This document shows, one piece after another, positions 1 through 64,000 of a stretch of 64,000 nucleotides of DNA. The notes below the pieces were generated by a model. It made no database searches. It saw only the letters and a list, made by a program, of their open reading frames with translations, and was not told the origin of the DNA. The stretch lies in IMG/VR virus record IMGVR_UViG_3300027899_000001, positions 334,373 through 398,372 of that record; one strand, 5' to 3'. Each line of letters opens with the position of its first letter. The first letter of the stretch is position 1. Source of the stretch: a virus. The translations under genes and the position numbers were made by a program.

Positions 1-485
1 CCTTCTATTTTTTTATTACAGTTAATACAAAAACTATATGTATCTTCTTTTAAATTTATTTTTCTATTTTTATTATTAACAAATCCTACTATTTCTCCTC
101 TTCTAATTTTATCTTTAACAATTTTACTAAAATTCTTTTTTGATTCTTCTGTTCTTATATGTGTATTTGCACAAATTCTAGAACAATAATACTTTTCTTT
201 TTTAGGTTTATCTGTATTACATTCTTTTATTATTATTTCTTTATTACATTTACAACAATTTACATTAAATGAATTCCATTTATTTTCAAAATGTTCTTTA
301 CTTTTTTTTCGGGTTTCATCATTTTTAAAAAGATATCCTTTGTGTTCCCATCTATGATGATTTGCTTTTGCTTGAAAAGTTTCAAATTCTAAATTACATT
401 CTCCACATTTATACATAATAGTTTTATTTTATATATTCATGTGGAGAACATAATTATTGAATTCGTGTGTTAAATTTTTGTTAAA

Positions 486-559
486 GTGGAACCATCCGGC
501 TTCGAACCGGAGACTGGTGCTTGCAGGGCACCTGTGTTTGCCAGCTATACCATGATCCC
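486..559 (-). tRNA. tRNA with perfect GGTGC/GCACC anticodon stem and loop CCTGCAA, so the anticodon reads UGC (Ala) but with an unusual C33
   Basis: The reverse complement gives acceptor GGGATCA/TGGTTCC and T-arm TCCGG-TTCGAAG-CCGGA; cloverleaf parsed by eye. Confidence 0.5.
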
Positions 560-565
560 TTTTTG

Positions 566-648
566 CACGTAAGGTAGGATTCGAACCCACGAACTCTTTC
601 GAGGCTGGTTTTGGAGACCAGTGCCTTTAACCACTCGGCAACTTACGC
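566..648 (-). tRNA. class II (long variable arm) tRNA with apparent anticodon CCA
   Basis: Acceptor GCGTAAG/CTTACGT with G73, D-arm GCCGAGTGGTTAAAGGC (Ser-like), anticodon stem CTGGT/ACCAG with loop CTCCAAA, 14-nt variable arm, T-arm GTGGG-TTCGAAT-CCTAC. Confidence 0.55.
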
Positions 649-654
649 ATTTTG

Positions 655-730
655 CGATCCGTAGGGGTATCGAACCCCTTGTTTTACTTGGGTGACAGCC
701 AAGTTCTTCATCCTCAAAGCCTAACGGACC
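655..730 (-). tRNA. tRNA-Asp(GUC) candidate with an atypical D-region
   Basis: Anticodon stem CTTGG/CCAAG with loop CTGTCAC, T-arm AGGGG-TTCGATA-CCCCT, acceptor GGTCCGT/ACGGATC. Confidence 0.45.
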
Positions 731-739
731 ATTTAAATT

Positions 740-1432
740 TTAATTATTATTTTTAAAATATATTTGTTCATATTTTTTTATATCATTTAGAAATATAATT
801 TCTACATTATTATAATGAGATAAAATATACTTCATTTTAATTTTATCTTTATTACTATACCAACCTTTTACTTCAAAAAATTTTTGTAAATTTGGACACC
901 AGAAATCAGGAAAATATAAATGTTCTTTTTTATTATCATCAATCCAAATTAAATTTAAATTATCTTTATATGAAACAGGTTTTACCCAATCTTTATCTAG
1001 ATAATTTAAAATTTCTGCAAATCGTTTTTCATATGTTCCTTGAACTTTAACTATAGTTCCATCTAATTTTTTAGTTTCGTACCATTTACATCTTCTACTG
1101 CCTCCACTAGCATGCTTACCCCCACCCCCTTTATTATTTTTAGAAATTTGTTCCTTTGCTATTTGTGTATGCTTATATAAACTTTTTCTACCTTTTATGG
1201 GTGAAATTTTACCTTTATTTGGATGCCAATTTTTTCCTTTTTCTGTATGACAAGCCCATATATGAAATTTTACATTTTTAAATTCTTTATTACAATATGG
1301 ACATTGTTTTATAAATTTTTCTTTTTTTACTTTTACTTTTATTATTCCACATTTATCATAATGTTTTTTAAAATTTGATATACTAATTTCTTTGTTACAT
1401 TTATCACAAACTTTTTTAGTTCTTGATTTCAT
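740..1432 (-). CDS. zinc-finger plus PD-(D/E)XK nuclease, likely a freestanding homing endonuclease (paralog of 25884..26549 and 43701..44504)
   Basis: N-terminal CxxC...C2H2-like fingers (CPYCNKEF...HIWACH) and C-terminal YFPDFWCPNL...FEVKG PD-ExK signature; sits between two tRNA clusters. Confidence 0.6.
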   Translation of the reverse strand: MKSRTKKVCDKCNKEISISNFKKHYDKCGIIKVKVKKEKFIKQCPYCNKEFKNVKFHIWACHTEKGKNWHPNKGKISPIKGRKSLYKHTQIAKEQISKNNKGGGGKHASGGSRRCKWYETKKLDGTIVKVQGTYEKRFAEILNYLDKDWVKPVSYKDNLNLIWIDDNKKEHLYFPDFWCPNLQKFFEVKGWYSNKDKIKMKYILSHYNNVEIIFLNDIKKYEQIYFKNNN

Positions 1433-1520
1433 ATGAATTATTTTTTATTTATTATATTCATATTAACTCTTTTAGTTTTGCTACTTTTAAAAGTAACTCC
1501 ATTCCATTACTACTACTTAG

Positions 1521-1592
1521 TGCGGATAGAGGTAATCGAAACCTCATCTTAAGTTTGGAAGACTTGTACACTAGCCATTGTGCTATACCCGC
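1521..1592 (-). tRNA. tRNA-Gly(UCC)
   Basis: Acceptor GCGGGTA/TATCCGC, anticodon loop CTTCCAA, T-arm GAGGT-TTCGATT-ACCTC. Confidence 0.6.
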
Positions 1593-1715
1593 ATGATACT
1601 GAGAAAATTTAGAAGAATAAATTGCCGCGCCATTGCGGCTATTTCCCCTTATTATTATTTGGCGGGGAAATTCAGAATCGAACCGATGTAATTCTTACAG
1701 TTACTACAGTATTTG

Positions 1716-1788
1716 TGACCCCACCCAGAGTCGAACTGGGACAACTTGCTTAAAAGGCAAGGATTCTATCCATTGAAATTATGAGGTC
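1716..1788 (-). tRNA. tRNA-Lys(UUU)
   Basis: Parses as a canonical 73-nt cloverleaf: acceptor GACCTCA/TGGGGTC, anticodon stem CTTGC/GCAAG with loop CTTTTAA, T-arm CCCAG-TTCGACT-CTGGG. Confidence 0.65.
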
Positions 1789-1829
1789 AATTGCCAACAT
1801 GTCAAAGATCGTTGTTCTAAGTAGAACGT

Positions 1830-1865
1830 AAAAAAGCGGGAACTTTTGAGGAACCCGCTTTTTAG
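1830..1865. terminator. bidirectional rho-independent terminator
   Basis: GCGGGaacttttgaggaaCCCGC hairpin flanked by an A-run and a T-run. Confidence 0.5.
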
Positions 1866-2069
1866 ATTATTATGATTGTCTTTATTTACCAATCAAATAT
1901 ATCATATATACTGCGGGCGTAAGTTTTCCTCTAATGCCATTATCATTAGCATTCCAGTTGTTCACCATATGTTTCGCCATGCGTATCATTTTCTGCGTTG
2001 TTTAATTTATTATTTTATTTATATATATTAGCAAAGTTTTAATTTTTTACCACTAAATGCAAATTATTT

Positions 2070-2176
2070 ATTTTTTTTCTTACTAATTTTATACATTGTA
2101 AATAGAAAAGTAAATGCTAACAAAATAACTCCTAATTCAAATATAAATACTTTCCAAAATATTATAGTATCGTTCA
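2070..2176 (-). CDS. small hydrophobic ORF (about 35 aa), not in the ORF track
   Basis: ATG at 2176 lies 17 nt downstream of a copy of the conserved promoter motif; translation MNDTIIFWKVFIFELGVILLAFTFLFTMYKISKKKNK. Confidence 0.35.
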
Positions 2177-2190
2177 TAACATTTAATTTA

Positions 2191-2233
2191 GAGTGTAAAT
2201 ATAATACTAATTTCTGAATTAAAAAAATATTTT
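2191..2233 (-). promoter_or_regulatory. conserved promoter-like motif, copy 1
   Basis: gtgtaaatataatactaatttctgaattaaaaaaatatttt; in gene sense this is AAAATATTTTTTT..TCAA/TTCAG..TTATATTTACAC. Confidence 0.5.
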
Positions 2234-2238
2234 ATCAA

Positions 2239-2838
2239 TTATTTTCTAATAATATGATTATTTATTTTTTGAGGCATAGCTGCTTCTATTAGTTTATCTG
2301 AAAATTGAATATTAGGACATTTCTTTTGCGCTTTTTCAAGAAATACTTTATACTCGTTTATATATTTTTTATAGTTCGCGTATACATAAATTAATCTATT
2401 GCTTTCTCCAATTGCTATTGTATTTGAGTCTCCTACTCTTTGAACAGTTAAAAATTTAGATTTTGTAGGAAGAACTGTAGTCCAATTTTTATTTGTTTCT
2501 TGTAGTACTAATTGTTCAGCTTTTAACACTGAAAGAATATCATTGTGAATATTATTAGGTCTAAATTCTAAAAATAAATCTCCGTTTTCTATTATTACTC
2601 CTCTAACATCTTTTCCAAAATTGGTTAAATATTCTGGATTTCTCCATATTATAAAATCTTCATTTCTATAAAAAGGTTTTTTATCTCCTTTAAGTTTTTG
2701 TTTTTCTTGTTCTTCTTTATACTTTTTTTCAAATTCTTCATGTTCTCTTGGAACTCTTGATAAATTAGAATCTTGAGCAATAAACTTATCTGATATACTC
2801 TCTTCTATTTTAATATTTTCACGAACAATCTTTAACAT
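2239..2838 (-). CDS. hypothetical protein whose N-terminus (MLKIVRENIKIEESISDKF) is weakly related to the EKF/DMGIG-leader family
   Basis: 199 aa ORF; only the first ~18 residues resemble the family leader. Confidence 0.5.
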   Translation of the reverse strand: MLKIVRENIKIEESISDKFIAQDSNLSRVPREHEEFEKKYKEEQEKQKLKGDKKPFYRNEDFIIWRNPEYLTNFGKDVRGVIIENGDLFLEFRPNNIHNDILSVLKAEQLVLQETNKNWTTVLPTKSKFLTVQRVGDSNTIAIGESNRLIYVYANYKKYINEYKVFLEKAQKKCPNIQFSDKLIEAAMPQKINNHIIRK

Positions 2839-2853
2839 TTTTAATTTATATAT

Positions 2854-3063
2854 TCAATTTAAACCTATAGCAGTGAAACCTATTAGATAAGTATTATACA
2901 CTTTAAATATATGATATTCTTTTTTAACAGCTTGATATTGAGCATATGCTTCAAGAGATATAAATTCATTAATAGTTACTTTAGCCTGATCAAAACAATA
3001 TAACAATACATGATGCTGTCCAAGAGCTGCTGCATAAGTTGCAAAAATTTCTTTCTTTTTCAT
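2854..3063 (-). CDS. hypothetical small protein; the start is probably the internal Met (MKKKEIF), giving an ATGA overlap with the upstream gene
   Basis: The track ORF 2854..3129 overlaps 3060..3440 by 70 nt; using the internal ATG gives the 4-nt overlap seen elsewhere in this operon. Confidence 0.4.
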   Translation of the reverse strand: MKKKEIFATYAAALGQHHVLLYCFDQAKVTINEFISLEAYAQYQAVKKEYHIFKVYNTYLIGFTAIGLN

Positions 3064-3440
3064 AATAAATCTATCATTTCTTGAGTTAGTGTTCCTTGTA
3101 ATAATGTACAATTTGCAGGAGACCCCCAATATTCAATTTTATCTACTTCATAAAATCCTATTCTTTTGAACATTGAAGCTAATTTTTTAGTTATAGAAGC
3201 TGCTTGTAATAAAGTTTCAGGAGGAAAATAAGAAAGTAACTGTTTTAACATTAATTTAAATTTTCCAGTTCCTCTATATTCTTTAAAAACTATACTTCCA
3301 TTAAGAATAACCAAACCATTTGGATATTCTTTATTTATAATATAAAAATAGTCTATATTACCATATTGTGTTTCAAATATATGTGGCGTGAAGATCACCT
3401 CGTTATCATCGAGTGATTCTCTGACTACTTTAGTATCCAT
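3060..3440 (-). CDS. GNAT-family N-acetyltransferase (small)
   Basis: Motif-A-like segment VFKEYRGTGKFKLMLKQLL (R-x-x-G-x-G); about 126 aa. Confidence 0.45.
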   Translation of the reverse strand: MDTKVVRESLDDNEVIFTPHIFETQYGNIDYFYIINKEYPNGLVILNGSIVFKEYRGTGKFKLMLKQLLSYFPPETLLQAASITKKLASMFKRIGFYEVDKIEYWGSPANCTLLQGTLTQEMIDLL

Positions 3441-3475
3441 CTTATATGGTTATATTAAAATTTATTTATGTTCTT

Positions 3476-3521
3476 AGAGAGTAAATATAATAAAATTTTT
3501 TGATATAAAAAAATATTTTAT
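3476..3521 (-). promoter_or_regulatory. conserved promoter-like motif, copy 2
   Basis: gagagtaaatataataaaattttttgatataaaaaaatatttt, about 40 nt upstream of the ATG at 3440. Confidence 0.5.
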
Positions 3522-3530
3522 CAATTATTT

Positions 3531-3731
3531 TTATTCTTCTTTTATATAAGCGTTTTTTACTTTAACGTTTTTCTTTACAGCATTTATAAACTGCCATGGA
3601 TTTTCAATTCCATAAATTTCTTTTCTATAATTATTATCATATATTATGACTACACAATATGTAACAGGTTTAAGAGGCACATACCCATTAAAAAAGGATT
3701 TTGGATTATATGATTTAAAAAAATCACTCAT
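3531..3731 (-). CDS. hypothetical protein
   Basis: 66 aa ORF, ATGA-overlapped with the downstream gene. Confidence 0.4.
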   Translation of the reverse strand: MSDFFKSYNPKSFFNGYVPLKPVTYCVVIIYDNNYRKEIYGIENPWQFINAVKKNVKVKNAYIKEE

Positions 3732-4069
3732 TTATGTACTTTAAATCCTTTATCTTTTAGTAGTGCTTGTATACCAGATCTATACCAACTAAACGCAGTT
3801 TGAGGATTACCTTTAACTGTAATATATTTTGTAATAAAATCTCCTATTTTTTGATCATATTTATGAGGAAACCAGTTATCAGCAGATCTTATTATATCTT
3901 CAGGAATTTCACGTGTTTCTAAGATTTGATGTAAATGATCTACTATCCATTTATCTAATTCTAACCAAGTATTAAAATCGCGATGTACATAAAGTCCAAT
4001 TCCCATATCTTCTATAGGATCCGATTCTTCTTTAAATACTTCATTTATATTTTCTCTAACTAATTTCAT
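3728..4069 (-). CDS. EKF/DMGIG-leader family protein
   Basis: N-terminus MKLVRENINEVFKEESDPIEDMGIG. Confidence 0.7.
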   Translation of the reverse strand: MKLVRENINEVFKEESDPIEDMGIGLYVHRDFNTWLELDKWIVDHLHQILETREIPEDIIRSADNWFPHKYDQKIGDFITKYITVKGNPQTAFSWYRSGIQALLKDKGFKVHK

Positions 4070-4890
4070 TCGTAAAAAGGCATTTTAACTTTACAAATCT
4101 TTCTAATTTTCGCTTCAGTAATTCCATAATGCATAGACATACAAACAGTTCCATCTATTCTTTTTGGAAATCCTTTTAATGATCTTATATCGTTATCTGA
4201 TGCATTAAAATCTTCTTTTACATATTCAGGAAATCCTATGCATGATTGTATAGTTCCTGGAACACAAAAATTTCCATACACATGGTGAAATTTAATATAT
4301 TCAGGAAGTTTTTTATATTTTGGATAAGTATTTCTAACACAATATAAATTTACTTGACCTTGTACTGTAATGCTTAAATCTTTATTTATAGTATAATCAA
4401 TAATATTCATTTCTTTAAGCCAATCTTTAATCTTTTTAATGATTCCTATACCCATGTCTTGAATAGGATCAGTATCTTCAGCAAATTTTTCATTAACTGA
4501 TTCATTTATTTTTAATACATCAAAATATTCGTCCCAAACTTCTATAGGGGCAGATCCATATGTATAATAATATCCTCCCGAATCTATATACCTTCTTGCT
4601 GTTATAGCGTTCTGCACATTATCTCCAAAATTAATTATTACTAAACTTAAAATATTTTTTTCTTTGTTTACTTCTTTAACTATACTAGTATTGCCTTTAC
4701 GAATTCTTGCGGTGACCTTTTCAATATTTTCGTCAAAAATAATATCATTGTTTTTTTGATATAAATCTTGTTTAACTATAATTATATCTCCTTTCTTTAT
4801 TCTCGTAAATTTAGATCCAATACCTAAATCCCATATGGGATCAGTTCCTTGTTCAAATTTTTCATTTATATGTTCTTTTACTATTTTCAT
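4066..4890 (-). CDS. EKF/DMGIG-leader family protein with two tandem modules
   Basis: N-terminus MKIVKEHINEKFEQGTDPIWDLGIG and a second internal copy VLKINESVNEKFAEDTDPIQDMGIG near residue 127; ATGA overlap with 3728..4069. Confidence 0.7.
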   Translation of the reverse strand: MKIVKEHINEKFEQGTDPIWDLGIGSKFTRIKKGDIIIVKQDLYQKNNDIIFDENIEKVTARIRKGNTSIVKEVNKEKNILSLVIINFGDNVQNAITARRYIDSGGYYYTYGSAPIEVWDEYFDVLKINESVNEKFAEDTDPIQDMGIGIIKKIKDWLKEMNIIDYTINKDLSITVQGQVNLYCVRNTYPKYKKLPEYIKFHHVYGNFCVPGTIQSCIGFPEYVKEDFNASDNDIRSLKGFPKRIDGTVCMSMHYGITEAKIRKICKVKMPFYE

Positions 4891-4914
4891 ATATTCTATT
4901 TATCTAACAAAACA

Positions 4915-4943
4915 AAAGGCCAAGATTATAAAACCTTGGCCTT
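4915..4943 (-). terminator. hairpin GGCCAAG..CTTGGCC followed by a T-run on the minus strand
   Basis: ggccaagattataaaaccttggcc; in minus-strand sense it is followed by TTTTGTTTTGTT and lies just upstream of the start of 4066..4890. Confidence 0.4.
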
Positions 4944-4949
4944 TCAATA

Positions 4950-5560
4950 TCGTCTGAGAAAAATTAGGAAGCGTGTTTTTATAAGTTGTCTCTTATGCTC
5001 TAACCTACTTATCAATCTGTCCTGTACGTGATTAAAAGACGCCTAAGACACCGCACCTTCGGGAATTACGGCCCTTTCGGGAAAATTGATGTTCAGAATC
5101 AAGAGCGCTGTCATAGTTTGAATTTATCTAGGTTGCCGAAATCCATCAGCTGGGTTTTAACTATGTTGCCATAGAAAAAAGGTTTCGAAGTACCGCTTGA
5201 CCTTACTACAGATGTTGTTTAAAATATAACTGAGAATTGTTGTTTTGTGCGTTTTAAGGAATTATCTTTCCGAAAATCGTTGCGGTGATTTTCAATACCG
5301 TGCTGTGTTGTGTAGGCCGAAGCCGCAAACCTTGAGCGTTATTTAACTGATTTAATTGGCATTGCTGCCGATCAATAGTATGACTCTTTCGAGCCAGAAG
5401 TTGCCGAGGCAACGTTTTGTTGGTTTCGAAGTATCACAAAAACTTCACTACAGTTTTATTATTAAAAATTTTAAAGAACTTTTATATACTATATATGGAT
5501 TTAAAAAGTATTAGTTTTATAACTTAATGCATTTATTTCATTAATATATAAAATAAAAGT
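4950..5560. other. GC-rich (about 45-50%) non-coding island with stable tetraloop hairpins; candidate structured RNA or intron/mobile-element remnant
   Basis: No ORF of 60 aa or more; CTTCGG and CTTTCGG tetraloop hairpins; two copies of the GTTTCGAAGTA..CTTACTACAG repeat (about 5181-5210 and 5419-5448); composition contrasts with the flanks. Confidence 0.4.
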
Positions 5561-5570
5561 AGTAAGTTTT

Positions 5571-6146
5571 ATGATTAAAGAAGAAAAACATCATTATGTA
5601 TATTTAACTACTAATCTTATCAATGGTAAACAATATATTGGTGATAGAACATGTAAATGTAATCCTGAAAATGATAAGTATTTAGGAAGTGGCAGACCAT
5701 ATTTTCAAAATGCTATTAAAGAATATGGAAAAAATAATTTTAGCAAACAAATACTTGAATGTTTTAATACAAGAGAAGAAGCTTTTAATGCCCAAGAAAA
5801 ATATATTATACAATATAATACGCTTATTCCTAATGGATATAATATAAGTCCTAAAGGTGGCCATAATGTTAAAGAATGTTGGAGCAAAGAATCTAAAGAA
5901 AAATGCAGTAACACTAAAAAAGGAAAAATTGGATATTGGAAAAATAAAAAATTATCAGAAGAACATATTAAACATTTAAAAGAAAATCATAAAGGAATGT
6001 TAGGAAAATATCATTCAGATGATTCTAAATTACAACTTAGTAATTCAATGAAAATCAAAAATAACGGAAAAGAAACAGAAGAACATAAACAAAAAATAAA
6101 ATTAAGTATGCAAAATTATTGGGCAAAAAAGAAATTAGTGCATTAA
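5571..6146 (+). CDS. GIY-YIG homing endonuclease (Seg/I-TevI-like)
   Basis: N-terminus HYVYLTTNLINGKQYIGD matches GIY-YIG; the basic C-terminal repeats (GKIGYWKNKKLSEEHIKHLKENHKG) resemble NUMOD DNA-binding modules; it is on the opposite strand to its neighbours. Confidence 0.8.
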   Translation: MIKEEKHHYVYLTTNLINGKQYIGDRTCKCNPENDKYLGSGRPYFQNAIKEYGKNNFSKQILECFNTREEAFNAQEKYIIQYNTLIPNGYNISPKGGHNVKECWSKESKEKCSNTKKGKIGYWKNKKLSEEHIKHLKENHKGMLGKYHSDDSKLQLSNSMKIKNNGKETEEHKQKIKLSMQNYWAKKKLVH

Positions 6147-6150
6147 TTTT

Positions 6151-6363
6151 CTATCTTGTAATTGCAACATCTCCAGTAGAACTTATAACTACAACATAAT
6201 GTGTATTATTCATATCTAGTTGATAAACTGAAGCTTTTCCATCTAACGTTGTAACTTTATAAGAAGATTGCGGGGGTGCTACAACTTTAGTTGCAGCAAA
6301 TACAGTTATAGCAAAAAGTAAAACAAGTGTTACTAAAACAATAATAAATTTTGGAGTTTTCAT
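6151..6363 (-). CDS. small secreted protein
   Basis: N-terminal signal peptide MKTPKFIIVLVTLVLLFAITVFAAT. Confidence 0.45.
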   Translation of the reverse strand: MKTPKFIIVLVTLVLLFAITVFAATKVVAPPQSSYKVTTLDGKASVYQLDMNNTHYVVVISSTGDVAITR

Positions 6364-6364
6364 G

Positions 6365-7579
6365 TTATTTTATATTAAGTTGATATTTACAAAATTCTAT
6401 CATTTTTTCATCTCCTGTATGTTTTCCTTCTGAATCAGACAATTTAATACAAGGTACCCATTCATCGTCAGGATCAGGTTTTGCTGCAATTAGTTTAATA
6501 ACCATATTAAGTGGGTTAACTCCAACATCATTAGATAAATTTGTGCCTATTCCCATTGCGCATTTAATTTCTTTATTACATGATTTTGTTAATTCAATTG
6601 CAAGATCAGGATTAAGATTATCTGAAAAAATTATAGTTTTATCATTGGGGTCAATTCCCATACTTTGATAATGTTTAATAACTTTTTCTGCAAAATGAAA
6701 TGGATTTCCACTATCATGTCTTACACCATCAAAAAGCTTTGAGAATTTTTTTCCAAATGATTTAAAGAATGATTCTGTTGTAAATGTATCTGTAAGAGCA
6801 ATTCCAAGATCACCTTGATAAACATTTGACCAGTTTTCAAGAGCTAAAAAATTTGCTTGTTTAAATCCATATTTTGCAGCATGAAACATAAACCATTCAT
6901 GTGCATGAGTTCCTATTGGAGTAAGATTAAACATATGAGCAAAGTGTACATTAGAAGTTCCATTAAAATTATCTCTCATACTAAATGCTAAATCTTCTAC
7001 AACTTCTTTTTGATTTTCATATGAATATCTTCTACGAGTTCCAAATTCAGAAATCTTAACTCCATGATTATTAAATAATGCAGCTTTTTTTAGATTATTT
7101 TGTTCTCTTTCTACTCTTGAATTTATTTTTTCTCCCGTCATTTTAAAATACAATTCAGATATAAGAGCAAGAAGTGGAACTTCCCAAAGAATTGTACGAT
7201 ACCAGTAGCCTTCTACAGTTACTTGAAGTTCACTTCCATTTTGTATAACTCCAACTTCTGAAGGATTATATCTATATCCTGCCAAAAAATCAAAATACGC
7301 AGGATCGATATATTTACATTTAGTTTCAAAGAAGTGTTTTTCTGCAGTCAAAAGTTTAAGAGAAGACATATGAGAAATTTGTAATCTTAGTTCTTCTGCA
7401 AATCCTTCTGGAAAATTTACTTTTGAACGAACTATTAATGCATATTTAACTTTTGCTCTTGGAAAAAGTTTTAACACTGCATTCATCATACTAAATTTAT
7501 AAAGATCGTTATCGAGTATTGATGTAATTATAGGTTCCATTTTATATTTTTTTAGCATGAAAATAAGTGACTCCATCAA
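6365..7579 (-). CDS. pncB: nicotinate phosphoribosyltransferase
   Basis: N-terminus TSILDNDLYKFSMMNAV and GTHAHEW are characteristic of PncB; about 404 aa. Confidence 0.85.
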   Translation of the reverse strand: MMESLIFMLKKYKMEPIITSILDNDLYKFSMMNAVLKLFPRAKVKYALIVRSKVNFPEGFAEELRLQISHMSSLKLLTAEKHFFETKCKYIDPAYFDFLAGYRYNPSEVGVIQNGSELQVTVEGYWYRTILWEVPLLALISELYFKMTGEKINSRVEREQNNLKKAALFNNHGVKISEFGTRRRYSYENQKEVVEDLAFSMRDNFNGTSNVHFAHMFNLTPIGTHAHEWFMFHAAKYGFKQANFLALENWSNVYQGDLGIALTDTFTTESFFKSFGKKFSKLFDGVRHDSGNPFHFAEKVIKHYQSMGIDPNDKTIIFSDNLNPDLAIELTKSCNKEIKCAMGIGTNLSNDVGVNPLNMVIKLIAAKPDPDDEWVPCIKLSDSEGKHTGDEKMIEFCKYQLNIK

Positions 7580-8009
7580 TTTCTGTCATATCAAGAATTT
7601 TAAATTGATATGCACTAAATAATGCTGTTACAATTCTTGGTGTTAACGATCTATCAATTTTATTATCTAATAAATTAAATATAACATCTATAAGCTTTCC
7701 ATATAATATATGAGTTTTTAAACTCAACATAGGTTTACTTGCTATAAATTTTCCATATACATAAGTATTCTTTTTTAAAAGATTATTAAAATCTTTAATA
7801 GTATCGTCTAAATATTTAATTTCATTTAATTTTTTAAGATGAACAAGCGTTTTAATTCCTTTTAGTTCATCTTTATCATAGAAATAAAAATGTTTTCCCG
7901 AAAGAAATAAAACTTTTTCATCTTTAACTTTTTTATGTTTTTGCACATATGCATGCATAACATGATCATATGTTTCATCTTTATATTGAATATCATTAAA
8001 ACTTTTCAT
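7542..8009 (-). CDS. hypothetical protein
   Basis: 155 aa ORF in the operon. Confidence 0.4.
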   Translation of the reverse strand: MKSFNDIQYKDETYDHVMHAYVQKHKKVKDEKVLFLSGKHFYFYDKDELKGIKTLVHLKKLNEIKYLDDTIKDFNNLLKKNTYVYGKFIASKPMLSLKTHILYGKLIDVIFNLLDNKIDRSLTPRIVTALFSAYQFKILDMTEIDGVTYFHAKKI

Positions 8010-8011
8010 TA

Positions 8012-8377
8012 TTATCTTATTCTAAATGTATCAAAAAATGTTCTAAACGATAGTCTTTTTTTCAAAATTATTGTTTCAGATACGTATTGAGTATCATTTT
8101 CATAATATTTTGTTCCTTTAGGAATTATGAATTTAAATACAGTTAAGTAAGAATGAGCATCATCTGCCGCAATTTTAAAACTTTTATATGAATGATAGCC
8201 TATGTTAATAGAAACTTGATCATAATAAAAAGTAGCATCAAATTCTACTTTTTTATTTAAAAGATTTTTAGTATATTGAAAATCTGTAAACCAAGATATT
8301 CCTCTTCTAGTCATAGTTTTATAACAAACTATATCTTTTTTTGCTGTTTTAAGAACATTTTTTCCAGTAAAACACAT
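8012..8377 (-). CDS. hypothetical protein
   Basis: 121 aa ORF. Confidence 0.4.
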   Translation of the reverse strand: MCFTGKNVLKTAKKDIVCYKTMTRRGISWFTDFQYTKNLLNKKVEFDATFYYDQVSINIGYHSYKSFKIAADDAHSYLTVFKFIIPKGTKYYENDTQYVSETIILKKRLSFRTFFDTFRIR

Positions 8378-8388
8378 ATTTTTAATTT

Positions 8389-9293
8389 TTAAAAGATTAG
8401 ACTTCCTTCATCATCCCAACGACAATATAATTTACTATTTTCTCTTAAGATAACATATTTAAGAGATTCGTTATTGCCTTTAGACATACAATCATCATCA
8501 ATAACAACTGACATTCCATTTATAGAATAAACTTTTGCACCAAACGGAAGAGTATAAAGAAATTCACCATTTCCCGCCTTTTTAGGAAACATTCTCTCAG
8601 TTCCTATATATGCATTTTCTCCTGTAATATATTTCTTAATAGCACTTATAGTTTCGTCTTTACATGCATTTTCTTTAACCCATTCACCTTCGTCATTTAT
8701 AATAAATCCATCTTTATCTAACTCATAATATATTTTTCTAAAAGTAACTTGATTTGCACCAAGAAATTTACATCTAGCTATAATTTCTTTTGGAGTATGA
8801 TTATCATATTCTTTTAACATATTAAGACTTAAACGAATATTAAATCCTCGTGATTTAAGTAAAGAAATTAATTCTGATAAGTTAAATTTTAATTTTTTAG
8901 AAACTCCAATTATATTTAAATTATTTTCATCAGAAAAAATATCAGCAACAGAAAGACTTATCGTATTTACTTGAAGTTTTTGTAATAATCAATATTATCA
9001 TCATCTAATAATACTCCAGTAGTTTGTAACTCAACATTAGGAAATGGATAATTTAAATCTTTAAATAAAACAGATAAAACTTTTAAGAAATTTGTATTTT
9101 GCAAAGCTTCTCCTGTTCCTGTAAGAATACAAGTATTTACTCCATTCATTACAGCATACTTAATACGTTTTTCTATTTGAATATACATAAAAGTATCTTC
9201 ATATGGAGAATCATGCATTCTACTTACACAAAATGGACATTTATTTACACAACTTTTTGTAGGAACTACGATAGAAATTGTCTAAATGTTCAT
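8389..9293 (-). pseudogene. radical-SAM-like gene interrupted by an in-frame TAG (codon 4) and a -1 frame change at an AAAAAAC site; either a pseudogene or a recoded gene
   Basis: From the ATG at 9291-9293 the reading is ATG AAC ATT TAG ACA.. TKSCVNKCPFCVS (CxxxCxxC) ..LTGTGEAL (GGE-like) up to the stop at 8967. The -1 frame is open from 8991 and runs into ORF 8389..8820 with no start codon. The overlap contains TAC AAA AAC. Confidence 0.5.
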
Positions 9294-9307
9294 ATATTAA
9301 TTATTAT

Positions 9308-9350
9308 TGTGTAAATATAATACTAATTTCTGAATTAAAAAAATATTTTG
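9308..9350 (-). promoter_or_regulatory. conserved promoter-like motif, copy 3
   Basis: tgtgtaaatataatactaatttctgaattaaaaaaatatttt, 17 nt upstream of the ATG at 9293. Confidence 0.5.
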
Positions 9351-9359
9351 CTATTTATT

Positions 9360-10010
9360 TTAAATATTTCCTATAAAAGAAAGTGTAAGAGAATCTACAT
9401 AATAAACTTTAGCTTGTGTAAAAGCTTCTATAGTTTCTGACAAATCTGAATTTATTGATTTACACGCATCTTCAATAACATATGTATTAAAACCTTCCAT
9501 TGCTGCATCTATTGCAGTTTCTTTCACACAATAATCTAGAGCTAAACCACATACGTAAACTTCAACTACATTTCTTTCATTAAGAAAATCTTGAAGTTTT
9601 TTAGGAGCATCTGGATTTATTATTTTTGATCTATCAAATGCACTATAAACATGATTATTCCTTTCCATGCCTTTTTTAAAGATATAAAAATCTTTTTTGC
9701 ATTTTGATAAATTCAGATCTGGATGAAATGAAGCACCTAATGTATCTGCTACACAATGATCAGGCCAAAGAATATCTTTTTCTCCATTTTCTCTTACGTA
9801 ACTATCGTAAACAGAAGCTCCGGGATGTTGTGAGGCGAAAGCATCCATTTCTGGATCATGCCAATCTTGTGTAAATATAACTAAATCAAATCTTTCAAGG
9901 AGATCATTAACTACGGGTACAATTTTGTCTCCATCTGGTACTGCTAGTGATCCTCCAGGGCAAAAATCTCTTTGCAAATCGATCACTATTAATGCTTTTT
10001 TCTTTATCAT
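9360..10010 (-). CDS. pncA: nicotinamidase (isochorismatase family)
   Basis: VIDLQRDFCPGGSLAV matches the PncA N-terminal motif; about 216 aa. Confidence 0.8.
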   Translation of the reverse strand: MIKKKALIVIDLQRDFCPGGSLAVPDGDKIVPVVNDLLERFDLVIFTQDWHDPEMDAFASQHPGASVYDSYVRENGEKDILWPDHCVADTLGASFHPDLNLSKCKKDFYIFKKGMERNNHVYSAFDRSKIINPDAPKKLQDFLNERNVVEVYVCGLALDYCVKETAIDAAMEGFNTYVIEDACKSINSDLSETIEAFTQAKVYYVDSLTLSFIGNI

Positions 10011-10011
10011 A

Positions 10012-10170
10012 TCATCTTATAGTTTGAATTTCATATTCATCATATCCATCTCTTGATTCATCTGAATCTATACATACAATTTCTAATCCAAATGATTGTA
10101 AAGCGTCTGATATATTGTCTACAATTTCATCAGCTCTATCATCATAATCTACTCTAAATTTTGATTTCAT
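10012..10170 (-). CDS. small acidic ORF (52 aa) translationally coupled between nadE and pncA
   Basis: ATG at 10168-10170 overlaps the nadE stop (ATGA) and its own TGA overlaps the pncA ATG (ATGA); it is below the ORF-track size cutoff. Confidence 0.4.
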   Translation of the reverse strand: MKSKFRVDYDDRADEIVDNISDALQSFGLEIVCIDSDESRDGYDEYEIQTIR

Positions 10171-11102
10171 AATTCTTCCTTTTTATTTTTAACATATCTA
10201 TTGTATATACTATTTTCATTTTCTATTATATCGTGTCTATATATATTGACAGGATTATTTCTTTTGAATTGAGATTTTAAATGTCGTTGAATGACAGAGT
10301 GTTGACGCATTTTATTAATTTCATCCATATATACTGCATTAACAGTTGGTGAATGTTTTTCAATAAAGTCTAAATATTCTTTAAGTATTCTATCAACTTC
10401 TTTATAACCATCTCTAGAATTTCCTGTCCAGTCTGGCATTATTTGTCCAAGATCTCCAAGATTTGTAACTCCAAGGCCATCAGTTGCAAGTGCAGTTATC
10501 GTATTTATTATTGTACTTCCTGCTTCATAATTTCCAGCATATTCATTCATAGTTAACCATTCTGCCATATCATATACTTCTGTTTTCCAAAGATTTTGTA
10601 TCATACCATAATCACCTACATCACCATGAAGAGTCCAAAAACCAAGAAGAAATTCTGTATAATTATCAGTAGAAAGAACTATTCCACGATGATATGAAGC
10701 TAAATCATACAAATAAATCATACGCAGTCTTGCTTTAAGATTTCCATTACGTATACGACTTGATGAACCTTCAGGATTAGGCGCATGAAACAGCATATTA
10801 GATTCCATTTTGGAATACATAAAATTATATTCTTCTTCAACGCTATGCTCTAAGAATTTTGTACAAAATACTTTTCCTGTTAATTTGGCTCTTTCTAATT
10901 CTTCTGGTTGATTTGAACTTACTGGCAAACTTCTTCCTATAAGTGGAATATTTAATTCATCACAAACTGGTCTAGCAAGTGCTGCGCAAAGACAACTATC
11001 TATTCCACCTGAAATCCCTATAATAAGAGACTTTATATTATTGTTTGTAATATACAGACTTAATTCTTTTCGAATATTCGATACTGCTATTTGATAATTC
11101 AT
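10167..11102 (-). CDS. nadE: NH3-dependent NAD+ synthetase
   Basis: PP-loop GISGGIDS ATP-pyrophosphatase motif; about 311 aa. Confidence 0.8.
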   Translation of the reverse strand: MNYQIAVSNIRKELSLYITNNNIKSLIIGISGGIDSCLCAALARPVCDELNIPLIGRSLPVSSNQPEELERAKLTGKVFCTKFLEHSVEEEYNFMYSKMESNMLFHAPNPEGSSSRIRNGNLKARLRMIYLYDLASYHRGIVLSTDNYTEFLLGFWTLHGDVGDYGMIQNLWKTEVYDMAEWLTMNEYAGNYEAGSTIINTITALATDGLGVTNLGDLGQIMPDWTGNSRDGYKEVDRILKEYLDFIEKHSPTVNAVYMDEINKMRQHSVIQRHLKSQFKRNNPVNIYRHDIIENENSIYNRYVKNKKEEL

Positions 11103-11110
11103 ATTATTTT

Positions 11111-11344
11111 TTATTTACGTATTATCCAAAATAATAACCAAAGTATAGTCGTGGGTATCCAAATTGCCCAAGTAAATATTGAAAATTTTTCACTATTTTT
11201 TGCCCAACATAAAAATGTTAAAATAGCAGAAGTAGCACTCATTAAAAATAATACACCTGGATAAATAGGGATAAAAAGATTTCCTACTATTAAAATTACA
11301 GTAGTAATTATTAAAGCCATTGTGAAATTTTCAAAAATTTTCAT
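11111..11344 (-). CDS. small membrane protein (two TM helices)
   Basis: Hydrophobic 77 aa protein. Confidence 0.4.
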   Translation of the reverse strand: MKIFENFTMALIITTVILIVGNLFIPIYPGVLFLMSATSAILTFLCWAKNSEKFSIFTWAIWIPTTILWLLFWIIRK

Positions 11345-11371
11345 ATTTATTTGTGTTTAATTATTAAAAAA

Positions 11372-11875
11372 TTATAAATCATTTTCTTTGTGTTTACACC
11401 AAGTTAGATATTCATCTTGATCTCTTATCCATTGTAATAATTCTGGATCAGTAACTTGTTCATGTTCTATTTTAGACCATAATTCGTTATCTCTTTCATT
11501 TTTATCATATTGATTAACGAAATATATTTTCTTAATTCCCGCTGCTATTATATTTTTCAAACATTCACTGCAAGGTTCAAGTATACAATAAAGTTCTGCT
11601 TCTTCAATAGCAATTCCATGTTTGGCTGCAAAATTAATAGCATTCATTTCAGCATGAACCTCATATTTTTTAGACCAATTATGATGGGCTTCTCTATCAG
11701 TTAGAAAATTATAATTAGGAAAATGATCACAACAATTTTCAAATCCTTTAGGTGTCCCATTTATTCCCGTGGAAATAATTCTTCTATCATGAACAATAAG
11801 AGCTCCCACTTGTCTTGAGACACATTTAGATTCTTGTCCAAGTAAATATGCTGTTTTAAGAAAGAAATGTTTCAT
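11372..11875 (-). CDS. dCMP deaminase (cytidine/deoxycytidylate deaminase zinc-binding)
   Basis: HAE...PCxxC motif (HAEMNAI...EPCSECLKNI). Confidence 0.8.
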   Translation of the reverse strand: MKHFFLKTAYLLGQESKCVSRQVGALIVHDRRIISTGINGTPKGFENCCDHFPNYNFLTDREAHHNWSKKYEVHAEMNAINFAAKHGIAIEEAELYCILEPCSECLKNIIAAGIKKIYFVNQYDKNERDNELWSKIEHEQVTDPELLQWIRDQDEYLTWCKHKENDL

Positions 11876-12123
11876 TTGAATTCTGCTTCTAAATTTCTTA
11901 AATGTTCATTAGTATATTCGTATTCTATTTTATCTTCATAATCATAAAGATATATTTTATCTTTACATACTTTTGTTATTTTACACTTAAAATTTTTCCA
12001 AGAATAACAATTATATAAATTATCTACAACTCCTGACCAATTATATTTTTTACCTTCAACTAGTTGAAAACCATCATGAGTTACAAATATCTTTTTGGGT
12101 TTTTTCTTAAATGGATTTTTCAT
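11872..12123 (-). CDS. hypothetical protein
   Basis: 83 aa ORF. Confidence 0.4.
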   Translation of the reverse strand: MKNPFKKKPKKIFVTHDGFQLVEGKKYNWSGVVDNLYNCYSWKNFKCKITKVCKDKIYLYDYEDKIEYEYTNEHLRNLEAEFK

Positions 12124-12323
12124 GGTCTTAAGCTTTTTTGTTCATTTTCTTCTCCATCGCCATCCATTAAAGTAGCAATCATGTTAATAGATTCAAGAAT
12201 AGATTGTCTTAACATTTTAATCCAAGTTTCATAATCCTCTACTTTTGTGATATTAGGACGAATTGTTACGTTTTTTAGATTTTCACAAACAGTTTTAAGC
12301 ACTTTCTTTTCTAACTTTTCCAT
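12120..12323 (-). CDS. hypothetical protein
   Basis: 67 aa ORF. Confidence 0.4.
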   Translation of the reverse strand: MEKLEKKVLKTVCENLKNVTIRPNITKVEDYETWIKMLRQSILESINMIATLMDGDGEENEQKSLRP

Positions 12324-12395
12324 ATTGTTATTTGTTTATTATAATGCTAATATATAAAAAATATGAATACGATGTGATTTTTTGTTGTTAATTTT

Positions 12396-12437
12396 TTGTT
12401 AAAAAAGCAAAAGGGAGAATTTCTTCTCCCTTTCTAT
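12396..12437 (-). terminator. rho-independent terminator downstream of rsr
   Basis: AAGGGAGAAgaaatTCTCCCTT followed by a T-run in minus-strand sense. Confidence 0.55.
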
Positions 12438-12441
12438 TCTA

Positions 12442-14145
12442 TTAGATTTCAATCTTGTTGATTTCATCTATGATTACCTGTGGGTTTATTTCAACCTGAG
12501 GAATCTTTTCGTAGATGTCTTGACCGTAGCCGTAAAGACGGAATACTCTGTTTCCACCCTTTATAGGAGCAGTTGCTGCATATCCGCATACGTTGATGAT
12601 GTATACGTATGGTGTTCCGAACTTCTTGCAGTATCCTGCATAAGAATTTTCTACATTGCTGTATCCATCCTGTTCGTCAGAGATGATAAGAATTCTATCG
12701 TACTGCTTGTTAGTTCTTTCAAACAACTTGAAGCAAGAACCGAAATCTGTACCGTGACCGCAACATCCGTTGTAGGACATGAACTTCTGCTTTAACGTAT
12801 TGATTGAATCGATTGGGTTCCAACCTACAATCTGTTCAGCAGTAGAAGCGAAATGGTATACATCTCCACCAACACCCTTTGCAAATGTTGCAGCTACAAG
12901 TGCAGCCTTGTCAGCTGGCTTCTTATTGATAGCCTTCTTAGGGTCACCATTAAGATAAATGCTGGAGTATCCACCTTTCATAGAACCTGATGTATCGAAT
13001 ACAACTGCTGTTCTACCTTCTGGAAGCAAGTTCTGAAGGTTTGGAATTGACAATTCATATGCTGTTGAAAGTGCCTTTGCAACCTTAGCCAACTGTGTTC
13101 CGTTGAATTCAAGTGTCATCACTTCAAGAGCAATGTCAATCTGGTGTGGCCATACAAGAGACTTACGGATGAATTCCTTTTCAACAAGTAAATCGCACGC
13201 CTTGTCAAGAAGAACAGTATCATTGGTCTTAAGAATGTTACGTACGTTACGAAGTAATGCAAGGTACCCAATCTTCTTAGTTTCAATAAGTTCCTTGTAG
13301 TTTTCAGTCTTAGCTTCATTAAGTTCAACAGTTGCCTGTTCCTTAGTGATAGTTCCAGCCTTAACCTTTTCAGCTACAACCTTTCCTGCTTCAGTATTCT
13401 TATCTTCAACAGTGTTGAACTGCTTAAGAACGCCAAGAACAAGAGCCTTAAGAGTTGGAAGACCAACATTACCATTTTCAGGTGCATCTAAAAGATATTC
13501 ATCCTTTTCGAACTTAGTACCCTTAACAGCCTTCAAGTATTCAGCTTCTGATACAAATACTGTTCCATTTATAGGTGTTTCATGTGGGTGCACTAAGTTA
13601 ACGATGTCAACAAGGCTTACACCACGTGACTTCATCTGGTACTTAGCTAACTGATATGCATCTGCATGTTCAATTGCATCCTTGAATCCCTTCTTAATAG
13701 CGTTTGGAATTGGTGCTTCTACACCATTCTTAGCCTGGTAACATGCAAGAATTTCTGCCATGTCATCAAGACGATAAACGATACCTCCACGATTTTCCTT
13801 ACGGTCTCTCTTAGAGAAGAATCTCTTAGCGATTTCAGAACCTGCAAGGTGAGGGATTAATTCTACTGCACCGTAATGAGTAACAGAACGCTGTCCAAAT
13901 ACTGTACGTGCATAGATAAGTGCCTTAGCTGCGAATAATGCATTCTTCTGCGCAACTCTATTGATAACTTCACGGAATCTCTTTTCACGTTCAGTTTCCT
14001 TTTCGTAATAAGTATTATCTAAACCAGTAGATAAAATACCAATTAATTCATGTTCTGGCTTCTGTGTTAAACCAGTTCCACCCTGTAAAGTTACAGTTTC
14101 CTTAACTTCTGGGTTGCTTACTCTCTTTTCATTGTACTTTGACAT
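12442..14145 (-). CDS. rsr: Ro60-like TROVE-domain protein with C-terminal vWA domain
   Basis: TROVE-like N-terminal region; vWA MIDAS motif VVFDTSGSM; GC content clearly higher than its surroundings; strong Shine-Dalgarno AAAGGAGGT 7 nt upstream of the ATG, unlike the neighbouring genes. Confidence 0.7.
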   Translation of the reverse strand: MSKYNEKRVSNPEVKETVTLQGGTGLTQKPEHELIGILSTGLDNTYYEKETEREKRFREVINRVAQKNALFAAKALIYARTVFGQRSVTHYGAVELIPHLAGSEIAKRFFSKRDRKENRGGIVYRLDDMAEILACYQAKNGVEAPIPNAIKKGFKDAIEHADAYQLAKYQMKSRGVSLVDIVNLVHPHETPINGTVFVSEAEYLKAVKGTKFEKDEYLLDAPENGNVGLPTLKALVLGVLKQFNTVEDKNTEAGKVVAEKVKAGTITKEQATVELNEAKTENYKELIETKKIGYLALLRNVRNILKTNDTVLLDKACDLLVEKEFIRKSLVWPHQIDIALEVMTLEFNGTQLAKVAKALSTAYELSIPNLQNLLPEGRTAVVFDTSGSMKGGYSSIYLNGDPKKAINKKPADKAALVAATFAKGVGGDVYHFASTAEQIVGWNPIDSINTLKQKFMSYNGCCGHGTDFGSCFKLFERTNKQYDRILIISDEQDGYSNVENSYAGYCKKFGTPYVYIINVCGYAATAPIKGGNRVFRLYGYGQDIYEKIPQVEINPQVIIDEINKIEI

Positions 14146-14189
14146 AGTGTACCTCCTTTTTTTACTATTAGTTTATACTAAAGAATTAA

Positions 14190-14420
14190 TTAACATATTA
14201 CTATAAAATGTTTTCTGTTTTCATTATCTTCACACTTAACAGGCATGAATCTTTTATCTTCATAATCTTCTCTTGCAACTTGCATCCAACCATTTTCGGT
14301 TCCTGCTGGATTGTCTCTATTTGCTACCTCAAGTATTTCTTCATCAGTAGCGTCCCATTCTGCGCAAACTTGCATATAACATATGCCTATCATCGGCTGT
14401 GAAACTATTACTCTTTCCAT
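14190..14420 (-). CDS. hypothetical acidic protein
   Basis: 76 aa ORF. Confidence 0.4.
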   Translation of the reverse strand: MERVIVSQPMIGICYMQVCAEWDATDEEILEVANRDNPAGTENGWMQVAREDYEDKRFMPVKCEDNENRKHFIVIC

Positions 14421-14439
14421 ATTAAATTTTATTAAAAAT

Positions 14440-14480
14440 AAAAAAGCCTGAGTAATTTTTTACGATTTCTCAGGCTTTGC
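14440..14480 (-). terminator. rho-independent terminator (GCCTGAG..CTCAGGC followed by TTTTTTATTTTT) about 25 nt upstream of the ATG at 14420
   Basis: aaaaaagcctgagtaattttttacgatttctcaggc; the T-run is on the minus strand. Confidence 0.5.
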
Positions 14481-14686
14481 AATATAATCATAAAGTTCAA
14501 GTTATGAGCTATGCAAATAAAAGTTGAGAAATCTGAGAAGAGTTTAAATTGAAAATTCTAATAAAGATCGTTCGATGTAACTCTTTCTCTTACTACAATC
14601 AATTATATTATTATATATAAAGTCAAAAACTCTTTGTTTTTAGACTTAGTGTTAAAATTTTGTTAAAGATTTATTTATTAAAATTA

Positions 14687-14728
14687 TAGTGTAAATATAA
14701 TAAAAATTCTTGACAGAAAAAACTTTTT
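14687..14728 (-). promoter_or_regulatory. conserved promoter-like motif, copy 4
   Basis: tagtgtaaatataataaaaattcttgacagaaaaaacttttt; it lies about 210 nt upstream of the terminator at 14440-14480. Confidence 0.45.
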
Positions 14729-14742
14729 ATGTTAAAATTTTG

Positions 14743-15336
14743 TTAAAATAATGAAATATTTTTGGTACGATGTAATAATCCATATATTATAAATGCATGA
14801 CCCATCTTTTTATTTGGATCTGTAATAACATCCATAAGAGATTTATTCATCTTAACATGATTGTATCCATCAAAATCTATCAAATAAATATCTCGTTTTT
14901 CAGTTTTATATAATTCTAAAAGTTGCTTATATGCTTCGCTTTGTAATAAAGCTCTTTTATAAATAGGAATGTAAATTTTAATTCTTGCTTGAATATATGA
15001 TAATTTTTCTCCATCCCAATAACTATATAAAGGTTTTGCATCTCTACCCATAGGATATCTGTGAGCAAAATTATCATTCCATATTTTTTCAGCCCATTCA
15101 AAATATGCTGGAGAAGGATCGCCTTTTTCATCTACAAATTCTTTATATACCTTTGATGCTTGCCAGGCGTTTTCTACATTCTTTGCATAATATCCTTTAT
15201 ACAAATGCCCGCCCGGAAGAACAAAAGGAGATAAACCTTGAGTCCAATTTCCTGAACCTGCTCTTGAAGTTGTATTAATTACTACTGCGCCCTCAGGTAT
15301 CTCATACCTTTTAGCGTATGATTCTACGTATAACAT
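14743..15336 (-). CDS. NADAR/YbiA-like (DUF1768) domain protein; candidate ADP-ribose-processing or DNA ADP-ribosyl hydrolase
   Basis: SPFVLPGGHLYKGYYAKNVENAWQASKV resembles the NADAR core (SPF...G..Y...E.A.QA.K). Confidence 0.45.
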   Translation of the reverse strand: MLYVESYAKRYEIPEGAVVINTTSRAGSGNWTQGLSPFVLPGGHLYKGYYAKNVENAWQASKVYKEFVDEKGDPSPAYFEWAEKIWNDNFAHRYPMGRDAKPLYSYWDGEKLSYIQARIKIYIPIYKRALLQSEAYKQLLELYKTEKRDIYLIDFDGYNHVKMNKSLMDVITDPNKKMGHAFIIYGLLHRTKNISLF

Positions 15337-15376
15337 AGTGTAAATATAATAAAAAATTCTGAATTGAAAATATTTA
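15337..15376 (-). promoter_or_regulatory. conserved promoter-like motif, copy 5, directly abutting the ATG
   Basis: atagtgtaaatataataaaaaattctgaattgaaaatattt; only 3-4 nt separate the motif from the ATG at 15336, which suggests a leaderless mRNA. Confidence 0.5.
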
Positions 15377-15527
15377 TGTGTTAAAATTTTGTTAAAATGA
15401 TGAAACTAAACTTTATAGTTAATATATAAATTATATAACCTTGTACTTGGGGGTTTAGTGTTTGAAAGAACATTCGAGTTGGAGAAATACCAACGAATAA
15501 ATTCTCAAATATAAAATAACATAAGGA

Positions 15528-16397
15528 ATGAAAATAAATTACTCAACTCAAAGGGTAACTGTGCCCACTGTATACGTGACCAAAGGTCGCCAAAGAGTAA
15601 AACAGTATGATAACACAATCTATCTTAAAAATGGAGACGAATTCGAAATAGAATTATTCAATCCATTACAATCTAAAGTTTTAGCGAAAATTGAACTCAA
15701 CGGAAAGTATCTTGGTGCTGGAATAGTTTTACGTCCAGGTGAAAGAATGTTTCTTGAAAGATACATCGAAGAGTCCAGAAAATTCATGTTTCAAACATAT
15801 GAAGTTGATGGTGGTGATACTAATGTTCAAGAAGCTATTAAACTTAATGGAGTATTAGAGGTTAAATTTTATAAAGAAACTGCACCTTCACAACCATATT
15901 ACAGAAGTTCTACTATAACTTACACAACCAATCCAAGTTGGACAGTAACACCTACTTATACACATTATAATACAACAATAGGATATTCTGGTGTAAAAAG
16001 TTCAAAAGGAGACATAGAAAATCCTGGTGTTGTTTTTGGTAATGCTACTACTTTATCATGTTCTGTGGATAATACAAAATCATATGTAGATAGTATGCCC
16101 ATTGGAGGTGAAGGATTAGGATTTGCGGGATGCGCTGATTTTTCAAGAGACTTTGCTCCACAAGAACAAACAATAGAAACTGGAAGAGTAGAAAAAGGTT
16201 CAAAATCAGATCAAGAATTTTCTACAGATAATACGCAATTTGATGTTTATTATAGTTGGAGAAGTGTTTGGAAAATTCTTCCAGAATCTCAAAAGCCACT
16301 TATGTCTGAAGACTTAAAAGTATTTTGTACAAATTGTGGAGCTAAAAGAAAAAAATCTTCTCATAAATTTTGCCCAAACTGTGGCAACCAATTTTAA
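15528..16397 (+). CDS. hypothetical protein with C-terminal zinc ribbon
   Basis: C-terminus CTNCGAKRKKSSHKFCPNCGNQF. Confidence 0.45.
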   Translation: MKINYSTQRVTVPTVYVTKGRQRVKQYDNTIYLKNGDEFEIELFNPLQSKVLAKIELNGKYLGAGIVLRPGERMFLERYIEESRKFMFQTYEVDGGDTNVQEAIKLNGVLEVKFYKETAPSQPYYRSSTITYTTNPSWTVTPTYTHYNTTIGYSGVKSSKGDIENPGVVFGNATTLSCSVDNTKSYVDSMPIGGEGLGFAGCADFSRDFAPQEQTIETGRVEKGSKSDQEFSTDNTQFDVYYSWRSVWKILPESQKPLMSEDLKVFCTNCGAKRKKSSHKFCPNCGNQF

Positions 16398-16426
16398 TTA
16401 TTAACTAAACACAAGGTTATATAAAA

Positions 16427-16452
16427 AACTAAAGAGGACTTTAAGTCCTCTT
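16427..16452. terminator. bidirectional terminator between convergent genes
   Basis: GAGGACTttaAGTCCTC hairpin flanked by an A-run and a T-run. Confidence 0.5.
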
Positions 16453-16454
16453 TT

Positions 16455-16781
16455 TTATGAATATAATTCATCAATTTTATTTTGAATATTAGATTTTGGA
16501 CATAATCCTACTTGATGCCAAATATTACCGCCATCCTTAAAAAATATCAATGTGGGAATACTTCGTATACCAAATAATTTAGTAACTTCATGACTTTCAT
16601 CTACGTTACATTTAACAACTTCTATTTTTTGGTTTTCTTCTGAAAGTTCTTCCATAATTGGACCTAATACTCTACAAGGTCCACACCATTCTGCCCAAAA
16701 ATCAACTATTATAGATTTTCCCGAATCTATAAGAATTTCTTTATAATTTTTATCAGTTATTTCTCTCATATTATAATTCAT
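16455..16781 (-). CDS. thioredoxin
   Basis: WCGPC active site. Confidence 0.8.
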   Translation of the reverse strand: MNYNMREITDKNYKEILIDSGKSIIVDFWAEWCGPCRVLGPIMEELSEENQKIEVVKCNVDESHEVTKLFGIRSIPTLIFFKDGGNIWHQVGLCPKSNIQNKIDELYS

Positions 16782-16956
16782 TTATTAAAATTTGTGCTGC
16801 TATTTCACAATCATATTCATTTTCATATACGTGTGTACTTGCTCCTTTAACTACTGTACCATCTAAAGATTTTACTACAAACTCAAAATCATTATAAATA
16901 GGATGACAATGTATCTCAATCATATACCCATTATATTCGTAGTTTTTATTTATCAT
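16771..16956 (-). CDS. hypothetical protein
   Basis: 61 aa ORF. Confidence 0.35.
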   Translation of the reverse strand: MINKNYEYNGYMIEIHCHPIYNDFEFVVKSLDGTVVKGASTHVYENEYDCEIAAQILINEL

Positions 16957-17153
16957 GATACTATCCAGCCATCTTTATTTGCGGTTAAACGATTTATATA
17001 CAGTTTTGCATGTAATTCAGCTTCTGATGGATATGGAAAACTTGGTCCTGTTGGTGTAATTATTTTTCCATCTTTCATAATAGTATACTGATAAGCTGTA
17101 TGCGTTTCATTAATACTAATAAGATATCCGTTATAAACAATGTTATTTTCCAT
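16953..17153 (-). CDS. hypothetical protein
   Basis: 66 aa ORF with a 4-nt overlap. Confidence 0.35.
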   Translation of the reverse strand: MENNIVYNGYLISINETHTAYQYTIMKDGKIITPTGPSFPYPSEAELHAKLYINRLTANKDGWIVS

Positions 17154-17168
17154 AATTTATTTATTTTG

Positions 17169-17242
17169 GTTGTCCCGGCAAGGCTCGAACTTGAAGTCTT
17201 CAGAATCAAAATCTGACGTGTTAACCGATTACACCACGGGAC
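17169..17242 (-). tRNA. tRNA-Gln(UUG)
   Basis: Acceptor TGTCCCG/CGGGACA, anticodon stem TCAGA/TCTGA with loop TTTTGAT. Confidence 0.55.
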
Positions 17243-17885
17243 AATTTATAAAATCTAATAATTTTTCTATTGTAAAATATTTCAATTCATAATATGGTAT
17301 TCTATATATTCTCCATCCTTTAGATCTTAAAAAATTATCTTTTTTCATATCATGTTCAACCCTTTTTAATCCGTTAGTAAAATGAGGTTCTCCATCATAT
17401 TCAATAGCAATTTTTTGATCAACAAAAGCAAAATCTATAAAATAAGGATAAATTGGATATTCATTTATAATTGAATATTTTTCATAAAAACTATTATCTT
17501 TAAGCATTTTATTTATTATGCTTTCTCCTTTACTCATCAATCTTTTATGTCTATTTGTAAAAGTTGAAATATTATTTTCATCAGATAAATAGTCAAAACG
17601 TTTTTGTCTTAAAATTTCTTTAGATTGTTCGTTATGATGTTTATCCTTGAATGCGTTAGTTATGTTTCCTTCTTTATAATTTTGTTTTAATGTGTTTGAT
17701 TGTTGTAAAATAGACGCATTATTATGTTTTGTTTTTCCTTTTGCCCAGTGTATTTTTTCACCAGTTTTCAATGTTTTTCCCGTATCATGTGCTTTACCTT
17801 CTTCTGTATGAGTCCTCCAAATATGGCCTTTAATTCCATATTTATTATATTCTTTTTCGCAATAAGGACATTTCATACAATACAT
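17229..17885 (-). CDS. zinc-finger plus DUF559/Vsr-like (PD-(D/E)XK) endonuclease, homing-endonuclease-like
   Basis: N-terminal CPYCEKEY...HIWRTH finger; C-terminus IDFAFVDQKIAIEYDGEPHF...FLRSKGWRIYRIP is typical of DUF559; flanked by tRNA genes. Confidence 0.6.
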   Translation of the reverse strand: MYCMKCPYCEKEYNKYGIKGHIWRTHTEEGKAHDTGKTLKTGEKIHWAKGKTKHNNASILQQSNTLKQNYKEGNITNAFKDKHHNEQSKEILRQKRFDYLSDENNISTFTNRHKRLMSKGESIINKMLKDNSFYEKYSIINEYPIYPYFIDFAFVDQKIAIEYDGEPHFTNGLKRVEHDMKKDNFLRSKGWRIYRIPYYELKYFTIEKLLDFINCPVV

Positions 17886-17891
17886 TTAATT

Positions 17892-17969
17892 TGGTAGCGG
17901 GGAAGGGAATCGAACCCCTGTAGTACGGGTTATGAGCCCGAGCTGGAACCGTCTCCAGTCCACCCCGCG
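17892..17969 (-). tRNA. initiator tRNA-fMet(CAU), with CCA encoded
   Basis: CGCGGGG...TCGGG-CTCATAA-CCCGT carries the three G-C pairs in the anticodon stem; C1 is unpaired opposite U72; 3' end reads ...CCCCGCTACCA. It resembles E. coli tRNA-fMet. Confidence 0.65.
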
Positions 17970-17975
17970 ATATTT

Positions 17976-18182
17976 CTAAAAAGTTTTAATGTCTAGAGGA
18001 TTGCTTAAATCAAGATGATCCTCTTTAACAATATAAGTTCTTCCAATCGATTTTTGTGAAAAATAACTCTCAAGTAATTCTCCTAATCTAAGATTTGTGT
18101 ATTGATTTGGATTACTTTCTTTAGATAAAAGAATTTTCACTGCATCTGATCTGTGAATTTCAAAAAAAGTATTTTCTGACAT
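17976..18182 (-). CDS. hypothetical protein
   Basis: 68 aa ORF. Confidence 0.35.
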   Translation of the reverse strand: MSENTFFEIHRSDAVKILLSKESNPNQYTNLRLGELLESYFSQKSIGRTYIVKEDHLDLSNPLDIKTF

Positions 18183-18231
18183 ATTTTTAAGTATTTATAT
18201 TTTATATATCAAAAATTCTAAAAGTTTTGAG

Positions 18232-18519
18232 TTAATTATAGGTAACATTTATCGATTTCATAACCAATTTAGCAAGTTTTTTAGGCTTTTGTTTAGGATA
18301 ACGTAAATACCATTGCGCACCATTTCTTCCATGAAATGAACCATAAATTCCATAAAACATTACTTCTTTTATATAACGATTCATTGAATTATAGGTATAA
18401 TCGCCGATAACTTTAGTTAAAGGAAATATTTTTCCTTTACGTTTTTCTGATTTCCAAATCTTAAGAATTTTCTTAATTTTTGTTTTTACTTGCTCCTGTG
18501 TATATGTTTTATGTCTCAT
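18232..18519 (-). CDS. hypothetical basic protein
   Basis: 95 aa, lysine-rich. Confidence 0.4.
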   Translation of the reverse strand: MRHKTYTQEQVKTKIKKILKIWKSEKRKGKIFPLTKVIGDYTYNSMNRYIKEVMFYGIYGSFHGRNGAQWYLRYPKQKPKKLAKLVMKSINVTYN

Positions 18520-18529
18520 GATTTTATAA

Positions 18530-18937
18530 TTATTTTCTATCGCCTTTTAATTTCTGATCTATATCTAAAGGATTTCCAGTATCATGTTGCATACCTTTAC
18601 CTTGATAAATTGAAAATTCTGCATCTTCACATTGACTAACATAACTCATCCAATATCCCCAGTCTGAATATGCATCTGTTTCCCATATTTCAATATCTCC
18701 TGCATGAACAGTATAAGTTGTATGCATTCCAATTCCAAGTGTACGTTCACCAAGAAAGTCTTCTACTCTATAGTCATAAACATCTACAATTATAGCTCCT
18801 GGAAAATCATTGTAAATAGTAATTGTACCTGTATGATTTTCTTCACATGGTTCTTTATCTCCACAAGAAAAAATTCCAATAATAGCAATCATAAATAATG
18901 ATGCTATAAATAATTTAAAAAAGTTTGATCGTTTCAT
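18530..18937 (-). CDS. putative lipoprotein
   Basis: Signal peptide plus lipobox (IIGIFSCG). Confidence 0.5.
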   Translation of the reverse strand: MKRSNFFKLFIASLFMIAIIGIFSCGDKEPCEENHTGTITIYNDFPGAIIVDVYDYRVEDFLGERTLGIGMHTTYTVHAGDIEIWETDAYSDWGYWMSYVSQCEDAEFSIYQGKGMQHDTGNPLDIDQKLKGDRK

Positions 18938-18956
18938 TTGTTATCATATTTAATTA

Positions 18957-19457
18957 TTAATAATTTTTGAATAAAGGAATTCCTAATGTTAATTCACCTG
19001 TCCATACTCCAGTATATTCATTCCATCCATATCCTATTCCTGCTTTAAAATATACTCTATTACCGTTATATTTTGAACCTACCATAACTATAGTTACTGG
19101 CTCTGTTCCTCCATAACCATAACTATCTTCATATTGATAACCATCAGATGCTACACCCACTGATAAATAAAAAGTATAAATATCAGTTGGAGGTCCACTA
19201 TATAAAGAAGCAGCAAATCCAAAAGAATTTATATTTTCTCCAGTCATAGGCATTGTAGTTGGCATCCAACCTCCTGTTAGTCCAAATAATCCTGATTGAA
19301 AGTCTGCGCCAACCACTCCATCAAGCCAAGAATATCCTCCGTGAATACTTAAAGCATATGGTGTATGAGTTGTTAAATCATTTGTTTGTTGCGCATTTAA
19401 TGTTGATGAAATGAATACAGACATCATCAAGCAAAAAACAAAAAGAAATTTTTTCAT
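18957..19457 (-). CDS. putative outer-membrane beta-barrel protein
   Basis: Signal peptide MKKFLFVFCLMMSVFISSTLNA, Gly/Tyr-rich alternating pattern, C-terminal aromatic residue (..LFKNY). Confidence 0.5.
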   Translation of the reverse strand: MKKFLFVFCLMMSVFISSTLNAQQTNDLTTHTPYALSIHGGYSWLDGVVGADFQSGLFGLTGGWMPTTMPMTGENINSFGFAASLYSGPPTDIYTFYLSVGVASDGYQYEDSYGYGGTEPVTIVMVGSKYNGNRVYFKAGIGYGWNEYTGVWTGELTLGIPLFKNY

Positions 19458-19554
19458 GTGTATAAATGTTTAGTTAATAAAAAATTTATATTTATATATA
19501 TGTTAAAAGTTTTATATTTTGATGTAAACAAAATGATATTTGATGTAAAATTTG

Positions 19555-19627
19555 TCCCTCTAGAGAGATTCGAACTCTCGACACGCGGGATTAGAAGCCG
19601 CTGGTCTGACCACTGACCTATAGAGGG
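19555..19627 (-). tRNA. tRNA with apparent CUA (amber-suppressor) anticodon; the alternative reading is Arg(UCU)
   Basis: The 73-nt canonical parse gives acceptor CCCTCTA/TAGAGGG, D-arm GGTC-AGTGGTCA-GACC, anticodon stem GCGGC/CCCGC (4 of 5 bp) with loop TTCTAAT, T-arm GAGAG-TTCGAAT-CTCTC. Reading the loop as CTTCTAA (UCU) requires dropping nt 26 and leaves a poor stem. Confidence 0.5.
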
Positions 19628-19655
19628 TAAAAGAGGGCATTTAACCCTCATTGTT

Positions 19656-19982
19656 TTATTCTTTTTTTGTATGAAATTCTATACATTTATTTATTGCGTT
19701 TGGATATTGATTAAGAGGGTGATTTTCTTCAGGGTAATGATTTTCAATCTGTGAGAATTTTTTTCCTCTCATTAATCCATATGCTGCATATTTAATTCTT
19801 AATTCTAATCCGCCTACGTAAGATTTCCATGCGGCGTCTTTAGGTTCTATAATTCTTTCACCTTTTAAATGAACAGTCTTTCTTTGATTTTTCATAGCTC
19901 TTTGTAATGCTGCGCTTTGTTTAATATCTTTTTTTAAAGATTCGATTGCGACTTTATCGATTGTTTTTTCTATTGTTTCCAT
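19656..19982 (-). CDS. hypothetical protein
   Basis: 108 aa ORF. Confidence 0.4.
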   Translation of the reverse strand: METIEKTIDKVAIESLKKDIKQSAALQRAMKNQRKTVHLKGERIIEPKDAAWKSYVGGLELRIKYAAYGLMRGKKFSQIENHYPEENHPLNQYPNAINKCIEFHTKKE

Positions 19983-20111
19983 AATGATTATTTTATTTTA
20001 GTTATTAAATTAATTGATCAAGGACATAATGTCTTTGAGATTGTCTTCGATAACCTAATCATTAGGGAGATCTAATCTAGTGTGTCATAGTTTTAAGTTT
20101 TAATTTAGTTT

Positions 20112-20150
20112 AAATCTAATAAAAATTTTTGATATAATTTTATTGTATAT
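20112..20150 (-). promoter_or_regulatory. degenerate copy of the promoter-like motif
   Basis: taaatctaataaaaatttttgatataatttt. Confidence 0.3.
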
Positions 20151-20151
20151 A

Positions 20152-20502
20152 TTAAAGTTTTGTTAATGTTTCTTCTTTTAAAGCTAATGGTAAATTGGAT
20201 GTTAATTTATGAGATCTTTCTCCAGGTTCAATAGCGATCGCAGTTAATTGATTTCCAATATCTGGTTCAAGAAACGTTGTATACTTTAAATCGTAAAATT
20301 TAATTTTTTCTAAAAGGTGTTTAAGTTGTTGTTCATTTTCAACAGATAAGAATATCAAATACTTAGAATTAGTATTCCATTCCTTTGCGATTTCTGGATG
20401 TTCATGTTGAAATTCAATTGCAGCATGTGCGGCTTGAACTGCCTGATAACCCGGAGTTAAATCTCTACGGGTAATAACAATTAATTTGTGTATCTATTTC
20501 AT
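20152..20502 (-). CDS. peptidyl-tRNA hydrolase PTH2 family; the only ATG is followed by an in-frame TAG at codon 3
   Basis: ATG AAA TAG ATA CAC AAA.. reads M K * I H K L I V I T R R D L T P G Y Q A V Q A A H A A I E F Q H E H P E I A K E W N..; this matches PTH2 in pattern (hVVRxDLxMGKGKxAAQxSHAA, PExLKxW, ..AIxxGP). The track shows only the C-terminal 68 aa starting at an internal Met. Confidence 0.6.
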
Positions 20503-20705
20503 TTTATTTACTATTTTTTTTATAACTTACATAAAGTATAAGTAATACTACTATTGATATAATTATGATAATTGTTCCCATATTTTATTATATATTTAAA
20601 TTGAAAAAAGTTTCATAATTAATATAACTAACATAATTCCTATCATACTCCAAAAAACTACTTTATAGGAATAAGATTTGTCTCTATTGTAATAATCTTC
20701 ACTTT

Positions 20706-21023
20706 TCATTTGTATTCTTCTCCAGATATATCTACTAGTGCTTTAGGAATAAAAATTTCATCTTGTCCTTCATACCATTCATTTGGCCAATTATCAATAT
20801 CTAATATTGGTCTTTTAAATGCTTTTTTAATTTCTTTTCTAACCCATTTTAAATCTTTAATAGAAGTATGTTCAACCATTAAACTCTTATCTGAATAACT
20901 TGTTGGAACATCGTTTTTATCATAATAAACTTCTGATATGGAAAAATATCTTTCTTTTCCTTTTGCATATCTTCCAGTTATTACTCTAAAATTCCAATGA
21001 TGTTGAGGTTTATATTTTTTCAT
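20706..21023 (-). CDS. hypothetical protein
   Basis: 105 aa ORF. Confidence 0.4.
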   Translation of the reverse strand: MKKYKPQHHWNFRVITGRYAKGKERYFSISEVYYDKNDVPTSYSDKSLMVEHTSIKDLKWVRKEIKKAFKRPILDIDNWPNEWYEGQDEIFIPKALVDISGEEYK

Positions 21024-21047
21024 GATGTTGAGGTTTATATTTTTTCA

Positions 21048-21266
21048 TTAAAAATCATCTTCTAAATAATATACAAAATCATAAATATCTGCTACCATAG
21101 TTTCTTGTAAACATACATCGCAAGTATCTTCCCAAAATGATGCTACACCTGCTAAAGTTTTGCCTTGTTTTTTAGCGCACTTTTCGCAAATTTGGACAAT
21201 CATTTTTCTATCATTCTTTGACATCTTCTTCCTTTTTGACATCTTCTTCTTTTTTAGTATTTTCAA
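21048..21266 (-). CDS. small putative zinc-binding protein
   Basis: CEKC..C..C cysteine pairs; basic N-terminus. Confidence 0.35.
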   Translation of the reverse strand: MKILKKKKMSKRKKMSKNDRKMIVQICEKCAKKQGKTLAGVASFWEDTCDVCLQETMVADIYDFVYYLEDDF

Positions 21267-21495
21267 TTATTTTTGGTCCTCTTCCTGTCATAACACCAAG
21301 AACTATTACCGCAACGATATCTAAAAATACTGTTAATCCTTGTACATCATTAATTGTACCTCCGGCAGATCCTACACTAAGTCCAATTAAAAAACCCACA
21401 AATAATGCAGCGCCTAAAGGAATTAAAGCATACCATCTCCAACCTTTACGCCAAGCTAAAATAGTTAGAACTATTTGAAGAATAAATAAAATCAT
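21211..21495 (-). CDS. membrane protein
   Basis: Three predicted TM helices and a KEEDVKKEEDVKE C-terminal tail. Confidence 0.4.
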   Translation of the reverse strand: MILFILQIVLTILAWRKGWRWYALIPLGAALFVGFLIGLSVGSAGGTINDVQGLTVFLDIVAVIVLGVMTGRGPKIIENTKKEEDVKKEEDVKE

Positions 21496-21528
21496 AATTT
21501 TATTTTATTAAATGAATACTAAAAATTG

Positions 21529-21610
21529 TGGCCAAAAAGGGACTCGAACCCTTACGTCTTTCAACACATGCTTTTGAGGCATACGCGTCTACCAATTTCG
21601 CCATCTGGCC
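21529..21610 (-). tRNA. tRNA-Leu(CAA), class II
   Basis: Acceptor GGCCAGA/TTTGGCC, D-arm GCGAAATTGGTAGACGC, anticodon stem TATGC/GCATG with loop CTCAAAA, long variable arm, T-arm AAGGG-TTCGAGT-CCCTT. Confidence 0.6.
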
Positions 21611-21909
21611 AGGCTAGCCTCCGCCGATCTTTCATCAGTTTCTTTTGTTAAACCTTTTCTCCAATTTCTTTTTCCTACAAATCCGTCTATAGCTGGTTTT
21701 CCTTCTCTATGAATTAAACAGTGTAAAAAATGTGAATTTAAACTTTGATGATTATTGAATTCTTTTTCACATTCGCATCTATATAAATTTTCATTAATTT
21801 TATATTTTGATGGTTGTTTTTCTTTTTTAACATAGATTTTACAAAAAGTTTTATGCCCATTTATTCCTTGAGAACTTTCAAATTCTCTTCCACATTCACA
21901 CTTATACAT
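21589..21909 (-). CDS. C2H2-type zinc-finger protein; overlaps the tRNA-Leu(CAA) call by about 22 nt
   Basis: CECGREFESSQGINGHKTFC and CECEKEFNNHQSLNSHFLHC. Its 3' end at 21589 overlaps the tRNA at 21529-21610; either the ORF end or the tRNA boundary may be wrong. Confidence 0.45.
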   Translation of the reverse strand: MYKCECGREFESSQGINGHKTFCKIYVKKEKQPSKYKINENLYRCECEKEFNNHQSLNSHFLHCLIHREGKPAIDGFVGKRNWRKGLTKETDERSAEASLARWRNW

Positions 21910-21962
21910 TTTTAATTTATATATTCATAAACAAATTTGGGAGAGTCAATGATTATTCTATG

Positions 21963-22050
21963 TGCTCTTGAAGGGGATCGAACCCTCAATCCTTTTTAAG
22001 GCATTAATTTTTGAGACTAACGTGTATTTCCTATTTTCCACCACAAGAGC
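21963..22050 (-). tRNA. class II tRNA, anticodon probably CAA (Leu); 88 nt
   Basis: Acceptor GCTCTTG/CAAGAGC, anticodon stem TTAGT/ATTAA with loop CTCAAAA, variable arm CCTTaaaAAGG, T-arm GAGGG-TTCGATC-CCCTT. Confidence 0.5.
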
Positions 22051-22065
22051 AAAATTTATTTTTTG

Positions 22066-22139
22066 TACTGCGTGCGGAGCTCGAATCCGCGAATTCAGGA
22101 TTGAAAGTCCTGTGTGTTAACCAACTTCACCAACGCAGC
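22066..22139 (-). tRNA. tRNA-Glu(UUC)
   Basis: Acceptor GCTGCGT/ACGCAGT, anticodon stem CAGGA/TCCTG with loop CTTTCAA, T-arm GCGGA-TTCGAGC-TCCGC. Confidence 0.55.
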
Positions 22140-22416
22140 ATATTTAATTTCAGAAATTCTGAGAATCGAGAATCACCGTGAAACTTTTGTCTATCACAAG
22201 GATGCCAACCCACCCTTCAACTGTTTTAACGCCGAGTTGGGGTCGCTTTATCAGTTGCATTTAATAACTTAAAAAAATCGTTACAAGGAATCAAACCCTG
22301 TTATTTCTTCGCTGAGTCCATACTATAGCTAGGATTATTCATTTACTTCATAGATTTCACTACCTCTTGGTTTTTAAGCGAATCGAGGATAACGATTTTT
22401 TATTTTTTCAAAGAAC

Positions 22417-22647
22417 TTATAATAATCTTTTATCTTTTTTATATTTTTTAAATTCTACGTCTGTATCTATTGTTGTATCTAATTTATCTTTGTATTCTTT
22501 CATTAACCATTTTGCAAATCCCAATTTTAATTTAGTAGTTTCAAGATCATCAATAGTAAATAACATATTATATTGTATTGAATAATCTGCTCTATCTATT
22601 AAACTATCCAATTGATCTGTTATAACTTTTGATACTGATCCTGTCAT
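22417..22647 (-). CDS. hypothetical protein
   Basis: 76 aa ORF. Confidence 0.4.
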   Translation of the reverse strand: MTGSVSKVITDQLDSLIDRADYSIQYNMLFTIDDLETTKLKLGFAKWLMKEYKDKLDTTIDTDVEFKKYKKDKRLL

Positions 22648-22656
22648 ATTATATTT

Positions 22657-22857
22657 TTATCTATTTAAAAATTTATTCCAAATTTCATCTGCATCAATTT
22701 CTTTATTTAAATTTCCTTTAAGCTCTAAAATAAGAAATTTTACGAAATTAATATCTTTATTCATAATAGCCACATCTTTTGTATTCATTGATAATACTTC
22801 TTGAACATCAGATAAATGACTCATTGCTATTAAAGACGCTGTTGTTTTCATTATCAT
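22657..22857 (-). CDS. hypothetical protein
   Basis: 66 aa ORF; a promoter motif lies 16 nt upstream. Confidence 0.4.
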   Translation of the reverse strand: MIMKTTASLIAMSHLSDVQEVLSMNTKDVAIMNKDINFVKFLILELKGNLNKEIDADEIWNKFLNR

Positions 22858-22865
22858 TTTTTATT

Positions 22866-22910
22866 TTATAGTGTAAATATAATAAAAAGATTTGACAGAA
22901 AAAAATATTT
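22866..22910 (-). promoter_or_regulatory. conserved promoter-like motif, copy 6
   Basis: tagtgtaaatataataaaaagatttgacagaaaaaaatattt. Confidence 0.5.
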
Positions 22911-22916
22911 AAGCAA

Positions 22917-23222
22917 CTATTTTTCAGTTTCTACAAAATTTTCATCTATAAAATTTGATAACTTTTTTGCTTCTGTTGGAGTTAATAAAATTTCATCTAA
23001 ATGCATTTTACCTGTTTTCATATAGTGCCACATTACTTTCAATTTATCCCAAAATCTCGGTTTTTCTGAATAATTTCCATAACTAAACATTGCTAAAGTA
23101 AATTCTTGTCTTACTCTAGTTGTTTTAGATATCGTATCGTCAAAGTATTCTGTTTCACTTTGTACTACTAATAAATGTGCTCCACATTCACATTCAATTA
23201 TGGTTTTCTTTGTTTCTTCCAT
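22917..23222 (-). CDS. hypothetical protein
   Basis: 101 aa ORF. Confidence 0.4.
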   Translation of the reverse strand: MEETKKTIIECECGAHLLVVQSETEYFDDTISKTTRVRQEFTLAMFSYGNYSEKPRFWDKLKVMWHYMKTGKMHLDEILLTPTEAKKLSNFIDENFVETEK

Positions 23223-23533
23223 TATTGTTCTATTTTATATAAATTATTATTAAATTCAAAATGATCTCCACAACAATTCTGAGATCCATCATCGTTTTCT
23301 AGTTCGCAAAATTGTTGTGTAGAACTTATAAACTTATGAATACAATAATCACATTTAAATTCATGATTTTTAAAATCTACACAGTATTTTGAACATAAAT
23401 GTTTATCATGTTCATATATGCAAGTCGTACAGTTTTTAGCAATAGTAATCATAATTTTAAATATTTGTGCCGCCGGAGGGACTCGAACCCCCAAGCCTTT
23501 CGGGTCTGATCTACAGTCAGGTGAGCCAACCAA
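23222..23533 (-). CDS. cysteine-rich hypothetical protein; overlaps the tRNA-Tyr call by about 66 nt
   Basis: Several CxxC pairs (CTTCIYEHDKHLC..CDYC). Its 5' end (23533) overlaps the tRNA at 23467-23548; either the ORF start or the tRNA boundary may be wrong. Confidence 0.35.
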   Translation of the reverse strand: MVGSPDCRSDPKGLGVRVPPAAQIFKIMITIAKNCTTCIYEHDKHLCSKYCVDFKNHEFKCDYCIHKFISSTQQFCELENDDGSQNCCGDHFEFNNNLYKIEQ

Positions 23534-23548
23534 TTGCTCAACGTCGGC
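23467..23548 (-). tRNA. tRNA-Tyr(GUA), class II
   Basis: Acceptor GCCGACG/CGGCGGC, D-arm GAGC-AATTGGTTG-GCTC, anticodon loop CTGTAGA, variable arm CCCGAAAGGCTT, T-arm GGGGG-TTCGAGT-CCCTC. Confidence 0.55.
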
Positions 23549-23588
23549 GTTTGGCTGTCTTTCCAGCCTGTCATTATCAATTCGTGAA

Positions 23589-23780
23589 TTATATTAATTT
23601 AACATTAATTGCATTCAATCCTTTTGGTCCTTCTTTTAAATCGAATTCGACTTTGTCGTTTTCGTTAATAGTATCTACACATCCTGTTACGTGTACAAAA
23701 TACTCTTTAGAATCTCTGTTGTCTTTGATAAATCCAAATCCTTTAACTGAGTTAAAAAATTTTACTGTTCCTTCATTCAT
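23589..23780 (-). CDS. cold-shock protein (CspA family)
   Basis: GTVKFFNSVKGFGFI RNP motif. Confidence 0.75.
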   Translation of the reverse strand: MNEGTVKFFNSVKGFGFIKDNRDSKEYFVHVTGCVDTINENDKVEFDLKEGPKGLNAINVKLI

Positions 23781-23828
23781 ATTATTAATTTATTTTAATT
23801 AGCATAGACACTATGTCTATGTTTACTT

Positions 23829-24194
23829 TTAACCATGTTCCATTTGTGAGTCATATTCAATTGCTTCAATAACTGAAACTGTTATATCTTTTATATCATC
23901 TATTTCTTTTATTTCCTTTTCCCAAAAGTGATTTGATATAAGTCTAGAATCTAATTCTTCATAGTTTACAATTTCTGTATATCCTGCTCCATAACCACTT
24001 CTTTTATTATATTCTGCTCTTTGGCTTATCCAATCATTTAGGGCGTCAATAAACATATCTCTTTTCATTTTTATTAAACAAAATTTATCGTCAGAATAAT
24101 ATCCATAATTACCTGGTAGCCATACATAATCTTCATCTGCTAAAACTATTGTTAAACCATCAAAATTAAATGTTACTAATTCTTTTTCTTTCAT
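23829..24194 (-). CDS. hypothetical protein
   Basis: 121 aa ORF. Confidence 0.4.
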   Translation of the reverse strand: MKEKELVTFNFDGLTIVLADEDYVWLPGNYGYYSDDKFCLIKMKRDMFIDALNDWISQRAEYNKRSGYGAGYTEIVNYEELDSRLISNHFWEKEIKEIDDIKDITVSVIEAIEYDSQMEHG

Positions 24195-24994
24195 GATATT
24201 AATTTTTTAAATTCTTCTATTTGTTTATATAATTTTTCTTTATTAATTTCATTTATAGGGTTAACCCATTTTATTCTAATAACTTTCCACTCATGCTGTA
24301 ATAAAAAATCATCTTTTATTTTATCTTTTTCTTTTCGTTCTTCATGTTGTTTTCCATCTATTTCTAAAGCTATTTTTTTATCTACAAATGCAAAATCAAT
24401 CCACCATCTATTAACTTTATAGTCTCTATGCCATCCAGTTATATTTTCATTTTCAAATAAAGATATAAAGTATTTTTCAGGATATGATGGCGCATTATCT
24501 TTTCTAGATTTCCATCCTATAAAAGTTCCGTTTGCAATTCTTTCGTGTGCTTTATCAGAAATCTTTTTCTTAGCAGATTCACTACAACCATGGTGTTTTC
24601 TTGCACATTCTCTAGAACAATATATTCGCCTTTTATATCTTGTTTTATATTCTTTTTTACATTCAGGACATATTTTTTGAATATATTCTAATGATAATAT
24701 ATCAGTTTCATGCTGTTTATACCTTAGAGTTTTTCCTATTTTTTCTTTAGTTTCTTTACTTAATATACGTTTTTTATTGTTGAAAGAATTTGAACAGCTT
24801 TTAGAACAAAAAGTACTATAGCGATGTTTATAATCAAAACCAACATTACAATTTTTACATTTTTTAGGAGCTTTATTATATTCAGCTATTCTTTTTTGTT
24901 TTAATAATGATAGTTTTTCTCTTCCTTTTTTAAATGCATTTCTTGCATTTTCTTGATGTTTTAATGAACCTTGATAATTTTTATCTTTAGACAT
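24191..24994 (-). CDS. zinc-finger plus DUF559/Vsr-like endonuclease (paralog of 17229..17885)
   Basis: Multiple CxxC fingers; C-terminus WIDFAFVDKKIALEIDGKQHEE...EWKVIRIKW. Confidence 0.6.
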   Translation of the reverse strand: MSKDKNYQGSLKHQENARNAFKKGREKLSLLKQKRIAEYNKAPKKCKNCNVGFDYKHRYSTFCSKSCSNSFNNKKRILSKETKEKIGKTLRYKQHETDILSLEYIQKICPECKKEYKTRYKRRIYCSRECARKHHGCSESAKKKISDKAHERIANGTFIGWKSRKDNAPSYPEKYFISLFENENITGWHRDYKVNRWWIDFAFVDKKIALEIDGKQHEERKEKDKIKDDFLLQHEWKVIRIKWVNPINEINKEKLYKQIEEFKKLIS

Positions 24995-25054
24995 ATTGTT
25001 TTTATATTATATATCTAAAAATTAGTCGAGTTTTAATTATTCGAACAAAAAATG

Positions 25055-25134
25055 TAGGGTGAACGGGATTCGAACCCGCGTAAAAACTCCTGATCCCAAA
25101 TCAGGCGAGATAAACCTGGCTCCTCTACCACCCT
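25055..25134 (-). tRNA. tRNA-Pro(UGG) candidate
   Basis: Acceptor AGGGTGG/TCACCCT, anticodon stem CCTGA/TCAGG with loop TTTGGGA, T-arm GCGGG-TTCGAAT-CCCGT. Confidence 0.5.
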
Positions 25135-25142
25135 ATTTATTG

Positions 25143-25226
25143 TGCTCTCTGTCGGACTCGAACCGACATCCATTTAAGGACAGCTTCTTAGGCTGATGCG
25201 TCTTATTCCAGTTGCGCCAAGAGAGC
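25143..25226 (-). tRNA. class II tRNA-Leu paralog with an altered anticodon loop (CTAAGAA, apparent AAG)
   Basis: Its acceptor, D-arm and T-arm are nearly identical to the tRNA-Leu(UAG) at 25322-25405, but the anticodon arm differs (ATCAGCCTAAGAAGCTGT). Confidence 0.5.
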
Positions 25227-25232
25227 ATTTTG

Positions 25233-25317
25233 TGCCTCTGAAGGGAGTCGAACCCTCATGGTCTTTCGACCCACGGATTTTAAGTCCGTTGCGTACTACC
25301 AATTTCGCCACAGAGGC
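25233..25317 (-). tRNA. tRNA-Leu(UAA), class II
   Basis: Acceptor GCCTCTG/CAGAGGC, anticodon stem ACGGA/TCCGT with loop CTTAAAA, long variable arm. Confidence 0.65.
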
Positions 25318-25321
25318 ATTG

Positions 25322-25405
25322 TGCTCTCTGTCGGACTCGAACCGACATCCAACTAAGGCGTGCTCCTAAGGCACGTGCGTCTTAATCCAGTTGCGCCAAG
25401 AGAGC
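25322..25405 (-). tRNA. tRNA-Leu(UAG), class II
   Basis: Acceptor GCTCTCT/AGAGAGC, anticodon stem CGTGC/GCACG with loop CTTAGGA, long variable arm. Confidence 0.65.
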
Positions 25406-25435
25406 AAAAATCAACATGTCAAAGACCTAAAATTG

Positions 25436-25508
25436 TGGAGCAAATTGTATCGAAACAATACCTTATGTTCTTCAGACATACGTGACACACCTATTACACC
25501 ATTGCTCC
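25436..25508 (-). tRNA. tRNA-Phe(GAA)
   Basis: Acceptor GGAGCAA/TTGCTCC, anticodon stem TATGT/ACATA with loop CTGAAGA; the T-loop is atypical. Confidence 0.55.
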
Positions 25509-25570
25509 ATTTATGGCTGGTGATTTGAATCCCATTTAATCGTTCTACCTTAACGAACCATATTTTTTAT

Positions 25571-25656
25571 TTGCTGCCCTGAGTGGATTCGAACCACTAT
25601 CCCAAGTTTCAAAGACTCAGATAATTAACTTTCGCACCTTTATACGACAGGGCAAT
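25571..25656 (-). tRNA. tRNA-like gene with an oversized D-region (possible Gln-like UUG loop); uncertain
   Basis: T-arm AGTGG-TTCGAAT-CCACT and acceptor TGCCCTG/CAGGGCA are convincing, but the D-region is about 25 nt. Confidence 0.3.
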
Positions 25657-25731
25657 AAACTGAGAAATTCGGTTAGAGCATTTTTTCTAATTTCCAGGTT
25701 TCGAAGTATCTCTTTACCTTACTACAGTTTG

Positions 25732-25806
25732 CTGTTCTACCTGGATTCGAACCAGGATGGACCTGGCTTCAGAGGCCAGCGCGATATCCAGTTACGCTAT
25801 AGAACA
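25732..25806 (-). tRNA. tRNA-Gln(CUG)
   Basis: Acceptor TGTTCTA/TAGAACA, anticodon stem CTGGC/GCCAG with loop CTCTGAA, T-arm CCTGG-TTCGAAT-CCAGG. Confidence 0.6.
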
Positions 25807-25883
25807 ATTTAAGTTGAGAAATGTGGAGTGAGTGTCTTTTTTATTAGATTTGCATGTCTTTTACGAAGTAACTCATTTCCTTA

Positions 25884-26549
25884 CTACAACTTTATATTAA
25901 ATATTTTTTCATAATTTTGAATATCTGATAAAAATATCATTTCAATATTATTATAATTACTCAAAATATATCTCATTTTCTTTTTATCTTCTTCTTCATA
26001 TCTTCCTTTAACTTCAAAGAACTTTTTTAAATTTGGACACCAAAAATCTGGATAATATGTGTGAATTTCCCCGAATTCATTTGTCCAAGATAAACCATCA
26101 GAAAAAGGCTTTATCCAATCTTTATCTATAATATTTAAAATAACTGCGAAACGTTTTTCATAGGTTCCTTGTACTTTTATCTTTGTTCCATCAGGTTTTA
26201 TAATTTCATACCATTTACATTTTCCGCCAGTTATCCATCCTTTATTATTTATAGATATTTTTCTTTTTGTTTCTAAATCTCTTGGACCATTTTTTCTTCC
26301 TTTCAATTTAGAAGGTCTTCCTTTTTTAGTATCCCAAACTCTATTTTCAGAATGAATAGCCCAAATATGAAATTTTACGCCTCTAGGATTATCATATTCT
26401 TTTTCACATATTGGACATTTATGAAAACCATTAGGTTGTTTATAAATATTAACTTTATTTTGTCTATTACCACATTTTTCATAATGTTTCTTAAAATTTG
26501 ATAAACTTATTTCTTTATTACATTTATCACAAATTCTTTTATTTACCAT
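25884..26549 (-). CDS. zinc-finger plus PD-(D/E)XK nuclease (paralog of 740..1432)
   Basis: MVNKRICDKCNKEISLSNFKKHYEKCG.. and YYPDFWCPNLKKFFEVKG. Confidence 0.6.
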   Translation of the reverse strand: MVNKRICDKCNKEISLSNFKKHYEKCGNRQNKVNIYKQPNGFHKCPICEKEYDNPRGVKFHIWAIHSENRVWDTKKGRPSKLKGRKNGPRDLETKRKISINNKGWITGGKCKWYEIIKPDGTKIKVQGTYEKRFAVILNIIDKDWIKPFSDGLSWTNEFGEIHTYYPDFWCPNLKKFFEVKGRYEEEDKKKMRYILSNYNNIEMIFLSDIQNYEKIFNIKL

Positions 26550-26673
26550 ATTTTTATTTTATATATTCATATAGTAATTCTTTAATTTACTACTTAATGT
26601 AACACTTGTTCATTACTACATTGCTGAGAAAGCCGAAAAGTGTGTAATTAGCTTTTAACTTTTCCCCCATTTG

Positions 26674-26756
26674 AGACCGAGAAGGGATTCGAACCCTTGT
26701 GAGCTTTCGCTAATGGTTTTGCAGACCATCCTTTTCAACCACTCAAGCACTCAGTC
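26674..26756 (-). tRNA. class II (long variable arm) tRNA with apparent GCA anticodon
   Basis: Acceptor GACTGAG/CTCGGTC, D-arm CTTGAGTGGTTGAAAAG, anticodon stem ATGGT/ACCAT with loop CTGCAAA, variable arm about 14 nt, T-arm AAGGG-TTCGAAT-CCCTT. Confidence 0.5.
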
Positions 26757-26786
26757 AAATTTTATTCCAATATTTCAAATAACTTA

Positions 26787-26830
26787 TAATGCAAATATAA
26801 TACTAATTTCTGAATTAAAAAAATATTTTT
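26787..26830 (-). promoter_or_regulatory. conserved promoter-like motif, copy 7
   Basis: atgcaaatataatactaatttctgaattaaaaaaatatttt. Confidence 0.45.
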
Positions 26831-26941
26831 GCATTTATTTTCTATTTTTTTTACTTATCTTAAAAATTGTATACAAATATAAACAATAATCTTGATATAA
26901 AAAAATAATTTAACACTTATTTTAAAGAACTATATAAACAA

Positions 26942-26966
26942 AGAACCCTCCGTATTTTGGAGGGTT
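26942..26966 (-). terminator. rho-independent terminator (9-bp stem)
   Basis: GAACCCTCCgtatttTGGAGGGTTC followed by TTTGTTTAT in minus-strand sense. Confidence 0.5.
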
Positions 26967-27198
26967 CAGAAAGGAGTATATAATAAATGATATTATTACC
27001 TACGCTTAACTATTCCCTCCGTTTTAACAAAATAACATAACGGTAGCTGCTCGCTAACTTGTGGGAGTTGTTGTGAAAAAGAAGAATATGTAGGTTTCAA
27101 TATCATCACTTAATATTTCTTAATTTTAATATATATCAATGTATATTTGTAAATTATATATACTGAATGCAAAAAGTTTTAAAAAAATGAAAAATAAT

Positions 27199-27420
27199 TT
27201 AATCATTAAAAATTTTAACCAAATATAATGCTTCTTGTCTTTGTAAAAGTTCTTCATTTAATCTATCATGCAGATCTTCTATATTTACTAAACCATTCTT
27301 TTTGGCTGCTTTAACGTAATTATTTATTAGAACCTTACAATTAGTTATCTGATCTTCATTTTGACAAGAATTTATAATTCCTAATATTTTTTTAACTGGT
27401 ACAGAATTTTTATTTTTCAT
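27199..27420 (-). CDS. hypothetical protein
   Basis: 73 aa ORF. Confidence 0.4.
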   Translation of the reverse strand: MKNKNSVPVKKILGIINSCQNEDQITNCKVLINNYVKAAKKNGLVNIEDLHDRLNEELLQRQEALYLVKIFND

Positions 27421-27437
27421 GGCATTATATAATTTTT

Positions 27438-27836
27438 TTATTTCATTGTTATCTTATACGTGTGACTATCATCTAAAGAATACGGAGTTCCTCTTCTAGT
27501 ATAAACACGAACTTCATAAATTCTATCAGACATATTTACACTACTAAAGTCTAATTTTATTTTAACTACTTCTATAGAAATATTTTTAGCCCATTTATAT
27601 GTGTTAAAATTAAAAAAATCACCCGTTATTATTTTTCCTAATAATTTTTGTTTAAATAATTTGCGTAATTGAGCACGTCTTTTTTTAATTATAGTACTAA
27701 TGTCTTTTTGTACATTTGTATAATATATTTCATTTTGATCTCTTAAAATAAAATTCTCTTTGTATCCTATACCCATATCTTTTACTGGATCGGAATCTTC
27801 AACAAATTTTTCATTTATATGTTCTTTAACTATCAT
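27438..27836 (-). CDS. EKF/DMGIG-leader family protein
   Basis: MIVKEHINEKFVEDSDPVKDMGIG...KLLGKIITGDFF. Confidence 0.7.
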   Translation of the reverse strand: MIVKEHINEKFVEDSDPVKDMGIGYKENFILRDQNEIYYTNVQKDISTIIKKRRAQLRKLFKQKLLGKIITGDFFNFNTYKWAKNISIEVVKIKLDFSSVNMSDRIYEVRVYTRRGTPYSLDDSHTYKITMK

Positions 27837-27839
27837 AAT

Positions 27840-28244
27840 TTAAATCATTCTTAATGTATACATATTTTTGTAGTCTTCTAAAACAAAAGAATTTCCATCT
27901 TCATCATATACGCGAACTTCAGAAAGAGTATCACACCCATATCCATCATGAAAACTTACTCTTATTCTAACTACATTTACAGTTTTATTTTTTAGTGGTC
28001 TATAATAATCTCCTTTTTTAACTAAAAAAGTTCCTGTCATTTCTTTACCAACTAGTTTTTCTTTTAATTCTTTACGTAAAGTTTTTCTATATTTTTCTAC
28101 TATCTTTTGAAATTGTTGATATGTGTATGAACCATATTCTTTTTTTGTTTAGAAAAATCATATTCTTCCTTATGACCTATACCCATTTGACGAATAGGAT
28201 CACCTTCTTCTTTAAACTTTTCAAATATATGTTCTTTAACTATC
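27840..28244 (-). pseudogene. EKF/DMGIG-leader family member with a frameshift at an A7 tract (pseudogene, homopolymer error or slippage)
   Basis: The ATG at 28244 gives MIVKEHIFEKFKEEGDPIRQMGIGHKEEYDFSKQKK, then the frame changes at caaaaaaag and continues EYGSYTYQQFQKIVEKYRKTLRKELKEKLVGKEMTGTFLVKK.. into ORF 27840..28040; the joined product resembles 27438..27836 and 28541..28933. Confidence 0.5.
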
Positions 28245-28533
28245 ATGCGGGTATTCTCCAATGTGTTTTTAAAAATTCTTCTTCAGTATTAAAAGTTGTT
28301 ATATCAATATTTTTTGTTATTATAAAATTATACCATAATTGTTCCCATTGATCAACATTTTGTAATTTTCCTGCTTTGTGTCTTTTCATTAGATCTTTTA
28401 CATAATTCCAATTATTTATAATTTCTAAAACAGTTTCATTATGAATTATATATTCAGGCACGGACTGTTGAGCTTGCATATTTTGTTGTCCTGGTCCAAA
28501 GAACGCTTGAAAAAAATGTGGTGGTTGTTGCAT
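28243..28533 (-). CDS. hypothetical Gln-rich protein
   Basis: 96 aa ORF. Confidence 0.4.
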   Translation of the reverse strand: MQQPPHFFQAFFGPGQQNMQAQQSVPEYIIHNETVLEIINNWNYVKDLMKRHKAGKLQNVDQWEQLWYNFIITKNIDITTFNTEEEFLKTHWRIPA

Positions 28534-28540
28534 ATTTATT

Positions 28541-28933
28541 TTATTTAGCTGTTATTACATATTCTTGTTCACCCCAACTAGAGGTATTCATATTATATTT
28601 TCTTCCTTTATTTGATGTTACTATTAATTCTCTTACATATCCATAATCTAAATCTACTACAACTTCAACACTTTTTATTAATAATGATCTTGTCATTTCT
28701 TTATATTCTGTAAAAAAATCACCCGTCACAATTTTTCCAACAAATTTTTCACTCAGTTCTTTTTGTAATGAACTTTCCATTATTTTTAAAAGTTTTCTTT
28801 TTTCTTTATTAAATTTTTTCGCGTGAGTTGTACATAACACTTCCATATCAATTTTTTCTTTGTATCCTATACCCATATCGTGTATAGGATCAGATTGTTC
28901 CTGAAATTTTTCAAATATGAAGTGAGCTTTCAT
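28541..28933 (-). CDS. EKF/DMGIG-leader family protein
   Basis: MKAHFIFEKFQEQSDPIHDMGIG...KFVGKIVTGDFF. Confidence 0.7.
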   Translation of the reverse strand: MKAHFIFEKFQEQSDPIHDMGIGYKEKIDMEVLCTTHAKKFNKEKRKLLKIMESSLQKELSEKFVGKIVTGDFFTEYKEMTRSLLIKSVEVVVDLDYGYVRELIVTSNKGRKYNMNTSSWGEQEYVITAK

Positions 28934-28938
28934 TTAGA

Positions 28939-29715
28939 TTATTTTATTTTGAATAATTTTCTAAATAATCCTCGTGATGCTTTATGAGCATCTGCTTTTG
29001 CTGATAGATTTTCAGGATTTGAATCAGCATCAATAGCAGTCCAAACTTCCCACTGAAATCCCCATTCAGCAAAAGGAAAATAAGTATATCCTTGATCGCC
29101 CCATTCTGCTGTCCATGAATTTCTAATAATAAATTTATCTTTAAGATATCCAGCAACACAAACTGCATGTCCACCTAACATTTCTTGACCAGTAAAATCT
29201 GGTTTCCAAAAATCCATTTTATCTGAATTAAATACTGGAAATGCAATATAACAAGGTCCATTAGCAAATAAAGCTTTTTTAAGTGAATCTACTGTATTGA
29301 TTTGAGCATATCCTTGAATTTTATATTTAGCTGCTTTAAATTTTAATTCTGGCGTAATAGCTTTAAATTGTCCATAAGGATAATCTTTTTCTGTAACAAT
29401 TCCAATCTTATATAAAATATCCATTGTATCTCTTGGTGTCATTCCAGAAGATTCTTGATTTGATCTTAAATTATATACAAATTGAGGTGATAAATATTCT
29501 CTAAGTTCAACATCTGTTAATTCTTCCCATTCTTTAAGTGCTGCTGCAGTTTGTGCAGAGCATGTACCTTGCTGACCTTGATCTCTTACTGGTCTCATTT
29601 GAGGTCTCAAATCCCATATTTCTGGAAGAACTACTCTGTTAGGATATATTGATTCTAACATAAAGTCCCTTTTATCTACGGGAGATTTTTCAAGATTAAA
29701 TAAATACTTTTGCAT
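28939..29715 (-). CDS. papain-like (C1 family) cysteine peptidase
   Basis: QGQQGTCSAQTAA is the catalytic Cys region; GGHAVCVAGY the His region; NSWTAEWGDQGY the Asn/Trp region. It is embedded in the leader-family cluster. Confidence 0.65.
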   Translation of the reverse strand: MQKYLFNLEKSPVDKRDFMLESIYPNRVVLPEIWDLRPQMRPVRDQGQQGTCSAQTAAALKEWEELTDVELREYLSPQFVYNLRSNQESSGMTPRDTMDILYKIGIVTEKDYPYGQFKAITPELKFKAAKYKIQGYAQINTVDSLKKALFANGPCYIAFPVFNSDKMDFWKPDFTGQEMLGGHAVCVAGYLKDKFIIRNSWTAEWGDQGYTYFPFAEWGFQWEVWTAIDADSNPENLSAKADAHKASRGLFRKLFKIK

Positions 29716-29724
29716 ATTATTAAA

Positions 29725-30246
29725 TTATTTTAATTTATCTACTACACTTTTTATTTTTTCTGCGCTTTTTATAATGTGATCTAATGTATCTAAAAAATAT
29801 TGATTAACTGGAGTATACTTATTACGAAAATCTACTGATGATCTTTTGTCTCCTGGCATAATTTCTTTATCTTGCCATATATTATATACTGGTTCAAAAT
29901 ATATTTTTATTGTTCTATATGAATATGAACTTGGAATGCCTGCACCTGTCACTCTATATAATGCCGTAATTATATCTGGAAATTTTACATCATCTTCATA
30001 CCATAATTGATTAGCGCCTTGTTTTACACAAAATTTAATAAGATTTATTCTTTCAAATGTATTTTCTGCATAATGAGTTACTCCGATTACTAATATATCA
30101 TTATATGTTGATTGAGAAGTAATTTCTTCTCTAGAGTATTCCGGAAATTTTTTTAATATTTGAGCAAGTGGACCAATACCCATGTCTTTAATAGGATCTG
30201 ATTCTTCAGAGAATTTTTCATTAAGATATTCACGTACACGGTCCAT
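29725..30246 (-). CDS. EKF/DMGIG-leader family protein
   Basis: MDRVREYLNEKFSEESDPIKDMGIG. Confidence 0.7.
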   Translation of the reverse strand: MDRVREYLNEKFSEESDPIKDMGIGPLAQILKKFPEYSREEITSQSTYNDILVIGVTHYAENTFERINLIKFCVKQGANQLWYEDDVKFPDIITALYRVTGAGIPSSYSYRTIKIYFEPVYNIWQDKEIMPGDKRSSVDFRNKYTPVNQYFLDTLDHIIKSAEKIKSVVDKLK

Positions 30247-30284
30247 GAAGAGATTTTTTATTATATATTCATAGTCCAGAACAG

Positions 30285-30325
30285 CAAAAAACCCTTAGAA
30301 TCATCTAAGGGTTTTATTTTTGAGA
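30285..30325. terminator. bidirectional terminator
   Basis: ACCCTTAGAatcaTCTAAGGGT flanked by an A-run and a T-run. Confidence 0.45.
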
Positions 30326-30476
30326 TAAGGAATACTATTTCTTATCAGGTTTTGGTGTCTCTGAATTGCTTGGAAGCATCTTAGTAAGATCTTCAGGCTT
30401 CATTCCAATGAATTAAAAAAATTTAATGCATTAAGTACCTCAAAAAATTAAATTTTCATTAATATATAAAATAAAG

Positions 30477-31181
30477 ATGAACTACCAAAAAATTTATGAA
30501 TCTATAATTCAAAAAGCTAAATCTGAAAATAGAGTAAAACACAAAGAAGTATATTATGAAAATCATCATATTATGCCTAAATGTTTAGGTGGAAATAACG
30601 ATATATCAAATTTAATTTTATTAACGGCAAAAGAACATTTTATATGTCATAAATTATTAACATATATTTATCCAACGAATAGAAAAATAATATGTGCTTT
30701 ACATATGATGACATATTCTTGTAATGAAAATTCTATTAAATCTTCAAGAGATTATAAATTTGTAAAAGAGCTTTTATCAGATAATAGTAAAGGAAAAAAA
30801 CATCCTATGTTTGGAAAACATCATTCAGAAGATGCAATAAATAAAATGAAAAAACCACATAAAAAATATTCGAAAGATTATATGTTAAGCTTAAAAGAAA
30901 TTCGTAAAGGAGAAAAAAATCCTATGTATGGCAAAAAACAAACTAAAGAATCAAATGAAAAAAATTCTCAATCTCATATAGGAAAAAAACATACAACAGA
31001 AAGTAAGAAAAAAATGTCTATAACTCGTATATCAAAACATTTTAAACATACAGAACAAACAAAAAAGAAACAAGGAGAATGGCAAAAAGGAAAAACATAT
31101 ATAGAACTATATGGAGAAGAAAAGGCATCACAAATGAAAGAAAAACAAAGACTTGCTAAATTACAAAAAAATAGGAAGTAA
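30477..31181 (+). CDS. HNH homing endonuclease (paralog of 37928..38629)
   Basis: YYENHHIMPKCLGGNNDISNLILLTAKEHFICH; opposite strand to the flanking operon. Confidence 0.8.
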   Translation: MNYQKIYESIIQKAKSENRVKHKEVYYENHHIMPKCLGGNNDISNLILLTAKEHFICHKLLTYIYPTNRKIICALHMMTYSCNENSIKSSRDYKFVKELLSDNSKGKKHPMFGKHHSEDAINKMKKPHKKYSKDYMLSLKEIRKGEKNPMYGKKQTKESNEKNSQSHIGKKHTTESKKKMSITRISKHFKHTEQTKKKQGEWQKGKTYIELYGEEKASQMKEKQRLAKLQKNRK

Positions 31182-31210
31182 TTACTTCCTATTTTTAAAT
31201 AAATTTAATT

Positions 31211-32770
31211 TTATTTTTTATCTACTTCTGTTTTTGGTTTAAGCATAGCTATTGCGTCTTCTGGTTTTACTCCTATAAAATTTAATAAAGATGTCATATC
31301 GAAACCTGTTCCTTTTAAACCTTCAAACATTTTAGTAAGTACTTCTACTGGTATAGTTCCAAATTTTGATGTAGCAGAACCTCCTTCTTTTCCAGATCCA
31401 AAATCTACTATTTTAATATCTTTAACATTTCCGAGATGTGATGTACTTGCTGCCATAACTCCTGCAAATTCTTTTATAACATTTGGTCCAAGAGTTTGAA
31501 GAGCTGACAAAACTTCTAAAAAACGGCCAGTTTGATCAAGTTTTGCATAAGCTTCAGCTTTTTCCAATGTACCTTTAGCTTCTGCAGAAAGTTTAGCATA
31601 AATTGCATTACCTTCAGCCTGTCCTTTTTTCGTAATAATAGCAGCTTCACCCTCAGCTTCTGCATTCTTTTTCAACACAATTGCCTTAGCTTCACCTTCT
31701 GCTTTAATACGCTGTGCTTCTCTTTGTCCTTCAGCTTCAAGAATATAAGCCTGTTTTGCCGCATCTGCATTAATGATTTTCTGTTGTTTTTGAGCTTCAG
31801 CTGGAACAATCATTTCAGCTTCATATTGTTTCTGAGTTTTAAGAGCTCTTTGTTCTTGAACAGCAATATTAGCCTTTTCTGCTGCAGCTTCTGTAGCTGC
31901 TCTTGCTTCTACTACATTTTTCATTGCCTGTGCTTGAGATAAAGGACCAGCCTGATTTGCAATTTCATTCTGTCTATCAGTTTCAGCCTTCATTTCAGCC
32001 TTCCTTACATTCATACTTCTATTAGCTTCTGCAATCTTCATTTCATTCTGGTTTGCAGCTTCAACTGCTAGTCTATTAGCATCAGTTGTTTTGATTGTAG
32101 AATCTCTCAAAGCTTCTGCAGTACCAATTTCTGCGTCTCTCTTGATTTCAGCAGTTCTTTTCTTACCAAGGTTAATAATATAACCATCTTTATCAGTTAC
32201 ATTCTGAATGTTAAGAGAATCTACAGTAATACCAAGTTTCTTAAAATCTTCTGATGCATCTTCAAGAACAGCCTGATTAAGTTTTTGCTTGTCACCGATT
32301 AATTCTTCAATAGTCATTTTACCTACTACAGAACGAAGGTGACCTTCAAGATTTTGAAAAATAATTTTATCAACTTCATCATCATCTTTTCCAAGGAATC
32401 TTTCAACTGCGATTTCCAATAGTGCTTTATCACTTGAGAATTTAGTATTAGCTACGCCTTCTACGGTTGTCATAACTCCGTTTTTATTAGGTGCATTATC
32501 CACCTTTATGTTAATTACTCGGTTAGACAAATCCATCATCTGTACTTCTTCCAAAAAAGGAAGCTTAAATACACCGCCACCTGTGATAAGACGATATCCT
32601 TTCGTGCCACCGCCCGCGGCTTTATTTTTTCTACCATAAAGAACAGCAGCTTTATTAGGAGCGATTCGAATATAGTTTTTTACTAGTATGGCTATTAATC
32701 CTACTAAAACTATAATGGAAACAAGCGTGATAGCTGCAACAACTAACATTGATTTTGCTTCTGGGTTCAT
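31211..32770 (-). CDS. SPFH/band-7 (flotillin/YqiK-like) protein
   Basis: N-terminal TM helix, SPFH core, then a long Ala/Glu/Lys-rich coiled-coil region. Confidence 0.7.
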   Translation of the reverse strand: MNPEAKSMLVVAAITLVSIIVLVGLIAILVKNYIRIAPNKAAVLYGRKNKAAGGGTKGYRLITGGGVFKLPFLEEVQMMDLSNRVINIKVDNAPNKNGVMTTVEGVANTKFSSDKALLEIAVERFLGKDDDEVDKIIFQNLEGHLRSVVGKMTIEELIGDKQKLNQAVLEDASEDFKKLGITVDSLNIQNVTDKDGYIINLGKKRTAEIKRDAEIGTAEALRDSTIKTTDANRLAVEAANQNEMKIAEANRSMNVRKAEMKAETDRQNEIANQAGPLSQAQAMKNVVEARAATEAAAEKANIAVQEQRALKTQKQYEAEMIVPAEAQKQQKIINADAAKQAYILEAEGQREAQRIKAEGEAKAIVLKKNAEAEGEAAIITKKGQAEGNAIYAKLSAEAKGTLEKAEAYAKLDQTGRFLEVLSALQTLGPNVIKEFAGVMAASTSHLGNVKDIKIVDFGSGKEGGSATSKFGTIPVEVLTKMFEGLKGTGFDMTSLLNFIGVKPEDAIAMLKPKTEVDKK

Positions 32771-32802
32771 TTGTTTATTTGTATTTAGTTAATATAAGAA
32801 AT

Positions 32803-33327
32803 TTAGATTTTTTCAACGATAAGTAAACCTTCTTGTGCTTCAATAACTTTAACAGTTTGGCTTTTTCTTAAAGGCTTGTCACTTTTATCTTTACATGTAT
32901 AATATAAATTATCTACATAAATTTCACCAAGACCTTGATCGCCTGAAGCAATTGTTATAGTTCCTGATTTTCCTACAAGATTTTTTGCATCTTTCACTTC
33001 TCCTGCCTGTTGACTATAAAAGGCTTTAATTATTAGAAAAGCAAAAAACATCATTACAAATCCTATTAAAAATCCCAAGAATAGTTGTCCGCCTATACTC
33101 CAATTAAGAAGAGTTTTAGCACATATACCAGCTACTCCAAATCCTGCTAGAAAAGCAGAAATAGTACGAATAGAAAATAGACCAGGAGAATCTGTGTCTG
33201 TATCTGCATGTCCATCAAAATCGTGATGGAAATCAAAATGTGTATCAAAATCGTGGTCTATGCCACCGAAGATTGCTAGAGAAAATACTACCAATCCTAC
33301 AATAAGAAATACTAAATAAAGTGTCAT
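32803..33327 (-). CDS. NfeD-like membrane protein (SPFH partner)
   Basis: N-terminal TM helices and C-terminal OB-like soluble beta-domain (GKSGTITIASGDQGLGEIYVDN...); lies immediately downstream of the SPFH gene. Confidence 0.6.
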   Translation of the reverse strand: MTLYLVFLIVGLVVFSLAIFGGIDHDFDTHFDFHHDFDGHADTDTDSPGLFSIRTISAFLAGFGVAGICAKTLLNWSIGGQLFLGFLIGFVMMFFAFLIIKAFYSQQAGEVKDAKNLVGKSGTITIASGDQGLGEIYVDNLYYTCKDKSDKPLRKSQTVKVIEAQEGLLIVEKI

Positions 33328-33416
33328 TTTTCGTTTGTTTTTAATTATTAAATGTTATGTAAATATAAACATTATTCTTGATGTGAAATAATAGTTTTTG
33401 TTAATGTTATGTTAAT

Positions 33417-34016
33417 TTATTTAGTTATTTTTTCTTCAACTGTCATTGATAACATATCTGCGCAATGTATAAGTCTTACTAATGGATGATCTATAGCTGT
33501 ATTGTATGCGTAATTCTGAGGAGAATTTGCAAAGTTAACACTCATTTCAGTAGCACCCATATGCCATCTTATTGCCATTGCTTCTGCATCTGTAAGTTTC
33601 ATATATTTTGAAATTAAATGTACGCTTTTTTCTCCATGTCCATACGGAAACTTATCTTCTACAACATAAGCAAGATATTTTTCCCATTTATCTTCTGTAT
33701 TTTTTCTAAATTTTTCTTGTTGTTTATAATAATTTGTTTTACAAACATCATGAAATAATGCAGAAATGATAACAGATTCTTTAAGATATTCTAAATCTGG
33801 TTTATTACTAATAATAAAATTAAAATTATGAAGTGCAAATTTAAGCACTAACATAGTATGGTCAAGTAAACCTCCTTCATAGTTTCCATGAAATTTTGTA
33901 GAAGCAGGAGCTGTATAAAAATCGGTATCTGTTTGTAACCAATTTAACAATTCAGTTATTCCCGGTCTTGTAATAAAGGATACTGCTTGATTAAATCCTT
34001 CTCTTGATGGTGTCAT
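33417..34016 (-). CDS. HD-domain phosphohydrolase
   Basis: H..H (GLLDHTMLV) and HD (ALFHDVCK) motifs. Confidence 0.6.
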   Translation of the reverse strand: MTPSREGFNQAVSFITRPGITELLNWLQTDTDFYTAPASTKFHGNYEGGLLDHTMLVLKFALHNFNFIISNKPDLEYLKESVIISALFHDVCKTNYYKQQEKFRKNTEDKWEKYLAYVVEDKFPYGHGEKSVHLISKYMKLTDAEAMAIRWHMGATEMSVNFANSPQNYAYNTAIDHPLVRLIHCADMLSMTVEEKITK

Positions 34017-34018
34017 TT

Positions 34019-34690
34019 TTATTTTTGTTTAAATGTTATTAATAATTCTTTGTTTTCTATTGAGAAATATGATAAAAGTTCTGTATTTGTTAAATTAAAT
34101 GTTTCTTGATACATTTTTATATAAGATTGTTGATCTATTGTTTCTATGATGAATCTTAATTGTTGTTCATAATATAATGAAGTTGCATATCTGTCTCCAT
34201 ATATATTTTCAAATCCATTATCTTGAATTAAATTATCAACATTTTTCTTTACTAAATATTCGGTTCTTAATAATTGCAAGTAAGGTTCTATAGATTCATT
34301 TACATCATTATATGTGCATCTAACTTCTCCATTATCAAATGTGCCAACATTAAAAATAGATTTAGTATATAACGCCTTGCCCTTTGTTCCTAAATGCGAT
34401 TCTGCGATTCCTTGTGCTAATACTAATCTAATATCTACTTTATATTGTTCACATTTTCGAACTAAAAAATTTACATTAATTTTTGAATCGGGCGCTATAT
34501 TATCAACCACTTTTTTAACTTCTGTAACTAAATGTTCATGTATCTGTTGTCTTACAAGTATAGGAAAAACCGTTTGATTTTTACTATAATTTTCTTGTGT
34601 GGTCATCGGCGATGAAAAAGTTTTATAATTCGGATTACCAACATTTAAGAAAAAAAGTATTATAATTATTATTAAAGTTTTAAAAATCAT
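34019..34690 (-). CDS. secreted GH73-like N-acetylglucosaminidase / peptidoglycan hydrolase
   Basis: Signal peptide; LAQGIAESHLG resembles the FlgJ/GH73 AQAALESGWG motif. Confidence 0.45.
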   Translation of the reverse strand: MIFKTLIIIIILFFLNVGNPNYKTFSSPMTTQENYSKNQTVFPILVRQQIHEHLVTEVKKVVDNIAPDSKINVNFLVRKCEQYKVDIRLVLAQGIAESHLGTKGKALYTKSIFNVGTFDNGEVRCTYNDVNESIEPYLQLLRTEYLVKKNVDNLIQDNGFENIYGDRYATSLYYEQQLRFIIETIDQQSYIKMYQETFNLTNTELLSYFSIENKELLITFKQK

Positions 34691-34712
34691 TCATTAAATT
34701 TATGTTTGTTTA

Positions 34713-35240
34713 TCACTCAGTAAAGAGTGATATACTTCCAACATGATGCTCAAAGTCATCATCTTGAGAAGGTTTAATCGGAGTAATAACCATTACTTCC
34801 ACATCATGTTCACCATATATTTCATTTATATATCTTTGTGACGTCGTTAATTTTCCATCTTCTTCAATATGTTTAAGTATCATATAGGCTTTATCTTTAA
34901 TATGGCCATCAATTAATTTAAGTGCATTGAAAGATAACTCTTCTTCCTCTTCAACTATTCTAGCTATGCAATTAAGTAATCTGCTTTTTATTAAAATATA
35001 TTTTCCATAAGGAAGTCCCAAAGAATAATTAAGAACATCTTTTGAAAAAACGCCACCCTTGCCTCTTCCCCAAGCTTTAAAAAATGTTCCAGTTACATGA
35101 TCAGGAAGAACCACAGTATGATGGCCTTCAAATAAAGTAACAATATAATTATCTATAACATTTGGAGTAATTTGATCAATAGTAACATCAGTAATTACAT
35201 CACTTACTTCTTCTCCTGTTTGTATTTTATCTTTCATCAT
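34713..35240 (-). CDS. hypothetical protein
   Basis: 175 aa ORF. Confidence 0.4.
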   Translation of the reverse strand: MMKDKIQTGEEVSDVITDVTIDQITPNVIDNYIVTLFEGHHTVVLPDHVTGTFFKAWGRGKGGVFSKDVLNYSLGLPYGKYILIKSRLLNCIARIVEEEEELSFNALKLIDGHIKDKAYMILKHIEEDGKLTTSQRYINEIYGEHDVEVMVITPIKPSQDDDFEHHVGSISLFTE

Positions 35241-35443
35241 TTTATTTTTATTAGTTTATATGCCATTATTTCTATTAATTCTTTAGCGGTAATAAATTGT
35301 TTATCTTCTATTAATTTTTTTACAGTTCCAGACCAAGTACTTGGATCAACTATCATATCAGGTTCAGTAAGATATTCATATACCTTTACAAGATTGCCTT
35401 CTGTATATTTTTGTACAAGTATTTTTACTCTGGGCTCTTTCAT
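35237..35443 (-). CDS. hypothetical protein
   Basis: 68 aa ORF; ATGA overlap. Confidence 0.35.
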   Translation of the reverse strand: MKEPRVKILVQKYTEGNLVKVYEYLTEPDMIVDPSTWSGTVKKLIEDKQFITAKELIEIMAYKLIKIK

Positions 35444-35664
35444 AAGTTTATTTCTTCTTGTGTTTCAATAACTATAAGCCAATCTATTGTATTATTTCTT
35501 CCTGCTACTCTAGCTGGAGTTATGCTTATAACTTTTCCATTTTTACCCATTGAATTATTAATGTCCTCTAATTCCTTCATTGTTAAAGATTCATTTTGAG
35601 AGGTACATAAGTATACAATTTTTTGCATATTATTCTGATTTACAAAGTTTATAAGTTTCGTCAA
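35440..35664 (-). CDS. hypothetical protein
   Basis: 74 aa ORF. Confidence 0.35.
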   Translation of the reverse strand: MTKLINFVNQNNMQKIVYLCTSQNESLTMKELEDINNSMGKNGKVISITPARVAGRNNTIDWLIVIETQEEINL

Positions 35665-35820
35665 AACACATTTGAAGAGCTAAATTTACATTTTTTCTGG
35701 ACATGTATCTATAAGTTTCTTCACAACTTCCTTCTACTTGAACATCAAAGTTTTCAAAGTTTTCTTTACAAAATACATTTACTTTTTCAACCACTTGTTT
35801 ATATATTTCTTCTCTTTCCA

Positions 35821-36240
35821 TCACTTTTGATTTATAACTTTTTCAAATTCTTTTAATTCTTTAATCATTTCATCTGGATAAAATGTAAGAGCATCTCTTA
35901 CTGTTTTAGGATCTAATTCAAATGCTTTACAATATTCTTTTATTAAATCATTACTTATATTAAGCTTTTTTTCTTTAACTTCTGCTACTTTTTTAACGCC
36001 TTTAGTATATATCCATTTAGGAAGATATCCTTTATAAGTTTTTCTTAAATATAAATGCCAAAAATCAATAACTGCTTCTTGATTTATTTTATTATGTTGT
36101 AAAGCATTTGCTTGAAGAGGATGTTGAATTGCAAATCTTCTATTACACATGAAAAAGTGTTTTCTTTTCTCACCAACAGAGAGGTTTAGATATTCACGAG
36201 GATTTGTGAAGATAATATCAATAAAAGGAAATAATTCCAT
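35821..36240 (-). CDS. hypothetical protein
   Basis: 139 aa ORF. Confidence 0.4.
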   Translation of the reverse strand: MELFPFIDIIFTNPREYLNLSVGEKRKHFFMCNRRFAIQHPLQANALQHNKINQEAVIDFWHLYLRKTYKGYLPKWIYTKGVKKVAEVKEKKLNISNDLIKEYCKAFELDPKTVRDALTFYPDEMIKELKEFEKVINQK

Positions 36241-36350
36241 AGTTTATTAAGTTTTTATTCTAGAGACAGGATTTCCTAGAGAGTTAAAGGTATTAATTAT
36301 ATGGTAGCTAAGAAAAAAGTTTTGCATTTTTTGTTAAAATTTTGTTAATG

Positions 36351-36731
36351 TTATTTCCAAGGTAAGTTTGTTACAGGGAATAACGTAGTGCCATTTTGAG
36401 GTGGTGGAGATTGATATTGTTCATTTTGTGTTATAGCTGGAGGTGGTTGAGAATTCTTAGTTTTATTATAAGGATTTTTTTCACCCACAGAATCATAATT
36501 ATAAGTTCTTGTTAAATCTTCTTTAGTAATTATCATAGGTTTTACTTCTCTAACTATAAATAATGAGGGTTTATTTTGTATATACTGAACAAACTGCCAT
36601 TTTCCAGTTTTTTCAACAGTTTCAATAATAGAAGAAAGTAAAATTTTCATGTCTGAATAATTTTGTCCTTCAAGTTGAAGAGTTTCAGGAATTAATTTTT
36701 GTAATTCTGAAATTGTAACTACGTGTGTCAT
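36351..36731 (-). CDS. hypothetical protein with Pro/Gln-rich C-terminus
   Basis: 126 aa ORF. Confidence 0.4.
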   Translation of the reverse strand: MTHVVTISELQKLIPETLQLEGQNYSDMKILLSSIIETVEKTGKWQFVQYIQNKPSLFIVREVKPMIITKEDLTRTYNYDSVGEKNPYNKTKNSQPPPAITQNEQYQSPPPQNGTTLFPVTNLPWK

Positions 36732-36750
36732 TTGTTTATGATTTTAATTA

Positions 36751-37923
36751 TTAAAATAATGCTGTTCCAGATATTCTATCAATTTGTTTGAATATAGATG
36801 CTTCATTTTCATTTTTCTTTTCACTAATATATCTAGTTCCTTCAAGAAGATCTTTCATATTTAAGCTGCTATAATTAACTCGAGGTTTATCAAGTTCTTT
36901 TTGTTTAACTTCATTAAATTTATTAATGATTTCTTCTGGAAATACATCAGGACTTAACACAACAAGTTTAATTTGTCGTCTAAGTCTATCATCAATTTTG
37001 AAGGTGGGCTTAGTTTTAGATACAGCTTTTATTAATTTCATTACATCATTTCTTCTTTCCCATAAAGTATCATGATCCATAAGTTCATCTGATTCTATTT
37101 TGATGCCTTCATATATCTTTTCAAATTTAGAATTTGTTATTCTAACTTCAACATCTTTTTCATTTAACCAAGTATGTATTGCAGGAATATTATCTCCATC
37201 ATCTCCACAGAAAATTTTACGAAGCATAATCATTCTTCCATTGACAACTTCCATCTTAGTTTTTTCTGCATTTATGATTTTTCTAAAATCTTCTTTATCT
37301 ACATTTATAGTTCCTTTAAGATTCATGAAATCTACTGCATCTGCAGTGTTTATCCAATCTTCAAAATGTTGAGGAACATAGAGTTTACGAGAAGAATTTT
37401 TTCCTTGCATAAAAGGATTATATACAGTTGTATAAGCTATTTTTCCTGACTCATATGGCCAAAAACTTACTAACTGTCTCATATCTTCATCACCAGATAC
37501 GATTATTGCATGTTGATGTTGTTTATGTTGTATTTCATCTGCCCAAAGAGTTAATAAATCGTCAGATTCGGCTGTAGAAATTCCAGAAACTGTTATTCCG
37601 TTATTTTCAGCTATTTTACAAAATTCTTCTAATGCTGAATAAATATTATTCCAGTTTATATTTGTAGATTTTATTCTCTGCGCTTTATAACCATCATTTT
37701 CTTCTATTTTTATTTCTTTTCTCCATGAACGATCATCTTTAGTAAAAATTACTCTAGAAGGGTTGATTAAACGAATTATAGAAGATATATCTATTGATAT
37801 TTTTCTAATAAGTTGATCTATTTCATTTTGAGAATCAAATGTCATTGTTTTAGATCCATACCCAGATATAATAAAAAGACTTCTATATACTAAATTGTTT
37901 AAATCAAATAATAAGTTAATCAT
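36751..37923 (-). CDS. rnh: T4 RNase H-like 5'-3' exonuclease / flap endonuclease
   Basis: MINLLFDLNNLVYRS, VIFTKDDRSWRKEI..YKAQR and IIVSGDEDMRQL parallel the T4 rnh motifs. Confidence 0.65.
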   Translation of the reverse strand: MINLLFDLNNLVYRSLFIISGYGSKTMTFDSQNEIDQLIRKISIDISSIIRLINPSRVIFTKDDRSWRKEIKIEENDGYKAQRIKSTNINWNNIYSALEEFCKIAENNGITVSGISTAESDDLLTLWADEIQHKQHQHAIIVSGDEDMRQLVSFWPYESGKIAYTTVYNPFMQGKNSSRKLYVPQHFEDWINTADAVDFMNLKGTINVDKEDFRKIINAEKTKMEVVNGRMIMLRKIFCGDDGDNIPAIHTWLNEKDVEVRITNSKFEKIYEGIKIESDELMDHDTLWERRNDVMKLIKAVSKTKPTFKIDDRLRRQIKLVVLSPDVFPEEIINKFNEVKQKELDKPRVNYSSLNMKDLLEGTRYISEKKNENEASIFKQIDRISGTALF

Positions 37924-37927
37924 ATGT

Positions 37928-38629
37928 TTATTTTTTAAATTTACAATTGTTAAAATGATATCTTGTCATATTTGGACCCTTTCCAATTAATCCACAATGC
38001 GGACATATTTTTTTAATATGTTCATGGTGTTTTCCTATTTGTGCTGCACTCATTTTTTGTTTTGATTTTTCTGTATGTTTTAATCCTATACGCGAATTAG
38101 ACATATTATCCTTTATTTGTTTTGATTTTTTTATTCCATAAAATTCTTCATACGTTTTTCCTTTGCGTTTTTTATTATATTTTTTTAACCCCCAAGTATG
38201 ATAATTTTTACCAAATGCTCCATTGTTAGATCCCTGTAGTTTTTTTCCATTTTTAAACATTCCGTTATGTTTACCAGAACTTTTAATACTTAATTTTTCT
38301 TTAGTTTCATAAGACAATGATTTATTTGATCTTAATGATCTTGCTAATTCATAATCTCTAGCAGAAATATATTTTTTATTTTTATTTACACAAGTCATCA
38401 TATGAAATGCATATATAATTTTGGTATTTTCGGAATGAATATAACACAATAATTTATGACATACATAATGTTCTCTTGCTGTTAATAAAATTTTATTTTC
38501 TTTATCATCAGTGCCTCCTATACATTTAGGAATTATATGATGATTTTCATAATATTTTCCATTTTCTTTTAATCTATTTTCTAATTTTGCTTTGTTAATT
38601 ATAGACTCATAAATTTTTTGATAATTCAT
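37928..38629 (-). CDS. HNH homing endonuclease
   Basis: YYENHHIIPKCIGGTDDKENKILLTAREHYVCH. Confidence 0.8.
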   Translation of the reverse strand: MNYQKIYESIINKAKLENRLKENGKYYENHHIIPKCIGGTDDKENKILLTAREHYVCHKLLCYIHSENTKIIYAFHMMTCVNKNKKYISARDYELARSLRSNKSLSYETKEKLSIKSSGKHNGMFKNGKKLQGSNNGAFGKNYHTWGLKKYNKKRKGKTYEEFYGIKKSKQIKDNMSNSRIGLKHTEKSKQKMSAAQIGKHHEHIKKICPHCGLIGKGPNMTRYHFNNCKFKK

Positions 38630-38822
38630 TTTCCTGGATAAATTTAGTTTCAGGAAGAATATATAAAAATTTTCTTTTATTCATTTTTTTATATTTAATA
38701 ATTCCGCCGCGTCTCCAATTGTTTAATGTTTGGCGATGAATCTTAAATATATTTAAAATTTCCCTTTGCGAATATAATTTTTGTTCTTCCATATATTTTA
38801 TATATTCATGAAATTTATACAA
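38607..38822 (-). CDS. helix-turn-helix DNA-binding protein (excisionase/AlpA-like)
   Basis: ILNIFKIHRQTLNNWRRGGIIKYKK. Confidence 0.45.
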   Translation of the reverse strand: MYKFHEYIKYMEEQKLYSQREILNIFKIHRQTLNNWRRGGIIKYKKMNKRKFLYILPETKFIQENELSKNL

Positions 38823-38967
38823 GTTTTTACATCTATGTTAAATTTATGTTAATTTTTTATATTACCAGTTTTCCAAAAATATTTTATATTTTGTCTTTGT
38901 TCTATTGTAAGTGTTTTACCCTTCATAAATTTTATAGAATGTTCAATATCATCTTTAGTTATTTTTG

Positions 38968-39438
38968 TCATGTATTGAGTTTTTTAATTATTTCTTCACG
39001 TTTTCCTGTTTGTTTTATTCCTTCATAAAATCTTGTGCATATTACAAATCTTTTTTCTGGAAGCCAAAGAGATAAATCTAAATCATCTACTGCAGTCCAA
39101 TGAAGAGGTTTTATTCTATTCACATGCTCAAGTATTTCTTCTGATCTATATTTTTCCAGTAATTGCATTGTTCTTCCTTTAAGAGATACTGTAACATCTA
39201 TGGGAGCTTTTTTAACTCCCATCATTTCGACAAATATTTCTTGTAAAGAAGTCAACGAATAATGATCTTTCCAATCACTTGATAGTATAATATCTGTATC
39301 AGTCTCATCTATTATTTCATTCAATACTCTTACTGCTTTTTTATTTACTCTATGAACATATCCCCACTTTGTAAGTTTTGGATGTATTTCACTTCCCAAT
39401 GACAATACACCATCAATATCTAAGTATAGAAATTTCAT
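38968..39438 (-). CDS. HAD-superfamily phosphatase
   Basis: Motif I LYLDIDGVL (DxDG). Confidence 0.5.
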   Translation of the reverse strand: MKFLYLDIDGVLSLGSEIHPKLTKWGYVHRVNKKAVRVLNEIIDETDTDIILSSDWKDHYSLTSLQEIFVEMMGVKKAPIDVTVSLKGRTMQLLEKYRSEEILEHVNRIKPLHWTAVDDLDLSLWLPEKRFVICTRFYEGIKQTGKREEIIKKLNT

Positions 39439-39440
39439 AA

Positions 39441-39480
39441 TGTAAATATAATAAAAAATTATGATATTAGAATATAATAG
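39441..39480 (-). promoter_or_regulatory. conserved promoter-like motif, copy 8, abutting the ATG
   Basis: atgtaaatataataaaaaattatgatattagaatataat; 3 nt from the ATG at 39438. Confidence 0.4.
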
Positions 39481-39494
39481 GAGTTAATATTTTG

Positions 39495-39680
39495 TTAAAT
39501 TGTAAGATCAATTACTTCTATGTATTCTATTAAAACGCCATGACGACTAGTGCCAGAACCAGAACAACTCATAGCATAGTGTACACTTGTTATATTAACT
39601 TTAGGATTTTCTTCGATCCATTCATTTATCTCGTTTTCCAACCCATCTGATTCGTAATGTTCAAATACTTTTACTTTCAT
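39495..39680 (-). CDS. hypothetical protein
   Basis: 61 aa ORF. Confidence 0.35.
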   Translation of the reverse strand: MKVKVFEHYESDGLENEINEWIEENPKVNITSVHYAMSCSGSGTSRHGVLIEYIEVIDLTI

Positions 39681-39885
39681 CGTTTTTATGTTTAGTTAAT
39701 AAATAATCAGAAGTTGAATACATTAAAATCATTGCTCCAACTGCTAATGTAATTATAGGAACAAAGATTAAATTATGAGGAAATTTATTGTTTCCTATGA
39801 AGTATGAAAGTGTTAAAAATAAAAATATTTTTAATTCGCACATCCAAAAGTATCTCCAATTAATCTTTTGTAAAAACTTTTTCAT
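39661..39885 (-). CDS. small membrane protein
   Basis: Two TM helices. Confidence 0.35.
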   Translation of the reverse strand: MKKFLQKINWRYFWMCELKIFLFLTLSYFIGNNKFPHNLIFVPIITLAVGAMILMYSTSDYLLTKHKNDESKSI

Positions 39886-39886
39886 C

Positions 39887-40843
39887 TTAATAATTTATTA
39901 TAATTTGTATCTTCATTACACATGCTAATAAAGTAATAAGAGGATCTATAACCATATTTCGTTGAGCTTGAAATTCTGCTACTGCAATTATGATCATAGG
40001 AATTTTATCTATTTTTGAAGAATGTGTTTTTCTTAAATACTCAATAAAATCTAAACCTAAAGCTGATAATGCTTCATCTATTTTAGAAGCATAATTCTCA
40101 ACTATAAATTTATAATTATCTGCTGGTTTATCTGCTTTTCCTAAACATATCTTATATAAATCTTCAAAACTAAAATCAATGTTAAAATTCTTTTCATTAA
40201 GTTCTGTAATCTGTTGAAGATGAAAACTTTGAAGTTTATTCATAAGTCTTCTCATATCTGGAAAATCATTACGAACAAATTTATCAAGAATTTGATCTGT
40301 ATATGTTATTTTTGCTGCATTCAAAATCAATGTTACTCGTTTCTTATATTCTTCTATAAGAAATTCTTCTTCCTTATTATCTATTGCATCATAAGAAATA
40401 CAATTAAAACGGGATTTTATAGGATCTGGAACCTTTGTAAGATTATTACAAGATGCAATAAATCTTGCAATACTTGCATATTTTTCCATTGAAGCTTTGA
40501 ATGCTCCAAAAAATTCTGGCGTTGCTCCATCAATCTCATCAAGAATTACACATTTAAGTTTTTCCTTTCCTCCTTCAAGAGATATAGTTGAACAAAAATT
40601 TGGAATTTTTTCTCTTAACACTTCGATACCTCTTTCAGAAGATGCATTTATATACAAAGTTGTATATGGTTGAGCTAAGATAAATAATGTGCTTGTTTTT
40701 CCAGTTCCTGCACTTCCATAAAGTAAAAGATTTTGAACAAGCCCCTGAGATAATTCTGCTTTTATTCTTTTTGGTGCTATTAAAGTTGCTAATTCTTTTG
40801 GACGAAATTTTTCTGTGAACAATTCTTTAGCGGTATTACTCAT
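39887..40843 (-). CDS. sliding-clamp loader subunit (T4 gp44 / RFC small-subunit-like AAA+ ATPase)
   Basis: FTEKFRPKELATLI followed by the Walker A LLLYGSAGTGKTS. Confidence 0.75.
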   Translation of the reverse strand: MSNTAKELFTEKFRPKELATLIAPKRIKAELSQGLVQNLLLYGSAGTGKTSTLFILAQPYTTLYINASSERGIEVLREKIPNFCSTISLEGGKEKLKCVILDEIDGATPEFFGAFKASMEKYASIARFIASCNNLTKVPDPIKSRFNCISYDAIDNKEEEFLIEEYKKRVTLILNAAKITYTDQILDKFVRNDFPDMRRLMNKLQSFHLQQITELNEKNFNIDFSFEDLYKICLGKADKPADNYKFIVENYASKIDEALSALGLDFIEYLRKTHSSKIDKIPMIIIAVAEFQAQRNMVIDPLITLLACVMKIQIIINY

Positions 40844-40907
40844 ATATCGTTTTTGTTTTGTATGTATAAAATAGAACGCAGTTTTTTAAAAATGTGTTAA
40901 TTAACAC

Positions 40908-41078
40908 TGAACATTAATTTCTGTTCCATCATCTAATCTTATAGTAGCGAGACAATTTTCATCCATAAATATAAGTGTTCCTTCAAGAACTTCTTGTTTA
41001 ATGTTTAACCATTGAACTCTTTCGCCCACATTTGATAAATAATCAAGAAAGGGAATTCTTTTTTGTGTCTTTGTCATG
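40908..41078 (-). CDS. Hfq-like Sm-fold small protein (about 56 aa), not in the ORF track
   Basis: MTKTQKRIPFLDYLSNVGERVQWLNIKQEVLEGTLIFMDENCLATIRLDDGTEINVQC; IPFLDYL and the alternating hydrophobic pattern resemble Hfq Sm1/Sm2. Confidence 0.4.
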
Positions 41079-41081
41079 ATG

Positions 41082-41678
41082 TTACTGTTTTTTATATAAA
41101 ATATTAAATTTTTCTAATGCCATTTTAATTCTCTTATCATGTTCAAACGCCCATTCATATTTATCAATATCTTCAACCGGAATCCAATGCACCATATCTA
41201 CTTCTTCACTGATAAATTGTTCAATATCTCTTGGAAGTAATTTTTGTGCAAGCGTAAAATCAAAAGCTAAACAATAATTTAATGCTATATTTTGACGGCA
41301 TTCTTTAGATTCTGTTTCAACATAAAAAGGTTCTTTATTATTTGTAAATGCAAGATATTTTGAATAATCTTCAATAAGAAATGAGGTTTCTTCATATAGC
41401 TCTCTTCGTACTGCATCCCAGCCATTTTCATTCCAGTCTATGTATCCTCCTGGAGCTACCCATTTTCCAGGTTCGTCTCTTATTATTTCAGATCTTTTTT
41501 CTCCAAGAACATGCACGCCATCACTAAATTCACCAAATACTATCGCTACTACTGCAACTGAACGAGATTCCCAAACTTCTCTTTTCTTAAAGAATTTTGA
41601 AAGTATCCAATAAATCCATTTTGGAAAAATAAAAACAAAATGGCAAGAGTTTAATTTATTAGTAAATATCGGTATCAT
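41082..41678 (-). CDS. Nudix hydrolase
   Basis: Nudix box GGYIDWNENGWDAVRRELYEETS. Confidence 0.7.
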   Translation of the reverse strand: MIPIFTNKLNSCHFVFIFPKWIYWILSKFFKKREVWESRSVAVVAIVFGEFSDGVHVLGEKRSEIIRDEPGKWVAPGGYIDWNENGWDAVRRELYEETSFLIEDYSKYLAFTNNKEPFYVETESKECRQNIALNYCLAFDFTLAQKLLPRDIEQFISEEVDMVHWIPVEDIDKYEWAFEHDKRIKMALEKFNILYKKQ

Positions 41679-41971
41679 TTTTTATTTTTTATATTTTTTA
41701 TCATTTCTATAAGATTTTCAGCCATGCCTGTTGATTTATCTTTACACCCTAATAAATCTTCATACATTCCTAAAAAATCTTCTTCAGATACAGAATTAAC
41801 TATTACACATTGATATTCTATTCCATATTTTTTTCTACAGTAAGTATCGAGTTTTGCTTTGGCATGCATTTTAGACATACAATTTTTTATTACCATTTCT
41901 TTACCGAAAAAATTTTGAAGTTTGCAATGAACTTCATACTTAAGTCGATAGGATTTACTATATTCAGCCAT
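41675..41971 (-). CDS. hypothetical protein
   Basis: 98 aa ORF. Confidence 0.4.
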   Translation of the reverse strand: MAEYSKSYRLKYEVHCKLQNFFGKEMVIKNCMSKMHAKAKLDTYCRKKYGIEYQCVIVNSVSEEDFLGMYEDLLGCKDKSTGMAENLIEMIKNIKNKK

Positions 41972-41973
41972 GA

Positions 41974-42294
41974 CTAAAGTTTATTAATGATATCTAATAT
42001 GTCATTATATGCTGTAATTTTTCCACGAATAAAATTACGTAAAAGCTTGTAATCAGGATCAAGTTCTTCATATTCTTTTTCCATTTCATTTTCACGTGTT
42101 ACTATTTCTTCAACTAGCTTTCCTACAACTTTATCATTTTTAATATCTGAATAAGATTTATCAAATACTATTTTATCTGCAATTGCATCTGCAACAAATT
42201 GAGGATTAAAATGACTTGATGCATCAAGTTGTCCTGCCAATGAATTTTGAAGAAGAGTTACAATAATTTCTTTTGCCCTTGCGTTATTTTCCAT
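41974..42294 (-). CDS. hypothetical protein
   Basis: 106 aa ORF; promoter motif 14 nt upstream. Confidence 0.4.
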   Translation of the reverse strand: MENNARAKEIIVTLLQNSLAGQLDASSHFNPQFVADAIADKIVFDKSYSDIKNDKVVGKLVEEIVTRENEMEKEYEELDPDYKLLRNFIRGKITAYNDILDIINKL

Positions 42295-42305
42295 GATTTT
42301 TTATT

Positions 42306-42348
42306 TATGTAAATATAATCAAAATACTTGATATAAAAAAATATATTA
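42306..42348 (-). promoter_or_regulatory. conserved promoter-like motif, copy 9
   Basis: tgtaaatataatcaaaatacttgatataaaaaaatatatt. Confidence 0.45.
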
Positions 42349-42576
42349 CCAAGATATTGTTGTTTCCACTGAATTTCCTTTTGACCATACTTCAATATTA
42401 AAACCATCTTTTACAAGCCAATCTTTTGTAATCTTAAAAAGATGTTCATTTATTTCTAATTCAAATTGGCCTTCTCTTACTTTTCTTTCAATATAAGATT
42501 TAATACGAGTGTATTGTTCTTGGCCCAATTCTGTACCCCATCCTTCTGCTTTTTCTCTTGCTTCTTGTGCGTTCAT
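42346..42576 (-). CDS. hypothetical protein
   Basis: 76 aa ORF. Confidence 0.35.
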   Translation of the reverse strand: MNAQEAREKAEGWGTELGQEQYTRIKSYIERKVREGQFELEINEHLFKITKDWLVKDGFNIEVWSKGNSVETTISW

Positions 42577-42577
42577 A

Positions 42578-42844
42578 TTATTTACATTTTTTAATTGTAT
42601 CGCCTACATTAAATGTTTGACTTATAGCATTTGCAAATGCTGAAGTGCATACAAAAGATTTAAATGTTCCATCGGCATCTTTTAAAACAAAAGAACCCCA
42701 TTTTCCCGTTGAATCTTTTGTAGATTCAGCAAACATAATAACAGGGCATTTCATTCTAGCAAGTACTTGTTCTGGAAAATCTTGTCCACATGAATTTAAC
42801 ATAAATGTTAATAACACTATTAAAATAAAACCTTTAATTTTCAT
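42578..42844 (-). CDS. putative lipoprotein
   Basis: MKIKGFILIVLLTFMLNSCG lipobox. Confidence 0.5.
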   Translation of the reverse strand: MKIKGFILIVLLTFMLNSCGQDFPEQVLARMKCPVIMFAESTKDSTGKWGSFVLKDADGTFKSFVCTSAFANAISQTFNVGDTIKKCK

Positions 42845-43098
42845 ATTGATTTATTATTTAATTTATCTTCTTTAATCGTAGTTTTTGCAGAATTAACTAG
42901 TAGCCATAAACCATCTATAGCCATAGCTAAAGAACATCCTGTACAAAATAATGCTACTATCCATACCATCCACCCCGGAGTATTTACATCTATTAAACTT
43001 CTTACTACTATGCCCCCAATAACTCCCATTGAAATTGCACCTAAAATAAGAAACCACCAATAAAATTTAATTCGTTTTCCTGTTATTTCTGTTCTCAT
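42841..43098 (-). CDS. membrane protein
   Basis: Two TM helices. Confidence 0.4.
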   Translation of the reverse strand: MRTEITGKRIKFYWWFLILGAISMGVIGGIVVRSLIDVNTPGWMVWIVALFCTGCSLAMAIDGLWLLVNSAKTTIKEDKLNNKSI

Positions 43099-43391
43099 TA
43101 TTTAAGTATTTTAATTTGTTTTGCTAAAAACCATTTTCCACCTTGACTTGCGGGTCTATTAAATTCTGTGTAATCTTTCATTTCAACTTGTAACCAGACT
43201 CTACCTTTATTGCTTAAATGTGGTGCATCTGGATGCTCTGTACAATGCCAAAAAGGACGTACCTTATATCCCTTTGTTGGATAAGATTTTGCATCTAACC
43301 ATACATTTGCTTGTAATTTTTCACTTTTATTTATGAAAAGAGATGTAATTTCTCCTGATTTAAGTTGTCTAAATAACTTATATACTATCAT
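43098..43391 (-). CDS. hypothetical protein
   Basis: 97 aa ORF. Confidence 0.4.
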   Translation of the reverse strand: MIVYKLFRQLKSGEITSLFINKSEKLQANVWLDAKSYPTKGYKVRPFWHCTEHPDAPHLSNKGRVWLQVEMKDYTEFNRPASQGGKWFLAKQIKILK

Positions 43392-43567
43392 TTCTTTAAA
43401 TCGTTATCAAGTTTATTTAATATTTCCACTCTTGCATTTTCTATTTTATACATAATTAAAGCACCAATAGATCCCATAAAAAAGGAATCAGTTGGATGAA
43501 TAATAGTAAATATCATTAAAATAATTACTAAAGATAAGTAAAATAAACTGTAGTCTTTTGTTTTCAT
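43391..43567 (-). CDS. small membrane protein (about 59 aa), not in the ORF track
   Basis: MKTKDYSLFYLSLVIILMIFTIIHP...; ATGA overlap with 43098..43391; promoter motif 23 nt upstream. Confidence 0.35.
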
Positions 43568-43587
43568 GTTATGTATTTTTATTTTGA

Positions 43588-43630
43588 AAGTTAAATATAA
43601 TATAAATTCTTGATAAATAAAAATATTTAA
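43588..43630 (-). promoter_or_regulatory. conserved promoter-like motif, copy 10
   Basis: gttaaatataatataaattcttgataaataaaaatattt. Confidence 0.45.
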
Positions 43631-43700
43631 TGAATATTTTTTTCAAAAAATTAAAACAACTTATATTATTTTTTATATAAAATTTATATAATGATTAATC

Positions 43701-44504
43701 ATGAAAGATTTTAGAAAAACAGAAAATGGATTTTTTATTTGTGAAGAATGTGGGATAATAACTAAAAGAAAATCTGGGTTAAGTAAACATATTAATATTC
43801 ATCATATTAATGTAAAAACATATTTTGATAAATGGATAAAAGATATCGATGATGATAAATGTAAAATATGTAAAAAAGAAACTAAATATCTTAACATAAA
43901 AACTGGATATAAAAATACTTGTTGTAAAAAATGCGAAAATTTATATAAACATAATAGAACAAAAGAAGAGTGTATTAAAAAATATGGAGTAGAACACCCT
44001 TTGCAAGATATATCTATAAATGAAAAACAAAAACAATCAATGATAAATGTTTGGGGTGTAAGTAATCCTGGCCAATCAAATGAATTAAAATTAAAAAAGA
44101 AAAAAACTTTTGTATTAAGATATAAGTGTGAAAATCCTTTACAAATTAAAACAATATTTTATAAAACTCAAATATCTGGATATAATTGTAAATTATTCAA
44201 AAATACTACTATTTATTATAGAGGCTCATATGAATTAGATTTTTTAGAAAAATATTATGACATATACCCCGATATTGAAAACGGTCCATCTATTAAATAT
44301 AAAATCGGTGTAAAAAATAAAATATATTATCCGGACTTTTTTATTCCGTCATTAAATCTTATAATTGAATGTAAAAATTCGTATTTAGCTAAAAAAGATA
44401 AAAAACTTATAAAGATTAAAGAAAATGCATGTATTGAAAACGGTTTTAATTATTGTATTATAATAAATAAACAATATGAAAATTTAAGATGGCTCAAGAA
44501 TTAA
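43701..44504 (+). CDS. C2H2 zinc-finger plus PD-(D/E)XK nuclease, homing-endonuclease-like
   Basis: CEECGIITKRKSGLSKHINIHH; C-terminus YYPDFFIPSLNLIIECK; opposite strand to its neighbours. Confidence 0.55.
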   Translation: MKDFRKTENGFFICEECGIITKRKSGLSKHINIHHINVKTYFDKWIKDIDDDKCKICKKETKYLNIKTGYKNTCCKKCENLYKHNRTKEECIKKYGVEHPLQDISINEKQKQSMINVWGVSNPGQSNELKLKKKKTFVLRYKCENPLQIKTIFYKTQISGYNCKLFKNTTIYYRGSYELDFLEKYYDIYPDIENGPSIKYKIGVKNKIYYPDFFIPSLNLIIECKNSYLAKKDKKLIKIKENACIENGFNYCIIINKQYENLRWLKN

Positions 44505-45185
44505 TCCTATTCCTGAAATATTTTTTATATTTAATTTTATTTTATTTTCTTTAAATGTCTTTCGTAAATAAGATAAATAAACATCACAAGATCTACCAGC
44601 AAAATAATCATTTGGTTTTCTCCAAACTTTTTCAAGTATAACTTCTTTTCTTACAACTTGTCCGTAATTTATTGCTAATACTTCAAGTATACTACCTTCT
44701 TTAGGAGAAAGCTCTTTAACTTCTTTTCCGTTATAAGAAAGAATTCTACGAGTTGGATCATAAACACATTTTGCAAATTCAATTTTATCATGCATTTTAA
44801 CTGTAAGTTTCTGAAGAACTTCAAATGTTTTTGTGTATGAAAGAATATTATGTACAACTGATTTGACAAATACATTATATGCAGCATCTCCTTCAAATTT
44901 CATGGGTTCATTCACATAAATATCAGCAGGAACAGTAAAAGTTAATTCATTTACAATAATTCCTATGATAGGAGTATATGGCGTACTTTTTTTAATAAAA
45001 CCTACAGCCTTTTTGAAAAATAGAGTATCGTTTGATAAAATATAAGCTTCTGCACTGCCTTGCTCAATTTGTTCAAATAAAACATGTTCCATTTTTGCCC
45101 CAATTATTTCGTGGCCAGATTCTTTTGCGAATCTTATAAACATATTTAACAAATCAGTGTTTTCTGTATTCACTACAATTTTCAT
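44484..45185 (-). CDS. OmpR/PhoB-type winged-helix transcriptional regulator with an atypical N-terminal domain
   Basis: The C-terminus SPKEGSILEVLAINYGQVVRKEVILEKVWRKPNDYFAGRSCDVYLSYLRKTF resembles trans_reg_C; the N-terminal domain lacks an obvious receiver Asp pocket. Confidence 0.5.
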   Translation of the reverse strand: MKIVVNTENTDLLNMFIRFAKESGHEIIGAKMEHVLFEQIEQGSAEAYILSNDTLFFKKAVGFIKKSTPYTPIIGIIVNELTFTVPADIYVNEPMKFEGDAAYNVFVKSVVHNILSYTKTFEVLQKLTVKMHDKIEFAKCVYDPTRRILSYNGKEVKELSPKEGSILEVLAINYGQVVRKEVILEKVWRKPNDYFAGRSCDVYLSYLRKTFKENKIKLNIKNISGIGLILEPS

Positions 45186-45203
45186 ATGTATTTTGTTAAT
45201 TTA

Positions 45204-45246
45204 TAATGCAAATATAAACAAAATCTTTGAATTAAAAAAATATTTG
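45204..45246 (-). promoter_or_regulatory. conserved promoter-like motif, copy 11
   Basis: aatgcaaatataaacaaaatctttgaattaaaaaaatatttg. Confidence 0.45.
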
Positions 45247-45281
45247 TTAAAAATTAATTAAGATTTAATGTTAATGTTTTG

Positions 45282-45482
45282 TTAATGTTCTTTTATGTAA
45301 TGAGAAATTACACTTACAAGTGCATCAGATTCTTCTTGAGTAAATTCTCCATTTTTTACGGCTTCTGTCATTCTTTTTTTCACATCTCTAAGATATAAAA
45401 AATCGCTTAATTTTTCAAATATGAATATTAATATACATAATCCGGTAATAGACATTGTGATAATAAATAAAATGTTATTCAT
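45282..45482 (-). CDS. small membrane protein
   Basis: N-terminal TM helix. Confidence 0.35.
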   Translation of the reverse strand: MNNILFIITMSITGLCILIFIFEKLSDFLYLRDVKKRMTEAVKNGEFTQEESDALVSVISHYIKEH

Positions 45483-45497
45483 TGTTATAATATTAAA

Positions 45498-46280
45498 TTA
45501 AAATCCTAAGTGTTTTCTACGAACATATTCAAGATCATATGAAGTTGTTGTTAATGGAAATTCTGGATTATTAAAAGGATAATGCCATGGCCACATAGTC
45601 CTCCAATGTACTCCCCATTTTTTAGTAAGATATTCAAAATTTATAATATTTACTTCATTTATTCTATTCCATAAAGCTTCATCACATCTTTTCGTTTGAG
45701 CTCCTGTTTTATAATAATCTGTTCCTCCGCCATGATAATATACATGATCAAGCCCCATTACTCTTTTTATTGGATTATGTTTAAGTCTCATTATATAATC
45801 AGCATCTTCTCCATATGCAGGATATAAATTTTCATCAAATAATCCATATTTTTGAACGACCCAATCTTTTATAAGAAAAAGTTCCCAAGATCCAACTTCA
45901 GGAAAATCTCCAGGAGAACTATGAACTATACCTACTTCAGGATCACTTGCTTTTTCCATCATTTCATCTAAAAATCCCGGTGTAAATTCAATATCATGAT
46001 TACAAATTATCCAATAAGGAGCATTCATAAAACATTTTATTATTAAATTCCATGCGCCAGAACATCCTACATTTGCGGGCATATGCGTAACAATTATATT
46101 TTTAATATAAGGATGTGGAATTTTTGCAATATTATCAAGTTCTTCAATTAATTGACCACGACCGTTATTATCAAATATTACTAGTGTATCAGTAGGATAA
46201 TCAACACTATCGATTAATTTTTGTATCCAATGTGGTCCATTAACTATGGCAGTTCCTATTACAGGAATAGATGTATTCAT
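45498..46280 (-). CDS. putative nucleotide-sugar glycosyltransferase-like protein (tandem paralog A)
   Basis: IPVIGTAIVNGPHWIQKLIDSVDYPTDTLVIFDNNGRG has a GT-A-like N-terminal layout with a DxD-like DNN; about 45% identical to 46292..47065. Confidence 0.35.
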   Translation of the reverse strand: MNTSIPVIGTAIVNGPHWIQKLIDSVDYPTDTLVIFDNNGRGQLIEELDNIAKIPHPYIKNIIVTHMPANVGCSGAWNLIIKCFMNAPYWIICNHDIEFTPGFLDEMMEKASDPEVGIVHSSPGDFPEVGSWELFLIKDWVVQKYGLFDENLYPAYGEDADYIMRLKHNPIKRVMGLDHVYYHGGGTDYYKTGAQTKRCDEALWNRINEVNIINFEYLTKKWGVHWRTMWPWHYPFNNPEFPLTTTSYDLEYVRRKHLGF

Positions 46281-46291
46281 AAATTAATTTA

Positions 46292-47065
46292 TTAAAAACC
46301 TAAATATTTTTGTCTCATAAAATAAATGTCAAATGAATATGTAGTTAATTGCATTCTTGGATCATTGAAAGGTGTTTGATATGGATTAGTTTCCCAGTCA
46401 TATCCCCATTTTCTATCAATGTAATTAAGATTTAGACTATTTACATATTTTAATTTTTCTGATAAAGAAGGATCACTTTTTTTAGTATTTTCGCCTGTTT
46501 TATAATAATCAGTGCTTAATCCGTGATAATAAGGCTTACTTAATTTATATATAGCTTTTAATGGATATATTTTTAATCTTATAGCATAATCTAAATCTTC
46601 ACAATAAGCAGGATACAAATTTTCATCAAATAAGCCTCTATATTGAATACTCCAATCTCTGATTAAAAATAAGTCATAACTTCCATCTCCAGTATCACCC
46701 GGTTTTCCAAAAATTATACCTACATCTAAATGTTTATTTGCGGTTTCTACCATTTCTTCTAAAAGTCCTGATGAAAATGATATATCATGATTACAAAAAA
46801 TCCAGTAAGGAGCATTCATATAACATTTTATAGTTAAATTCCATGATGCTGCTAAACCTATATTAGCAGGCATATGTGTTACTGTAATTTTTTTAATAAA
46901 CTTATGAGTCATTTTTTTCATATTATCTAACTCTTCGTCTATTTCTCCTCTGCCATTGTTATTAATAATGACAAGATTATCTACTGGATAATCTATGCTT
47001 GCAATTAAACGATATAACCAATATGGATCATTAACTATTGCAGTGCTTATTACTGGTATTGACAT
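46292..47065 (-). CDS. putative glycosyltransferase-like protein (tandem paralog B)
   Basis: IPVISTAIVNDPYWLYRLIASIDYPVDNLVIINNNGRG; paralog of 45498..46280. Confidence 0.35.
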   Translation of the reverse strand: MSIPVISTAIVNDPYWLYRLIASIDYPVDNLVIINNNGRGEIDEELDNMKKMTHKFIKKITVTHMPANIGLAASWNLTIKCYMNAPYWIFCNHDISFSSGLLEEMVETANKHLDVGIIFGKPGDTGDGSYDLFLIRDWSIQYRGLFDENLYPAYCEDLDYAIRLKIYPLKAIYKLSKPYYHGLSTDYYKTGENTKKSDPSLSEKLKYVNSLNLNYIDRKWGYDWETNPYQTPFNDPRMQLTTYSFDIYFMRQKYLGF

Positions 47066-47117
47066 AATTAAAAAAATTAGTGAATTATAATATATATAAT
47101 CACTAAAAAATAGAAGT

Positions 47118-47166
47118 TTCCGGCGGGGTAGGTCTATATCATGTATGCCGGAAACTTCTGAAAAAT
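47118..47166 (-). terminator. rho-independent terminator with a 12-bp stem
   Basis: GAAGTTTCCGGC...GCCGGAAACTTC followed by TATTTTTTAG in minus-strand sense. Confidence 0.5.
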
Positions 47167-47167
47167 A

Positions 47168-47368
47168 TTATATTACTTTGAAAAGAAAAAGAGAAAAAGA
47201 TAATAAACAAATTCCTAATAAAGTTAGATAACCTATTCGTATAGGTCTTTTGAAATCTGCCCACTCTTTTGATAACTTTTTCATTACAATATAATAGCTT
47301 ATGCCTACTATTGTTAAGAGTACTACTAAATTTAGTAATTGAGGCAAAATGCTTCTTAAAAAGTCCAT
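47168..47368 (-). CDS. small membrane protein
   Basis: Two TM helices. Confidence 0.4.
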   Translation of the reverse strand: MDFLRSILPQLLNLVVLLTIVGISYYIVMKKLSKEWADFKRPIRIGYLTLLGICLLSFSLFLFKVI

Positions 47369-47385
47369 AATTTTAATTATTAAAG

Positions 47386-47586
47386 TTAGCGAATTTTACG
47401 AATAAGAATGTGTTTAGAAAGAACCATATATACGTTACAAGATTCAGTGATGTTGTAAACATGAAGTTCATTTTTAACTTTATCAATTCCTTTAATTTGT
47501 ACAAGGTCATTAGCGTGAGTAATATAAACTCCGTCTTTTTTCAATTCGTCTACTGGAAGAGATGGGTCTTTAAGTATTGGTTTCAT
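47386..47586 (-). CDS. hypothetical protein
   Basis: 66 aa ORF. Confidence 0.35.
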   Translation of the reverse strand: MKPILKDPSLPVDELKKDGVYITHANDLVQIKGIDKVKNELHVYNITESCNVYMVLSKHILIRKIR

Positions 47587-47619
47587 ATTGTAAATATTAA
47601 ATTAAAACTTCAAATTATT

Positions 47620-47705
47620 TGCTCCAATATATAGATTCGAACTATAAGCCTTTTCAGGTTCCTGGCCTCTATTTGGGCTCTCATCCAAATGAGTAAAGGA
47701 GTATA
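47620..47705 (-). other. tRNA-like element or tRNA pseudogene
   Basis: Perfect T-arm TATAG-TTCGAAT-CTATA, but no clean acceptor or D-arm pairing; it lies between a promoter-motif copy and the next gene. Confidence 0.25.
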
Positions 47706-47747
47706 TTTTTAATTTTAAAGAACTGTTGTATTAATTATAGTGTAAAT

Positions 47748-47781
47748 ATAATACAAATATTTGATACAAAAAAATATTTTT
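47748..47781 (-). promoter_or_regulatory. conserved promoter-like motif, copy 12
   Basis: tagtgtaaatataatacaaatatttgatacaaaaaaatatttt. Confidence 0.45.
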
Positions 47782-47805
47782 CCATTTATTTTAACAAAAT
47801 CTTAA

Positions 47806-48027
47806 TTATTTTTCTACAGCCATTAAAAGTTCAAGATCTTTAAAAACTGCTTCTACTATTTTTATTTTATCTTTATAAGCTGAAATATGAGCATCCATTA
47901 CAGTTGTTAAATAATCTGCGCCTGTTTGTTTTTTAAGTTTTTCTATTTCAGCAATAGCATTTTCATATACAGTTATTAAACTTGTATATTTCTCAATGAT
48001 TCTTTCGTACTCTTCTTTTTGTGTCAT
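47806..48027 (-). CDS. hypothetical protein
   Basis: 73 aa ORF. Confidence 0.35.
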   Translation of the reverse strand: MTQKEEYERIIEKYTSLITVYENAIAEIEKLKKQTGADYLTTVMDAHISAYKDKIKIVEAVFKDLELLMAVEK

Positions 48028-48034
48028 GATATTT

Positions 48035-48796
48035 TTATTTTAATCGATTAAAAAATAATTCTGGTTTAAGTATTTCTTCTACAGTTGGAGGTTTATTATG
48101 AGCTAATATTTGTATTCCTTTTTTGAGCCCATATTTATCTAAAAAATCTCGTAAAAAATAATAAGAATAAACATATTTATTATTCACTTCATTATTTTTA
48201 TCTAATAAATCTTCTATAGTTTGAGGAATTTGAATTTTATCTAATGGTGAACATTCCTTTAAATGATACACAACATATTCGCACGTACCTTCTTCTATAA
48301 AATCTGCACTAAATTGAGAATTATAGGTTGAAACTGTTCTTAATATTTGATATTCTGGAGAAACTGATAAACTATCATTTTTCATCAGTATTGTTAGCTG
48401 ATGAAAATATACGTGTGTTAATTCATGAAATACAACTGCTTTAACACTTCTTTCTCTATATGAAGTTAGCATTTTTCGAAATTTAGATAAATCTTTATAT
48501 TCATAACAAAGATATTTTTCTCTATTGGTTATAGCTATATCATTAGGAGGATAAAATTCGCCTAAATTATCTTCAGGAGAATCACCCAAGTCATCGGTAT
48601 AAAGATTAACATCATATAATGTATCTATTTTATATTCATATTCTTTAATAAGACTTTCATTATTATCTTCAATATATTTTGTTATTCCATATCTTGAAGG
48701 TGCATGAAGATTATTATACATAATATCCTTTTGAAAAGGAGATATCATAATAAGCCATAAAATAAAAATACCTACAAGATTATTGATACTATTCAT
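48035..48796 (-). CDS. putative zinc metallopeptidase (HExxH), membrane-anchored
   Basis: HELTH motif (VVFHELTHVYFHQ); N-terminal TM helix. Confidence 0.5.
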   Translation of the reverse strand: MNSINNLVGIFILWLIMISPFQKDIMYNNLHAPSRYGITKYIEDNNESLIKEYEYKIDTLYDVNLYTDDLGDSPEDNLGEFYPPNDIAITNREKYLCYEYKDLSKFRKMLTSYRERSVKAVVFHELTHVYFHQLTILMKNDSLSVSPEYQILRTVSTYNSQFSADFIEEGTCEYVVYHLKECSPLDKIQIPQTIEDLLDKNNEVNNKYVYSYYFLRDFLDKYGLKKGIQILAHNKPPTVEEILKPELFFNRLK

Positions 48797-48803
48797 ATAT
48801 ATT

Positions 48804-48847
48804 TTTTACAAATATAAACCAAATTCTTGAATAAAAAAAATATTTTT
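48804..48847 (-). promoter_or_regulatory. conserved promoter-like motif, copy 13
   Basis: acaaatataaaccaaattcttgaataaaaaaaatattttt; about 10 nt from the ATG at 48796. Confidence 0.45.
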
Positions 48848-49113
48848 ATATTTATTTTAGTAACTATACCATTTTAATATACGTGTCGCGCGAGGGTTTT
48901 TATGATTCAGTCTAGAGTATCTGCATTCCTAGAGGGCTTTAGTCTTCAGTTATATGCAGTCAGTGAAAATAGTTTCGCACCAAAATTAATGTTCTGTTAA
49001 AAATAATTTAAAAATAAATGCATAAATATTTTTTTATTACATTAATATTGTTTATATTTGTTCTCAACATAAATATATAAAGTAATGAATGCAATACTAA
49101 ACAAATAAACAAG

Positions 49114-49635
49114 ATGGAAGTAATTAACAAATTAATATTCAAAAAGGCTTCAGGGGAAGTCGTTGATAATGTAGAAAAATATGTTAAGGATTGGACTAAA
49201 GAAAATCCTTATGGAAAAATTATTGTTGGATGTGATAGTCAAGTACATGGACGCAGAATCAAATATTCAATAATTATTTGTATGCATTTTATTGACAGAA
49301 TGCAGGTTGGTCACGGATGTCACTTATTAATATGTGATATTTGGGAAAAACGAATGAATAAATCTCAAGTTGATGAAATGCCATCTAAACTTTGGAAAGA
49401 AGCTGAATTTGCATTACAGACTGCAGAATTGGTAAATGGAACAGATGAATACTTCAAAAATCATATAGAAGTTCATTTGGATTTTAATTCAATTGCTGAA
49501 TCTAATTCACATCAAAATCTATCCAATAGAATGTATGCATCTGGTATAGGATTGCTAAGTGGATATGGATATAAGGTTTTTGGAAAGCCTTTCGCAAAAA
49601 TTTCCTCAAACTGTGCAGACCATTTCTGCAGATAA
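49114..49635 (+). CDS. hypothetical protein
   Basis: 173 aa ORF; followed by a terminator. Confidence 0.4.
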   Translation: MEVINKLIFKKASGEVVDNVEKYVKDWTKENPYGKIIVGCDSQVHGRRIKYSIIICMHFIDRMQVGHGCHLLICDIWEKRMNKSQVDEMPSKLWKEAEFALQTAELVNGTDEYFKNHIEVHLDFNSIAESNSHQNLSNRMYASGIGLLSGYGYKVFGKPFAKISSNCADHFCR

Positions 49636-49672
49636 TTCAAAAGCCCGTATTTCTCGGGCCTTTTTTAATTTT
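49636..49672 (+). terminator. rho-independent terminator
   Basis: AAAGCCCGtatttctCGGGCcTTTTTT. Confidence 0.6.
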
Positions 49673-49702
49673 AATATAGATGAATAAATATAATAAAAGG
49701 CC

Positions 49703-50041
49703 ATGAAAAAACTTCTTATTATTTTATTATTATCTTTAAGTTTAATATCTTGCAGTAAATATTATACAATGGTTATCTATGATAGAACGTATCCTGCGGC
49801 AGATTCTGAAATAGCATATGCAGATTTATATCAACATTTGAAATCATATAATATGGAATCTATTCCACTTGATAAATGGATTTATAATGACATGCAACAT
49901 GATACTATTCATATTACTCAAAAAATGGCAGCAAAAGAAATAGGTAAAAAAGATAATGTATTATTTGTATTTACAGAATTTAAGTATCCAAAATCTTCAT
50001 ATTATAAATTTGTTATAAGATATACAGGAAAAAAGTACTAA
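49703..50041 (+). CDS. putative lipoprotein
   Basis: MKKLLIILLLSLSLISCS lipobox. Confidence 0.5.
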   Translation: MKKLLIILLLSLSLISCSKYYTMVIYDRTYPAADSEIAYADLYQHLKSYNMESIPLDKWIYNDMQHDTIHITQKMAAKEIGKKDNVLFVFTEFKYPKSSYYKFVIRYTGKKY

Positions 50042-50081
50042 ATTATTTTTTTATATCAAGTATTTTGTTTATATTTGTATA
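50040..50081 (+). promoter_or_regulatory. conserved promoter-like motif in plus orientation, immediately upstream of a plus-strand gene
   Basis: ttatttttttatatcaagtattttgtttatatttgtataATG; same gene-sense consensus as the minus-strand copies. Confidence 0.5.
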
Positions 50082-50546
50082 ATGAAAATCTTAATCACAG
50101 GAAGAAGAAATTTTAATAAAATGATGGAATACAATGGTATCACTGATGCTAATGTAGAACAACATGATGATACTATGTTTATTTCAATCGTAAGTCCCGT
50201 AGAACCAGATTTATCTAAAAAAGATAATTCAGATTCCTATTTCAAAGAATGCCATTCAAATGTAAAAGTAATGTCTTTTGGAGATTATATGGATAGTGAA
50301 GCTAAAAGCAATCCTAATGTATTCACAAAAGAACAGGCTAAGGAACTTTATGAGTTTATTATTAAAAATAAAGATAAGAAAATGGCCATTTTGCACTGTG
50401 GCGCTGGAATTTCAAGAAGTGGAGCAATCGGCACTTTCTTATTTGAAAATTTTGGTGATGGCAATTACGAAGAATTCAAAAGAAAAAATCCTCAAATTTG
50501 TCCTAATCCAAGAGTTCTTAGATTACTTAATGAATGTAAGAAATGA
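50082..50546 (+). CDS. dual-specificity / protein-tyrosine phosphatase
   Basis: CX5R P-loop HCGAGISRSG. Confidence 0.7.
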   Translation: MKILITGRRNFNKMMEYNGITDANVEQHDDTMFISIVSPVEPDLSKKDNSDSYFKECHSNVKVMSFGDYMDSEAKSNPNVFTKEQAKELYEFIIKNKDKKMAILHCGAGISRSGAIGTFLFENFGDGNYEEFKRKNPQICPNPRVLRLLNECKK

Positions 50547-51298
50547 TATTAACAGAAGATCAATTACTGATGTTAAATAAATGTGTAGCTCAGGGGCCTA
50601 TAGATAAGGCCTCTGTAGTTATATTTGGCAATGAGTTTGGAACTGCTGGTGGAGAAGGTGATACTGAAAGATGTGTTAATAGATTTATGCATGAATTTGC
50701 CACAAGAAAATTATTACAAATAGGTGAAGGATTTTCAACAATAGAAATAGACTCGCCACCTGTAAACTCAACTTTTCTTCAGTTCATTTCAAGATTTATG
50801 TTAGCACGTAAATATAAAGATGAAAGATTTTTCGGTGAGTTGTCAGAAGAAGGAAAAGTAGTTCTTAATAAGTATATAATGTATGACCTTTATAGAAAAG
50901 ATAGTGCTATAATAAATCTCAGACCACTACCGCGTCACACAGAAAGGCATTGGGACTACTCTAATATAGATGAAAAGGAATATAATAGGCAATACAATTT
51001 TAGCCTTAAGAAGCCTTTGAATGACAAGTATAAAGAGATAAGATTGACAGCTATGAAAGAAGCTTTTCAATTAGCCAAGAATGCTTTGATATTAGGATCA
51101 GGCGATAAAGATAATAAAAAGAAATTTTTTGAAACGATATATCCTGATATTAAATTTGAAGAATACATATTACTTGGAAATGTAAAGATATACGTATCAG
51201 AATTTCCTAAAATAATTCTTTCAAATTACTATGATCATAGAAGTGGTGTAGGATTAAATGGATTGAAAGAAATCTATAGATTTGTTAATACCCTTTAG
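50543..51298 (+). CDS. hypothetical protein
   Basis: 251 aa ORF; ATGA overlap with the PTP gene. Confidence 0.4.
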   Translation: MILTEDQLLMLNKCVAQGPIDKASVVIFGNEFGTAGGEGDTERCVNRFMHEFATRKLLQIGEGFSTIEIDSPPVNSTFLQFISRFMLARKYKDERFFGELSEEGKVVLNKYIMYDLYRKDSAIINLRPLPRHTERHWDYSNIDEKEYNRQYNFSLKKPLNDKYKEIRLTAMKEAFQLAKNALILGSGDKDNKKKFFETIYPDIKFEEYILLGNVKIYVSEFPKIILSNYYDHRSGVGLNGLKEIYRFVNTL

Positions 51299-51821
51299 GT
51301 CTAGTATGAATATCACTTATACAATCGCAAACATCTAAAATATCGTCTCTTGTAAATTCACCAGGATTTTGTGCGCAATAAATTACTCCACTAAGACTGA
51401 CATGACCTGGCATCTTTTTTCTTGGAGGATGTACTATTTCTGGAAAATATTTTAATGATGATATTTTATTGTCTTGAAAAGAAAAATATCCATATATTTC
51501 TCTTGGACATCCTTTTAATGATGTCATATCATTACCCATTATATTAAATTCACCATCTATCACTCCAAATTTTATATAATAGGGGAAATTTCCTAAATGC
51601 TGATTACGTAAATCTACACTACCATATACATCTATAGTTCCATCTATATTGAATGTATATTGATTTTCTGTGAAACCGTGTCTTTCAAAAAATGCAGTAT
51701 TTTTACCTATGTATTTATCTAACCATCTTTTTTGAATAGTTTTTAATCCAATTCCTAAATCATGAATTGGATCGCTTTCTTCTGAAAACCTTTCAGTAAT
51801 ATATTCTCGTACTAATTTCAA
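51285..51821 (-). CDS. EKF/DMGIG-leader family protein; probable TTG start coupled to the upstream stop (TTGA)
   Basis: The leader LKLVREYITERFSEESDPIHDLGIG begins 12 codons inside the track ORF 51285..51854; a TTG at 51819-51821 overlaps the TGA of 51818..52255. Confidence 0.55.
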   Translation of the reverse strand: MKLVREYITERFSEESDPIHDLGIGLKTIQKRWLDKYIGKNTAFFERHGFTENQYTFNIDGTIDVYGSVDLRNQHLGNFPYYIKFGVIDGEFNIMGNDMTSLKGCPREIYGYFSFQDNKISSLKYFPEIVHPPRKKMPGHVSLSGVIYCAQNPGEFTRDDILDVCDCISDIHTRPKGY

Positions 51822-52255
51822 GTTTTTTCTATAATTTTGAAGTATTCTGCCCAAGTAGAATACTTTTCGTCGCTATATAATATCGCTAATCCTAAATAAT
51901 TTTTTTCTAAATTATAGCCTTTTTTTATTTCTTTTTTACAATAATTAAAAAACTCATTATCTCCAAAAAATGCTATATATAATTCTAGTGATTTAGAATG
52001 TTTTTTACTTTTAACAACTACTCCTTTTATATCTTCTTTTGCCCACGGAAGGAAATTTTTTCCAAGAGTATCAGATGGTGAAAAATACATTTTTTTAAGA
52101 TTTGAGGGTGTATCTGCATTATAAAAATCTTTTTTAACTTTTATTGTATCTCCCCTTTTAATATTGCCGAATCCCATCGTTCCTATACCCATATCAGCAA
52201 TAGGGTCGCTTTCTTCTGTAAATTTCTCGTTAATATTTTCTCGTACTATGCGCAT
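51818..52255 (-). CDS. EKF/DMGIG-leader family protein
   Basis: MRIVRENINEKFTEESDPIADMGIG. Confidence 0.7.
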   Translation of the reverse strand: MRIVRENINEKFTEESDPIADMGIGTMGFGNIKRGDTIKVKKDFYNADTPSNLKKMYFSPSDTLGKNFLPWAKEDIKGVVVKSKKHSKSLELYIAFFGDNEFFNYCKKEIKKGYNLEKNYLGLAILYSDEKYSTWAEYFKIIEKT

Positions 52256-52317
52256 CTTCTTTTTTATTTTATTTATTCCAGATTAGAATGAATAAATAAA
52301 TAAAATAAATCGCGAAT

Positions 52318-55300
52318 ATGCAATTTTCAAATTTCTCTAGATTAGATGAAGGATTAGCAATCACATTATATAACACGGTTCCTATTGAAAATGTAGGAAC
52401 TCTTAAGTATTTTACAGATAATTCGCAAGGTACTTTTACAAAAAAAGAATTTTGTTGGTCATTTAATAATGAGTATTGGTCTGCATGGGAAACACTTACT
52501 CAAAATGGTATATCTTCAATAAACACATATGGCAATTATTATTTATTTGTAAAAATTAGATATACATTAAGTTCTGCTGGTTCGGGAACAGTTAGCACAT
52601 TTAATCTTAATTATCTTAATGGAAGTGCAACTTCTACATCTCCTGCATATTTTCACGGTGATATTGAATCACGAGATACATCTGCAGTTATTATTCATGA
52701 TATTATACAATCGTTTGATGTAATTCCAATTGTTGATGCATGCACATTAAGTGGATATGTAGGTAATTATTATTTAGATAGATCACACCATAAAGGTCAA
52801 CAGCCTATTACTTCTATTACGGGATTACAAAGCGCTTTGAATACTATAACAACTACTCAGGGAATACAAGGTATTCAGGGAATAATAGGAACTCAAGGAA
52901 TTGAAGGGTTACAGGGAATTCAGGGTATTCAAGGAATAGGAACACCTGGAACTCAAGGTTCTCAAGGAACTCAGGGAACACAAGGAACTCAGGGAGCACA
53001 AGGCGCTCAAGGAACTCAGGGAACACAAGGAACTCAGGGAAGACAAGGTATTCAGGGTTCTCAGGGGACCCAAGGAACTCAAGGAACACAGGGTACTCAA
53101 GGAACTCAAGGTGCTCAAGGAATACAGGGAACACAAGGAACACAAGGTACTCAGGGAATTCAAGGAACACAAGGAACACAAGGGACTCAGGGAACACAAG
53201 GCACTCAAGGAATTCAAGGAATTCAAGGAATTCAAGGAATGTACGGAATTCAAGGAATACAAGGAATATCTTTTAGCGATGCATCTTTATCACTTTATGT
53301 TCCTTATACTGGAGCAACTCAAGATTTATCATTAAATAATCATTCTATAAAATCAATCGATGCAATTATATTTAATCAAAATATAACTATGCCTCGTCAA
53401 AATGGACAATTATTTTATGATACATCAAATTATACTCTTGGACTTCATACAGCTGATGATGTAACACTTCAACTTGGTCAAGAACAAGTAATGGTAGTAC
53501 ATAATGATACAGGAAACACTATTTATAATGGTGAAGTAGTTTATATTACAGGCACATATAATGTTGATATTCCTAATGTTGATTTAGCTAAAGCTGATAT
53601 ATTCAGTACCGCTGCTGCTATTGGTGTTGCAACACAAAATATTAATCCAGGAGCAATAGGATTAATAACAACTAATGGCATTGTACATGATGTAAGTACT
53701 GGAGGATATACACCAGGACAATTTTTATATTTATCAGATATAAGTGCTGGAGGTCTTACGCCAACAGCCGTTATATCACCGAGTATATGGGTAAGAGTTG
53801 CTAAAGTTATACAAGCAAGTGATACTGCTGGTTCTATATTAGTTTATGTACAAATAGGAAGATCAATTACAACATTATATGATGTTGGAATAATTAATCC
53901 TCAATTAGATGAAACTCTAAAATGGAATGGAAGCAGATGGATAAATTCTACAGGATCTACTGTATCTGCAGGTGCAGGTGTAATTTATTTTTTATCTGAT
54001 GAAATTTCTGATATATCTACATATGAATCTGCATCTCACGTTCCTTCTGCTAATCCTGAAGTAATAGAATATAAAGTAATTAATTCTAGTACGCATTTAG
54101 TAATTGATAATTATGCATCAGAACCTAGTAGTGGTTTAGGAATATCTTTAATAGATGGAGGAATATGGGAATTTAATACATTTGCATCTGTTGCAGATTC
54201 ATTATCAGCAACATCAGAAATAAAAACATTTGTATATAAAAGAGATTATTTAGGCGTTGAAACTTCTTTATTTAGTGTAACAACTGGAGATATAAATTCA
54301 GAAACTGTAATGCTTTATACGACTACAAGTGTACAGCCATCATTTGTAGTTAACTCAAGTGATAGACTTATATTTAGATATGAAGCATGGACTGATTCTT
54401 CTATTGATGTTTCAATTAATCTTTATCATTGTGGAAATACTAATTATACTCATATACATACACCACTTGCAACACGTCATAATGATTTGGCAGGATTACA
54501 GGGGGGATTACCTGATCAATTTTTTCATGTTAATAGAGCACAACTTACTGTAATAGAAAATACCTCTGGAGTTAATACAGGAAATCAAGATCTTAGCCCT
54601 TATGCTGTTACAGTAAATGTTAATTCATCAATAAACGATGTTAGATCAACTTATATACCAGATTCATCTTTGGGCAATGAATCATTTTATTATGATGTAT
54701 CTAATTATTTACAATCAAGTGCGGGTTCAGGCGTAGGTATTGTTGGAAAATGGAAATACGAAAATATAATATCTGATGCTGATCCCGGAACAGGATATTT
54801 TAGATTAAATAATGCAGATCCTTCATTAGCAACATATGCATATATAAATAATTTTAATTTAGGTGGTGCAGATGTAAAAAATATATTATTAAAACTTAAA
54901 GTTGGTGACAATTTTTATGTTCAAAAATTACCAGATTCTGCTGAATATGCTACATATGTATTAACTGCTGATGCTTCAAGTGCAACAAGTTATATAAAAT
55001 TAGCTGTTAATTCTATTAATTCATCAGGCTCATCTTTTAGTGATAAAAAGGAATTTGGTTTTATATTTTTATTTACAAGTTCGACAGTAGGAGCTCAAGG
55101 GATTCAAGGTGTACAAGGAACTCAAGGAACACAGGGTACTCAAGGGACTCAAGGAACTCAAGGTGTTCAAGGGACTCAGGGAACTCAGGGAATTCAAGGT
55201 ACAGATGGAATTCAAGGTATTCAAGGTACTCAAGGAACACAAGGAACACAGGGAACTCAAGGAATTCAAGGTATAGATGGAATTCAAGGTATTCAAGGTA

Positions 55301-56205
55301 CTCAAGGGATTCAAGGTGCCCAAGGAACTCAAGGCGCTCAAGGTATAGATGGAATTCAAGGTGTTCAAGGTACTCAAGGAACACAGGGAACTCAAGGTAC
55401 TCAAGGAACACAGGGAACTCAAGGAATTCAAGGTATAGATGGAATTCAAGGTATTCAAGGTACTCAAGGGACGCAAGGTGTCCAAGGAACACAGGGAACT
55501 CAAGGAACACAAGGTGCTCAAGGAACGCAAGGAACGCAGGGAATTCAAGGAGTTCAAGGAGTTCAAGGAGTTCAAGGAGTTCAGGGAAGACAAGGAACTC
55601 AGGGTACACAAGGAACTCAAGGTGTTCAAGGAAGACAAGGAATTCAAGGAATACAAGGATTAGATGGATTATATGCTGCTCAAGGAGTTCAAGGTACTCA
55701 AGGAATTCAAGGTCCTTCAGATGGTGCACAAGGTACTCAAGGAATTCAAGGAATTCAAGGTATTCAAGGTGTTCAAGGTGTTCAAGGTGTTCAAGGTGTT
55801 CAAGGAAGACAAGGAACTCAAGGAACTCAAGGAAGACAAGGAGCTACATCAGATGCACGTGTTAAAAAGAATGTTCGTCCATACGTTGATGGTATTAATA
55901 TAATAGACCAAATAGAACCTGTTATATATCAATGGAATGGTTTATTTGGAACTCCAACAGATGATAAAGATGTTGTAGGAGTAATTGGAAATGACCTTGA
56001 AAGAATACTTCCTACTGCAGTTTATAGAATTAAAGGAAAATTAGTTGAAGATGGTGTTGAATCTGAAGTAGTTCAAATTGATTATCAACCAGTTATTTTA
56101 GCTCTAGTAAATGCAGTAAAAGAATTAAGTAAAAAAGTATATAATCTTGAAAAAGAAATGAGACTTTCAAAAGGAGCTCAAGGTGTACAGGATTTATTAA
56201 AATAA
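52318..56205 (+). CDS. tail fibre / tailspike-like protein with two collagen-like Gly-X-Y blocks and a C-terminal S74 intramolecular-chaperone (autoproteolytic) domain
   Basis: GTQGTQGIQG.. repeats at about 52860-53280 and 55080-55860; the C-terminus SDARVKKNVRPYVDGINIIDQIEPVIYQWN matches the S-D-x-R-x-K auto-cleavage context of endosialidase-type chaperone domains. Confidence 0.7.
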   Translation: MQFSNFSRLDEGLAITLYNTVPIENVGTLKYFTDNSQGTFTKKEFCWSFNNEYWSAWETLTQNGISSINTYGNYYLFVKIRYTLSSAGSGTVSTFNLNYLNGSATSTSPAYFHGDIESRDTSAVIIHDIIQSFDVIPIVDACTLSGYVGNYYLDRSHHKGQQPITSITGLQSALNTITTTQGIQGIQGIIGTQGIEGLQGIQGIQGIGTPGTQGSQGTQGTQGTQGAQGAQGTQGTQGTQGRQGIQGSQGTQGTQGTQGTQGTQGAQGIQGTQGTQGTQGIQGTQGTQGTQGTQGTQGIQGIQGIQGMYGIQGIQGISFSDASLSLYVPYTGATQDLSLNNHSIKSIDAIIFNQNITMPRQNGQLFYDTSNYTLGLHTADDVTLQLGQEQVMVVHNDTGNTIYNGEVVYITGTYNVDIPNVDLAKADIFSTAAAIGVATQNINPGAIGLITTNGIVHDVSTGGYTPGQFLYLSDISAGGLTPTAVISPSIWVRVAKVIQASDTAGSILVYVQIGRSITTLYDVGIINPQLDETLKWNGSRWINSTGSTVSAGAGVIYFLSDEISDISTYESASHVPSANPEVIEYKVINSSTHLVIDNYASEPSSGLGISLIDGGIWEFNTFASVADSLSATSEIKTFVYKRDYLGVETSLFSVTTGDINSETVMLYTTTSVQPSFVVNSSDRLIFRYEAWTDSSIDVSINLYHCGNTNYTHIHTPLATRHNDLAGLQGGLPDQFFHVNRAQLTVIENTSGVNTGNQDLSPYAVTVNVNSSINDVRSTYIPDSSLGNESFYYDVSNYLQSSAGSGVGIVGKWKYENIISDADPGTGYFRLNNADPSLATYAYINNFNLGGADVKNILLKLKVGDNFYVQKLPDSAEYATYVLTADASSATSYIKLAVNSINSSGSSFSDKKEFGFIFLFTSSTVGAQGIQGVQGTQGTQGTQGTQGTQGVQGTQGTQGIQGTDGIQGIQGTQGTQGTQGTQGIQGIDGIQGIQGTQGIQGAQGTQGAQGIDGIQGVQGTQGTQGTQGTQGTQGTQGIQGIDGIQGIQGTQGTQGVQGTQGTQGTQGAQGTQGTQGIQGVQGVQGVQGVQGRQGTQGTQGTQGVQGRQGIQGIQGLDGLYAAQGVQGTQGIQGPSDGAQGTQGIQGIQGIQGVQGVQGVQGVQGRQGTQGTQGRQGATSDARVKKNVRPYVDGINIIDQIEPVIYQWNGLFGTPTDDKDVVGVIGNDLERILPTAVYRIKGKLVEDGVESEVVQIDYQPVILALVNAVKELSKKVYNLEKEMRLSKGAQGVQDLLK

Positions 56206-56214
56206 ATAAAAACT

Positions 56215-56490
56215 ATGAAATTATTCGGAAAAGAAATTGGAAGAGATAAACTATTACATTTTGTTTCAGGATTTATTCTTGGAATATTAGGAATATGCAT
56301 AACATTAATATTTACTTCAAAAATAATTTTATTAACTTTTTTTGGTATAGCTCTTCCAACATTTGTAGGAATATTAAAAGAGTTACGTGATAGTTATGGA
56401 GCAGGACAAGTAGAAATGCTAGATGCTGCATTTACTATATTTGGAGGTATGTTAGCGACCATATTGATTTTATTATTTATTTTATTATAA
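56215..56490 (+). CDS. small three-TM membrane protein (holin-like topology, unproven)
   Basis: Three hydrophobic helices; sits between fibre genes. Confidence 0.35.
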   Translation: MKLFGKEIGRDKLLHFVSGFILGILGICITLIFTSKIILLTFFGIALPTFVGILKELRDSYGAGQVEMLDAAFTIFGGMLATILILLFILL

Positions 56491-56525
56491 GAAATTTTAA
56501 TATCATGCGAGAGAAAATATAAATA

Positions 56526-56978
56526 TTGATAAATATAATAAAAACTATGTGTTTATTTAGAAGCAGTTCAAGTTCACAAGGAGCACAAGGTCGTCAAGGT
56601 GCGCAGGGCACACAAGGTATACAAGGAATTCAAGGTATTAAAGGTGCTCAGGGAATTTCGGGAATTTCAGGAACTACTGGCTTACAAGGTATTCAAGGAT
56701 CGATTGGAGACGGTGTTACAAAATTATACGTTGACGGTTCATTGAATTCAAGAGATGCTTCAATAAATAGTATTTTTAATATCATAAATAATAAACTTGA
56801 TGCAACTTCTATATTTTATACAAAAATACAATCAGATTCTTTATATTATAAAATAGTTGCAAAGCCACTTAGTTCAACTTCTCCGGGACTTGTTGGATAT
56901 ATAGCTTTTGATTCAAGTTATTTATATGCATGCGTATCAACAAATAAGTGGACAAGAACAGTAATGTCTGCTTGGTAA
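56526..56978 (+). CDS. small collagen-like fibre protein
   Basis: GAQGRQGAQGTQGIQGIQGIKGAQGISGISGTTGLQGIQG followed by a globular C-terminus. Confidence 0.55.
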   Translation: MINIIKTMCLFRSSSSSQGAQGRQGAQGTQGIQGIQGIKGAQGISGISGTTGLQGIQGSIGDGVTKLYVDGSLNSRDASINSIFNIINNKLDATSIFYTKIQSDSLYYKIVAKPLSSTSPGLVGYIAFDSSYLYACVSTNKWTRTVMSAW

Positions 56979-57025
56979 AATAAAATAAATTCAAAAGTTA
57001 TACTTTTAAGGACGAGACAATCTAT

Positions 57026-60000
57026 ATGAAATCAATAATACTAAGATATTTAGGAAAGATATTAAGATTTGCCAATAAAGTTTTTAGAGTTCCTCATTAT
57101 AATCTTGTTTTAGAATTTGTAACTAATGCTGGAATTGGTCAGACATTTGATGCATCAATAGGAGTAATACCAGACATTATTCTTAAATGGGATTTGGGTG
57201 ATGCATCAACAGTTTTTGCAAATTCTGTAAATCATAATTATACGTATAATGGAAATAAAACTGTCAAAGTATATTCAGACAATGTAAATGATATCACTGC
57301 TATAATACAACGTGTAGGGGGTACTAGTGGTACATTTATAACAGGAACTTTAGATATATCCGCACTTACTAATTTAAATTCTTTATTTATATATGAAGCA
57401 AGTTTGAATAAAATACTTAATCCAGTTTCATCGCAAGTATTTAGATATTATAGTATATTGGATTCTGGTTTAACTGGAACTTTAGATGTTTCAGGACTTA
57501 CAGGATTAGGTGGAGATTTTGAAGTTTATAATAATCCAAATCTTACACAGATACTTAATCCAGATTCATCTCAAGTATTTACGTCTTATTATGCATATGA
57601 TTGTAATTTGACTGGAATTTTAGATATTTCAGGACTTACCGGATTAGGTGGAGATTTTGAAGTTTATAATAATCCAAATCTTACACAGATACTTAATCCG
57701 GATTCGTCTCAAGTATTTGAATATTATTTTGCATATGATTGTAATTTAACTAGAACATTAGATTTAAGAGGACTTATAGGATTAGGTGGACAGTTTGATG
57801 TTGCGCCAAGTCCGAATCTTATTGAAATACTTAATCCAGATTCATCTCAATTATTTACAGGATATTATGCATATGATTGTAGTCTTAATGGAACTTTAGA
57901 CTTAAGAGGACTTACAGGATTAGGTGGAGATTTTCAAGTTAATAATAATCCAAATCTTACACACATACTTAATCCAGATTCATCTCAAGTATTTGTTGGT
58001 TATTATGCATATCAATGTAATTTAACAGATACTTTGGATCTTCGAGGACTTACAGGATTGGGCGGATATTTTGGTGTTGATAATAATCCAAATCTTACAC
58101 AGATACTTAATCCAAATTCATCTCAAGTATTTTATTGGTATATGGCATATGATTGTGATTTAACTGGAACTTTAGATGTATCAGGACTTACAGGATTAAG
58201 TGGAGATTTTCAAGTTAATAATAATCCAAATCTTACACAAATATTTAATCCAACTTCTTCTCAAATATTTAATACTTATTATGCATATGATTGCAGTCTT
58301 AATGGAACTTTAGATGTTTCGGGACTTACGGGATTGTGTGGACGATTTCACGTTTACAATAATCGTAATTTAACTCAAATACTTAATCCAGATTCATCTC
58401 AAGTATTTACACGATATTGGGCATATCAGTGTAACTTAACTGGAACTTTAGATTTACGAGGACTTACAGGATTAGGTGGAGATTTTGAAGTTTTTGATAA
58501 TCCAAATCTTACGCAGATACTTAATCCGGATTCATCTCAATTATTTACGTGGTATGTAGCATGCAATTGTAACCTAACTGGAACTCTAGATGTATCGTCT
58601 TTAAGTGGTTTAGGTGGTTGGTATCATAGATTTGATATTCATAATAATCCAAATTTAACATCTATATTATTGCCTACAGCAAGTTTAGAATTTGTATATT
58701 TTCATGCTTATGATTGTTCTTTAGATTTATTTACAGTTAATGATATATTTGCTAAATTAAATACATGGTATAGCAGTAACACTCCAACGTATTCATTGTA
58801 TGTAAATCTAAGCGGCGGCAAAAACATGCCGCCTACAGGAAGCTATTCTAATTCTGATATAGTTAGCTTATATTCTATATTTGCGGGTGCTGGACAGACT
58901 CTTGAAATAATTATAAATCAAGAAGAATTTATAACTAAGTGGAAGACAGACAATGATGGCTCAACAAACTCGACATCTATAGGTATTCCAACTACAGGTT
59001 CGGGATATGACTGCAGTATCTTTTGGGGTGATGGCAGTATAGGTAGTTATACTGGGTCACCCGAATTAATAACTCATGATTATGGAGAAGCTAGTACATA
59101 CACAGTTAAAATCTCGGGAACATTTCCAAGGATATTCTTTAATTATGAAAATGACTGTCTGAAGTTAGTGGAATTAGTAAACTGGGGTGTAGGTGAGTGG
59201 GACTCAATGGAAGCAGCATTTGCTGGATGCGAGAACATGGTCGCAACTTACGTAGATGTGCCAAGAACATCGAGCGTAACTAATATGGTAGCGATGTTTG
59301 ATAGTTGTTATTTATTTAATGGAAAAGTAGATTTTGATACATCTAATGTAACAAATATGGATGGCATTCTTTCTTCATGTTATCTATTTAATCAATCAGT
59401 ATCAAAATTTAATACATTAAATGTAACAAATATGTTTATGATGTTTAATTATTGTTTTGCATTTAATCAATTAGTTTCAAATTTTGACACATCTAATGTA
59501 ACTAATATGGCAGCGATGTTTAATAGTTGTTATTTATTTAATCAATCTGTTTCCAATTTTGATACATCAAAAGTAACACGCATGGATTATATGTTTGCTT
59601 ATTGTTTTGCATTTAATCAATTAGTTTCAAATTTTGACACATCTAATGTAACAAATATGGATGGCATTCTTTCTTCATGTTATCTATTTAATCAATCTGT
59701 TTCCAATTTTGATACATCAAAAGTAACACGCATGGATTATATGTTTGCTGGTTGTTATGTATTTAATCAATCACTTGTTAATTTTGATACATCGAAAGTA
59801 ATAGATATGCAATATATGTTTTATGATGCTTCTTCATTTAATCAATCATTGGCTACTTTCAATGTTCAAGATGTGTCTTACATGGATGATATGCTCAATG
59901 GCGCTAATGCATGGTCCACACCTAACTATGACTCTACACTTATTGCTTGGGCAGGTGAAACAAGTACTTATACTGATAATTTTGAATCGTATGCAGTAGA

Positions 60001-63000
60001 CACATCACTTGCAGGAAATAGCAGATGGTTTGAATTGGATAATTGGTTATCTCCTATGATTAGAGATGTTAGTTCTAATAAAGTAATATCATTTGAAGAA
60101 GATTGGCGCATTTCAGGTATAGATGTATCATCTAAAGATATTGCTGTTAGCTTTAAGTTTATATCAACATACACAGAAGAAACTACATATTTTATGATTT
60201 CTATATTTGGTAATATTGAATATACATCTGCAGGGATATGGTTAGTTTGGGCAAATGATGGTGTGTATGTTTATTTTAGAATGTTCGGAGAGTCAGCAGC
60301 ATATGGACAGTTATTAAGAACTATTCCATATAATAATGGTGATATTGTAACTATCACTAAAAATGGTAGTTATGTTAATTTTTATTGTAATGGCGTAATT
60401 GATTCTTCTTTTGGTCAACATAGCCTGCATCCTGAGTGGGGAGATAAAGGAGAATACATTATATCTAACATAGATACTAGTAATGGAGTAATATGGATTG
60501 AAGGAACAGAAAATGCTGGGCATAGTTTTCAAGTTGATGATTTTTCTATAATTGCAACAAATCTTCAACCCAATGTTAACTTTCATGCTGGAGATGCTAT
60601 GTATACTTGGGGAGCTCCAACAGTTTCAAGAGGAATTTTGACAAGCCCTCCTAACAATTGGACAATTACAGATGGTGGTCAATTACCAATTTTTCAATTT
60701 GTGACTAATGCATCAACTGATATATTTGACCCATCTATTGGAGTTTCTGCAGGAACTTTAGTATGGGATTTAGATGATGCATCTTCAGCCGTAGTTGCAA
60801 ATAGTTTAGAACATACATATACAAGTGCAGGAAATAAAACCGTGACAATATATGCAGGAAGTGTTAGTGAGTATAGCAGTATTACTTCCATAGAAATAAA
60901 TACAGATAATATAGTAGGAGTTTTAGATATTTCATCATTTTATAATTTAGGAAGTTGGTTTACTGCTAGTCGTAATTCACTTCTTACACATATACTTAAT
61001 CCAGATTCATCTCAGGTATTTGATATAGGATATGCTGCATATGGTTGTGATTTAACGGGAACTTTAGATGTATCAGGACTTACAGGATTAGGTGGATATT
61101 TTGATGTTGATAGTAATTCAAATCTAACTCAGATACTTAATCCCTTTTCATCACAAGTGTTTACATATTATTATGCGTATAGTTGTGATTTAACTGGAAC
61201 TTTAGATTTACAAGGACTTACAGGATTAGGCGGAGAGTTTCAAGTTTTTAATAATTCAAATTTAACTTCTATACTTAATCCAGATTCATCTCAAATATTT
61301 GATGGATATTCAGCAAGAGATTGTAGTTTAGCCGGAACTTTAGACTTAAGAAGTTTAACAAATTTAGGTGGACTTACTCAATGGATTGAATTCGAAAAGA
61401 ATTCTAATCTTACACAGATACTTTTTCCGAATTCGCCTCAACCTATTAAAGAAGGATTAAGTGCTTGGAATTGTAATCTAACTGGAACACTAGACATATC
61501 AGGACTTACGGGATTAGGTGGATGGTTTTCTGTTAGTTCTAATCCAAATCTAACTCAGATACTTAATCCAGTTTCATTTCAAATCTTCACCTGGTATTCT
61601 GCACGTAATTGTAATTTAACTGGAACATTAGATTTAACAGGACTTACGGGATTAGGAGGAGTTTTTCACGCTGATAGTAATTCAAATCTTACACAAATAC
61701 TTAACCCCGATTCATCTCAAATATTTAATACTTATTTTGCATATAATTGTAATTTAACTGGAACTTTAGATGTATCAGGACTTACAGGATTAAGTGGAGA
61801 TTTTCAAGTTAATAATAATCCAAATCTTACACAAATACTTAATCCAGATTCATCTCAAGTATTTATATATTATTATGCATATAATTGTAGCTTATCAGGA
61901 ACTTTAGATGTATCTGGACTTACAAGTTTAGGCGGAGAATTTGATGTCTATAATAATCCAAATCTTATACAGATATTATTTCCAGATTCATCTCAAGTAT
62001 TTACAGATTTTGCATTAAGTTCTAATAATCTAACTGGAACCTTAGATTTAACAGGGCTTACAGGTTTTTGTAAATGGTTTTATGCGCATAATAATCCAAA
62101 TCTTATACAAATACTTAATCCAGATTCATCACAAATATTTGAAATTTATTGGGCACATGATTGTAATTTAACAGGAATATTAGATGTTTCATCACTTACT
62201 GGATTAGGGGGAGATTTTAAAATTTATAACAATTCAAATCTTACTTCAATATTATTACCAACAATAAATCAAGAATTTACAACATTTAATGCTAATAACT
62301 GTGCTCTAGATGCATCTGCTGTCGATGATATTTTATATAAACTTGATACTTGGTATTCTAGTAATCCGCCAACAACTACTTTAACACTTAATCTTGCTGA
62401 TGGTAATAACATGTCACCTACAGATGGAAGTTCTAATGCAAATCTGATTCACTTACAATCTGTGTTTACAAGTGCTGGAAAAACTTTAAATGCAAGTATA
62501 AACGATTATATATTTAAGCTTGTAACAGATGCTTCATCAAGAGCATTTGACCCAACAATAACTACTTCTGCTGGAACTCTTCACTGGGATTTAGGAGATG
62601 GTTATATAATAGATTCAAATAATTTTAGTTATAATTATACATTACCTGGAAATAAAACTGTTAAAGTGTATAAAGGAACAACTAACGGAAGATCTGGTAT
62701 TACACAAATAATACTTGACGAGGATAATTTAATTGGAACTTTAGATTTAAGAGGACTTACAAAATTACAGGGATATTTTACTGTTGCTTATAATTCAAAT
62801 CTCACACGGATACTTAATCCAGTTTCATCAGAAGTATTTACTACTTATCATGCGTATTTTTCTAATTTAACTGGAACGTTGGATGTTTCAGGACTTACAG
62901 GATTAGGAGGATATTTTAATGTTGGAATTAACCCAAATCTTACACAGATACTTAATCCAGTTTCATCTCAATTATTTAATGAATATTATGTATATTCATC

Positions 63001-63898
63001 TAATTTAACTGGAACGTTAGATTTACGAGGACTTACGGGATTAGGTAAAGAATTTGCTGTTGGTAATAATCCAAATCTTACACAAATACTTAATCCAGAT
63101 TCATCACAAGTATTTACAGGTTATGCTGCGCAGGCGTGTAATTTAACTGATACTTTAGATTTAAGAGGACTTACGGGATTGGGAGGGCGTTTCAGTATTA
63201 GTACTAATCCTAATCTTACTCAAATACTTAATCCAGATTCATCTCAAGTATTTATTACTTATATAGCATATGGTTGTAATTTAACTGGAACTTTAGATGT
63301 AACAGGACTTACAGGATTAGGTGGAGAGTTTAAAGTATATAATAATCCAAATCTTACACAAATACTTAATCCAGATTCATCTCAAGTATTTACTGGTTAT
63401 GATGTAGATGCTTGTAATCTAACTGGAACCTTAGATTTAAGAGGACTTACAGGATTAGGTGGATACTTTGATGCTACTAATAATCCAAATCTTACTCAAA
63501 TACTCAATCCCGTTTCATCTCAAACATATGAATATGGTTATTATGCTTATGATTGTAATTTAACAGGTATTTTAGATGTTTCAGGACTTACTGGATTAGG
63601 CAGAGATTTTCAAGTTTATAACAATTCAAATCTAACATCGATATTATTACCTACTATAAATCAAGAATTTAGTCAATTTCATGCTTACGATTGTTCTTTA
63701 GATTCATTCACAGTTAACGATGTATTTGCAAAATTTGATACTTGGTATTCTAGCAATCCGCCAACGCAAAGTTTACAAATTTATTTGAAAGGTGGAAATA
63801 ATGCATCTCCAACAGACGGATCTTCTAACACAAATATCGTTCATTTAGAATCTATATTTAGTGGAGCTGGAAAAACATTTACTTATAATATCAACTGA
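57026..63898 (+). CDS. giant (2290 aa) repeat adhesin / tail-fibre protein with three tandem LRR-array modules and a DUF285 (BspA-type) block
   Basis: Dozens of about 42-aa repeats (LTGTLDVSGLTGLGGDFQVNNNPNLTQILNPDSSQVF..YAYDCNL); the DUF285-like repeat MFxxCxxFNQxVSNFDTSNVTNM occurs 8 times (about 59.2-59.9 kb); each of the three modules starts with a homologous head (FVTNA..D.SIG....W..DAS.....S..H.Y...GNKTV.VY) and ends with a conserved cap (DCSLD.FTVND.F.K.DTWYSSN.PT). Confidence 0.7.
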   Translation: MKSIILRYLGKILRFANKVFRVPHYNLVLEFVTNAGIGQTFDASIGVIPDIILKWDLGDASTVFANSVNHNYTYNGNKTVKVYSDNVNDITAIIQRVGGTSGTFITGTLDISALTNLNSLFIYEASLNKILNPVSSQVFRYYSILDSGLTGTLDVSGLTGLGGDFEVYNNPNLTQILNPDSSQVFTSYYAYDCNLTGILDISGLTGLGGDFEVYNNPNLTQILNPDSSQVFEYYFAYDCNLTRTLDLRGLIGLGGQFDVAPSPNLIEILNPDSSQLFTGYYAYDCSLNGTLDLRGLTGLGGDFQVNNNPNLTHILNPDSSQVFVGYYAYQCNLTDTLDLRGLTGLGGYFGVDNNPNLTQILNPNSSQVFYWYMAYDCDLTGTLDVSGLTGLSGDFQVNNNPNLTQIFNPTSSQIFNTYYAYDCSLNGTLDVSGLTGLCGRFHVYNNRNLTQILNPDSSQVFTRYWAYQCNLTGTLDLRGLTGLGGDFEVFDNPNLTQILNPDSSQLFTWYVACNCNLTGTLDVSSLSGLGGWYHRFDIHNNPNLTSILLPTASLEFVYFHAYDCSLDLFTVNDIFAKLNTWYSSNTPTYSLYVNLSGGKNMPPTGSYSNSDIVSLYSIFAGAGQTLEIIINQEEFITKWKTDNDGSTNSTSIGIPTTGSGYDCSIFWGDGSIGSYTGSPELITHDYGEASTYTVKISGTFPRIFFNYENDCLKLVELVNWGVGEWDSMEAAFAGCENMVATYVDVPRTSSVTNMVAMFDSCYLFNGKVDFDTSNVTNMDGILSSCYLFNQSVSKFNTLNVTNMFMMFNYCFAFNQLVSNFDTSNVTNMAAMFNSCYLFNQSVSNFDTSKVTRMDYMFAYCFAFNQLVSNFDTSNVTNMDGILSSCYLFNQSVSNFDTSKVTRMDYMFAGCYVFNQSLVNFDTSKVIDMQYMFYDASSFNQSLATFNVQDVSYMDDMLNGANAWSTPNYDSTLIAWAGETSTYTDNFESYAVDTSLAGNSRWFELDNWLSPMIRDVSSNKVISFEEDWRISGIDVSSKDIAVSFKFISTYTEETTYFMISIFGNIEYTSAGIWLVWANDGVYVYFRMFGESAAYGQLLRTIPYNNGDIVTITKNGSYVNFYCNGVIDSSFGQHSLHPEWGDKGEYIISNIDTSNGVIWIEGTENAGHSFQVDDFSIIATNLQPNVNFHAGDAMYTWGAPTVSRGILTSPPNNWTITDGGQLPIFQFVTNASTDIFDPSIGVSAGTLVWDLDDASSAVVANSLEHTYTSAGNKTVTIYAGSVSEYSSITSIEINTDNIVGVLDISSFYNLGSWFTASRNSLLTHILNPDSSQVFDIGYAAYGCDLTGTLDVSGLTGLGGYFDVDSNSNLTQILNPFSSQVFTYYYAYSCDLTGTLDLQGLTGLGGEFQVFNNSNLTSILNPDSSQIFDGYSARDCSLAGTLDLRSLTNLGGLTQWIEFEKNSNLTQILFPNSPQPIKEGLSAWNCNLTGTLDISGLTGLGGWFSVSSNPNLTQILNPVSFQIFTWYSARNCNLTGTLDLTGLTGLGGVFHADSNSNLTQILNPDSSQIFNTYFAYNCNLTGTLDVSGLTGLSGDFQVNNNPNLTQILNPDSSQVFIYYYAYNCSLSGTLDVSGLTSLGGEFDVYNNPNLIQILFPDSSQVFTDFALSSNNLTGTLDLTGLTGFCKWFYAHNNPNLIQILNPDSSQIFEIYWAHDCNLTGILDVSSLTGLGGDFKIYNNSNLTSILLPTINQEFTTFNANNCALDASAVDDILYKLDTWYSSNPPTTTLTLNLADGNNMSPTDGSSNANLIHLQSVFTSAGKTLNASINDYIFKLVTDASSRAFDPTITTSAGTLHWDLGDGYIIDSNNFSYNYTLPGNKTVKVYKGTTNGRSGITQIILDEDNLIGTLDLRGLTKLQGYFTVAYNSNLTRILNPVSSEVFTTYHAYFSNLTGTLDVSGLTGLGGYFNVGINPNLTQILNPVSSQLFNEYYVYSSNLTGTLDLRGLTGLGKEFAVGNNPNLTQILNPDSSQVFTGYAAQACNLTDTLDLRGLTGLGGRFSISTNPNLTQILNPDSSQVFITYIAYGCNLTGTLDVTGLTGLGGEFKVYNNPNLTQILNPDSSQVFTGYDVDACNLTGTLDLRGLTGLGGYFDATNNPNLTQILNPVSSQTYEYGYYAYDCNLTGILDVSGLTGLGRDFQVYNNSNLTSILLPTINQEFSQFHAYDCSLDSFTVNDVFAKFDTWYSSNPPTQSLQIYLKGGNNASPTDGSSNTNIVHLESIFSGAGKTFTYNIN

Positions 63899-64000
63899 CA
63901 TCAATCAACCAAATAAAAAGAAATATATAAAATAAATTAAAGTAATTTTTTCTATAACTTAAGTAACTTTCATTCAAATTGATAACACAGAATCTTACTT

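What the first reader, a model, noticed from the sequence alone, without database searches (positions are those of the whole stretch)
2191..50081. A roughly 45-bp conserved promoter-like motif repeated at least 15 times, 3-42 nt upstream of start codons
Gene-sense consensus: AAAATATTTTTTT-(a)T(a)TCAA(g)-N7-8-TTATATTTAC(AC). Copies are at 2191, 3476, 9308, 14687, 15337, 20112 (degenerate), 22866, 26787, 39441, 42306, 43588, 45204, 47748 and 48804 (all minus), and 50040 (plus, in front of a plus-strand gene). The orientation always matches the downstream gene. The TATATTTA core resembles the Bacteroidetes sigma-A -7 element TAnnTTTG, and most genes lack Shine-Dalgarno sequences. In two copies the motif ends 3-4 nt before the ATG, which implies leaderless transcripts. 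On the antisense strand the motif happens to contain TATAAT and TTGACA/TTGATA in the wrong order for a sigma-70 promoter.
Basis: seen in the sequence. Interest (0 to 1): 0.55.

Follow-up and report, generated by a model that had tools for sequence, protein, structure and literature searches.

The report
Megaphage promoter family for Bacteroidota hosts
The repeated ~45-bp motif is real (18 copies) and is most likely a family of strong promoters that a Lak-like giant phage uses to have its Bacteroidota host's RNA polymerase transcribe its non-structural genes and tRNAs; this is a solid but expected kind of feature.

Summary
Observation confirmed and extended. A 41-nt matrix finds 18 copies: the 15 reported plus 26871(-), 33357(-) and 49023(+). 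Shuffled sequence gives about 0.5 weak hits. All copies are intergenic, ungapped and co-oriented with the next gene or tRNA. Conservation spans about -54 to +3.

The core, T-12 A-11 T-8 T-7 T-6 (G/A)-5, is the Bacteroidota primary-sigma "-7" element. A T-run sits where the -33 TTTG belongs. Three ORFs start exactly 4 nt after the -7 box, the published box-to-TSS distance, so they are probably leaderless.

The window is a fragment of a Lak-megaphage relative: clamp loader 41% identical, 19 tRNAs, 29% GC, almost no Shine-Dalgarno sequences. The same architecture lies directly upstream of chromosomal tRNA genes in Bacteroidales and Flavobacterium genomes, in cultured Riemerella and Chryseobacterium phages, and in multiple copies in relatives.

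Best reading: host sigma-A-dependent, T4-early-like promoters. This is a new member of a known kind.

Unexplained extras: an invariant C at -25; A instead of G at -5 in 12 of 18 copies; a TTAAC-N6-TTAAC box that accompanies degenerate T-runs and is conserved upstream of a phage OmpR/PhoB-type regulator; and a second, T4-late-like motif, ATGAATATATAAAATAAA.

The parts
2193..2233 (-). Promoter copy 1. It belongs to the identical sub-family AATTCAGAAATTAGTA. A 37-aa ORF starts 14 nt after the predicted TSS, and tRNA-Lys/Gly lie about 400 nt downstream.
   Evidence: PWM 47.4 bits; context
3479..3519 (-). Promoter copy 2. It heads ORF 3060-3440 with a predicted 5'UTR of 37 nt.
   Evidence: PWM 38.9 bits
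9309..9349 (-). Promoter copy 3, identical core to copies 1 and 8. It heads ORF 8967-9218. An in-frame upstream ATG at 9293 would need a TAG at codon 4 to be read through.
   Evidence: PWM 47.4 bits
14689..14729 (-). Promoter copy 4, with a TTAAC box abutting upstream. A 267-nt leader precedes ORF 14190-14420, followed by the Ro/TROVE gene 12442-14145.
   Evidence: PWM 42.3 bits
15338..15378 (-). Promoter copy 5, with an abutting TTAAC box. The ATG of ORF 14743-15336 (DUF6939) begins at the predicted +1, so the mRNA is probably leaderless.
   Evidence: PWM 37.1 bits
20108..20148 (-). Promoter copy 6, degenerate: no T-run and a -7 box of TAGATTTA, with an abutting TTAAC box. It lies upstream of ORF 19656-19982 and the suppressor tRNA(CUA).
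   Evidence: PWM 15.6 bits, which is within the range of the best shuffle; TCA and box geometry are kept
22871..22911 (-). Promoter copy 7. It heads ORF 22657-22857 with a 5'UTR of 12 nt, followed by tRNAs.
   Evidence: PWM 42.8 bits
26789..26829 (-). Promoter copy 8. tRNA-Cys (26673-26756) starts about 31 nt after the predicted TSS. This copy heads a block of tRNA and small genes.
   Evidence: PWM 46.8 bits
26871..26911 (-). Promoter copy 9 (new). It sits in tandem, 82 nt upstream of copy 8, and is preceded by the terminator hairpin at 26943-26967.
   Evidence: PWM 39.4 bits
33357..33397 (-). Promoter copy 10 (new), with an abutting TTAAC-like box. It heads the NfeD-like ORF 32803-33327 and the SPFH gene 31211-32770, with a 5'UTR of 28 nt.
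   Evidence: PWM 37.7 bits
39440..39480 (-). Promoter copy 11, with a degenerate T-run and an abutting TTAAC box. The ATG of the HAD_SAK_2 ORF 38968-39438 is at the predicted +1. The HAD motif DIDGV begins at residue 7, so no alternative start is plausible.
   Evidence: PWM 22.4 bits
42307..42347 (-). Promoter copy 12. It heads the operon 41974-42294 / NUDIX / clamp loader (39887-40843), with a 5'UTR of 11 nt.
   Evidence: PWM 45.3 bits
43589..43629 (-). Promoter copy 13, with an interrupted T-run. It heads five small ORFs spanning 42346-43567, with a 5'UTR of 20 nt.
   Evidence: PWM 26.2 bits
45206..45246 (-). Promoter copy 14. It heads the OmpR/PhoB-type winged-helix regulator gene 44484-45185, with a 5'UTR of 19 nt. 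TTAAC boxes lie 24-45 nt upstream.
   Evidence: PWM 45.4 bits
47740..47780 (-). Promoter copy 15. A 152-nt leader precedes ORF 47386-47586, followed by two GT2 glycosyltransferase genes.
   Evidence: PWM 45.6 bits
48806..48846 (-). Promoter copy 16. It heads ORF 48035-48796 with a 5'UTR of 8 nt, and is divergent from copy 17.
   Evidence: PWM 41.8 bits
49023..49063 (+). Promoter copy 17 (new, plus strand). It has ACA in place of TCA at -26..-24. It heads the RNaseH_like ORF 49114-49635 with a 5'UTR of 49 nt.
   Evidence: PWM 26.8 bits
50040..50080 (+). Promoter copy 18 (plus strand). The ATG of the phosphatase-like ORF 50082-50546 is at the predicted +1, so the mRNA is probably leaderless.
   Evidence: PWM 42.6 bits
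14731..14746 (-). TTAACAAAATTTTAAC box, a direct repeat with an 11-bp period. Here it sits 1 nt upstream of copy 4. The same geometry occurs at 15380-15395, 20151-20166, 33400-33415 and 39483-39498. A further box lies 24 nt upstream of copy 14 at 45270-45285.
   Evidence: 13 matches against 2.3 expected, 12 of them gene-sense; aligned. This is a candidate regulator site (inference).
44484..45185 (-). Phage-encoded OmpR/PhoB-family winged-helix DNA-binding protein (233 aa). It is the candidate binder of the TTAAC boxes (hypothesis).
   Evidence: Pfam Trans_reg_C E=1e-12; PDB matches to ArlR/PhoB/PhoP DNA-binding domains; the box-promoter-gene arrangement is conserved in L332, L333 and L335

Best explanation
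The motif is a multi-copy family of strong promoters. The host's (Bacteroidota) RNA polymerase, carrying the primary sigma factor (sigma-A/sigma-ABfr), reads them to transcribe the non-structural, early/middle-type modules of a Lak-like giant phage. These modules contain small ORFs, tRNA genes, nucleotide and NAD metabolism genes, replication accessory genes and a regulator.

Anatomy, numbered from the predicted start site (an A that is the second nt after the 41-nt core):
- an A-tract or AAAATAAATG element at -55..-46, which looks like an UP element;
- AAaTATTTTTTT at -41..-30, a T-run occupying the position of the -33 TTTG;
- T-C-A at -26..-24;
- ATTT at -20..-17;
- TTATATTT(A/G)cAy at -13..-2, which contains the -7 element TAnnTTT(G/A);
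- a pyrimidine-A start.

Three copies place this +1 on the A of an ATG and so should produce leaderless mRNAs. One copy fires into a tRNA gene.

What is shown: the repeat, its placement, its fixed geometry, its match to the published -7 element, its occurrence before host tRNA genes, and its presence in relatives.

What is inferred: that transcription starts there, that host sigma-A holoenzyme alone suffices, and that these promoters act early.
For: 1. Statistics and placement: 18 copies against about 0.5 weak chance hits. All are intergenic and co-oriented.

2. Match to the published element: T-12, A-11, T-8, T-7 and T-6 are 18/18. These are the nearly invariant positions of the Bacteroidetes -7 element. 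The 4-5 nt box-to-TSS gap is reported in PMC6847099. The -33 TTTG/-7 TAnnTTTG consensus is in PMC7366714.

3. Leaderless geometry: three ORFs begin exactly 4 nt after the box. One is a HAD protein whose catalytic motif starts at residue 7, which fixes its start codon.

4. Host genomes: the same T7-N3-TCA-N10-TTATATTTGCA architecture lies 7-16 nt upstream of chromosomal tRNA-Met, tRNA-Arg and tRNA-Leu genes in Bacteroidales (one contig has 53% GC) and Flavobacterium genomes. One tRNA-His promoter not selected by the pattern reads AAAATATTTTG-N19-TAACTTTG, with identical spacing.

5. Taxonomic bias: about 37% of the 111 genome hits are Bacteroidota.

6. Cultured Bacteroidota phages carry it in intergenic, co-oriented positions: Riemerella RAP44 before gp76, and Chryseobacterium MA9V-2.

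7. Relatives carry multiple copies: L250 has 4, L332 has 7 in 12.6 kb, L333 has 6, and L123 has 3 of a variant form.

8. Host phylum: the clamp loader is closest to Prevotella Lak phages. SD sequences are nearly absent and A is enriched at -3 and -13. Sigma-70-type matches are not enriched.

9. Not an RNA element: folding z-scores run from -0.94 to +0.60, and there is no Rfam family.
Against: - No transcription start site has been mapped. All timing and strength claims are inferred.
- G-5 is nearly invariant in F. johnsoniae but is A in 12 of 18 copies here.
- The -33 position has TTTT, not TTTG.
- The most informative position is an invariant C at -25 (18/18, 2.8 bits). It is not part of the published host consensus. 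It was not clearly enriched in a noisy sample of 268 host TAHHTTTG sites (C 0.22 against 0.205 background). It is C in 60 of 118 phage promoters selected without regard to it. This leaves room for a phage-specific or phage-favoured contact.
- The absence of the motif from 50.1-64 kb (tail-fibre genes) is weak evidence for a temporal class, because that region has only about 5 intergenic gaps.
- Lak-A1 and Lak-B5 do not show this exact motif near their clamp-loader genes. Their -7 boxes read TGTATCTTTG.
Confidence: 0.8

Rival explanations
1. The motif is a promoter, but it needs a phage-encoded specificity factor. This could be a phage sigma, a sigma-appropriation pair like T4 MotA/AsiA, or an activator contacting T-run/TCA at -36..-24. 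Under this reading the conserved non-host positions (C-25, T-run, A-5) are the factor's recognition site.
For: - C-25 is invariant and is the most informative column, yet it is absent from the published host consensus.
- It was not enriched in the host -7-box sample.
- A replaces the near-invariant G-5 in 12 of 18 copies.
- The element lies about 11 nt upstream of the -7 box, which is where the MotA box lies relative to -10 in T4 middle promoters (established knowledge).
- The phage does encode at least one DNA-binding regulator.
Against: - The full architecture, including TCA, occurs immediately upstream of chromosomal tRNA genes in three Bacteroidota genomes.
- TCA occurs at the same position in canonical Prevotella and Tannerella TTTG-N19-TAnnTTTG promoters.
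- The architecture is shared by many unrelated viral contigs and by cultured Flavobacteriales phages. That would require a very widely shared factor.
- The regulator gene itself sits behind such a promoter, so at least the first round must be factor-independent.
Confidence: 0.13
2. The repeats act primarily as recombination substrates or mobile regulatory cassettes, like the PeSL promoter-plus-stem-loop cassettes of T4-type phages. In that case they shuffle small ORFs between genomes, and promoter activity is secondary.
For: - Three copies (2193, 9309, 26789) are identical over about 36 nt, including non-consensus spacer bases.
- The copies bracket many small, unannotatable ORFs and homing-endonuclease-like genes.
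Against: - Only 1 of 18 copies has an adjacent terminator-like hairpin.
- Homology ends at the motif borders, and there are no inverted or direct terminal repeats.
- Orientation and distance to start codons are constrained as expected for promoters.
- Positional conservation upstream of the regulator gene in four genomes indicates a regulatory function.
Confidence: 0.04
3. The motif is the promoter of a phage-encoded RNA polymerase, either T7-like or a crAss-like virion RNAP.
For: The consensus is long, highly conserved and multi-copy, which is typical of phage RNAP promoters. A 2290-aa ORF initially suggested a crAss-type giant RNAP.
Against: - The 2290-aa protein is a DUF285/PKD repeat protein, not an RNAP.
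- No RNAP domain was found in the roughly 48 window ORFs scanned.
- The motif contains the host-type -7 element and occurs before host tRNA genes.
Confidence: 0.03

Closest known systems
Bacteroidota primary-sigma (sigma-ABfr) promoter, -33 TTTG / -7 TAnnTTTG (TAHHTTTG). Sources: Bayley 2000 and Vingadassalom 2005, as cited in PMC7366714 and PMC6847099.
   Same: - T-12, A-11, T-8, T-7 and T-6 are invariant, and there is no G at -10/-9 in 17 of 18 copies.
- There is a 4-nt gap to the inferred start.
- The spacer is AT-rich, with a -18 AT motif.
- A T-rich block lies 19 nt upstream of the box, where TTTG lies.
- Downstream genes lack SD sequences and have A-rich leaders.
   Different: - G-5 is A in 12 of 18 copies.
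- The -33 element is TTTT rather than TTTG.
- About 57 nt are conserved, rather than two short boxes.
- An invariant TCA at -26..-24 and a conserved AAAATA/A-tract upstream are not part of the published consensus.
T4 early promoters: a host sigma-70-dependent, multi-copy, extended consensus with an A/T-rich upstream tract.
   Same: The logic is the same. Many near-identical copies of an "ideal plus" version of the host housekeeping promoter head blocks of small early ORFs, tRNA genes and nucleotide-metabolism genes in a large myovirus-like genome that has T4-type replication accessory genes (clamp loader).
   Different: The sigma specificity differs (Bacteroidota -7/-33 against -10/-35). Early timing has not been demonstrated here. 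No ADP-ribosylation (Alt/Mod) context was examined.
Bacteroides phage-derived strong constitutive promoter P_BfP1E6 (Whitaker et al. 2017 Cell). The paper is not held. Its use as a strong phage promoter is confirmed in PMC11554821. Details beyond that come from my recollection.
   Same: A phage promoter read by uninfected Bacteroides RNAP at very high strength shows that Bacteroidota phages carry super-consensus host-type promoters.
   Different: I could not compare sequences, so homology is untested.
T4 middle promoters (MotA box) and PhoB/OmpR-dependent promoters (direct-repeat boxes that replace the -35 element).
   Same: This applies to the sub-class with TTAAC-N6-TTAAC. It is an 11-bp-period direct repeat placed just upstream of the core. 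It occurs where the T-run (-33 equivalent) is degenerate in 4 of 5 abutting cases. A phage OmpR/PhoB-type winged-helix protein is encoded nearby.
   Different: Binding is not shown. The protein's N-terminal 130 residues match no receiver domain. The box lies at about -45..-60, not at -30.
PeSL (promoter-early stem-loop) cassettes of T4-type phages.
   Same: Repeated early-type promoters are interspersed among small, poorly conserved ORFs.
   Different: The defining adjacent stem-loop is present at only 1 of 18 copies.

Membership tests
Bacteroidota sigma-A (sigma-ABfr) promoter | -7 element TAnnTTTG: T-12, A-11, T-8, T-7 and T-6 nearly invariant, and no G at -10/-9 | tested here: met
   All five positions are 18/18. 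There is one G at -10, in the degenerate copy at 20108. Definition from PMC6847099.
Bacteroidota sigma-A (sigma-ABfr) promoter | G at -5, the last base of TAnnTTTG, nearly invariant | tested here: not met
   G in 6 of 18 copies and A in 12 of 18. Relatives and other phage promoters also mix A and G: 54 A to 64 G when R is allowed.
Bacteroidota sigma-A (sigma-ABfr) promoter | -33 element TTTG, 19-21 nt upstream of the -7 element | tested here: inconclusive
   A T7 run occupies exactly this position, but G is absent. The host tRNA-His promoter in L138 has AAAATATTTTG with the same spacing. The literature itself finds the -33 element weak in Flavobacterium.
Bacteroidota sigma-A (sigma-ABfr) promoter | Transcription starts 4-5 nt downstream of the -7 element | not testable with these tools
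   There is indirect support only. Three ATG start codons lie exactly 4 nt after the box, and an A (13/18) preceded by a pyrimidine sits at that position.
Bacteroidota sigma-A (sigma-ABfr) promoter | Used by host housekeeping genes | tested here: met
   The same extended architecture lies 7-16 nt upstream of chromosomal tRNA-Met (L146), tRNA-Arg (L185, 53% GC) and tRNA-Leu (L212).
T4-type early promoter class (functional analogy) | Many copies of an extended host-sigma consensus heading early gene blocks | tested here: met
   18 copies in 48 kb of non-structural genes and tRNAs, with about 57 nt conserved.
T4-type early promoter class (functional analogy) | Active immediately after infection without phage proteins | not testable with these tools
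   No expression data exist for this uncultivated phage.
PeSL mobile regulatory cassette | Promoter physically coupled to a stem-loop or terminator | tested here: not met
   Only the copy at 26871 is preceded by a hairpin (26943-26967). The other good hairpins are not next to motif copies.
Phage-RNAP promoter (T7-like or crAss-like) | A phage-encoded RNAP is present | tested here: not met
   No RNAP domain was found in the window ORFs scanned. The 2290-aa ORF is DUF285/PKD. The rest of the genome was not seen.
Structured RNA or known RNA family | Stable or conserved secondary structure, or an Rfam match | tested here: not met
   Folding z-scores are -0.94 to +0.60. Rfam finds only tRNAs.
OmpR/PhoB-type regulator with a direct-repeat operator (for the TTAAC boxes) | Winged-helix Trans_reg_C domain protein encoded by the phage | tested here: met
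   ORF 44484-45185: Pfam Trans_reg_C 1e-12, and PDB ArlR/PhoB/PhoP DNA-binding domains.
OmpR/PhoB-type regulator with a direct-repeat operator (for the TTAAC boxes) | Tandem direct-repeat site with a 10-11 bp period near the -35 equivalent, bound by the protein | tested here: inconclusive
   Repeats with an 11-bp period are enriched (13 against 2.3 expected). They sit at a fixed distance from the core and are conserved upstream of the regulator gene in L332, L333 and L335. Binding is untested.

The most novel reading that the evidence does not exclude
The phage clade runs a three-tier, T4-like transcription programme written in Bacteroidota promoter grammar.

(i) Host-only super-promoters. Their T-run and invariant C-25 (TCR) would form a promoter element of Bacteroidota RNAP that has not been described. 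Many unrelated Bacteroidota phages and some host stable-RNA promoters would exploit it.

(ii) A sub-class in which a phage OmpR/PhoB-like winged-helix protein bound to TTAAC-N6-TTAAC replaces the -33/T-run contact. This would resemble MotA or PhoB, and the protein would autoregulate.

(iii) A late class, ATGAATATATAAAATAAA, in front of tail-fibre and homing-endonuclease genes.
Probability: 0.2. Interest if true: 0.6.

Novelty: new member of a known kind. Interest (0 to 1): 0.33.

Why it matters
- **Host assignment.** Lak-like megaphages are uncultivated and their gene regulation is unknown. I found no description of their promoters in the held literature. The motif gives a sequence-only indicator of host phylum: a Bacteroidota -7 element, no SD sequences, and leaderless starts.
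- **Operon map.** It gives a map of transcription units for about 48 kb of mostly unannotated genes.
- **Synthetic biology.** It gives a set of natural, probably very strong promoters, including variants that would produce leaderless mRNA. These could be tested as parts for Bacteroides or Prevotella engineering.
- **Testable hypotheses.** The invariant C at -25 and the TTAAC-box/OmpR-like regulator pair are concrete hypotheses about promoter recognition and temporal control in Bacteroidota phages.
- **Caveat.** The kind of element, a phage early promoter modelled on the host consensus, is well known, so the finding is confirmatory rather than surprising.

Tried and rejected
1. crAss-like phage with a virion RNAP promoter. 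The 2290-aa ORF is a DUF285/PKD protein and the 1295-aa ORF is a collagen-like tail fibre.

2. Near-identical public phage. Megablast of 20 kb against INPHARED found nothing.

3. TAG recoding as an explanation for ORF-free gaps downstream of some copies. Treating TAG as sense barely raises coding coverage (0.867 to 0.891), and most extensions are spurious. Only the ORF at 9293 is suggestive.

4. The motif in Lak-A1 and Lak-B5 around their clamp loaders. It is not found there. These phages have a related but different box, TGTATCTTTG.

5. PeSL-like promoter and terminator coupling. Not supported.

6. Sigma-70-type promoters. Not enriched over shuffles.

7. RNA structure or an Rfam family at the motif, and in the 152-nt leader after copy 47740. 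Nothing was found.

8. Whether C-25 is a general host feature. A sample of 268 TAHHTTTG sites from 38 Bacteroidota loci is too noisy, with no clear enrichment.

9. Papers that could not be read because they are not held: Whitaker 2017 and Chen 2007, the ompA promoter mutagenesis study.

It was useful only after PWM re-scoring.

Full report
**What is there**

The window has 28.9% GC. Most genes are small and lie on the minus strand up to about 48.9 kb, after which plus-strand genes follow. Printing the 15 reported positions in gene sense showed an obvious shared sequence.

The core TTATATTTRYA occurs 17 times against 2.3 expected; none of 100 shuffles reached 17. I built a 41-nt weight matrix from 13 clear copies and scanned both strands. 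There are 18 hits of at least 15 bits, 16 of them above 22 bits. Fifty Markov shuffles gave on average 0.54 hits of at least 10 bits, with a best score of 19.3.

The 18 hits are the 15 reported copies plus 26871-26911(-), 33357-33397(-) and 49023-49063(+). All align without gaps.

All 18 lie between ORFs or tRNAs, although ORFs cover about 87% of the window. All 18 point towards the next gene. Sequence similarity stops at the edges of the element, so there is no flanking homology and there are no terminal repeats.

**Anatomy**

I set +1 at the second nucleotide after the 41-mer. Column statistics over the 18 copies show these conserved blocks:
- AAAA at -54..-51, often as AAAATAAATG at -55..-46;
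- AAaTATTTTTTT at -41..-30;
- T-C-A at -26..-24, where C is 18/18 and is the most informative column at 2.8 bits;
- ATTT at -20..-17;
- TTATATTT at -13..-6, where seven of the eight columns are 18/18 and -10 is 17/18;
- A (12) or G (6) at -5, followed by c-A-y-t;
- A at +1 in 13 of 18 copies.

This numbering was not fitted to the literature, yet it coincides with it. In F. johnsoniae the nearly invariant positions of the -7 element are T-12, A-11, T-8, T-7, T-6 and G-5. G is avoided at -10/-9, and bona fide promoters have 4-5 nt between the element and the start site (PMC6847099). B. thetaiotaomicron dRNA-seq found the same -7 TAnnTTTG / -33 TTTG promoter upstream of 81% of primary start sites (PMC7366714).

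**Leaderless starts and targets**

Three ORFs begin with ATG exactly at the predicted +1:
- 14743-15336 (DUF6939);
- 38968-39438 (HAD_SAK_2);
- 50082-50546 (phosphatase-like).

The HAD protein has its catalytic DIDGV motif at residues 7-11, so its start codon cannot lie further downstream.

Eight other copies have predicted leaders of 8-37 nt, close to the 23-nt mode in B. thetaiotaomicron. Five have leaders of 49-267 nt. Copy 26789 lies about 31 nt before tRNA-Cys, and copy 26871 lies in tandem 82 nt further upstream.

The genes behind these promoters are non-structural:
- NAD salvage genes (NAPRTase, NAD synthase, isochorismatase-type);
- dCMP deaminase, NUDIX and a Ro/TROVE protein;
- an SPFH/NfeD pair;
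- 5'-3' exonuclease, clamp loader and an RNase H-like protein;
- two GT2 glycosyltransferases;
- an OmpR/PhoB-type regulator;
- many small ORFs of unknown function.

No copy precedes the collagen-like tail-fibre gene (52318-56205) or the 2290-aa DUF285/PKD gene. That region offers only about five intergenic gaps, so the absence is weak evidence for a temporal class.

**Whose genome and which host**

Megablast found no close relative among deposited phages. The clamp loader is closest, at 41% identity, to the Prevotella Lak megaphages. IMG/VR holds relatives at 64-71% identity, one on a 322.9-kb contig.

The window carries 19 tRNA genes, including a CUA-anticodon suppressor. SD-like sequences precede only 3 of 95 ORFs, against 11% at random positions. 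A is enriched at -3 and -13. This is the Bacteroidetes translation-initiation signature described in PMC6847099.

Sigma-70-type promoter matches are not enriched. A Bacteroidota host is therefore well supported.

**Is it a host-type promoter?**

A scan of 185,579 species genomes for T7-N3-TCA-N10-TTATATTTRYA gave 111 loci, about 37% of them from Bacteroidota. Several of those genomes have 40-53% GC, where a 34-nt AT-only match is very unlikely by chance.

In three of them the element sits 7-16 nt upstream of a chromosomal tRNA gene:
- L146, tRNA-Met;
- L185, tRNA-Arg, on a 62-kb contig with 53% GC;
- L212, tRNA-Leu, in Flavobacterium.

A tRNA-His promoter that was not selected by the pattern (L138) reads AAAATATTTTG-N19-TAACTTTG. 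It has the same left block and the same spacing as the phage element. Canonical TTTG-N19-TAnnTTTG promoters in a Prevotella genome and a Tannerella genome carry TCA at the same -26..-24.

BLAST of the consensus against deposited phages gave significant hits in Riemerella phages, in Chryseobacterium jumbo phage MA9V-2, and at 11 places in a 462-kb uncultured phage. The Riemerella RAP44 match lies in a divergent intergenic region 16 nt before gp76. The MA9V-2 match is also intergenic and co-oriented.

So the architecture is used by hosts for stable-RNA genes and by unrelated phages of the phylum. This points to recognition by the host holoenzyme.

**Conservation in relatives**

- Locus L250, from the 322.9-kb relative, has four copies in 2.7 kb. 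They share the upstream TTAAAATAAATTGA and the +1 TATAATTAA.
- Loci fetched through the regulator gene carry 7 copies (L332, 12.6 kb) and 6 copies (L333) scoring up to 42 bits.
- L123 has three copies of a variant, ATTTTTTTATCCCA-N10-GTTATATT(T/A)GATC.
- Lak-A1 and Lak-B5 have a related but different box, TGTATCTTTG.

**What does not fit the plain host model**

G-5 is A in two thirds of the copies. The -33 block lacks the G.

The invariant C-25 is not in the published consensus. I scanned IMG/VR with a pattern that fixes only the T-run and the -7 box. In that sample -25 was C in 60 of 118 instances and -24 was a purine in 110 of 118. The T-C-R element is therefore common among such phage promoters.

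In a noisy sample of 268 host TAHHTTTG sites I saw no clear C enrichment. Whether C-25 is a feature of the strongest host promoters or a phage-favoured contact remains open.

**Rivals**

- A structured RNA or terminator is excluded. Folding z-scores run from -0.94 to +0.60 and Rfam finds only tRNAs.
- A PeSL-like promoter and stem-loop cassette is not supported, because only one copy has an adjacent hairpin.
- A phage RNAP promoter is unlikely. No RNAP domain was found in the ORFs scanned, and the giant ORF is a repeat protein.
- A requirement for a phage factor cannot be excluded. It is disfavoured by the host tRNA promoters. It is also disfavoured because the regulator gene itself lies behind such a promoter.

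**Additional layers seen**

(a) A TTAACAAAAYWTTAAC box is enriched: 13 matches against 2.3 expected, 12 of them gene-sense. TTAAC repeats within it with an 11-bp period.
- It abuts the core, with a 1-2 nt gap, at five copies. In four of these the T-run is degenerate.
- It also occurs 24 nt upstream of copy 45206, which drives the 233-aa OmpR/PhoB-type winged-helix protein.
- The arrangement of boxes, promoter and regulator gene is conserved in L332, L333 and L335.
- OmpR/PhoB proteins bind tandem direct repeats with a 10-11 bp period (established knowledge). An autoregulated phage activator or repressor acting on a promoter sub-class is therefore a reasonable but untested inference.

(b) A second motif, ATGAATATATAAAATAAA, lies 6-20 nt before start codons. 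Its core occurs 14 times against 1.3 expected.
- It precedes the tail-fibre gene, the gene after the 2290-aa ORF, and two plus-strand homing-endonuclease-like genes.
- It is conserved in relatives and in Lak loci.
- It contains a TATAAA(A)TA string reminiscent of the T4 late promoter, so it may be a late or middle promoter class.

**Verdict**

The element is best described as a family of host-sigma-A-type, T4-early-like promoters of a Lak-related megaphage. This is a new member of a known kind.

Its value is as an operon map, as a host-phylum signature, and as a source of testable hypotheses (C-25, the TTAAC box with its regulator, and the late-like motif). It is not a surprise in kind.

Noticed in passing
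window 430-440(-), 2847(-), 5540(+), 21918(-), 26560(-), 30262(-), 30458(+), 38799(-), 49680(+), 52288(+), 63922(+): A second conserved upstream motif, (C/T)ATGAATATATAAAATAAA, lies 6-20 nt before start codons and is always gene-sense. Its core AATATATAAAWTAAA occurs 14 times against 1.3 expected. It precedes the collagen-like tail-fibre gene and two plus-strand homing-endonuclease-like genes, and it is conserved in relatives and in Lak loci. It contains a T4-late-promoter-like TATAAA(A)TA string, so it may be a late or middle promoter class.
   Followed up: partly
window 469, 12387, 14651, 14731, 15380, 20151, 33400, 36333, 38837, 39483, 45270 (all minus); regulator ORF 44484-45185(-): A TTAACAAAAYWTTAAC direct-repeat box is enriched, with 13 matches against 2.3 expected. 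It abuts the main promoter at five copies, and in four of these the T-run is degenerate. It also stands alone 27-28 nt upstream of the second motif at 469 and 38837. Boxes upstream of the OmpR/PhoB-type regulator gene are conserved in L332, L333 and L335.
   Followed up: partly
window 19554-19627(-); 19 tRNAs between 486 and 26756: The window carries 19 tRNA genes, all on the minus strand, including a suppressor tRNA with anticodon CUA (ARAGORN calls it 'Pyl'). This suggests TAG recoding elsewhere in the genome, as is known for Lak phages. Within this window the standard code fits. TAG ends 5 ORFs of at least 100 aa, and only the ORF starting at 9293 has a suggestive in-frame TAG at codon 4.
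   Followed up: partly
window 5571-6146(+), 17229-17885(-), 24191-24994(-), 25884-26549(-), 30477-31181(+), 37928-38629(-), 43701-44504(+): There is a high density of homing-endonuclease-like genes: GIY-YIG SegE-like plus NUMOD3, DUF559/Vsr-like, endonuclease I-like, HNH plus NUMOD3, and DUF7487 with a C2H2 finger. They are interspersed among tRNA and replication genes, and several lie on the opposite strand.
   Followed up: no
window 6365-7579, 9360-10010, 10167-11102 (all minus); 12442-14145(-); 31211-33327(-): Auxiliary metabolic content includes an NAD+ salvage set (NAPRTase, isochorismatase/nicotinamidase-type, NAD synthase), a Ro/TROVE-domain protein, and an SPFH/Band-7 plus NfeD pair.
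   Followed up: no
window 47590-47738(-): A 152-nt untranslated stretch lies between promoter copy 47740 and the next ORF. It contains a tRNA T-arm-like AGTTCGAATCT and shares ATATACTCCTTT with the region upstream of copy 26871 (at 26981). There is no Rfam or ARAGORN call, and the folding z-score is -1.09. It may be a decayed tRNA or a small RNA.
   Followed up: partly
L051 (98, 497), L018 (3587), L189 (4938) and similar IMG/VR or MAG loci: In some unrelated phage contigs the T-run and TCA element form the loop and 3' arm of a perfect inverted repeat, for example CTGACAT-TTTTT-ATGTCAG and CTGAGAT-TTTTT-ATCTCAG. The repeat is centred on the -33 region of an otherwise similar promoter, which suggests an operator overlapping the promoter in those phages.
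   Followed up: no
window 52318-56205(+), 57026-63898(+): Two giant late-type genes are present. One is a 1295-aa collagen-repeat tail fibre with a C-terminal S74 intramolecular chaperone domain. The other is a 2290-aa protein with PKD and DUF285 (BspA-like) repeats. A 143-aa collagen-repeat ORF lies between them at 56547-56978.
   Followed up: no
window 12349-12402(-): A possible 19th, degenerate promoter copy. A TTAAC box at 12387-12402, just after the terminator hairpin at 12409-12434, is followed about 33 nt later by TATATTAGCAT-TATAA. The TAnnTTAG variant is also used in L123 and L332. It lies ahead of ORF 12120-12323.
   Followed up: partly

What the first reader, a model, noticed from the sequence alone, without database searches (positions are those of the whole stretch)
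6365..15336. Complete Preiss-Handler NAD salvage operon (pncA, coupled small ORF, nadE, pncB) with a NADAR-like gene nearby
Nicotinamidase, nicotinate phosphoribosyltransferase and NAD synthetase are translationally coupled in one minus-strand operon, together with dCMP deaminase. A NADAR/YbiA-like gene lies 4 kb away (14743..15336) and a Nudix hydrolase is at 41082..41678. Phage-borne NAD reconstitution has recently been recognised as a counter to NAD-depleting abortive-infection systems, and NADAR domains reverse DarT-type DNA ADP-ribosylation. This particular PncA-PncB-NadE arrangement plus NADAR looks like an NAD/ADP-ribose counter-defence island. No NadD (NaMN adenylyltransferase) is visible in the window, so it is either elsewhere or supplied by the host.
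Basis: partly seen in the sequence, partly recalled or inferred. Interest (0 to 1): 0.6.

Follow-up and report, generated by a model that had tools for sequence, protein, structure and literature searches.

The report
Jumbo-phage NAD salvage gene cluster
A giant phage that probably infects Bacteroidota encodes three of the four enzymes that turn nicotinamide back into NAD+, close to an enzyme with the fold of those that strip ADP-ribose from DNA. The genes are real, but this kind of phage NAD island has already been described, so it is a new example and not a new system.

Summary
PncB (6365-7540), PncA (9360-10010), an NH3-type NadE (10167-11102) and a dCMP deaminase (11372-11875) pass family HMMs and keep their active-site motifs.

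The 'NADAR-like' gene (14743-15336) belongs to Pfam DUF6939, not Pfam NADAR. Its high-confidence model matches solved NADARs best, and it keeps the catalytic Glu-x6-Lys.

Two claims fail:
- The pathway is not complete. No NaMN/NMN adenylyltransferase lies in the window or in about 10 kb past its low-coordinate end.
- Only nadE, the 52-aa ORF and pncA are tightly coupled. pncB lies 1.8 kb downstream, past a decayed radical-SAM gene and two unknown ORFs.

The source is a 378-405 kb phage contig. The module TROVE...NADAR...dCMP deaminase-NadE-PncA-(radical SAM)-PncB recurs in several related contigs, always without an adenylyltransferase in the 5-10 kb of flank recovered. DUF6939 also sits beside NAMPT and NMNAT-Nudix in another phage clade.

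Preiss-Handler clusters in Bacteroidota jumbo phages, and their proposed role against NAD-depleting defences, were published in 2024. Phage NADARs that counter DarT1 are also known.

Verdict: a genuine NAD salvage and ADP-ribose island, and a new member of a known kind. The counter-defence role is untested.

The parts
11372..11875 (-). dCMP deaminase (zinc CDA fold), first recognisable enzyme gene of the co-directional run
   Evidence: PF00383 matches at 3.7e-22 and ComEB TIGR02571 at 2.9e-27. It lies next to NadE in all close relatives and is fused in frame to NadE in L006/L007.
11111..11344 (-). 77-aa hydrophobic ORF between the deaminase and nadE, function unknown
   Evidence: ORF list. No Pfam or PHROG hit. 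No tblastn match in any related locus.
10167..11102 (-). NadE, a single-domain (NH3-type) NAD synthetase with a diverged C-terminal third
   Evidence: PF02540 matches at 3.1e-35 and TIGR00552 scores 110 bits against a cutoff of 64. SGGIDS is at residues 31-36. The best solved structure is 3FIU, E=4e-16, aligned over residues 20-185 only. A large metagenomic subfamily is 50-72% identical over the full length.
10012..10170 (-). 52-aa acidic ORF, overlapping the nadE stop (ATGA) and ending 1 nt before the pncA start
   Evidence: No family hit. Not conserved: relatives have zero, two or three unrelated small ORFs here.
9360..10010 (-). PncA nicotinamidase
   Evidence: PF00857 matches at 6.5e-26, NF008623 scores 157 bits, and 2WT9 nicotinamidase matches at 1.3e-44. 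D11, K113, C161, D49/H51 and H85 are all present.
8389..9293 (-). Radical-SAM gene, probably a pseudogene in this genome
   Evidence: The ATG is at 9293. An in-frame TAG at 9284-9282 sits where relative L004 has Gln. CxxxCxxC is present. A frameshift at the A5 run 8977-8981 splits the gene into ORFs 8967-9218 and 8389-8820. The gene is intact (294-308 aa) in L004, L101 and L103.
8012..8377 (-). 121-aa ORF of unknown function
   Evidence: Matches only phrog_13450, unknown function, E=1e-9.
7542..8009 (-). 155-aa ORF of unknown function, ending 1 nt before the pncB ATG
   Evidence: no significant family. No (H/T)xGH motif.
6365..7540 (-). PncB nicotinate phosphoribosyltransferase
   Evidence: NF003704 scores 470 bits (cutoff 379) and TIGR01514 427 bits (cutoff 270). 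2IM5 matches at 5e-109, with GTHAHEW aligned to GTHPHEW. The 391-aa product starting at 7540 is the one on record in public assemblies. The closest bacterial homologues, 55-62% identical, are almost all Bacteroidota.
6151..6363 (-). 70-aa ORF with a hydrophobic N-terminus, last gene of the run before a convergent GIY-YIG endonuclease gene
12409..12434 (-). Terminator-like hairpin (11 pairs plus a T run) just downstream of the TROVE gene, separating it from the NAD gene run
   Evidence: No other minus-strand terminator-like site lies between 12409 and 5052.
12442..14145 (-). TROVE (Ro60-like) plus vWA protein, a conserved neighbour of the module
   Evidence: PF05731 matches at 4.7e-9. Homologues 64-73% identical sit upstream of the NAD genes in L004, L006, L101 and L103.
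14743..15336 (-). DUF6939 protein with a NADAR (YbiA) fold, a probable ADP-ribose glycohydrolase
41082..41678 (-). Nudix hydrolase, about 30 kb away and not part of the cluster
   Evidence: PF00293 matches at 6.7e-14. It is 31% identical (E=5e-18) to the Nudix that follows NadD in the gut-phage cluster of MT835470. The specific substrate is not established.

Best explanation
This is a conserved NAD+ salvage module of a jumbo phage that probably infects Bacteroidota.

Proposed route:
1. PncA deamidates nicotinamide to nicotinate.
2. PncB converts nicotinate and PRPP to NaMN.
3. An adenylyltransferase that the module does not encode makes NaAD. This would be the host's NadD, or a phage gene elsewhere in the ~380-kb genome.
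4. The phage's NH3-dependent NadE amidates NaAD to NAD+.

The module lets the phage keep or rebuild the NAD+ pool during infection from nicotinamide, which is the product left behind by NADase defences. The nearby DUF6939 protein is a NADAR-fold hydrolase. It most likely removes ADP-ribose from a nucleic-acid base or a related ADP-ribose adduct, as phage AdfN and DarG1 do.

Shown: the enzyme family assignments, the active-site motifs, the conserved gene order and the absence of an adenylyltransferase from the module. Inferred: the flux through the pathway, the reliance on host NadD, the counter-defence benefit and the substrate of DUF6939.
For: - Family HMMs and solved-structure matches support PncB, PncA and NadE. 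The catalytic and metal-binding residues are present.
- The genes are tightly spaced, and no terminator-like site lies on the minus strand between 12409 and 5052.
- The order dCMP deaminase-NadE-PncA-(radical SAM)-PncB is conserved in L004/5, L006/7, L101 and L103 at 40-73% identity.
- A PnuC transporter is inserted between PncA and PncB in L006.
- NadE-PncA adjacency is kept even in the more distant contigs L008 and L009.
- Complete versions of the pathway exist in other phages. MT835470 has PncA-PncB-NadE-NadD-Nudix. Phosso has NadE-PncB-Nudix-NMNAT-hydrolase.
- DUF6939 has the NADAR fold and the Glu/Lys dyad. It recurs in islands with NAMPT, NMNAT-Nudix and an ADP-ribosylglycohydrolase.
- An AdfN-type NADAR (PF08010) sits in the same island in relatives.
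- Literature: NARP1 and NARP2 are counter-defences (10.1101/2024.02.11.579819), as is NARP3 (PMC13464706). Preiss-Handler clusters occur in Bacteroidota jumbo phages (PMC11662467). AdfN counters DarTG1 (PMC11825919).
Against: - No adenylyltransferase lies in the 64-kb window or in about 10 kb past its low-coordinate end, so the pathway cannot run on phage genes alone as far as seen.
- Nothing here shows expression, activity or any effect on defence systems.
- PncA scores just below the NCBIfam equivalog cutoff (157 against 174 bits).
- Only the N-terminal 60% of NadE aligns to solved NadEs, so its substrate (NaAD or NaMN) is open.
- A gene in the middle of the run is decayed, and DUF6939 is in a different transcription unit.
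- Two of the five DUF6939 contexts sampled are not NAD-related, and the three NAD-related ones are syntenic with each other, so they count as one clade.
Confidence: 0.6

Rival explanations
1. The module is a general auxiliary metabolic module. It raises the NAD+ supply for a very large phage's replication and for its NAD-consuming enzymes, or complements a host that lacks nicotinamide or nicotinate salvage. It has no specific relation to anti-phage defence.
For: Li et al. 2024 report that phage NAD pathways often complement the host's and co-occur with many NAD-consuming phage enzymes (PMC11662467). NARP2-type pathways make excess NAD+ even without any defence system (10.1101/2024.02.11.579819). 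The module sits among nucleotide-metabolism and RNA-repair genes: dCMP deaminase, thioredoxin and TROVE.
Against: The pathway starts from nicotinamide, the product of NADase effectors. NADAR-type enzymes with a known counter-defence role are repeatedly co-located with it. All three experimentally studied phage NAD pathways act as counter-defences. The two readings are not mutually exclusive.
Confidence: 0.3
2. The route is Francisella-like. The phage NadE amidates NaMN to NMN (an NMN synthetase), and an NMN adenylyltransferase (NadM or NadR) encoded elsewhere in the phage finishes NAD+. Host NadD would then not be needed.
For: The best solved-structure match of NadE is 3FIU; identifying 3FIU as the Francisella tularensis enzyme with NMN synthetase activity rests on my own knowledge. 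The C-terminal third, which in canonical NadE helps bind the adenylyl part of NaAD, is diverged. Relative L006 carries a PnuC (NR/NMN-type) transporter inside the module. NadD is consistently absent from the module.
Against: 3FIU leads the other NadEs by only 3 bits (62.4 against 59.1). No NMNAT was found in the window. tblastn with two phage adenylyltransferases found none in the closest GenBank relative, LR756500. Substrate preference cannot be read from sequence here.
Confidence: 0.12
3. The main role is nicotinamide removal. PncA and PncB clear nicotinamide, a product inhibitor of sirtuins and ADP-ribosyltransferases, so that phage or host NAD-consuming enzymes keep working. NAD+ resynthesis is secondary.
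For: That nicotinamide inhibits these enzyme classes is established knowledge. The NadE-PncA pair persists without a nearby PncB in L008 and L009.
Against: No ADP-ribosyltransferase or sirtuin was detected in the window. The conserved presence of PncB and NadE points to full recycling rather than mere removal.
Confidence: 0.05
4. The genes are recently captured host genes, juxtaposed by chance, with no selected function in the phage.
For: PncB is 55-62% identical to Bacteroidota PncBs. One gene in the run is decaying.
Against: The order is conserved across several phage lineages at 40-73% identity, and all catalytic motifs are intact. GC content over 6-12 kb is 27-28%, within the range of the rest of the window. 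NadE belongs to a large subfamily whose members lie almost entirely on unnamed metagenomic contigs, several of them long.
Confidence: 0.03

Closest known systems
'NAD-jumbo phages' with Preiss-Handler gene clusters (Li et al., Microbiome 2024, PMC11662467)
   Same: Both are jumbo phage genomes with predicted Bacteroidota hosts and clustered pncB and nadE. That paper also mentions pncA and proposes a role against NAD+ depletion.
   Different: Their example cluster (Kuafu_71) is pncB-nadD-nadE, and the class is defined by a complete pathway. Here nadD is absent from the module and from the window plus about 10 kb of flank. pncA and a NADAR-fold gene are part of the neighbourhood. Neither case has been tested experimentally.
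Human-gut phage contig MT835470 (GenBank, unannotated)
   Same: It carries PncA, PncB (43% identical) and NadE (35% identical) in one co-directional cluster. Its Nudix is 31% identical to the window's Nudix.
   Different: There the cluster is contiguous and complete: PncA, a 98-aa ORF, PncB, NadE, two ORFs, NadD (GSFDPPHIGH) and Nudix. Here NadD is missing, the Nudix is about 30 kb away and the gene order differs.
Cultured jumbo phages Sinorhizobium phage Phosso and Agrobacterium phage Atu_ph07
   Same: Both have annotated nicotinate phosphoribosyltransferase and NH3-dependent NAD synthetase. In Phosso these cluster with a Nudix, an NMNAT and a PncA-like hydrolase.
   Different: The relationship is distant (28-30% identity). 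The hosts are Alphaproteobacteria. An NMNAT is encoded next to the other genes.
NARP1 (Adps+Namat), NARP2 (Nampt+Nmnat, KVP40) and NARP3 (PnuC+NadR)
   Same: All are phage-encoded routes that rebuild NAD+ and overcome NAD-depleting defences. Like NARP2, the module here starts from nicotinamide and PRPP.
   Different: The chemistry differs. The route here goes through the deamidated intermediates nicotinate, NaMN and NaAD. It needs four steps, one of which the module does not encode. None of the NARP signature genes is in the window. It has not been validated experimentally.
Phage NADARs: AdfN (T4 gp30.3) and the DarG1 antitoxin NADAR
   Same: The window protein shares the YbiA/NADAR fold, the LS(N/P)F motif and the catalytic Glu-x6-Lys. 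The best structural match is the Geobacter lovleyi DarT1-associated NADAR.
   Different: It belongs to a different Pfam family (DUF6939, not PF08719, PF08010 or PF22397) and is only 16% identical to the solved NADARs. Its third catalytic position is probably Asp, as in the BC4488/DarT1-linked type, rather than the His of gp30.3. Its activity and substrate are untested.

Membership tests
Preiss-Handler pathway, complete (with nicotinamide entry) | Nicotinamidase PncA (nicotinamide to nicotinate) | tested here: met
   The best matches are solved nicotinamidases. The Asp/Lys/Cys triad and the Asp/His/His metal site are present.
Preiss-Handler pathway, complete (with nicotinamide entry) | Nicotinate phosphoribosyltransferase PncB | tested here: met
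   the equivalog TIGR01514 scores above its cutoff; 2IM5 matches at E=5e-109.
Preiss-Handler pathway, complete (with nicotinamide entry) | NaMN adenylyltransferase (NadD, or NadM/NadR type) | tested here: not met
   There is no (H/T)xGH motif in any ORF of 50 aa or more, nor in six-frame pattern scans. There is no PF01467 hit among about 82 ORFs. None lies in about 10 kb past the low-coordinate end, nor in the 5-10 kb of flank recovered for relatives. The rest of the ~380-kb genome could not be read.
Preiss-Handler pathway, complete (with nicotinamide entry) | NAD synthetase NadE | tested here: met
   It is single-domain with no glutaminase domain, so it is the NH3-dependent type.
'NAD-jumbo phage' as defined by Li et al. 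2024 | Phage genome larger than 200 kb | tested here: met
   Identical genes lie on a 378,433-bp ENA contig and a 405,016-bp contig. The content is phage-like: 19 tRNAs, homing endonucleases and giant structural ORFs.
'NAD-jumbo phage' as defined by Li et al. 2024 | At least one complete NAD+ synthesis pathway encoded by the phage | tested here: inconclusive
   Three of four steps were found.
NADAR superfamily | [quoted passage not shown] | tested here: met
NADAR superfamily | Catalytic Glu and Lys seven residues apart (E36/K43 in AdfN-T4), preceded by an LSNF-type motif | tested here: met
   S36-P37-F38, E55 and K62 are invariant in 49 homologues. The Glu-Lys spacing matches gp30.3 and YbiA, and the motif-to-Glu distance is one residue longer.
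NADAR superfamily | Charged or His residue in the last strand (Glu in YbiA, Asp in BC4488, His in gp30.3) | tested here: inconclusive
   D154 and D156 are invariant at the end of the last strand, 150-154. No residue-level structural superposition was available to show equivalence.
NADAR superfamily | Match to a NADAR sequence model (PF08719, PF22397 or PF08010) | tested here: not met
   Only PF22075 DUF6939 is significant. PF22397 matches at E=0.11, below threshold. hhalign against one gp30.3 sequence was not significant.
NADAR superfamily | Hydrolysis of ADP-ribose from guanine in DNA | not testable with these tools
   This needs a biochemical assay.
NARP1, NARP2 and NARP3 | Signature gene pairs: Adps+Namat, Nampt+Nmnat, PnuC+NadR | tested here: not met
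   None of PF14572, PF18127, PF01467 or PF04973 was found in the window. A PnuC does occur inside the module in relative L006.

The most novel reading that the evidence does not exclude
The conserved PncA-PncB-NadE module, always lacking its own adenylyltransferase, could be a fourth NAD+ reconstitution route. It would be mechanistically distinct from NARP1-3 and has not been tested. It would recycle the nicotinamide released by NADase defences through the deamidated branch, borrowing only the host's essential NadD. The ammonia freed by PncA might feed the NH3-dependent NadE directly, and so might ammonia from the dCMP deaminase, which is fused to NadE in some relatives. DUF6939 would be a previously unrecognised NADAR family serving as the ADP-ribose-removing partner of phage NAD islands of several types.
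Probability: 0.2. Interest if true: 0.6.

Novelty: new member of a known kind. Interest (0 to 1): 0.35.

Why it matters
NAD+ depletion is one of the commonest bacterial abortive-infection strategies. Three phage pathways that rebuild NAD+ have been proven so far, and none uses the Preiss-Handler branch.

A conserved, widespread module that recycles nicotinamide through nicotinate would extend that list to phages of Bacteroidota, which include dominant gut bacteria. It would also show that a phage can rely on a single essential host enzyme for one step.

Linking DUF6939 to the NADAR fold and to NAD salvage islands gives a testable function to a family of several hundred uncharacterised proteins. 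The concept itself is already published, so the value lies in concrete candidates for experiments rather than in a new idea.

Tried and rejected
- **Megablast of 6000-16000 against GenBank phages.** No match, so there is no close cultured or deposited relative.
- **Exact look-up of the 404-aa PncB from the TTG start.** Not on record. The 391-aa ATG-start product is, so the start was moved to 7540.
- **Reading the rest of the ~380-kb genome to look for nadD.** Not possible. Look-ups are limited to window proteins and hits from earlier searches. The window's far end (the 2290-aa ORF) is not on record, and the low-coordinate flank showed nothing relevant.
- **tblastn of a gut-phage NadD and the Phosso NMNAT against GenBank phages.** Neither hits the closest GenBank relative, LR756500. 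Single-query sensitivity is low, so this is weak evidence of absence.
- **hhalign of the DUF6939 profile against one gp30.3 sequence.** Not significant. The link to NADAR therefore rests on structure and motifs, not on sequence profiles.
- **Sequence search of DUF6939 against solved structures.** Nothing meaningful.
- **Y RNA near the TROVE gene.** Rfam found nothing at gathering thresholds or at E up to 1 over 12200-15600.
- **Sigma-70 promoter scan.** Counts were no higher than in shuffled sequence (76 against 67.6 ± 9.5), so no promoter is claimed.
- **Widespread TAG recoding.** No large ORF on the coding strand other than the radical-SAM gene needs TAG read-through. The TAG plus a frameshift is therefore read as gene decay.
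- **The 52-aa 'coupled small ORF' as a pathway component.** Rejected, because it is not conserved in any relative.
- **PHROG search of the unknown ORFs and of DUF6939.** No informative hits.

Full report
**What is in the sequence**

The window is AT-rich (about 28% GC), and almost every gene from about 48.8 kb down to 1 lies on the minus strand. Between 12323 and 6151 there is a tightly packed run of minus-strand ORFs. In order of transcription they are:
- two small ORFs
- a dCMP deaminase (11372-11875)
- a 77-aa hydrophobic ORF
- NadE (10167-11102)
- a 52-aa acidic ORF
- PncA (9360-10010)
- a broken radical-SAM gene (9293-8389)
- two unknown ORFs (8012-8377 and 7542-8009)
- PncB (6365-7540)
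- a 70-aa ORF

**Enzyme assignments**

- PncB scores above the curated equivalog cutoffs. TIGR01514 gives 427 bits against 270, and NF003704 gives 470 against 379. It aligns end to end with the Porphyromonas gingivalis NAPRTase structure 2IM5 (E=5e-109), including the GTHAHEW segment.
- PncA matches Isochorismatase (6.5e-26) and the nicotinamidase model NF008623, at 157 bits, just under the cutoff of 174.
  - Its best solved relatives are all nicotinamidases; the top one is 2WT9, E=1e-44.
  - It keeps the catalytic residues D11, K113 and C161 and the metal ligands D49, H51 and H85.
- NadE passes TIGR00552 (110 bits against 64) and has the PP-loop SGGIDS. It has no glutaminase domain, so it is the NH3-dependent type. 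Only residues 20-185 align to solved NadEs, and the best is 3FIU at E=4e-16, a narrow lead.
- NadE belongs to a large metagenomic subfamily of proteins about 290 aa long that are 50-72% identical over the full length.

**Gene organisation**

The nadE stop overlaps the start of the 52-aa ORF (ATGA), and that ORF ends 1 nt before pncA. The 155-aa ORF ends 1 nt before the ATG of pncB at 7540. The product starting at that ATG is the one on record in public assemblies, unlike the TTG-start product.

A strong terminator-like hairpin lies at 12409-12434, just after the TROVE gene. No other minus-strand terminator-like site occurs until 5052. A single transcription unit from about 12.3 kb to 6.15 kb is therefore plausible.

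pncB is not coupled to pncA. They are 1.8 kb apart, and the gene between them is damaged:
- Its reading frame begins ATG AAC ATT TAG (9293-9282), where the orthologue in relative L004 reads MNIQ.
- It shifts frame at an A5 run (8977-8981).
- The orthologues in L004, L101 and L103 are intact, at 294-308 aa.

Two lesions in one gene point to decay. The same split ORFs are called in the ENA and the Logan assemblies, but whether those derive from independent reads is not known.

**The 'NADAR-like' gene**

The 197-aa product of 14743-15336 matches Pfam DUF6939 (2.3e-10). It does not match Pfam NADAR. PF22397 NADAR-DarT1 appears only at E=0.11, and sequence search of solved structures finds nothing.

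It has 694 homologues at E ≤ 0.001, and the 120 listed are 52-82% identical. A 49-sequence alignment gave an AlphaFold2 model with mean pLDDT 95.2.
- In Foldseek, YbiA is the only hit with E below 1.
- The invariant residues include S36-P37-F38, E55 and K62.
  - This is the NADAR LSNF motif followed by the catalytic Glu and Lys seven residues apart (E36 and K43 in T4 AdfN; PMC11825919).
  - The Glu-Lys spacing matches gp30.3 and YbiA.
- D154 and D156, at the end of the last strand, are invariant. This fits the Asp-type (BC4488/DarT1-linked) NADARs described in PMC11125620, but I could not verify the equivalence by superposition.

The protein belongs to a family not annotated as NADAR.

**Nudix**

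41082-41678 is a genuine Nudix protein (PF00293 6.7e-14). Its matches to specific subfamilies are only weak. It lies about 30 kb from the cluster. It is 31% identical (E=5e-18) to the Nudix that directly follows NadD in the gut-phage cluster of MT835470, which gives a modest link to NAD and ADP-ribose metabolism.

**The missing step**

No NaMN or NMN adenylyltransferase was found:
- There is no (H/T)xGH motif in any ORF of 50 aa or more, and none in six-frame pattern scans.
- There is no CTP_transf_like hit in Pfam scans covering about 82 ORFs.
- tblastn with the Phosso NMNAT gave nothing.
- Nothing relevant lies in about 10 kb past the window's low-coordinate end.

The rest of the genome could not be read with the tools available.

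**Source and host**

Identical proteins lie on a 378,433-bp ENA contig and a 405,016-bp contig. The window's coordinates run off the start of the 378-kb record, which may mean the window comes from a different or circularly permuted assembly of the same genome (my arithmetic).

Several features mark a jumbo phage: 19 tRNA genes (one of them a CUA-anticodon suppressor), homing endonucleases and giant ORFs. Neighbouring genes with type-IX-secretion tail and PorP/SprF domains point to a Bacteroidota host. So do the PncB relatives, which are 55-62% identical and almost all from Bacteroidota.

**Comparative evidence**

Related contigs keep the same module:
- IMG/VR contigs L004/L005 and L006/L007.
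- A 376-kb contig in an NCBI metagenome-assembled genome (L101).
- A 78.7-kb ENA contig (L103), whose NadE is seen in dozens of assemblies.

The shared order is TROVE, (cold-shock protein), a NADAR of the T4 gp30.3/AdfN family (PF08010; present in L004, L101 and L103), dCMP deaminase, NadE, PncA, radical SAM, PncB and PTH2. Protein identities to the window are 40-73%.

None has an adenylyltransferase in the 5-10 kb of flank recovered on each side.

Variations are informative:
- In L006/L007 the deaminase and NadE form one 460-aa ORF with no internal start codon.
- In L006/L007 a PnuC-type transporter lies between PncA and PncB.
- The window lacks gp30.3 but has DUF6939 on the other side of the TROVE gene. 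This may be a non-orthologous replacement within one island.
- More distant contigs (L008, L009) keep only NadE next to a nicotinamidase-like protein with all the motifs.

DUF6939 homologues in another phage clade (L013, L016/17 and L020, which are syntenic with each other) lie within a few genes of NMNAT-Nudix, NAMPT, an ADP-ribosylglycohydrolase and a phosphoribosyltransferase. Two other contexts are unrelated to NAD.

Among GenBank phages:
- PncB and NadE homologues occur in the huge metagenomic phages LR756500, LR756501 and LR756511.
- They also occur in Agrobacterium phage Atu_ph07.
- Sinorhizobium phage Phosso has the annotated cluster NadE, PncB, Nudix, NMNAT and hydrolase.
- The gut contig MT835470 has PncA, PncB, NadE, NadD and Nudix in a row.

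**Literature**

- Phage NAD+ reconstitution is established for NARP1 and NARP2 (10.1101/2024.02.11.579819) and for NARP3, which is PnuC plus NadR (PMC13464706). None uses PncA, PncB or NadE.
- Li et al. 2024 (PMC11662467) found 174 gut jumbo phages encoding a complete NAD+ pathway, by the salvage or the Preiss-Handler route.
  - They give a pncB-nadD-nadE cluster as an example and mention pncA.
  - They assign one main clade to Bacteroidota hosts and propose a role against NAD+ depletion.
  - All of this rests on annotation only.
- Phage NADARs (AdfN, which is T4 gp30.3) remove guanine ADP-ribosylation and defeat DarTG1 (PMC11825919, PMC11125620).
- A search for phage PncA or PncB in a counter-defence context returned only the Li et al. 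paper.

**Mechanism**

The best-supported reading is a nicotinamide-to-NAD+ salvage module. PncA, PncB and NadE are supplied by the phage. The adenylylation step is supplied by the host's NadD or by a phage gene elsewhere. The likely benefit is keeping NAD+ available during infection, including after NADase defences have split it into ADP-ribose and nicotinamide.

The neighbouring NADAR-fold protein would deal with ADP-ribose adducts. The enzyme identities and the conservation are shown. The flux, the host dependence and the defence link are inferred.

A Francisella-like route, with NadE acting as an NMN synthetase, cannot be excluded. Ammonia hand-over from PncA or the deaminase to NadE is a speculation prompted by the tight coupling and the fusion.

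**Verdict**

The kind of system is already in the literature, so this is a new member of a known kind.

The modestly new points are:
- DUF6939 as a NADAR-fold family tied to phage NAD islands.
- A conserved module that consistently lacks the adenylyltransferase.
- The deaminase-NadE fusion in relatives.

I score interest at 0.35.

Noticed in passing
window 19554-19627 (-) and 9282-9284: A suppressor tRNA with anticodon CTA (it would read TAG; ARAGORN calls it 'Pyl') sits among 19 tRNA genes. The radical-SAM gene has an in-frame TAG at codon 4, exactly where a relative has Gln. No other large ORF on the coding strand needs TAG read-through, and TAG ends 6 of 70 ORFs of 80 aa or more.
   Followed up: partly
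window 8389-9293 (-): The radical-SAM gene (CxxxCxxC at the N-terminus) is disrupted by the TAG and by a frameshift at an A5 run (8977-8981). The gene is intact and conserved between PncA and PncB in relatives L004, L101 and L103. In L101 a PP-binding (carrier-protein-like) gene precedes it. Its function is unknown.
   Followed up: partly
window 12442-14145 (-): A TROVE (Ro60-like) plus vWA protein lies in the window's highest-GC stretch (37% for 12-14 kb, against about 28% overall). A strong terminator hairpin follows it. It is conserved next to a cold-shock-domain gene in relatives. Rfam found no Y RNA nearby, even at E up to 1.
   Followed up: partly
L006:9494-10876 and L007:4224-5609: In one related phage, seen on two IMG/VR contigs, the dCMP deaminase and NadE are a single 460-aa ORF with no internal Met. 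This gene fusion hints at a functional link between a deaminase that releases ammonia and the NH3-dependent NAD synthetase.
   Followed up: partly
L006:11958-12383: A PnuC-type nicotinamide riboside/NMN transporter (PF04973, 3e-32) lies between PncA and PncB in a relative. It matches only the C-terminal two-thirds of the model, so the ORF may be truncated or its start miscalled.
   Followed up: no
L013:4617-11640, L016:3041-10999, L020:6637-13597: Another jumbo-phage clade has an island of NMNAT-Nudix, NAMPT, DUF6939, an ADP-ribosylglycohydrolase (PF03747) and a phosphoribosyltransferase-domain protein, with a glutathionylspermidine-synthase-like protein in L013 and L016. A UvrD helicase, PTH2 and Thg1 follow. 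It looks like an extended version of NARP2.
   Followed up: partly
window 2239-4890, 27438-30246, 51285-52255: At least eight paralogous ORFs share an N-terminal motif of the form M(K/R)IV(K/R)E(H/N)INEKF-x-E(E/G)SDPI-x-DMGIG, followed by unrelated C-terminal parts. It looks like a phage-specific multigene family with a common leader or targeting segment.
   Followed up: no
window 5571-6146 (+), 30477-31181 (+), 37928-38629 (-), 740-1432 (-), 25884-26549 (-): There are several homing-endonuclease-like and zinc-finger paralogues. They include a GIY-YIG/NUMOD3 gene convergent on the end of the NAD run, two paralogues starting MNYQKIYESII, and two 58%-identical Cys-rich proteins next to tRNA clusters.
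   Followed up: no
window 38968-39438 (-), probable assignment: One ORF in the scanned set matches the HAD domain of 'Swiss Army Knife' RNA-repair proteins (PF18143, 1e-18). Together with TROVE and the tRNA arrays, this suggests an RNA-repair theme. The assignment to this particular ORF rests on its DxDGV N-terminus, not on a per-protein table.
   Followed up: no
window 31211-33327 (-): The scans also picked up an SPFH/Band-7 domain (PF01145, 2e-27) and an NfeD-like domain, probably the 519-aa and 174-aa membrane proteins here. These are unusual cargo for a phage.
   Followed up: no
window 52318-63898 (+): The gene direction switches to the plus strand here. The stretch holds two giant ORFs (1295 aa and 2290 aa) and a collagen-repeat protein (56526-56978), presumably virion or fibre components. 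The 2290-aa product is not on record as an exact sequence.
   Followed up: no
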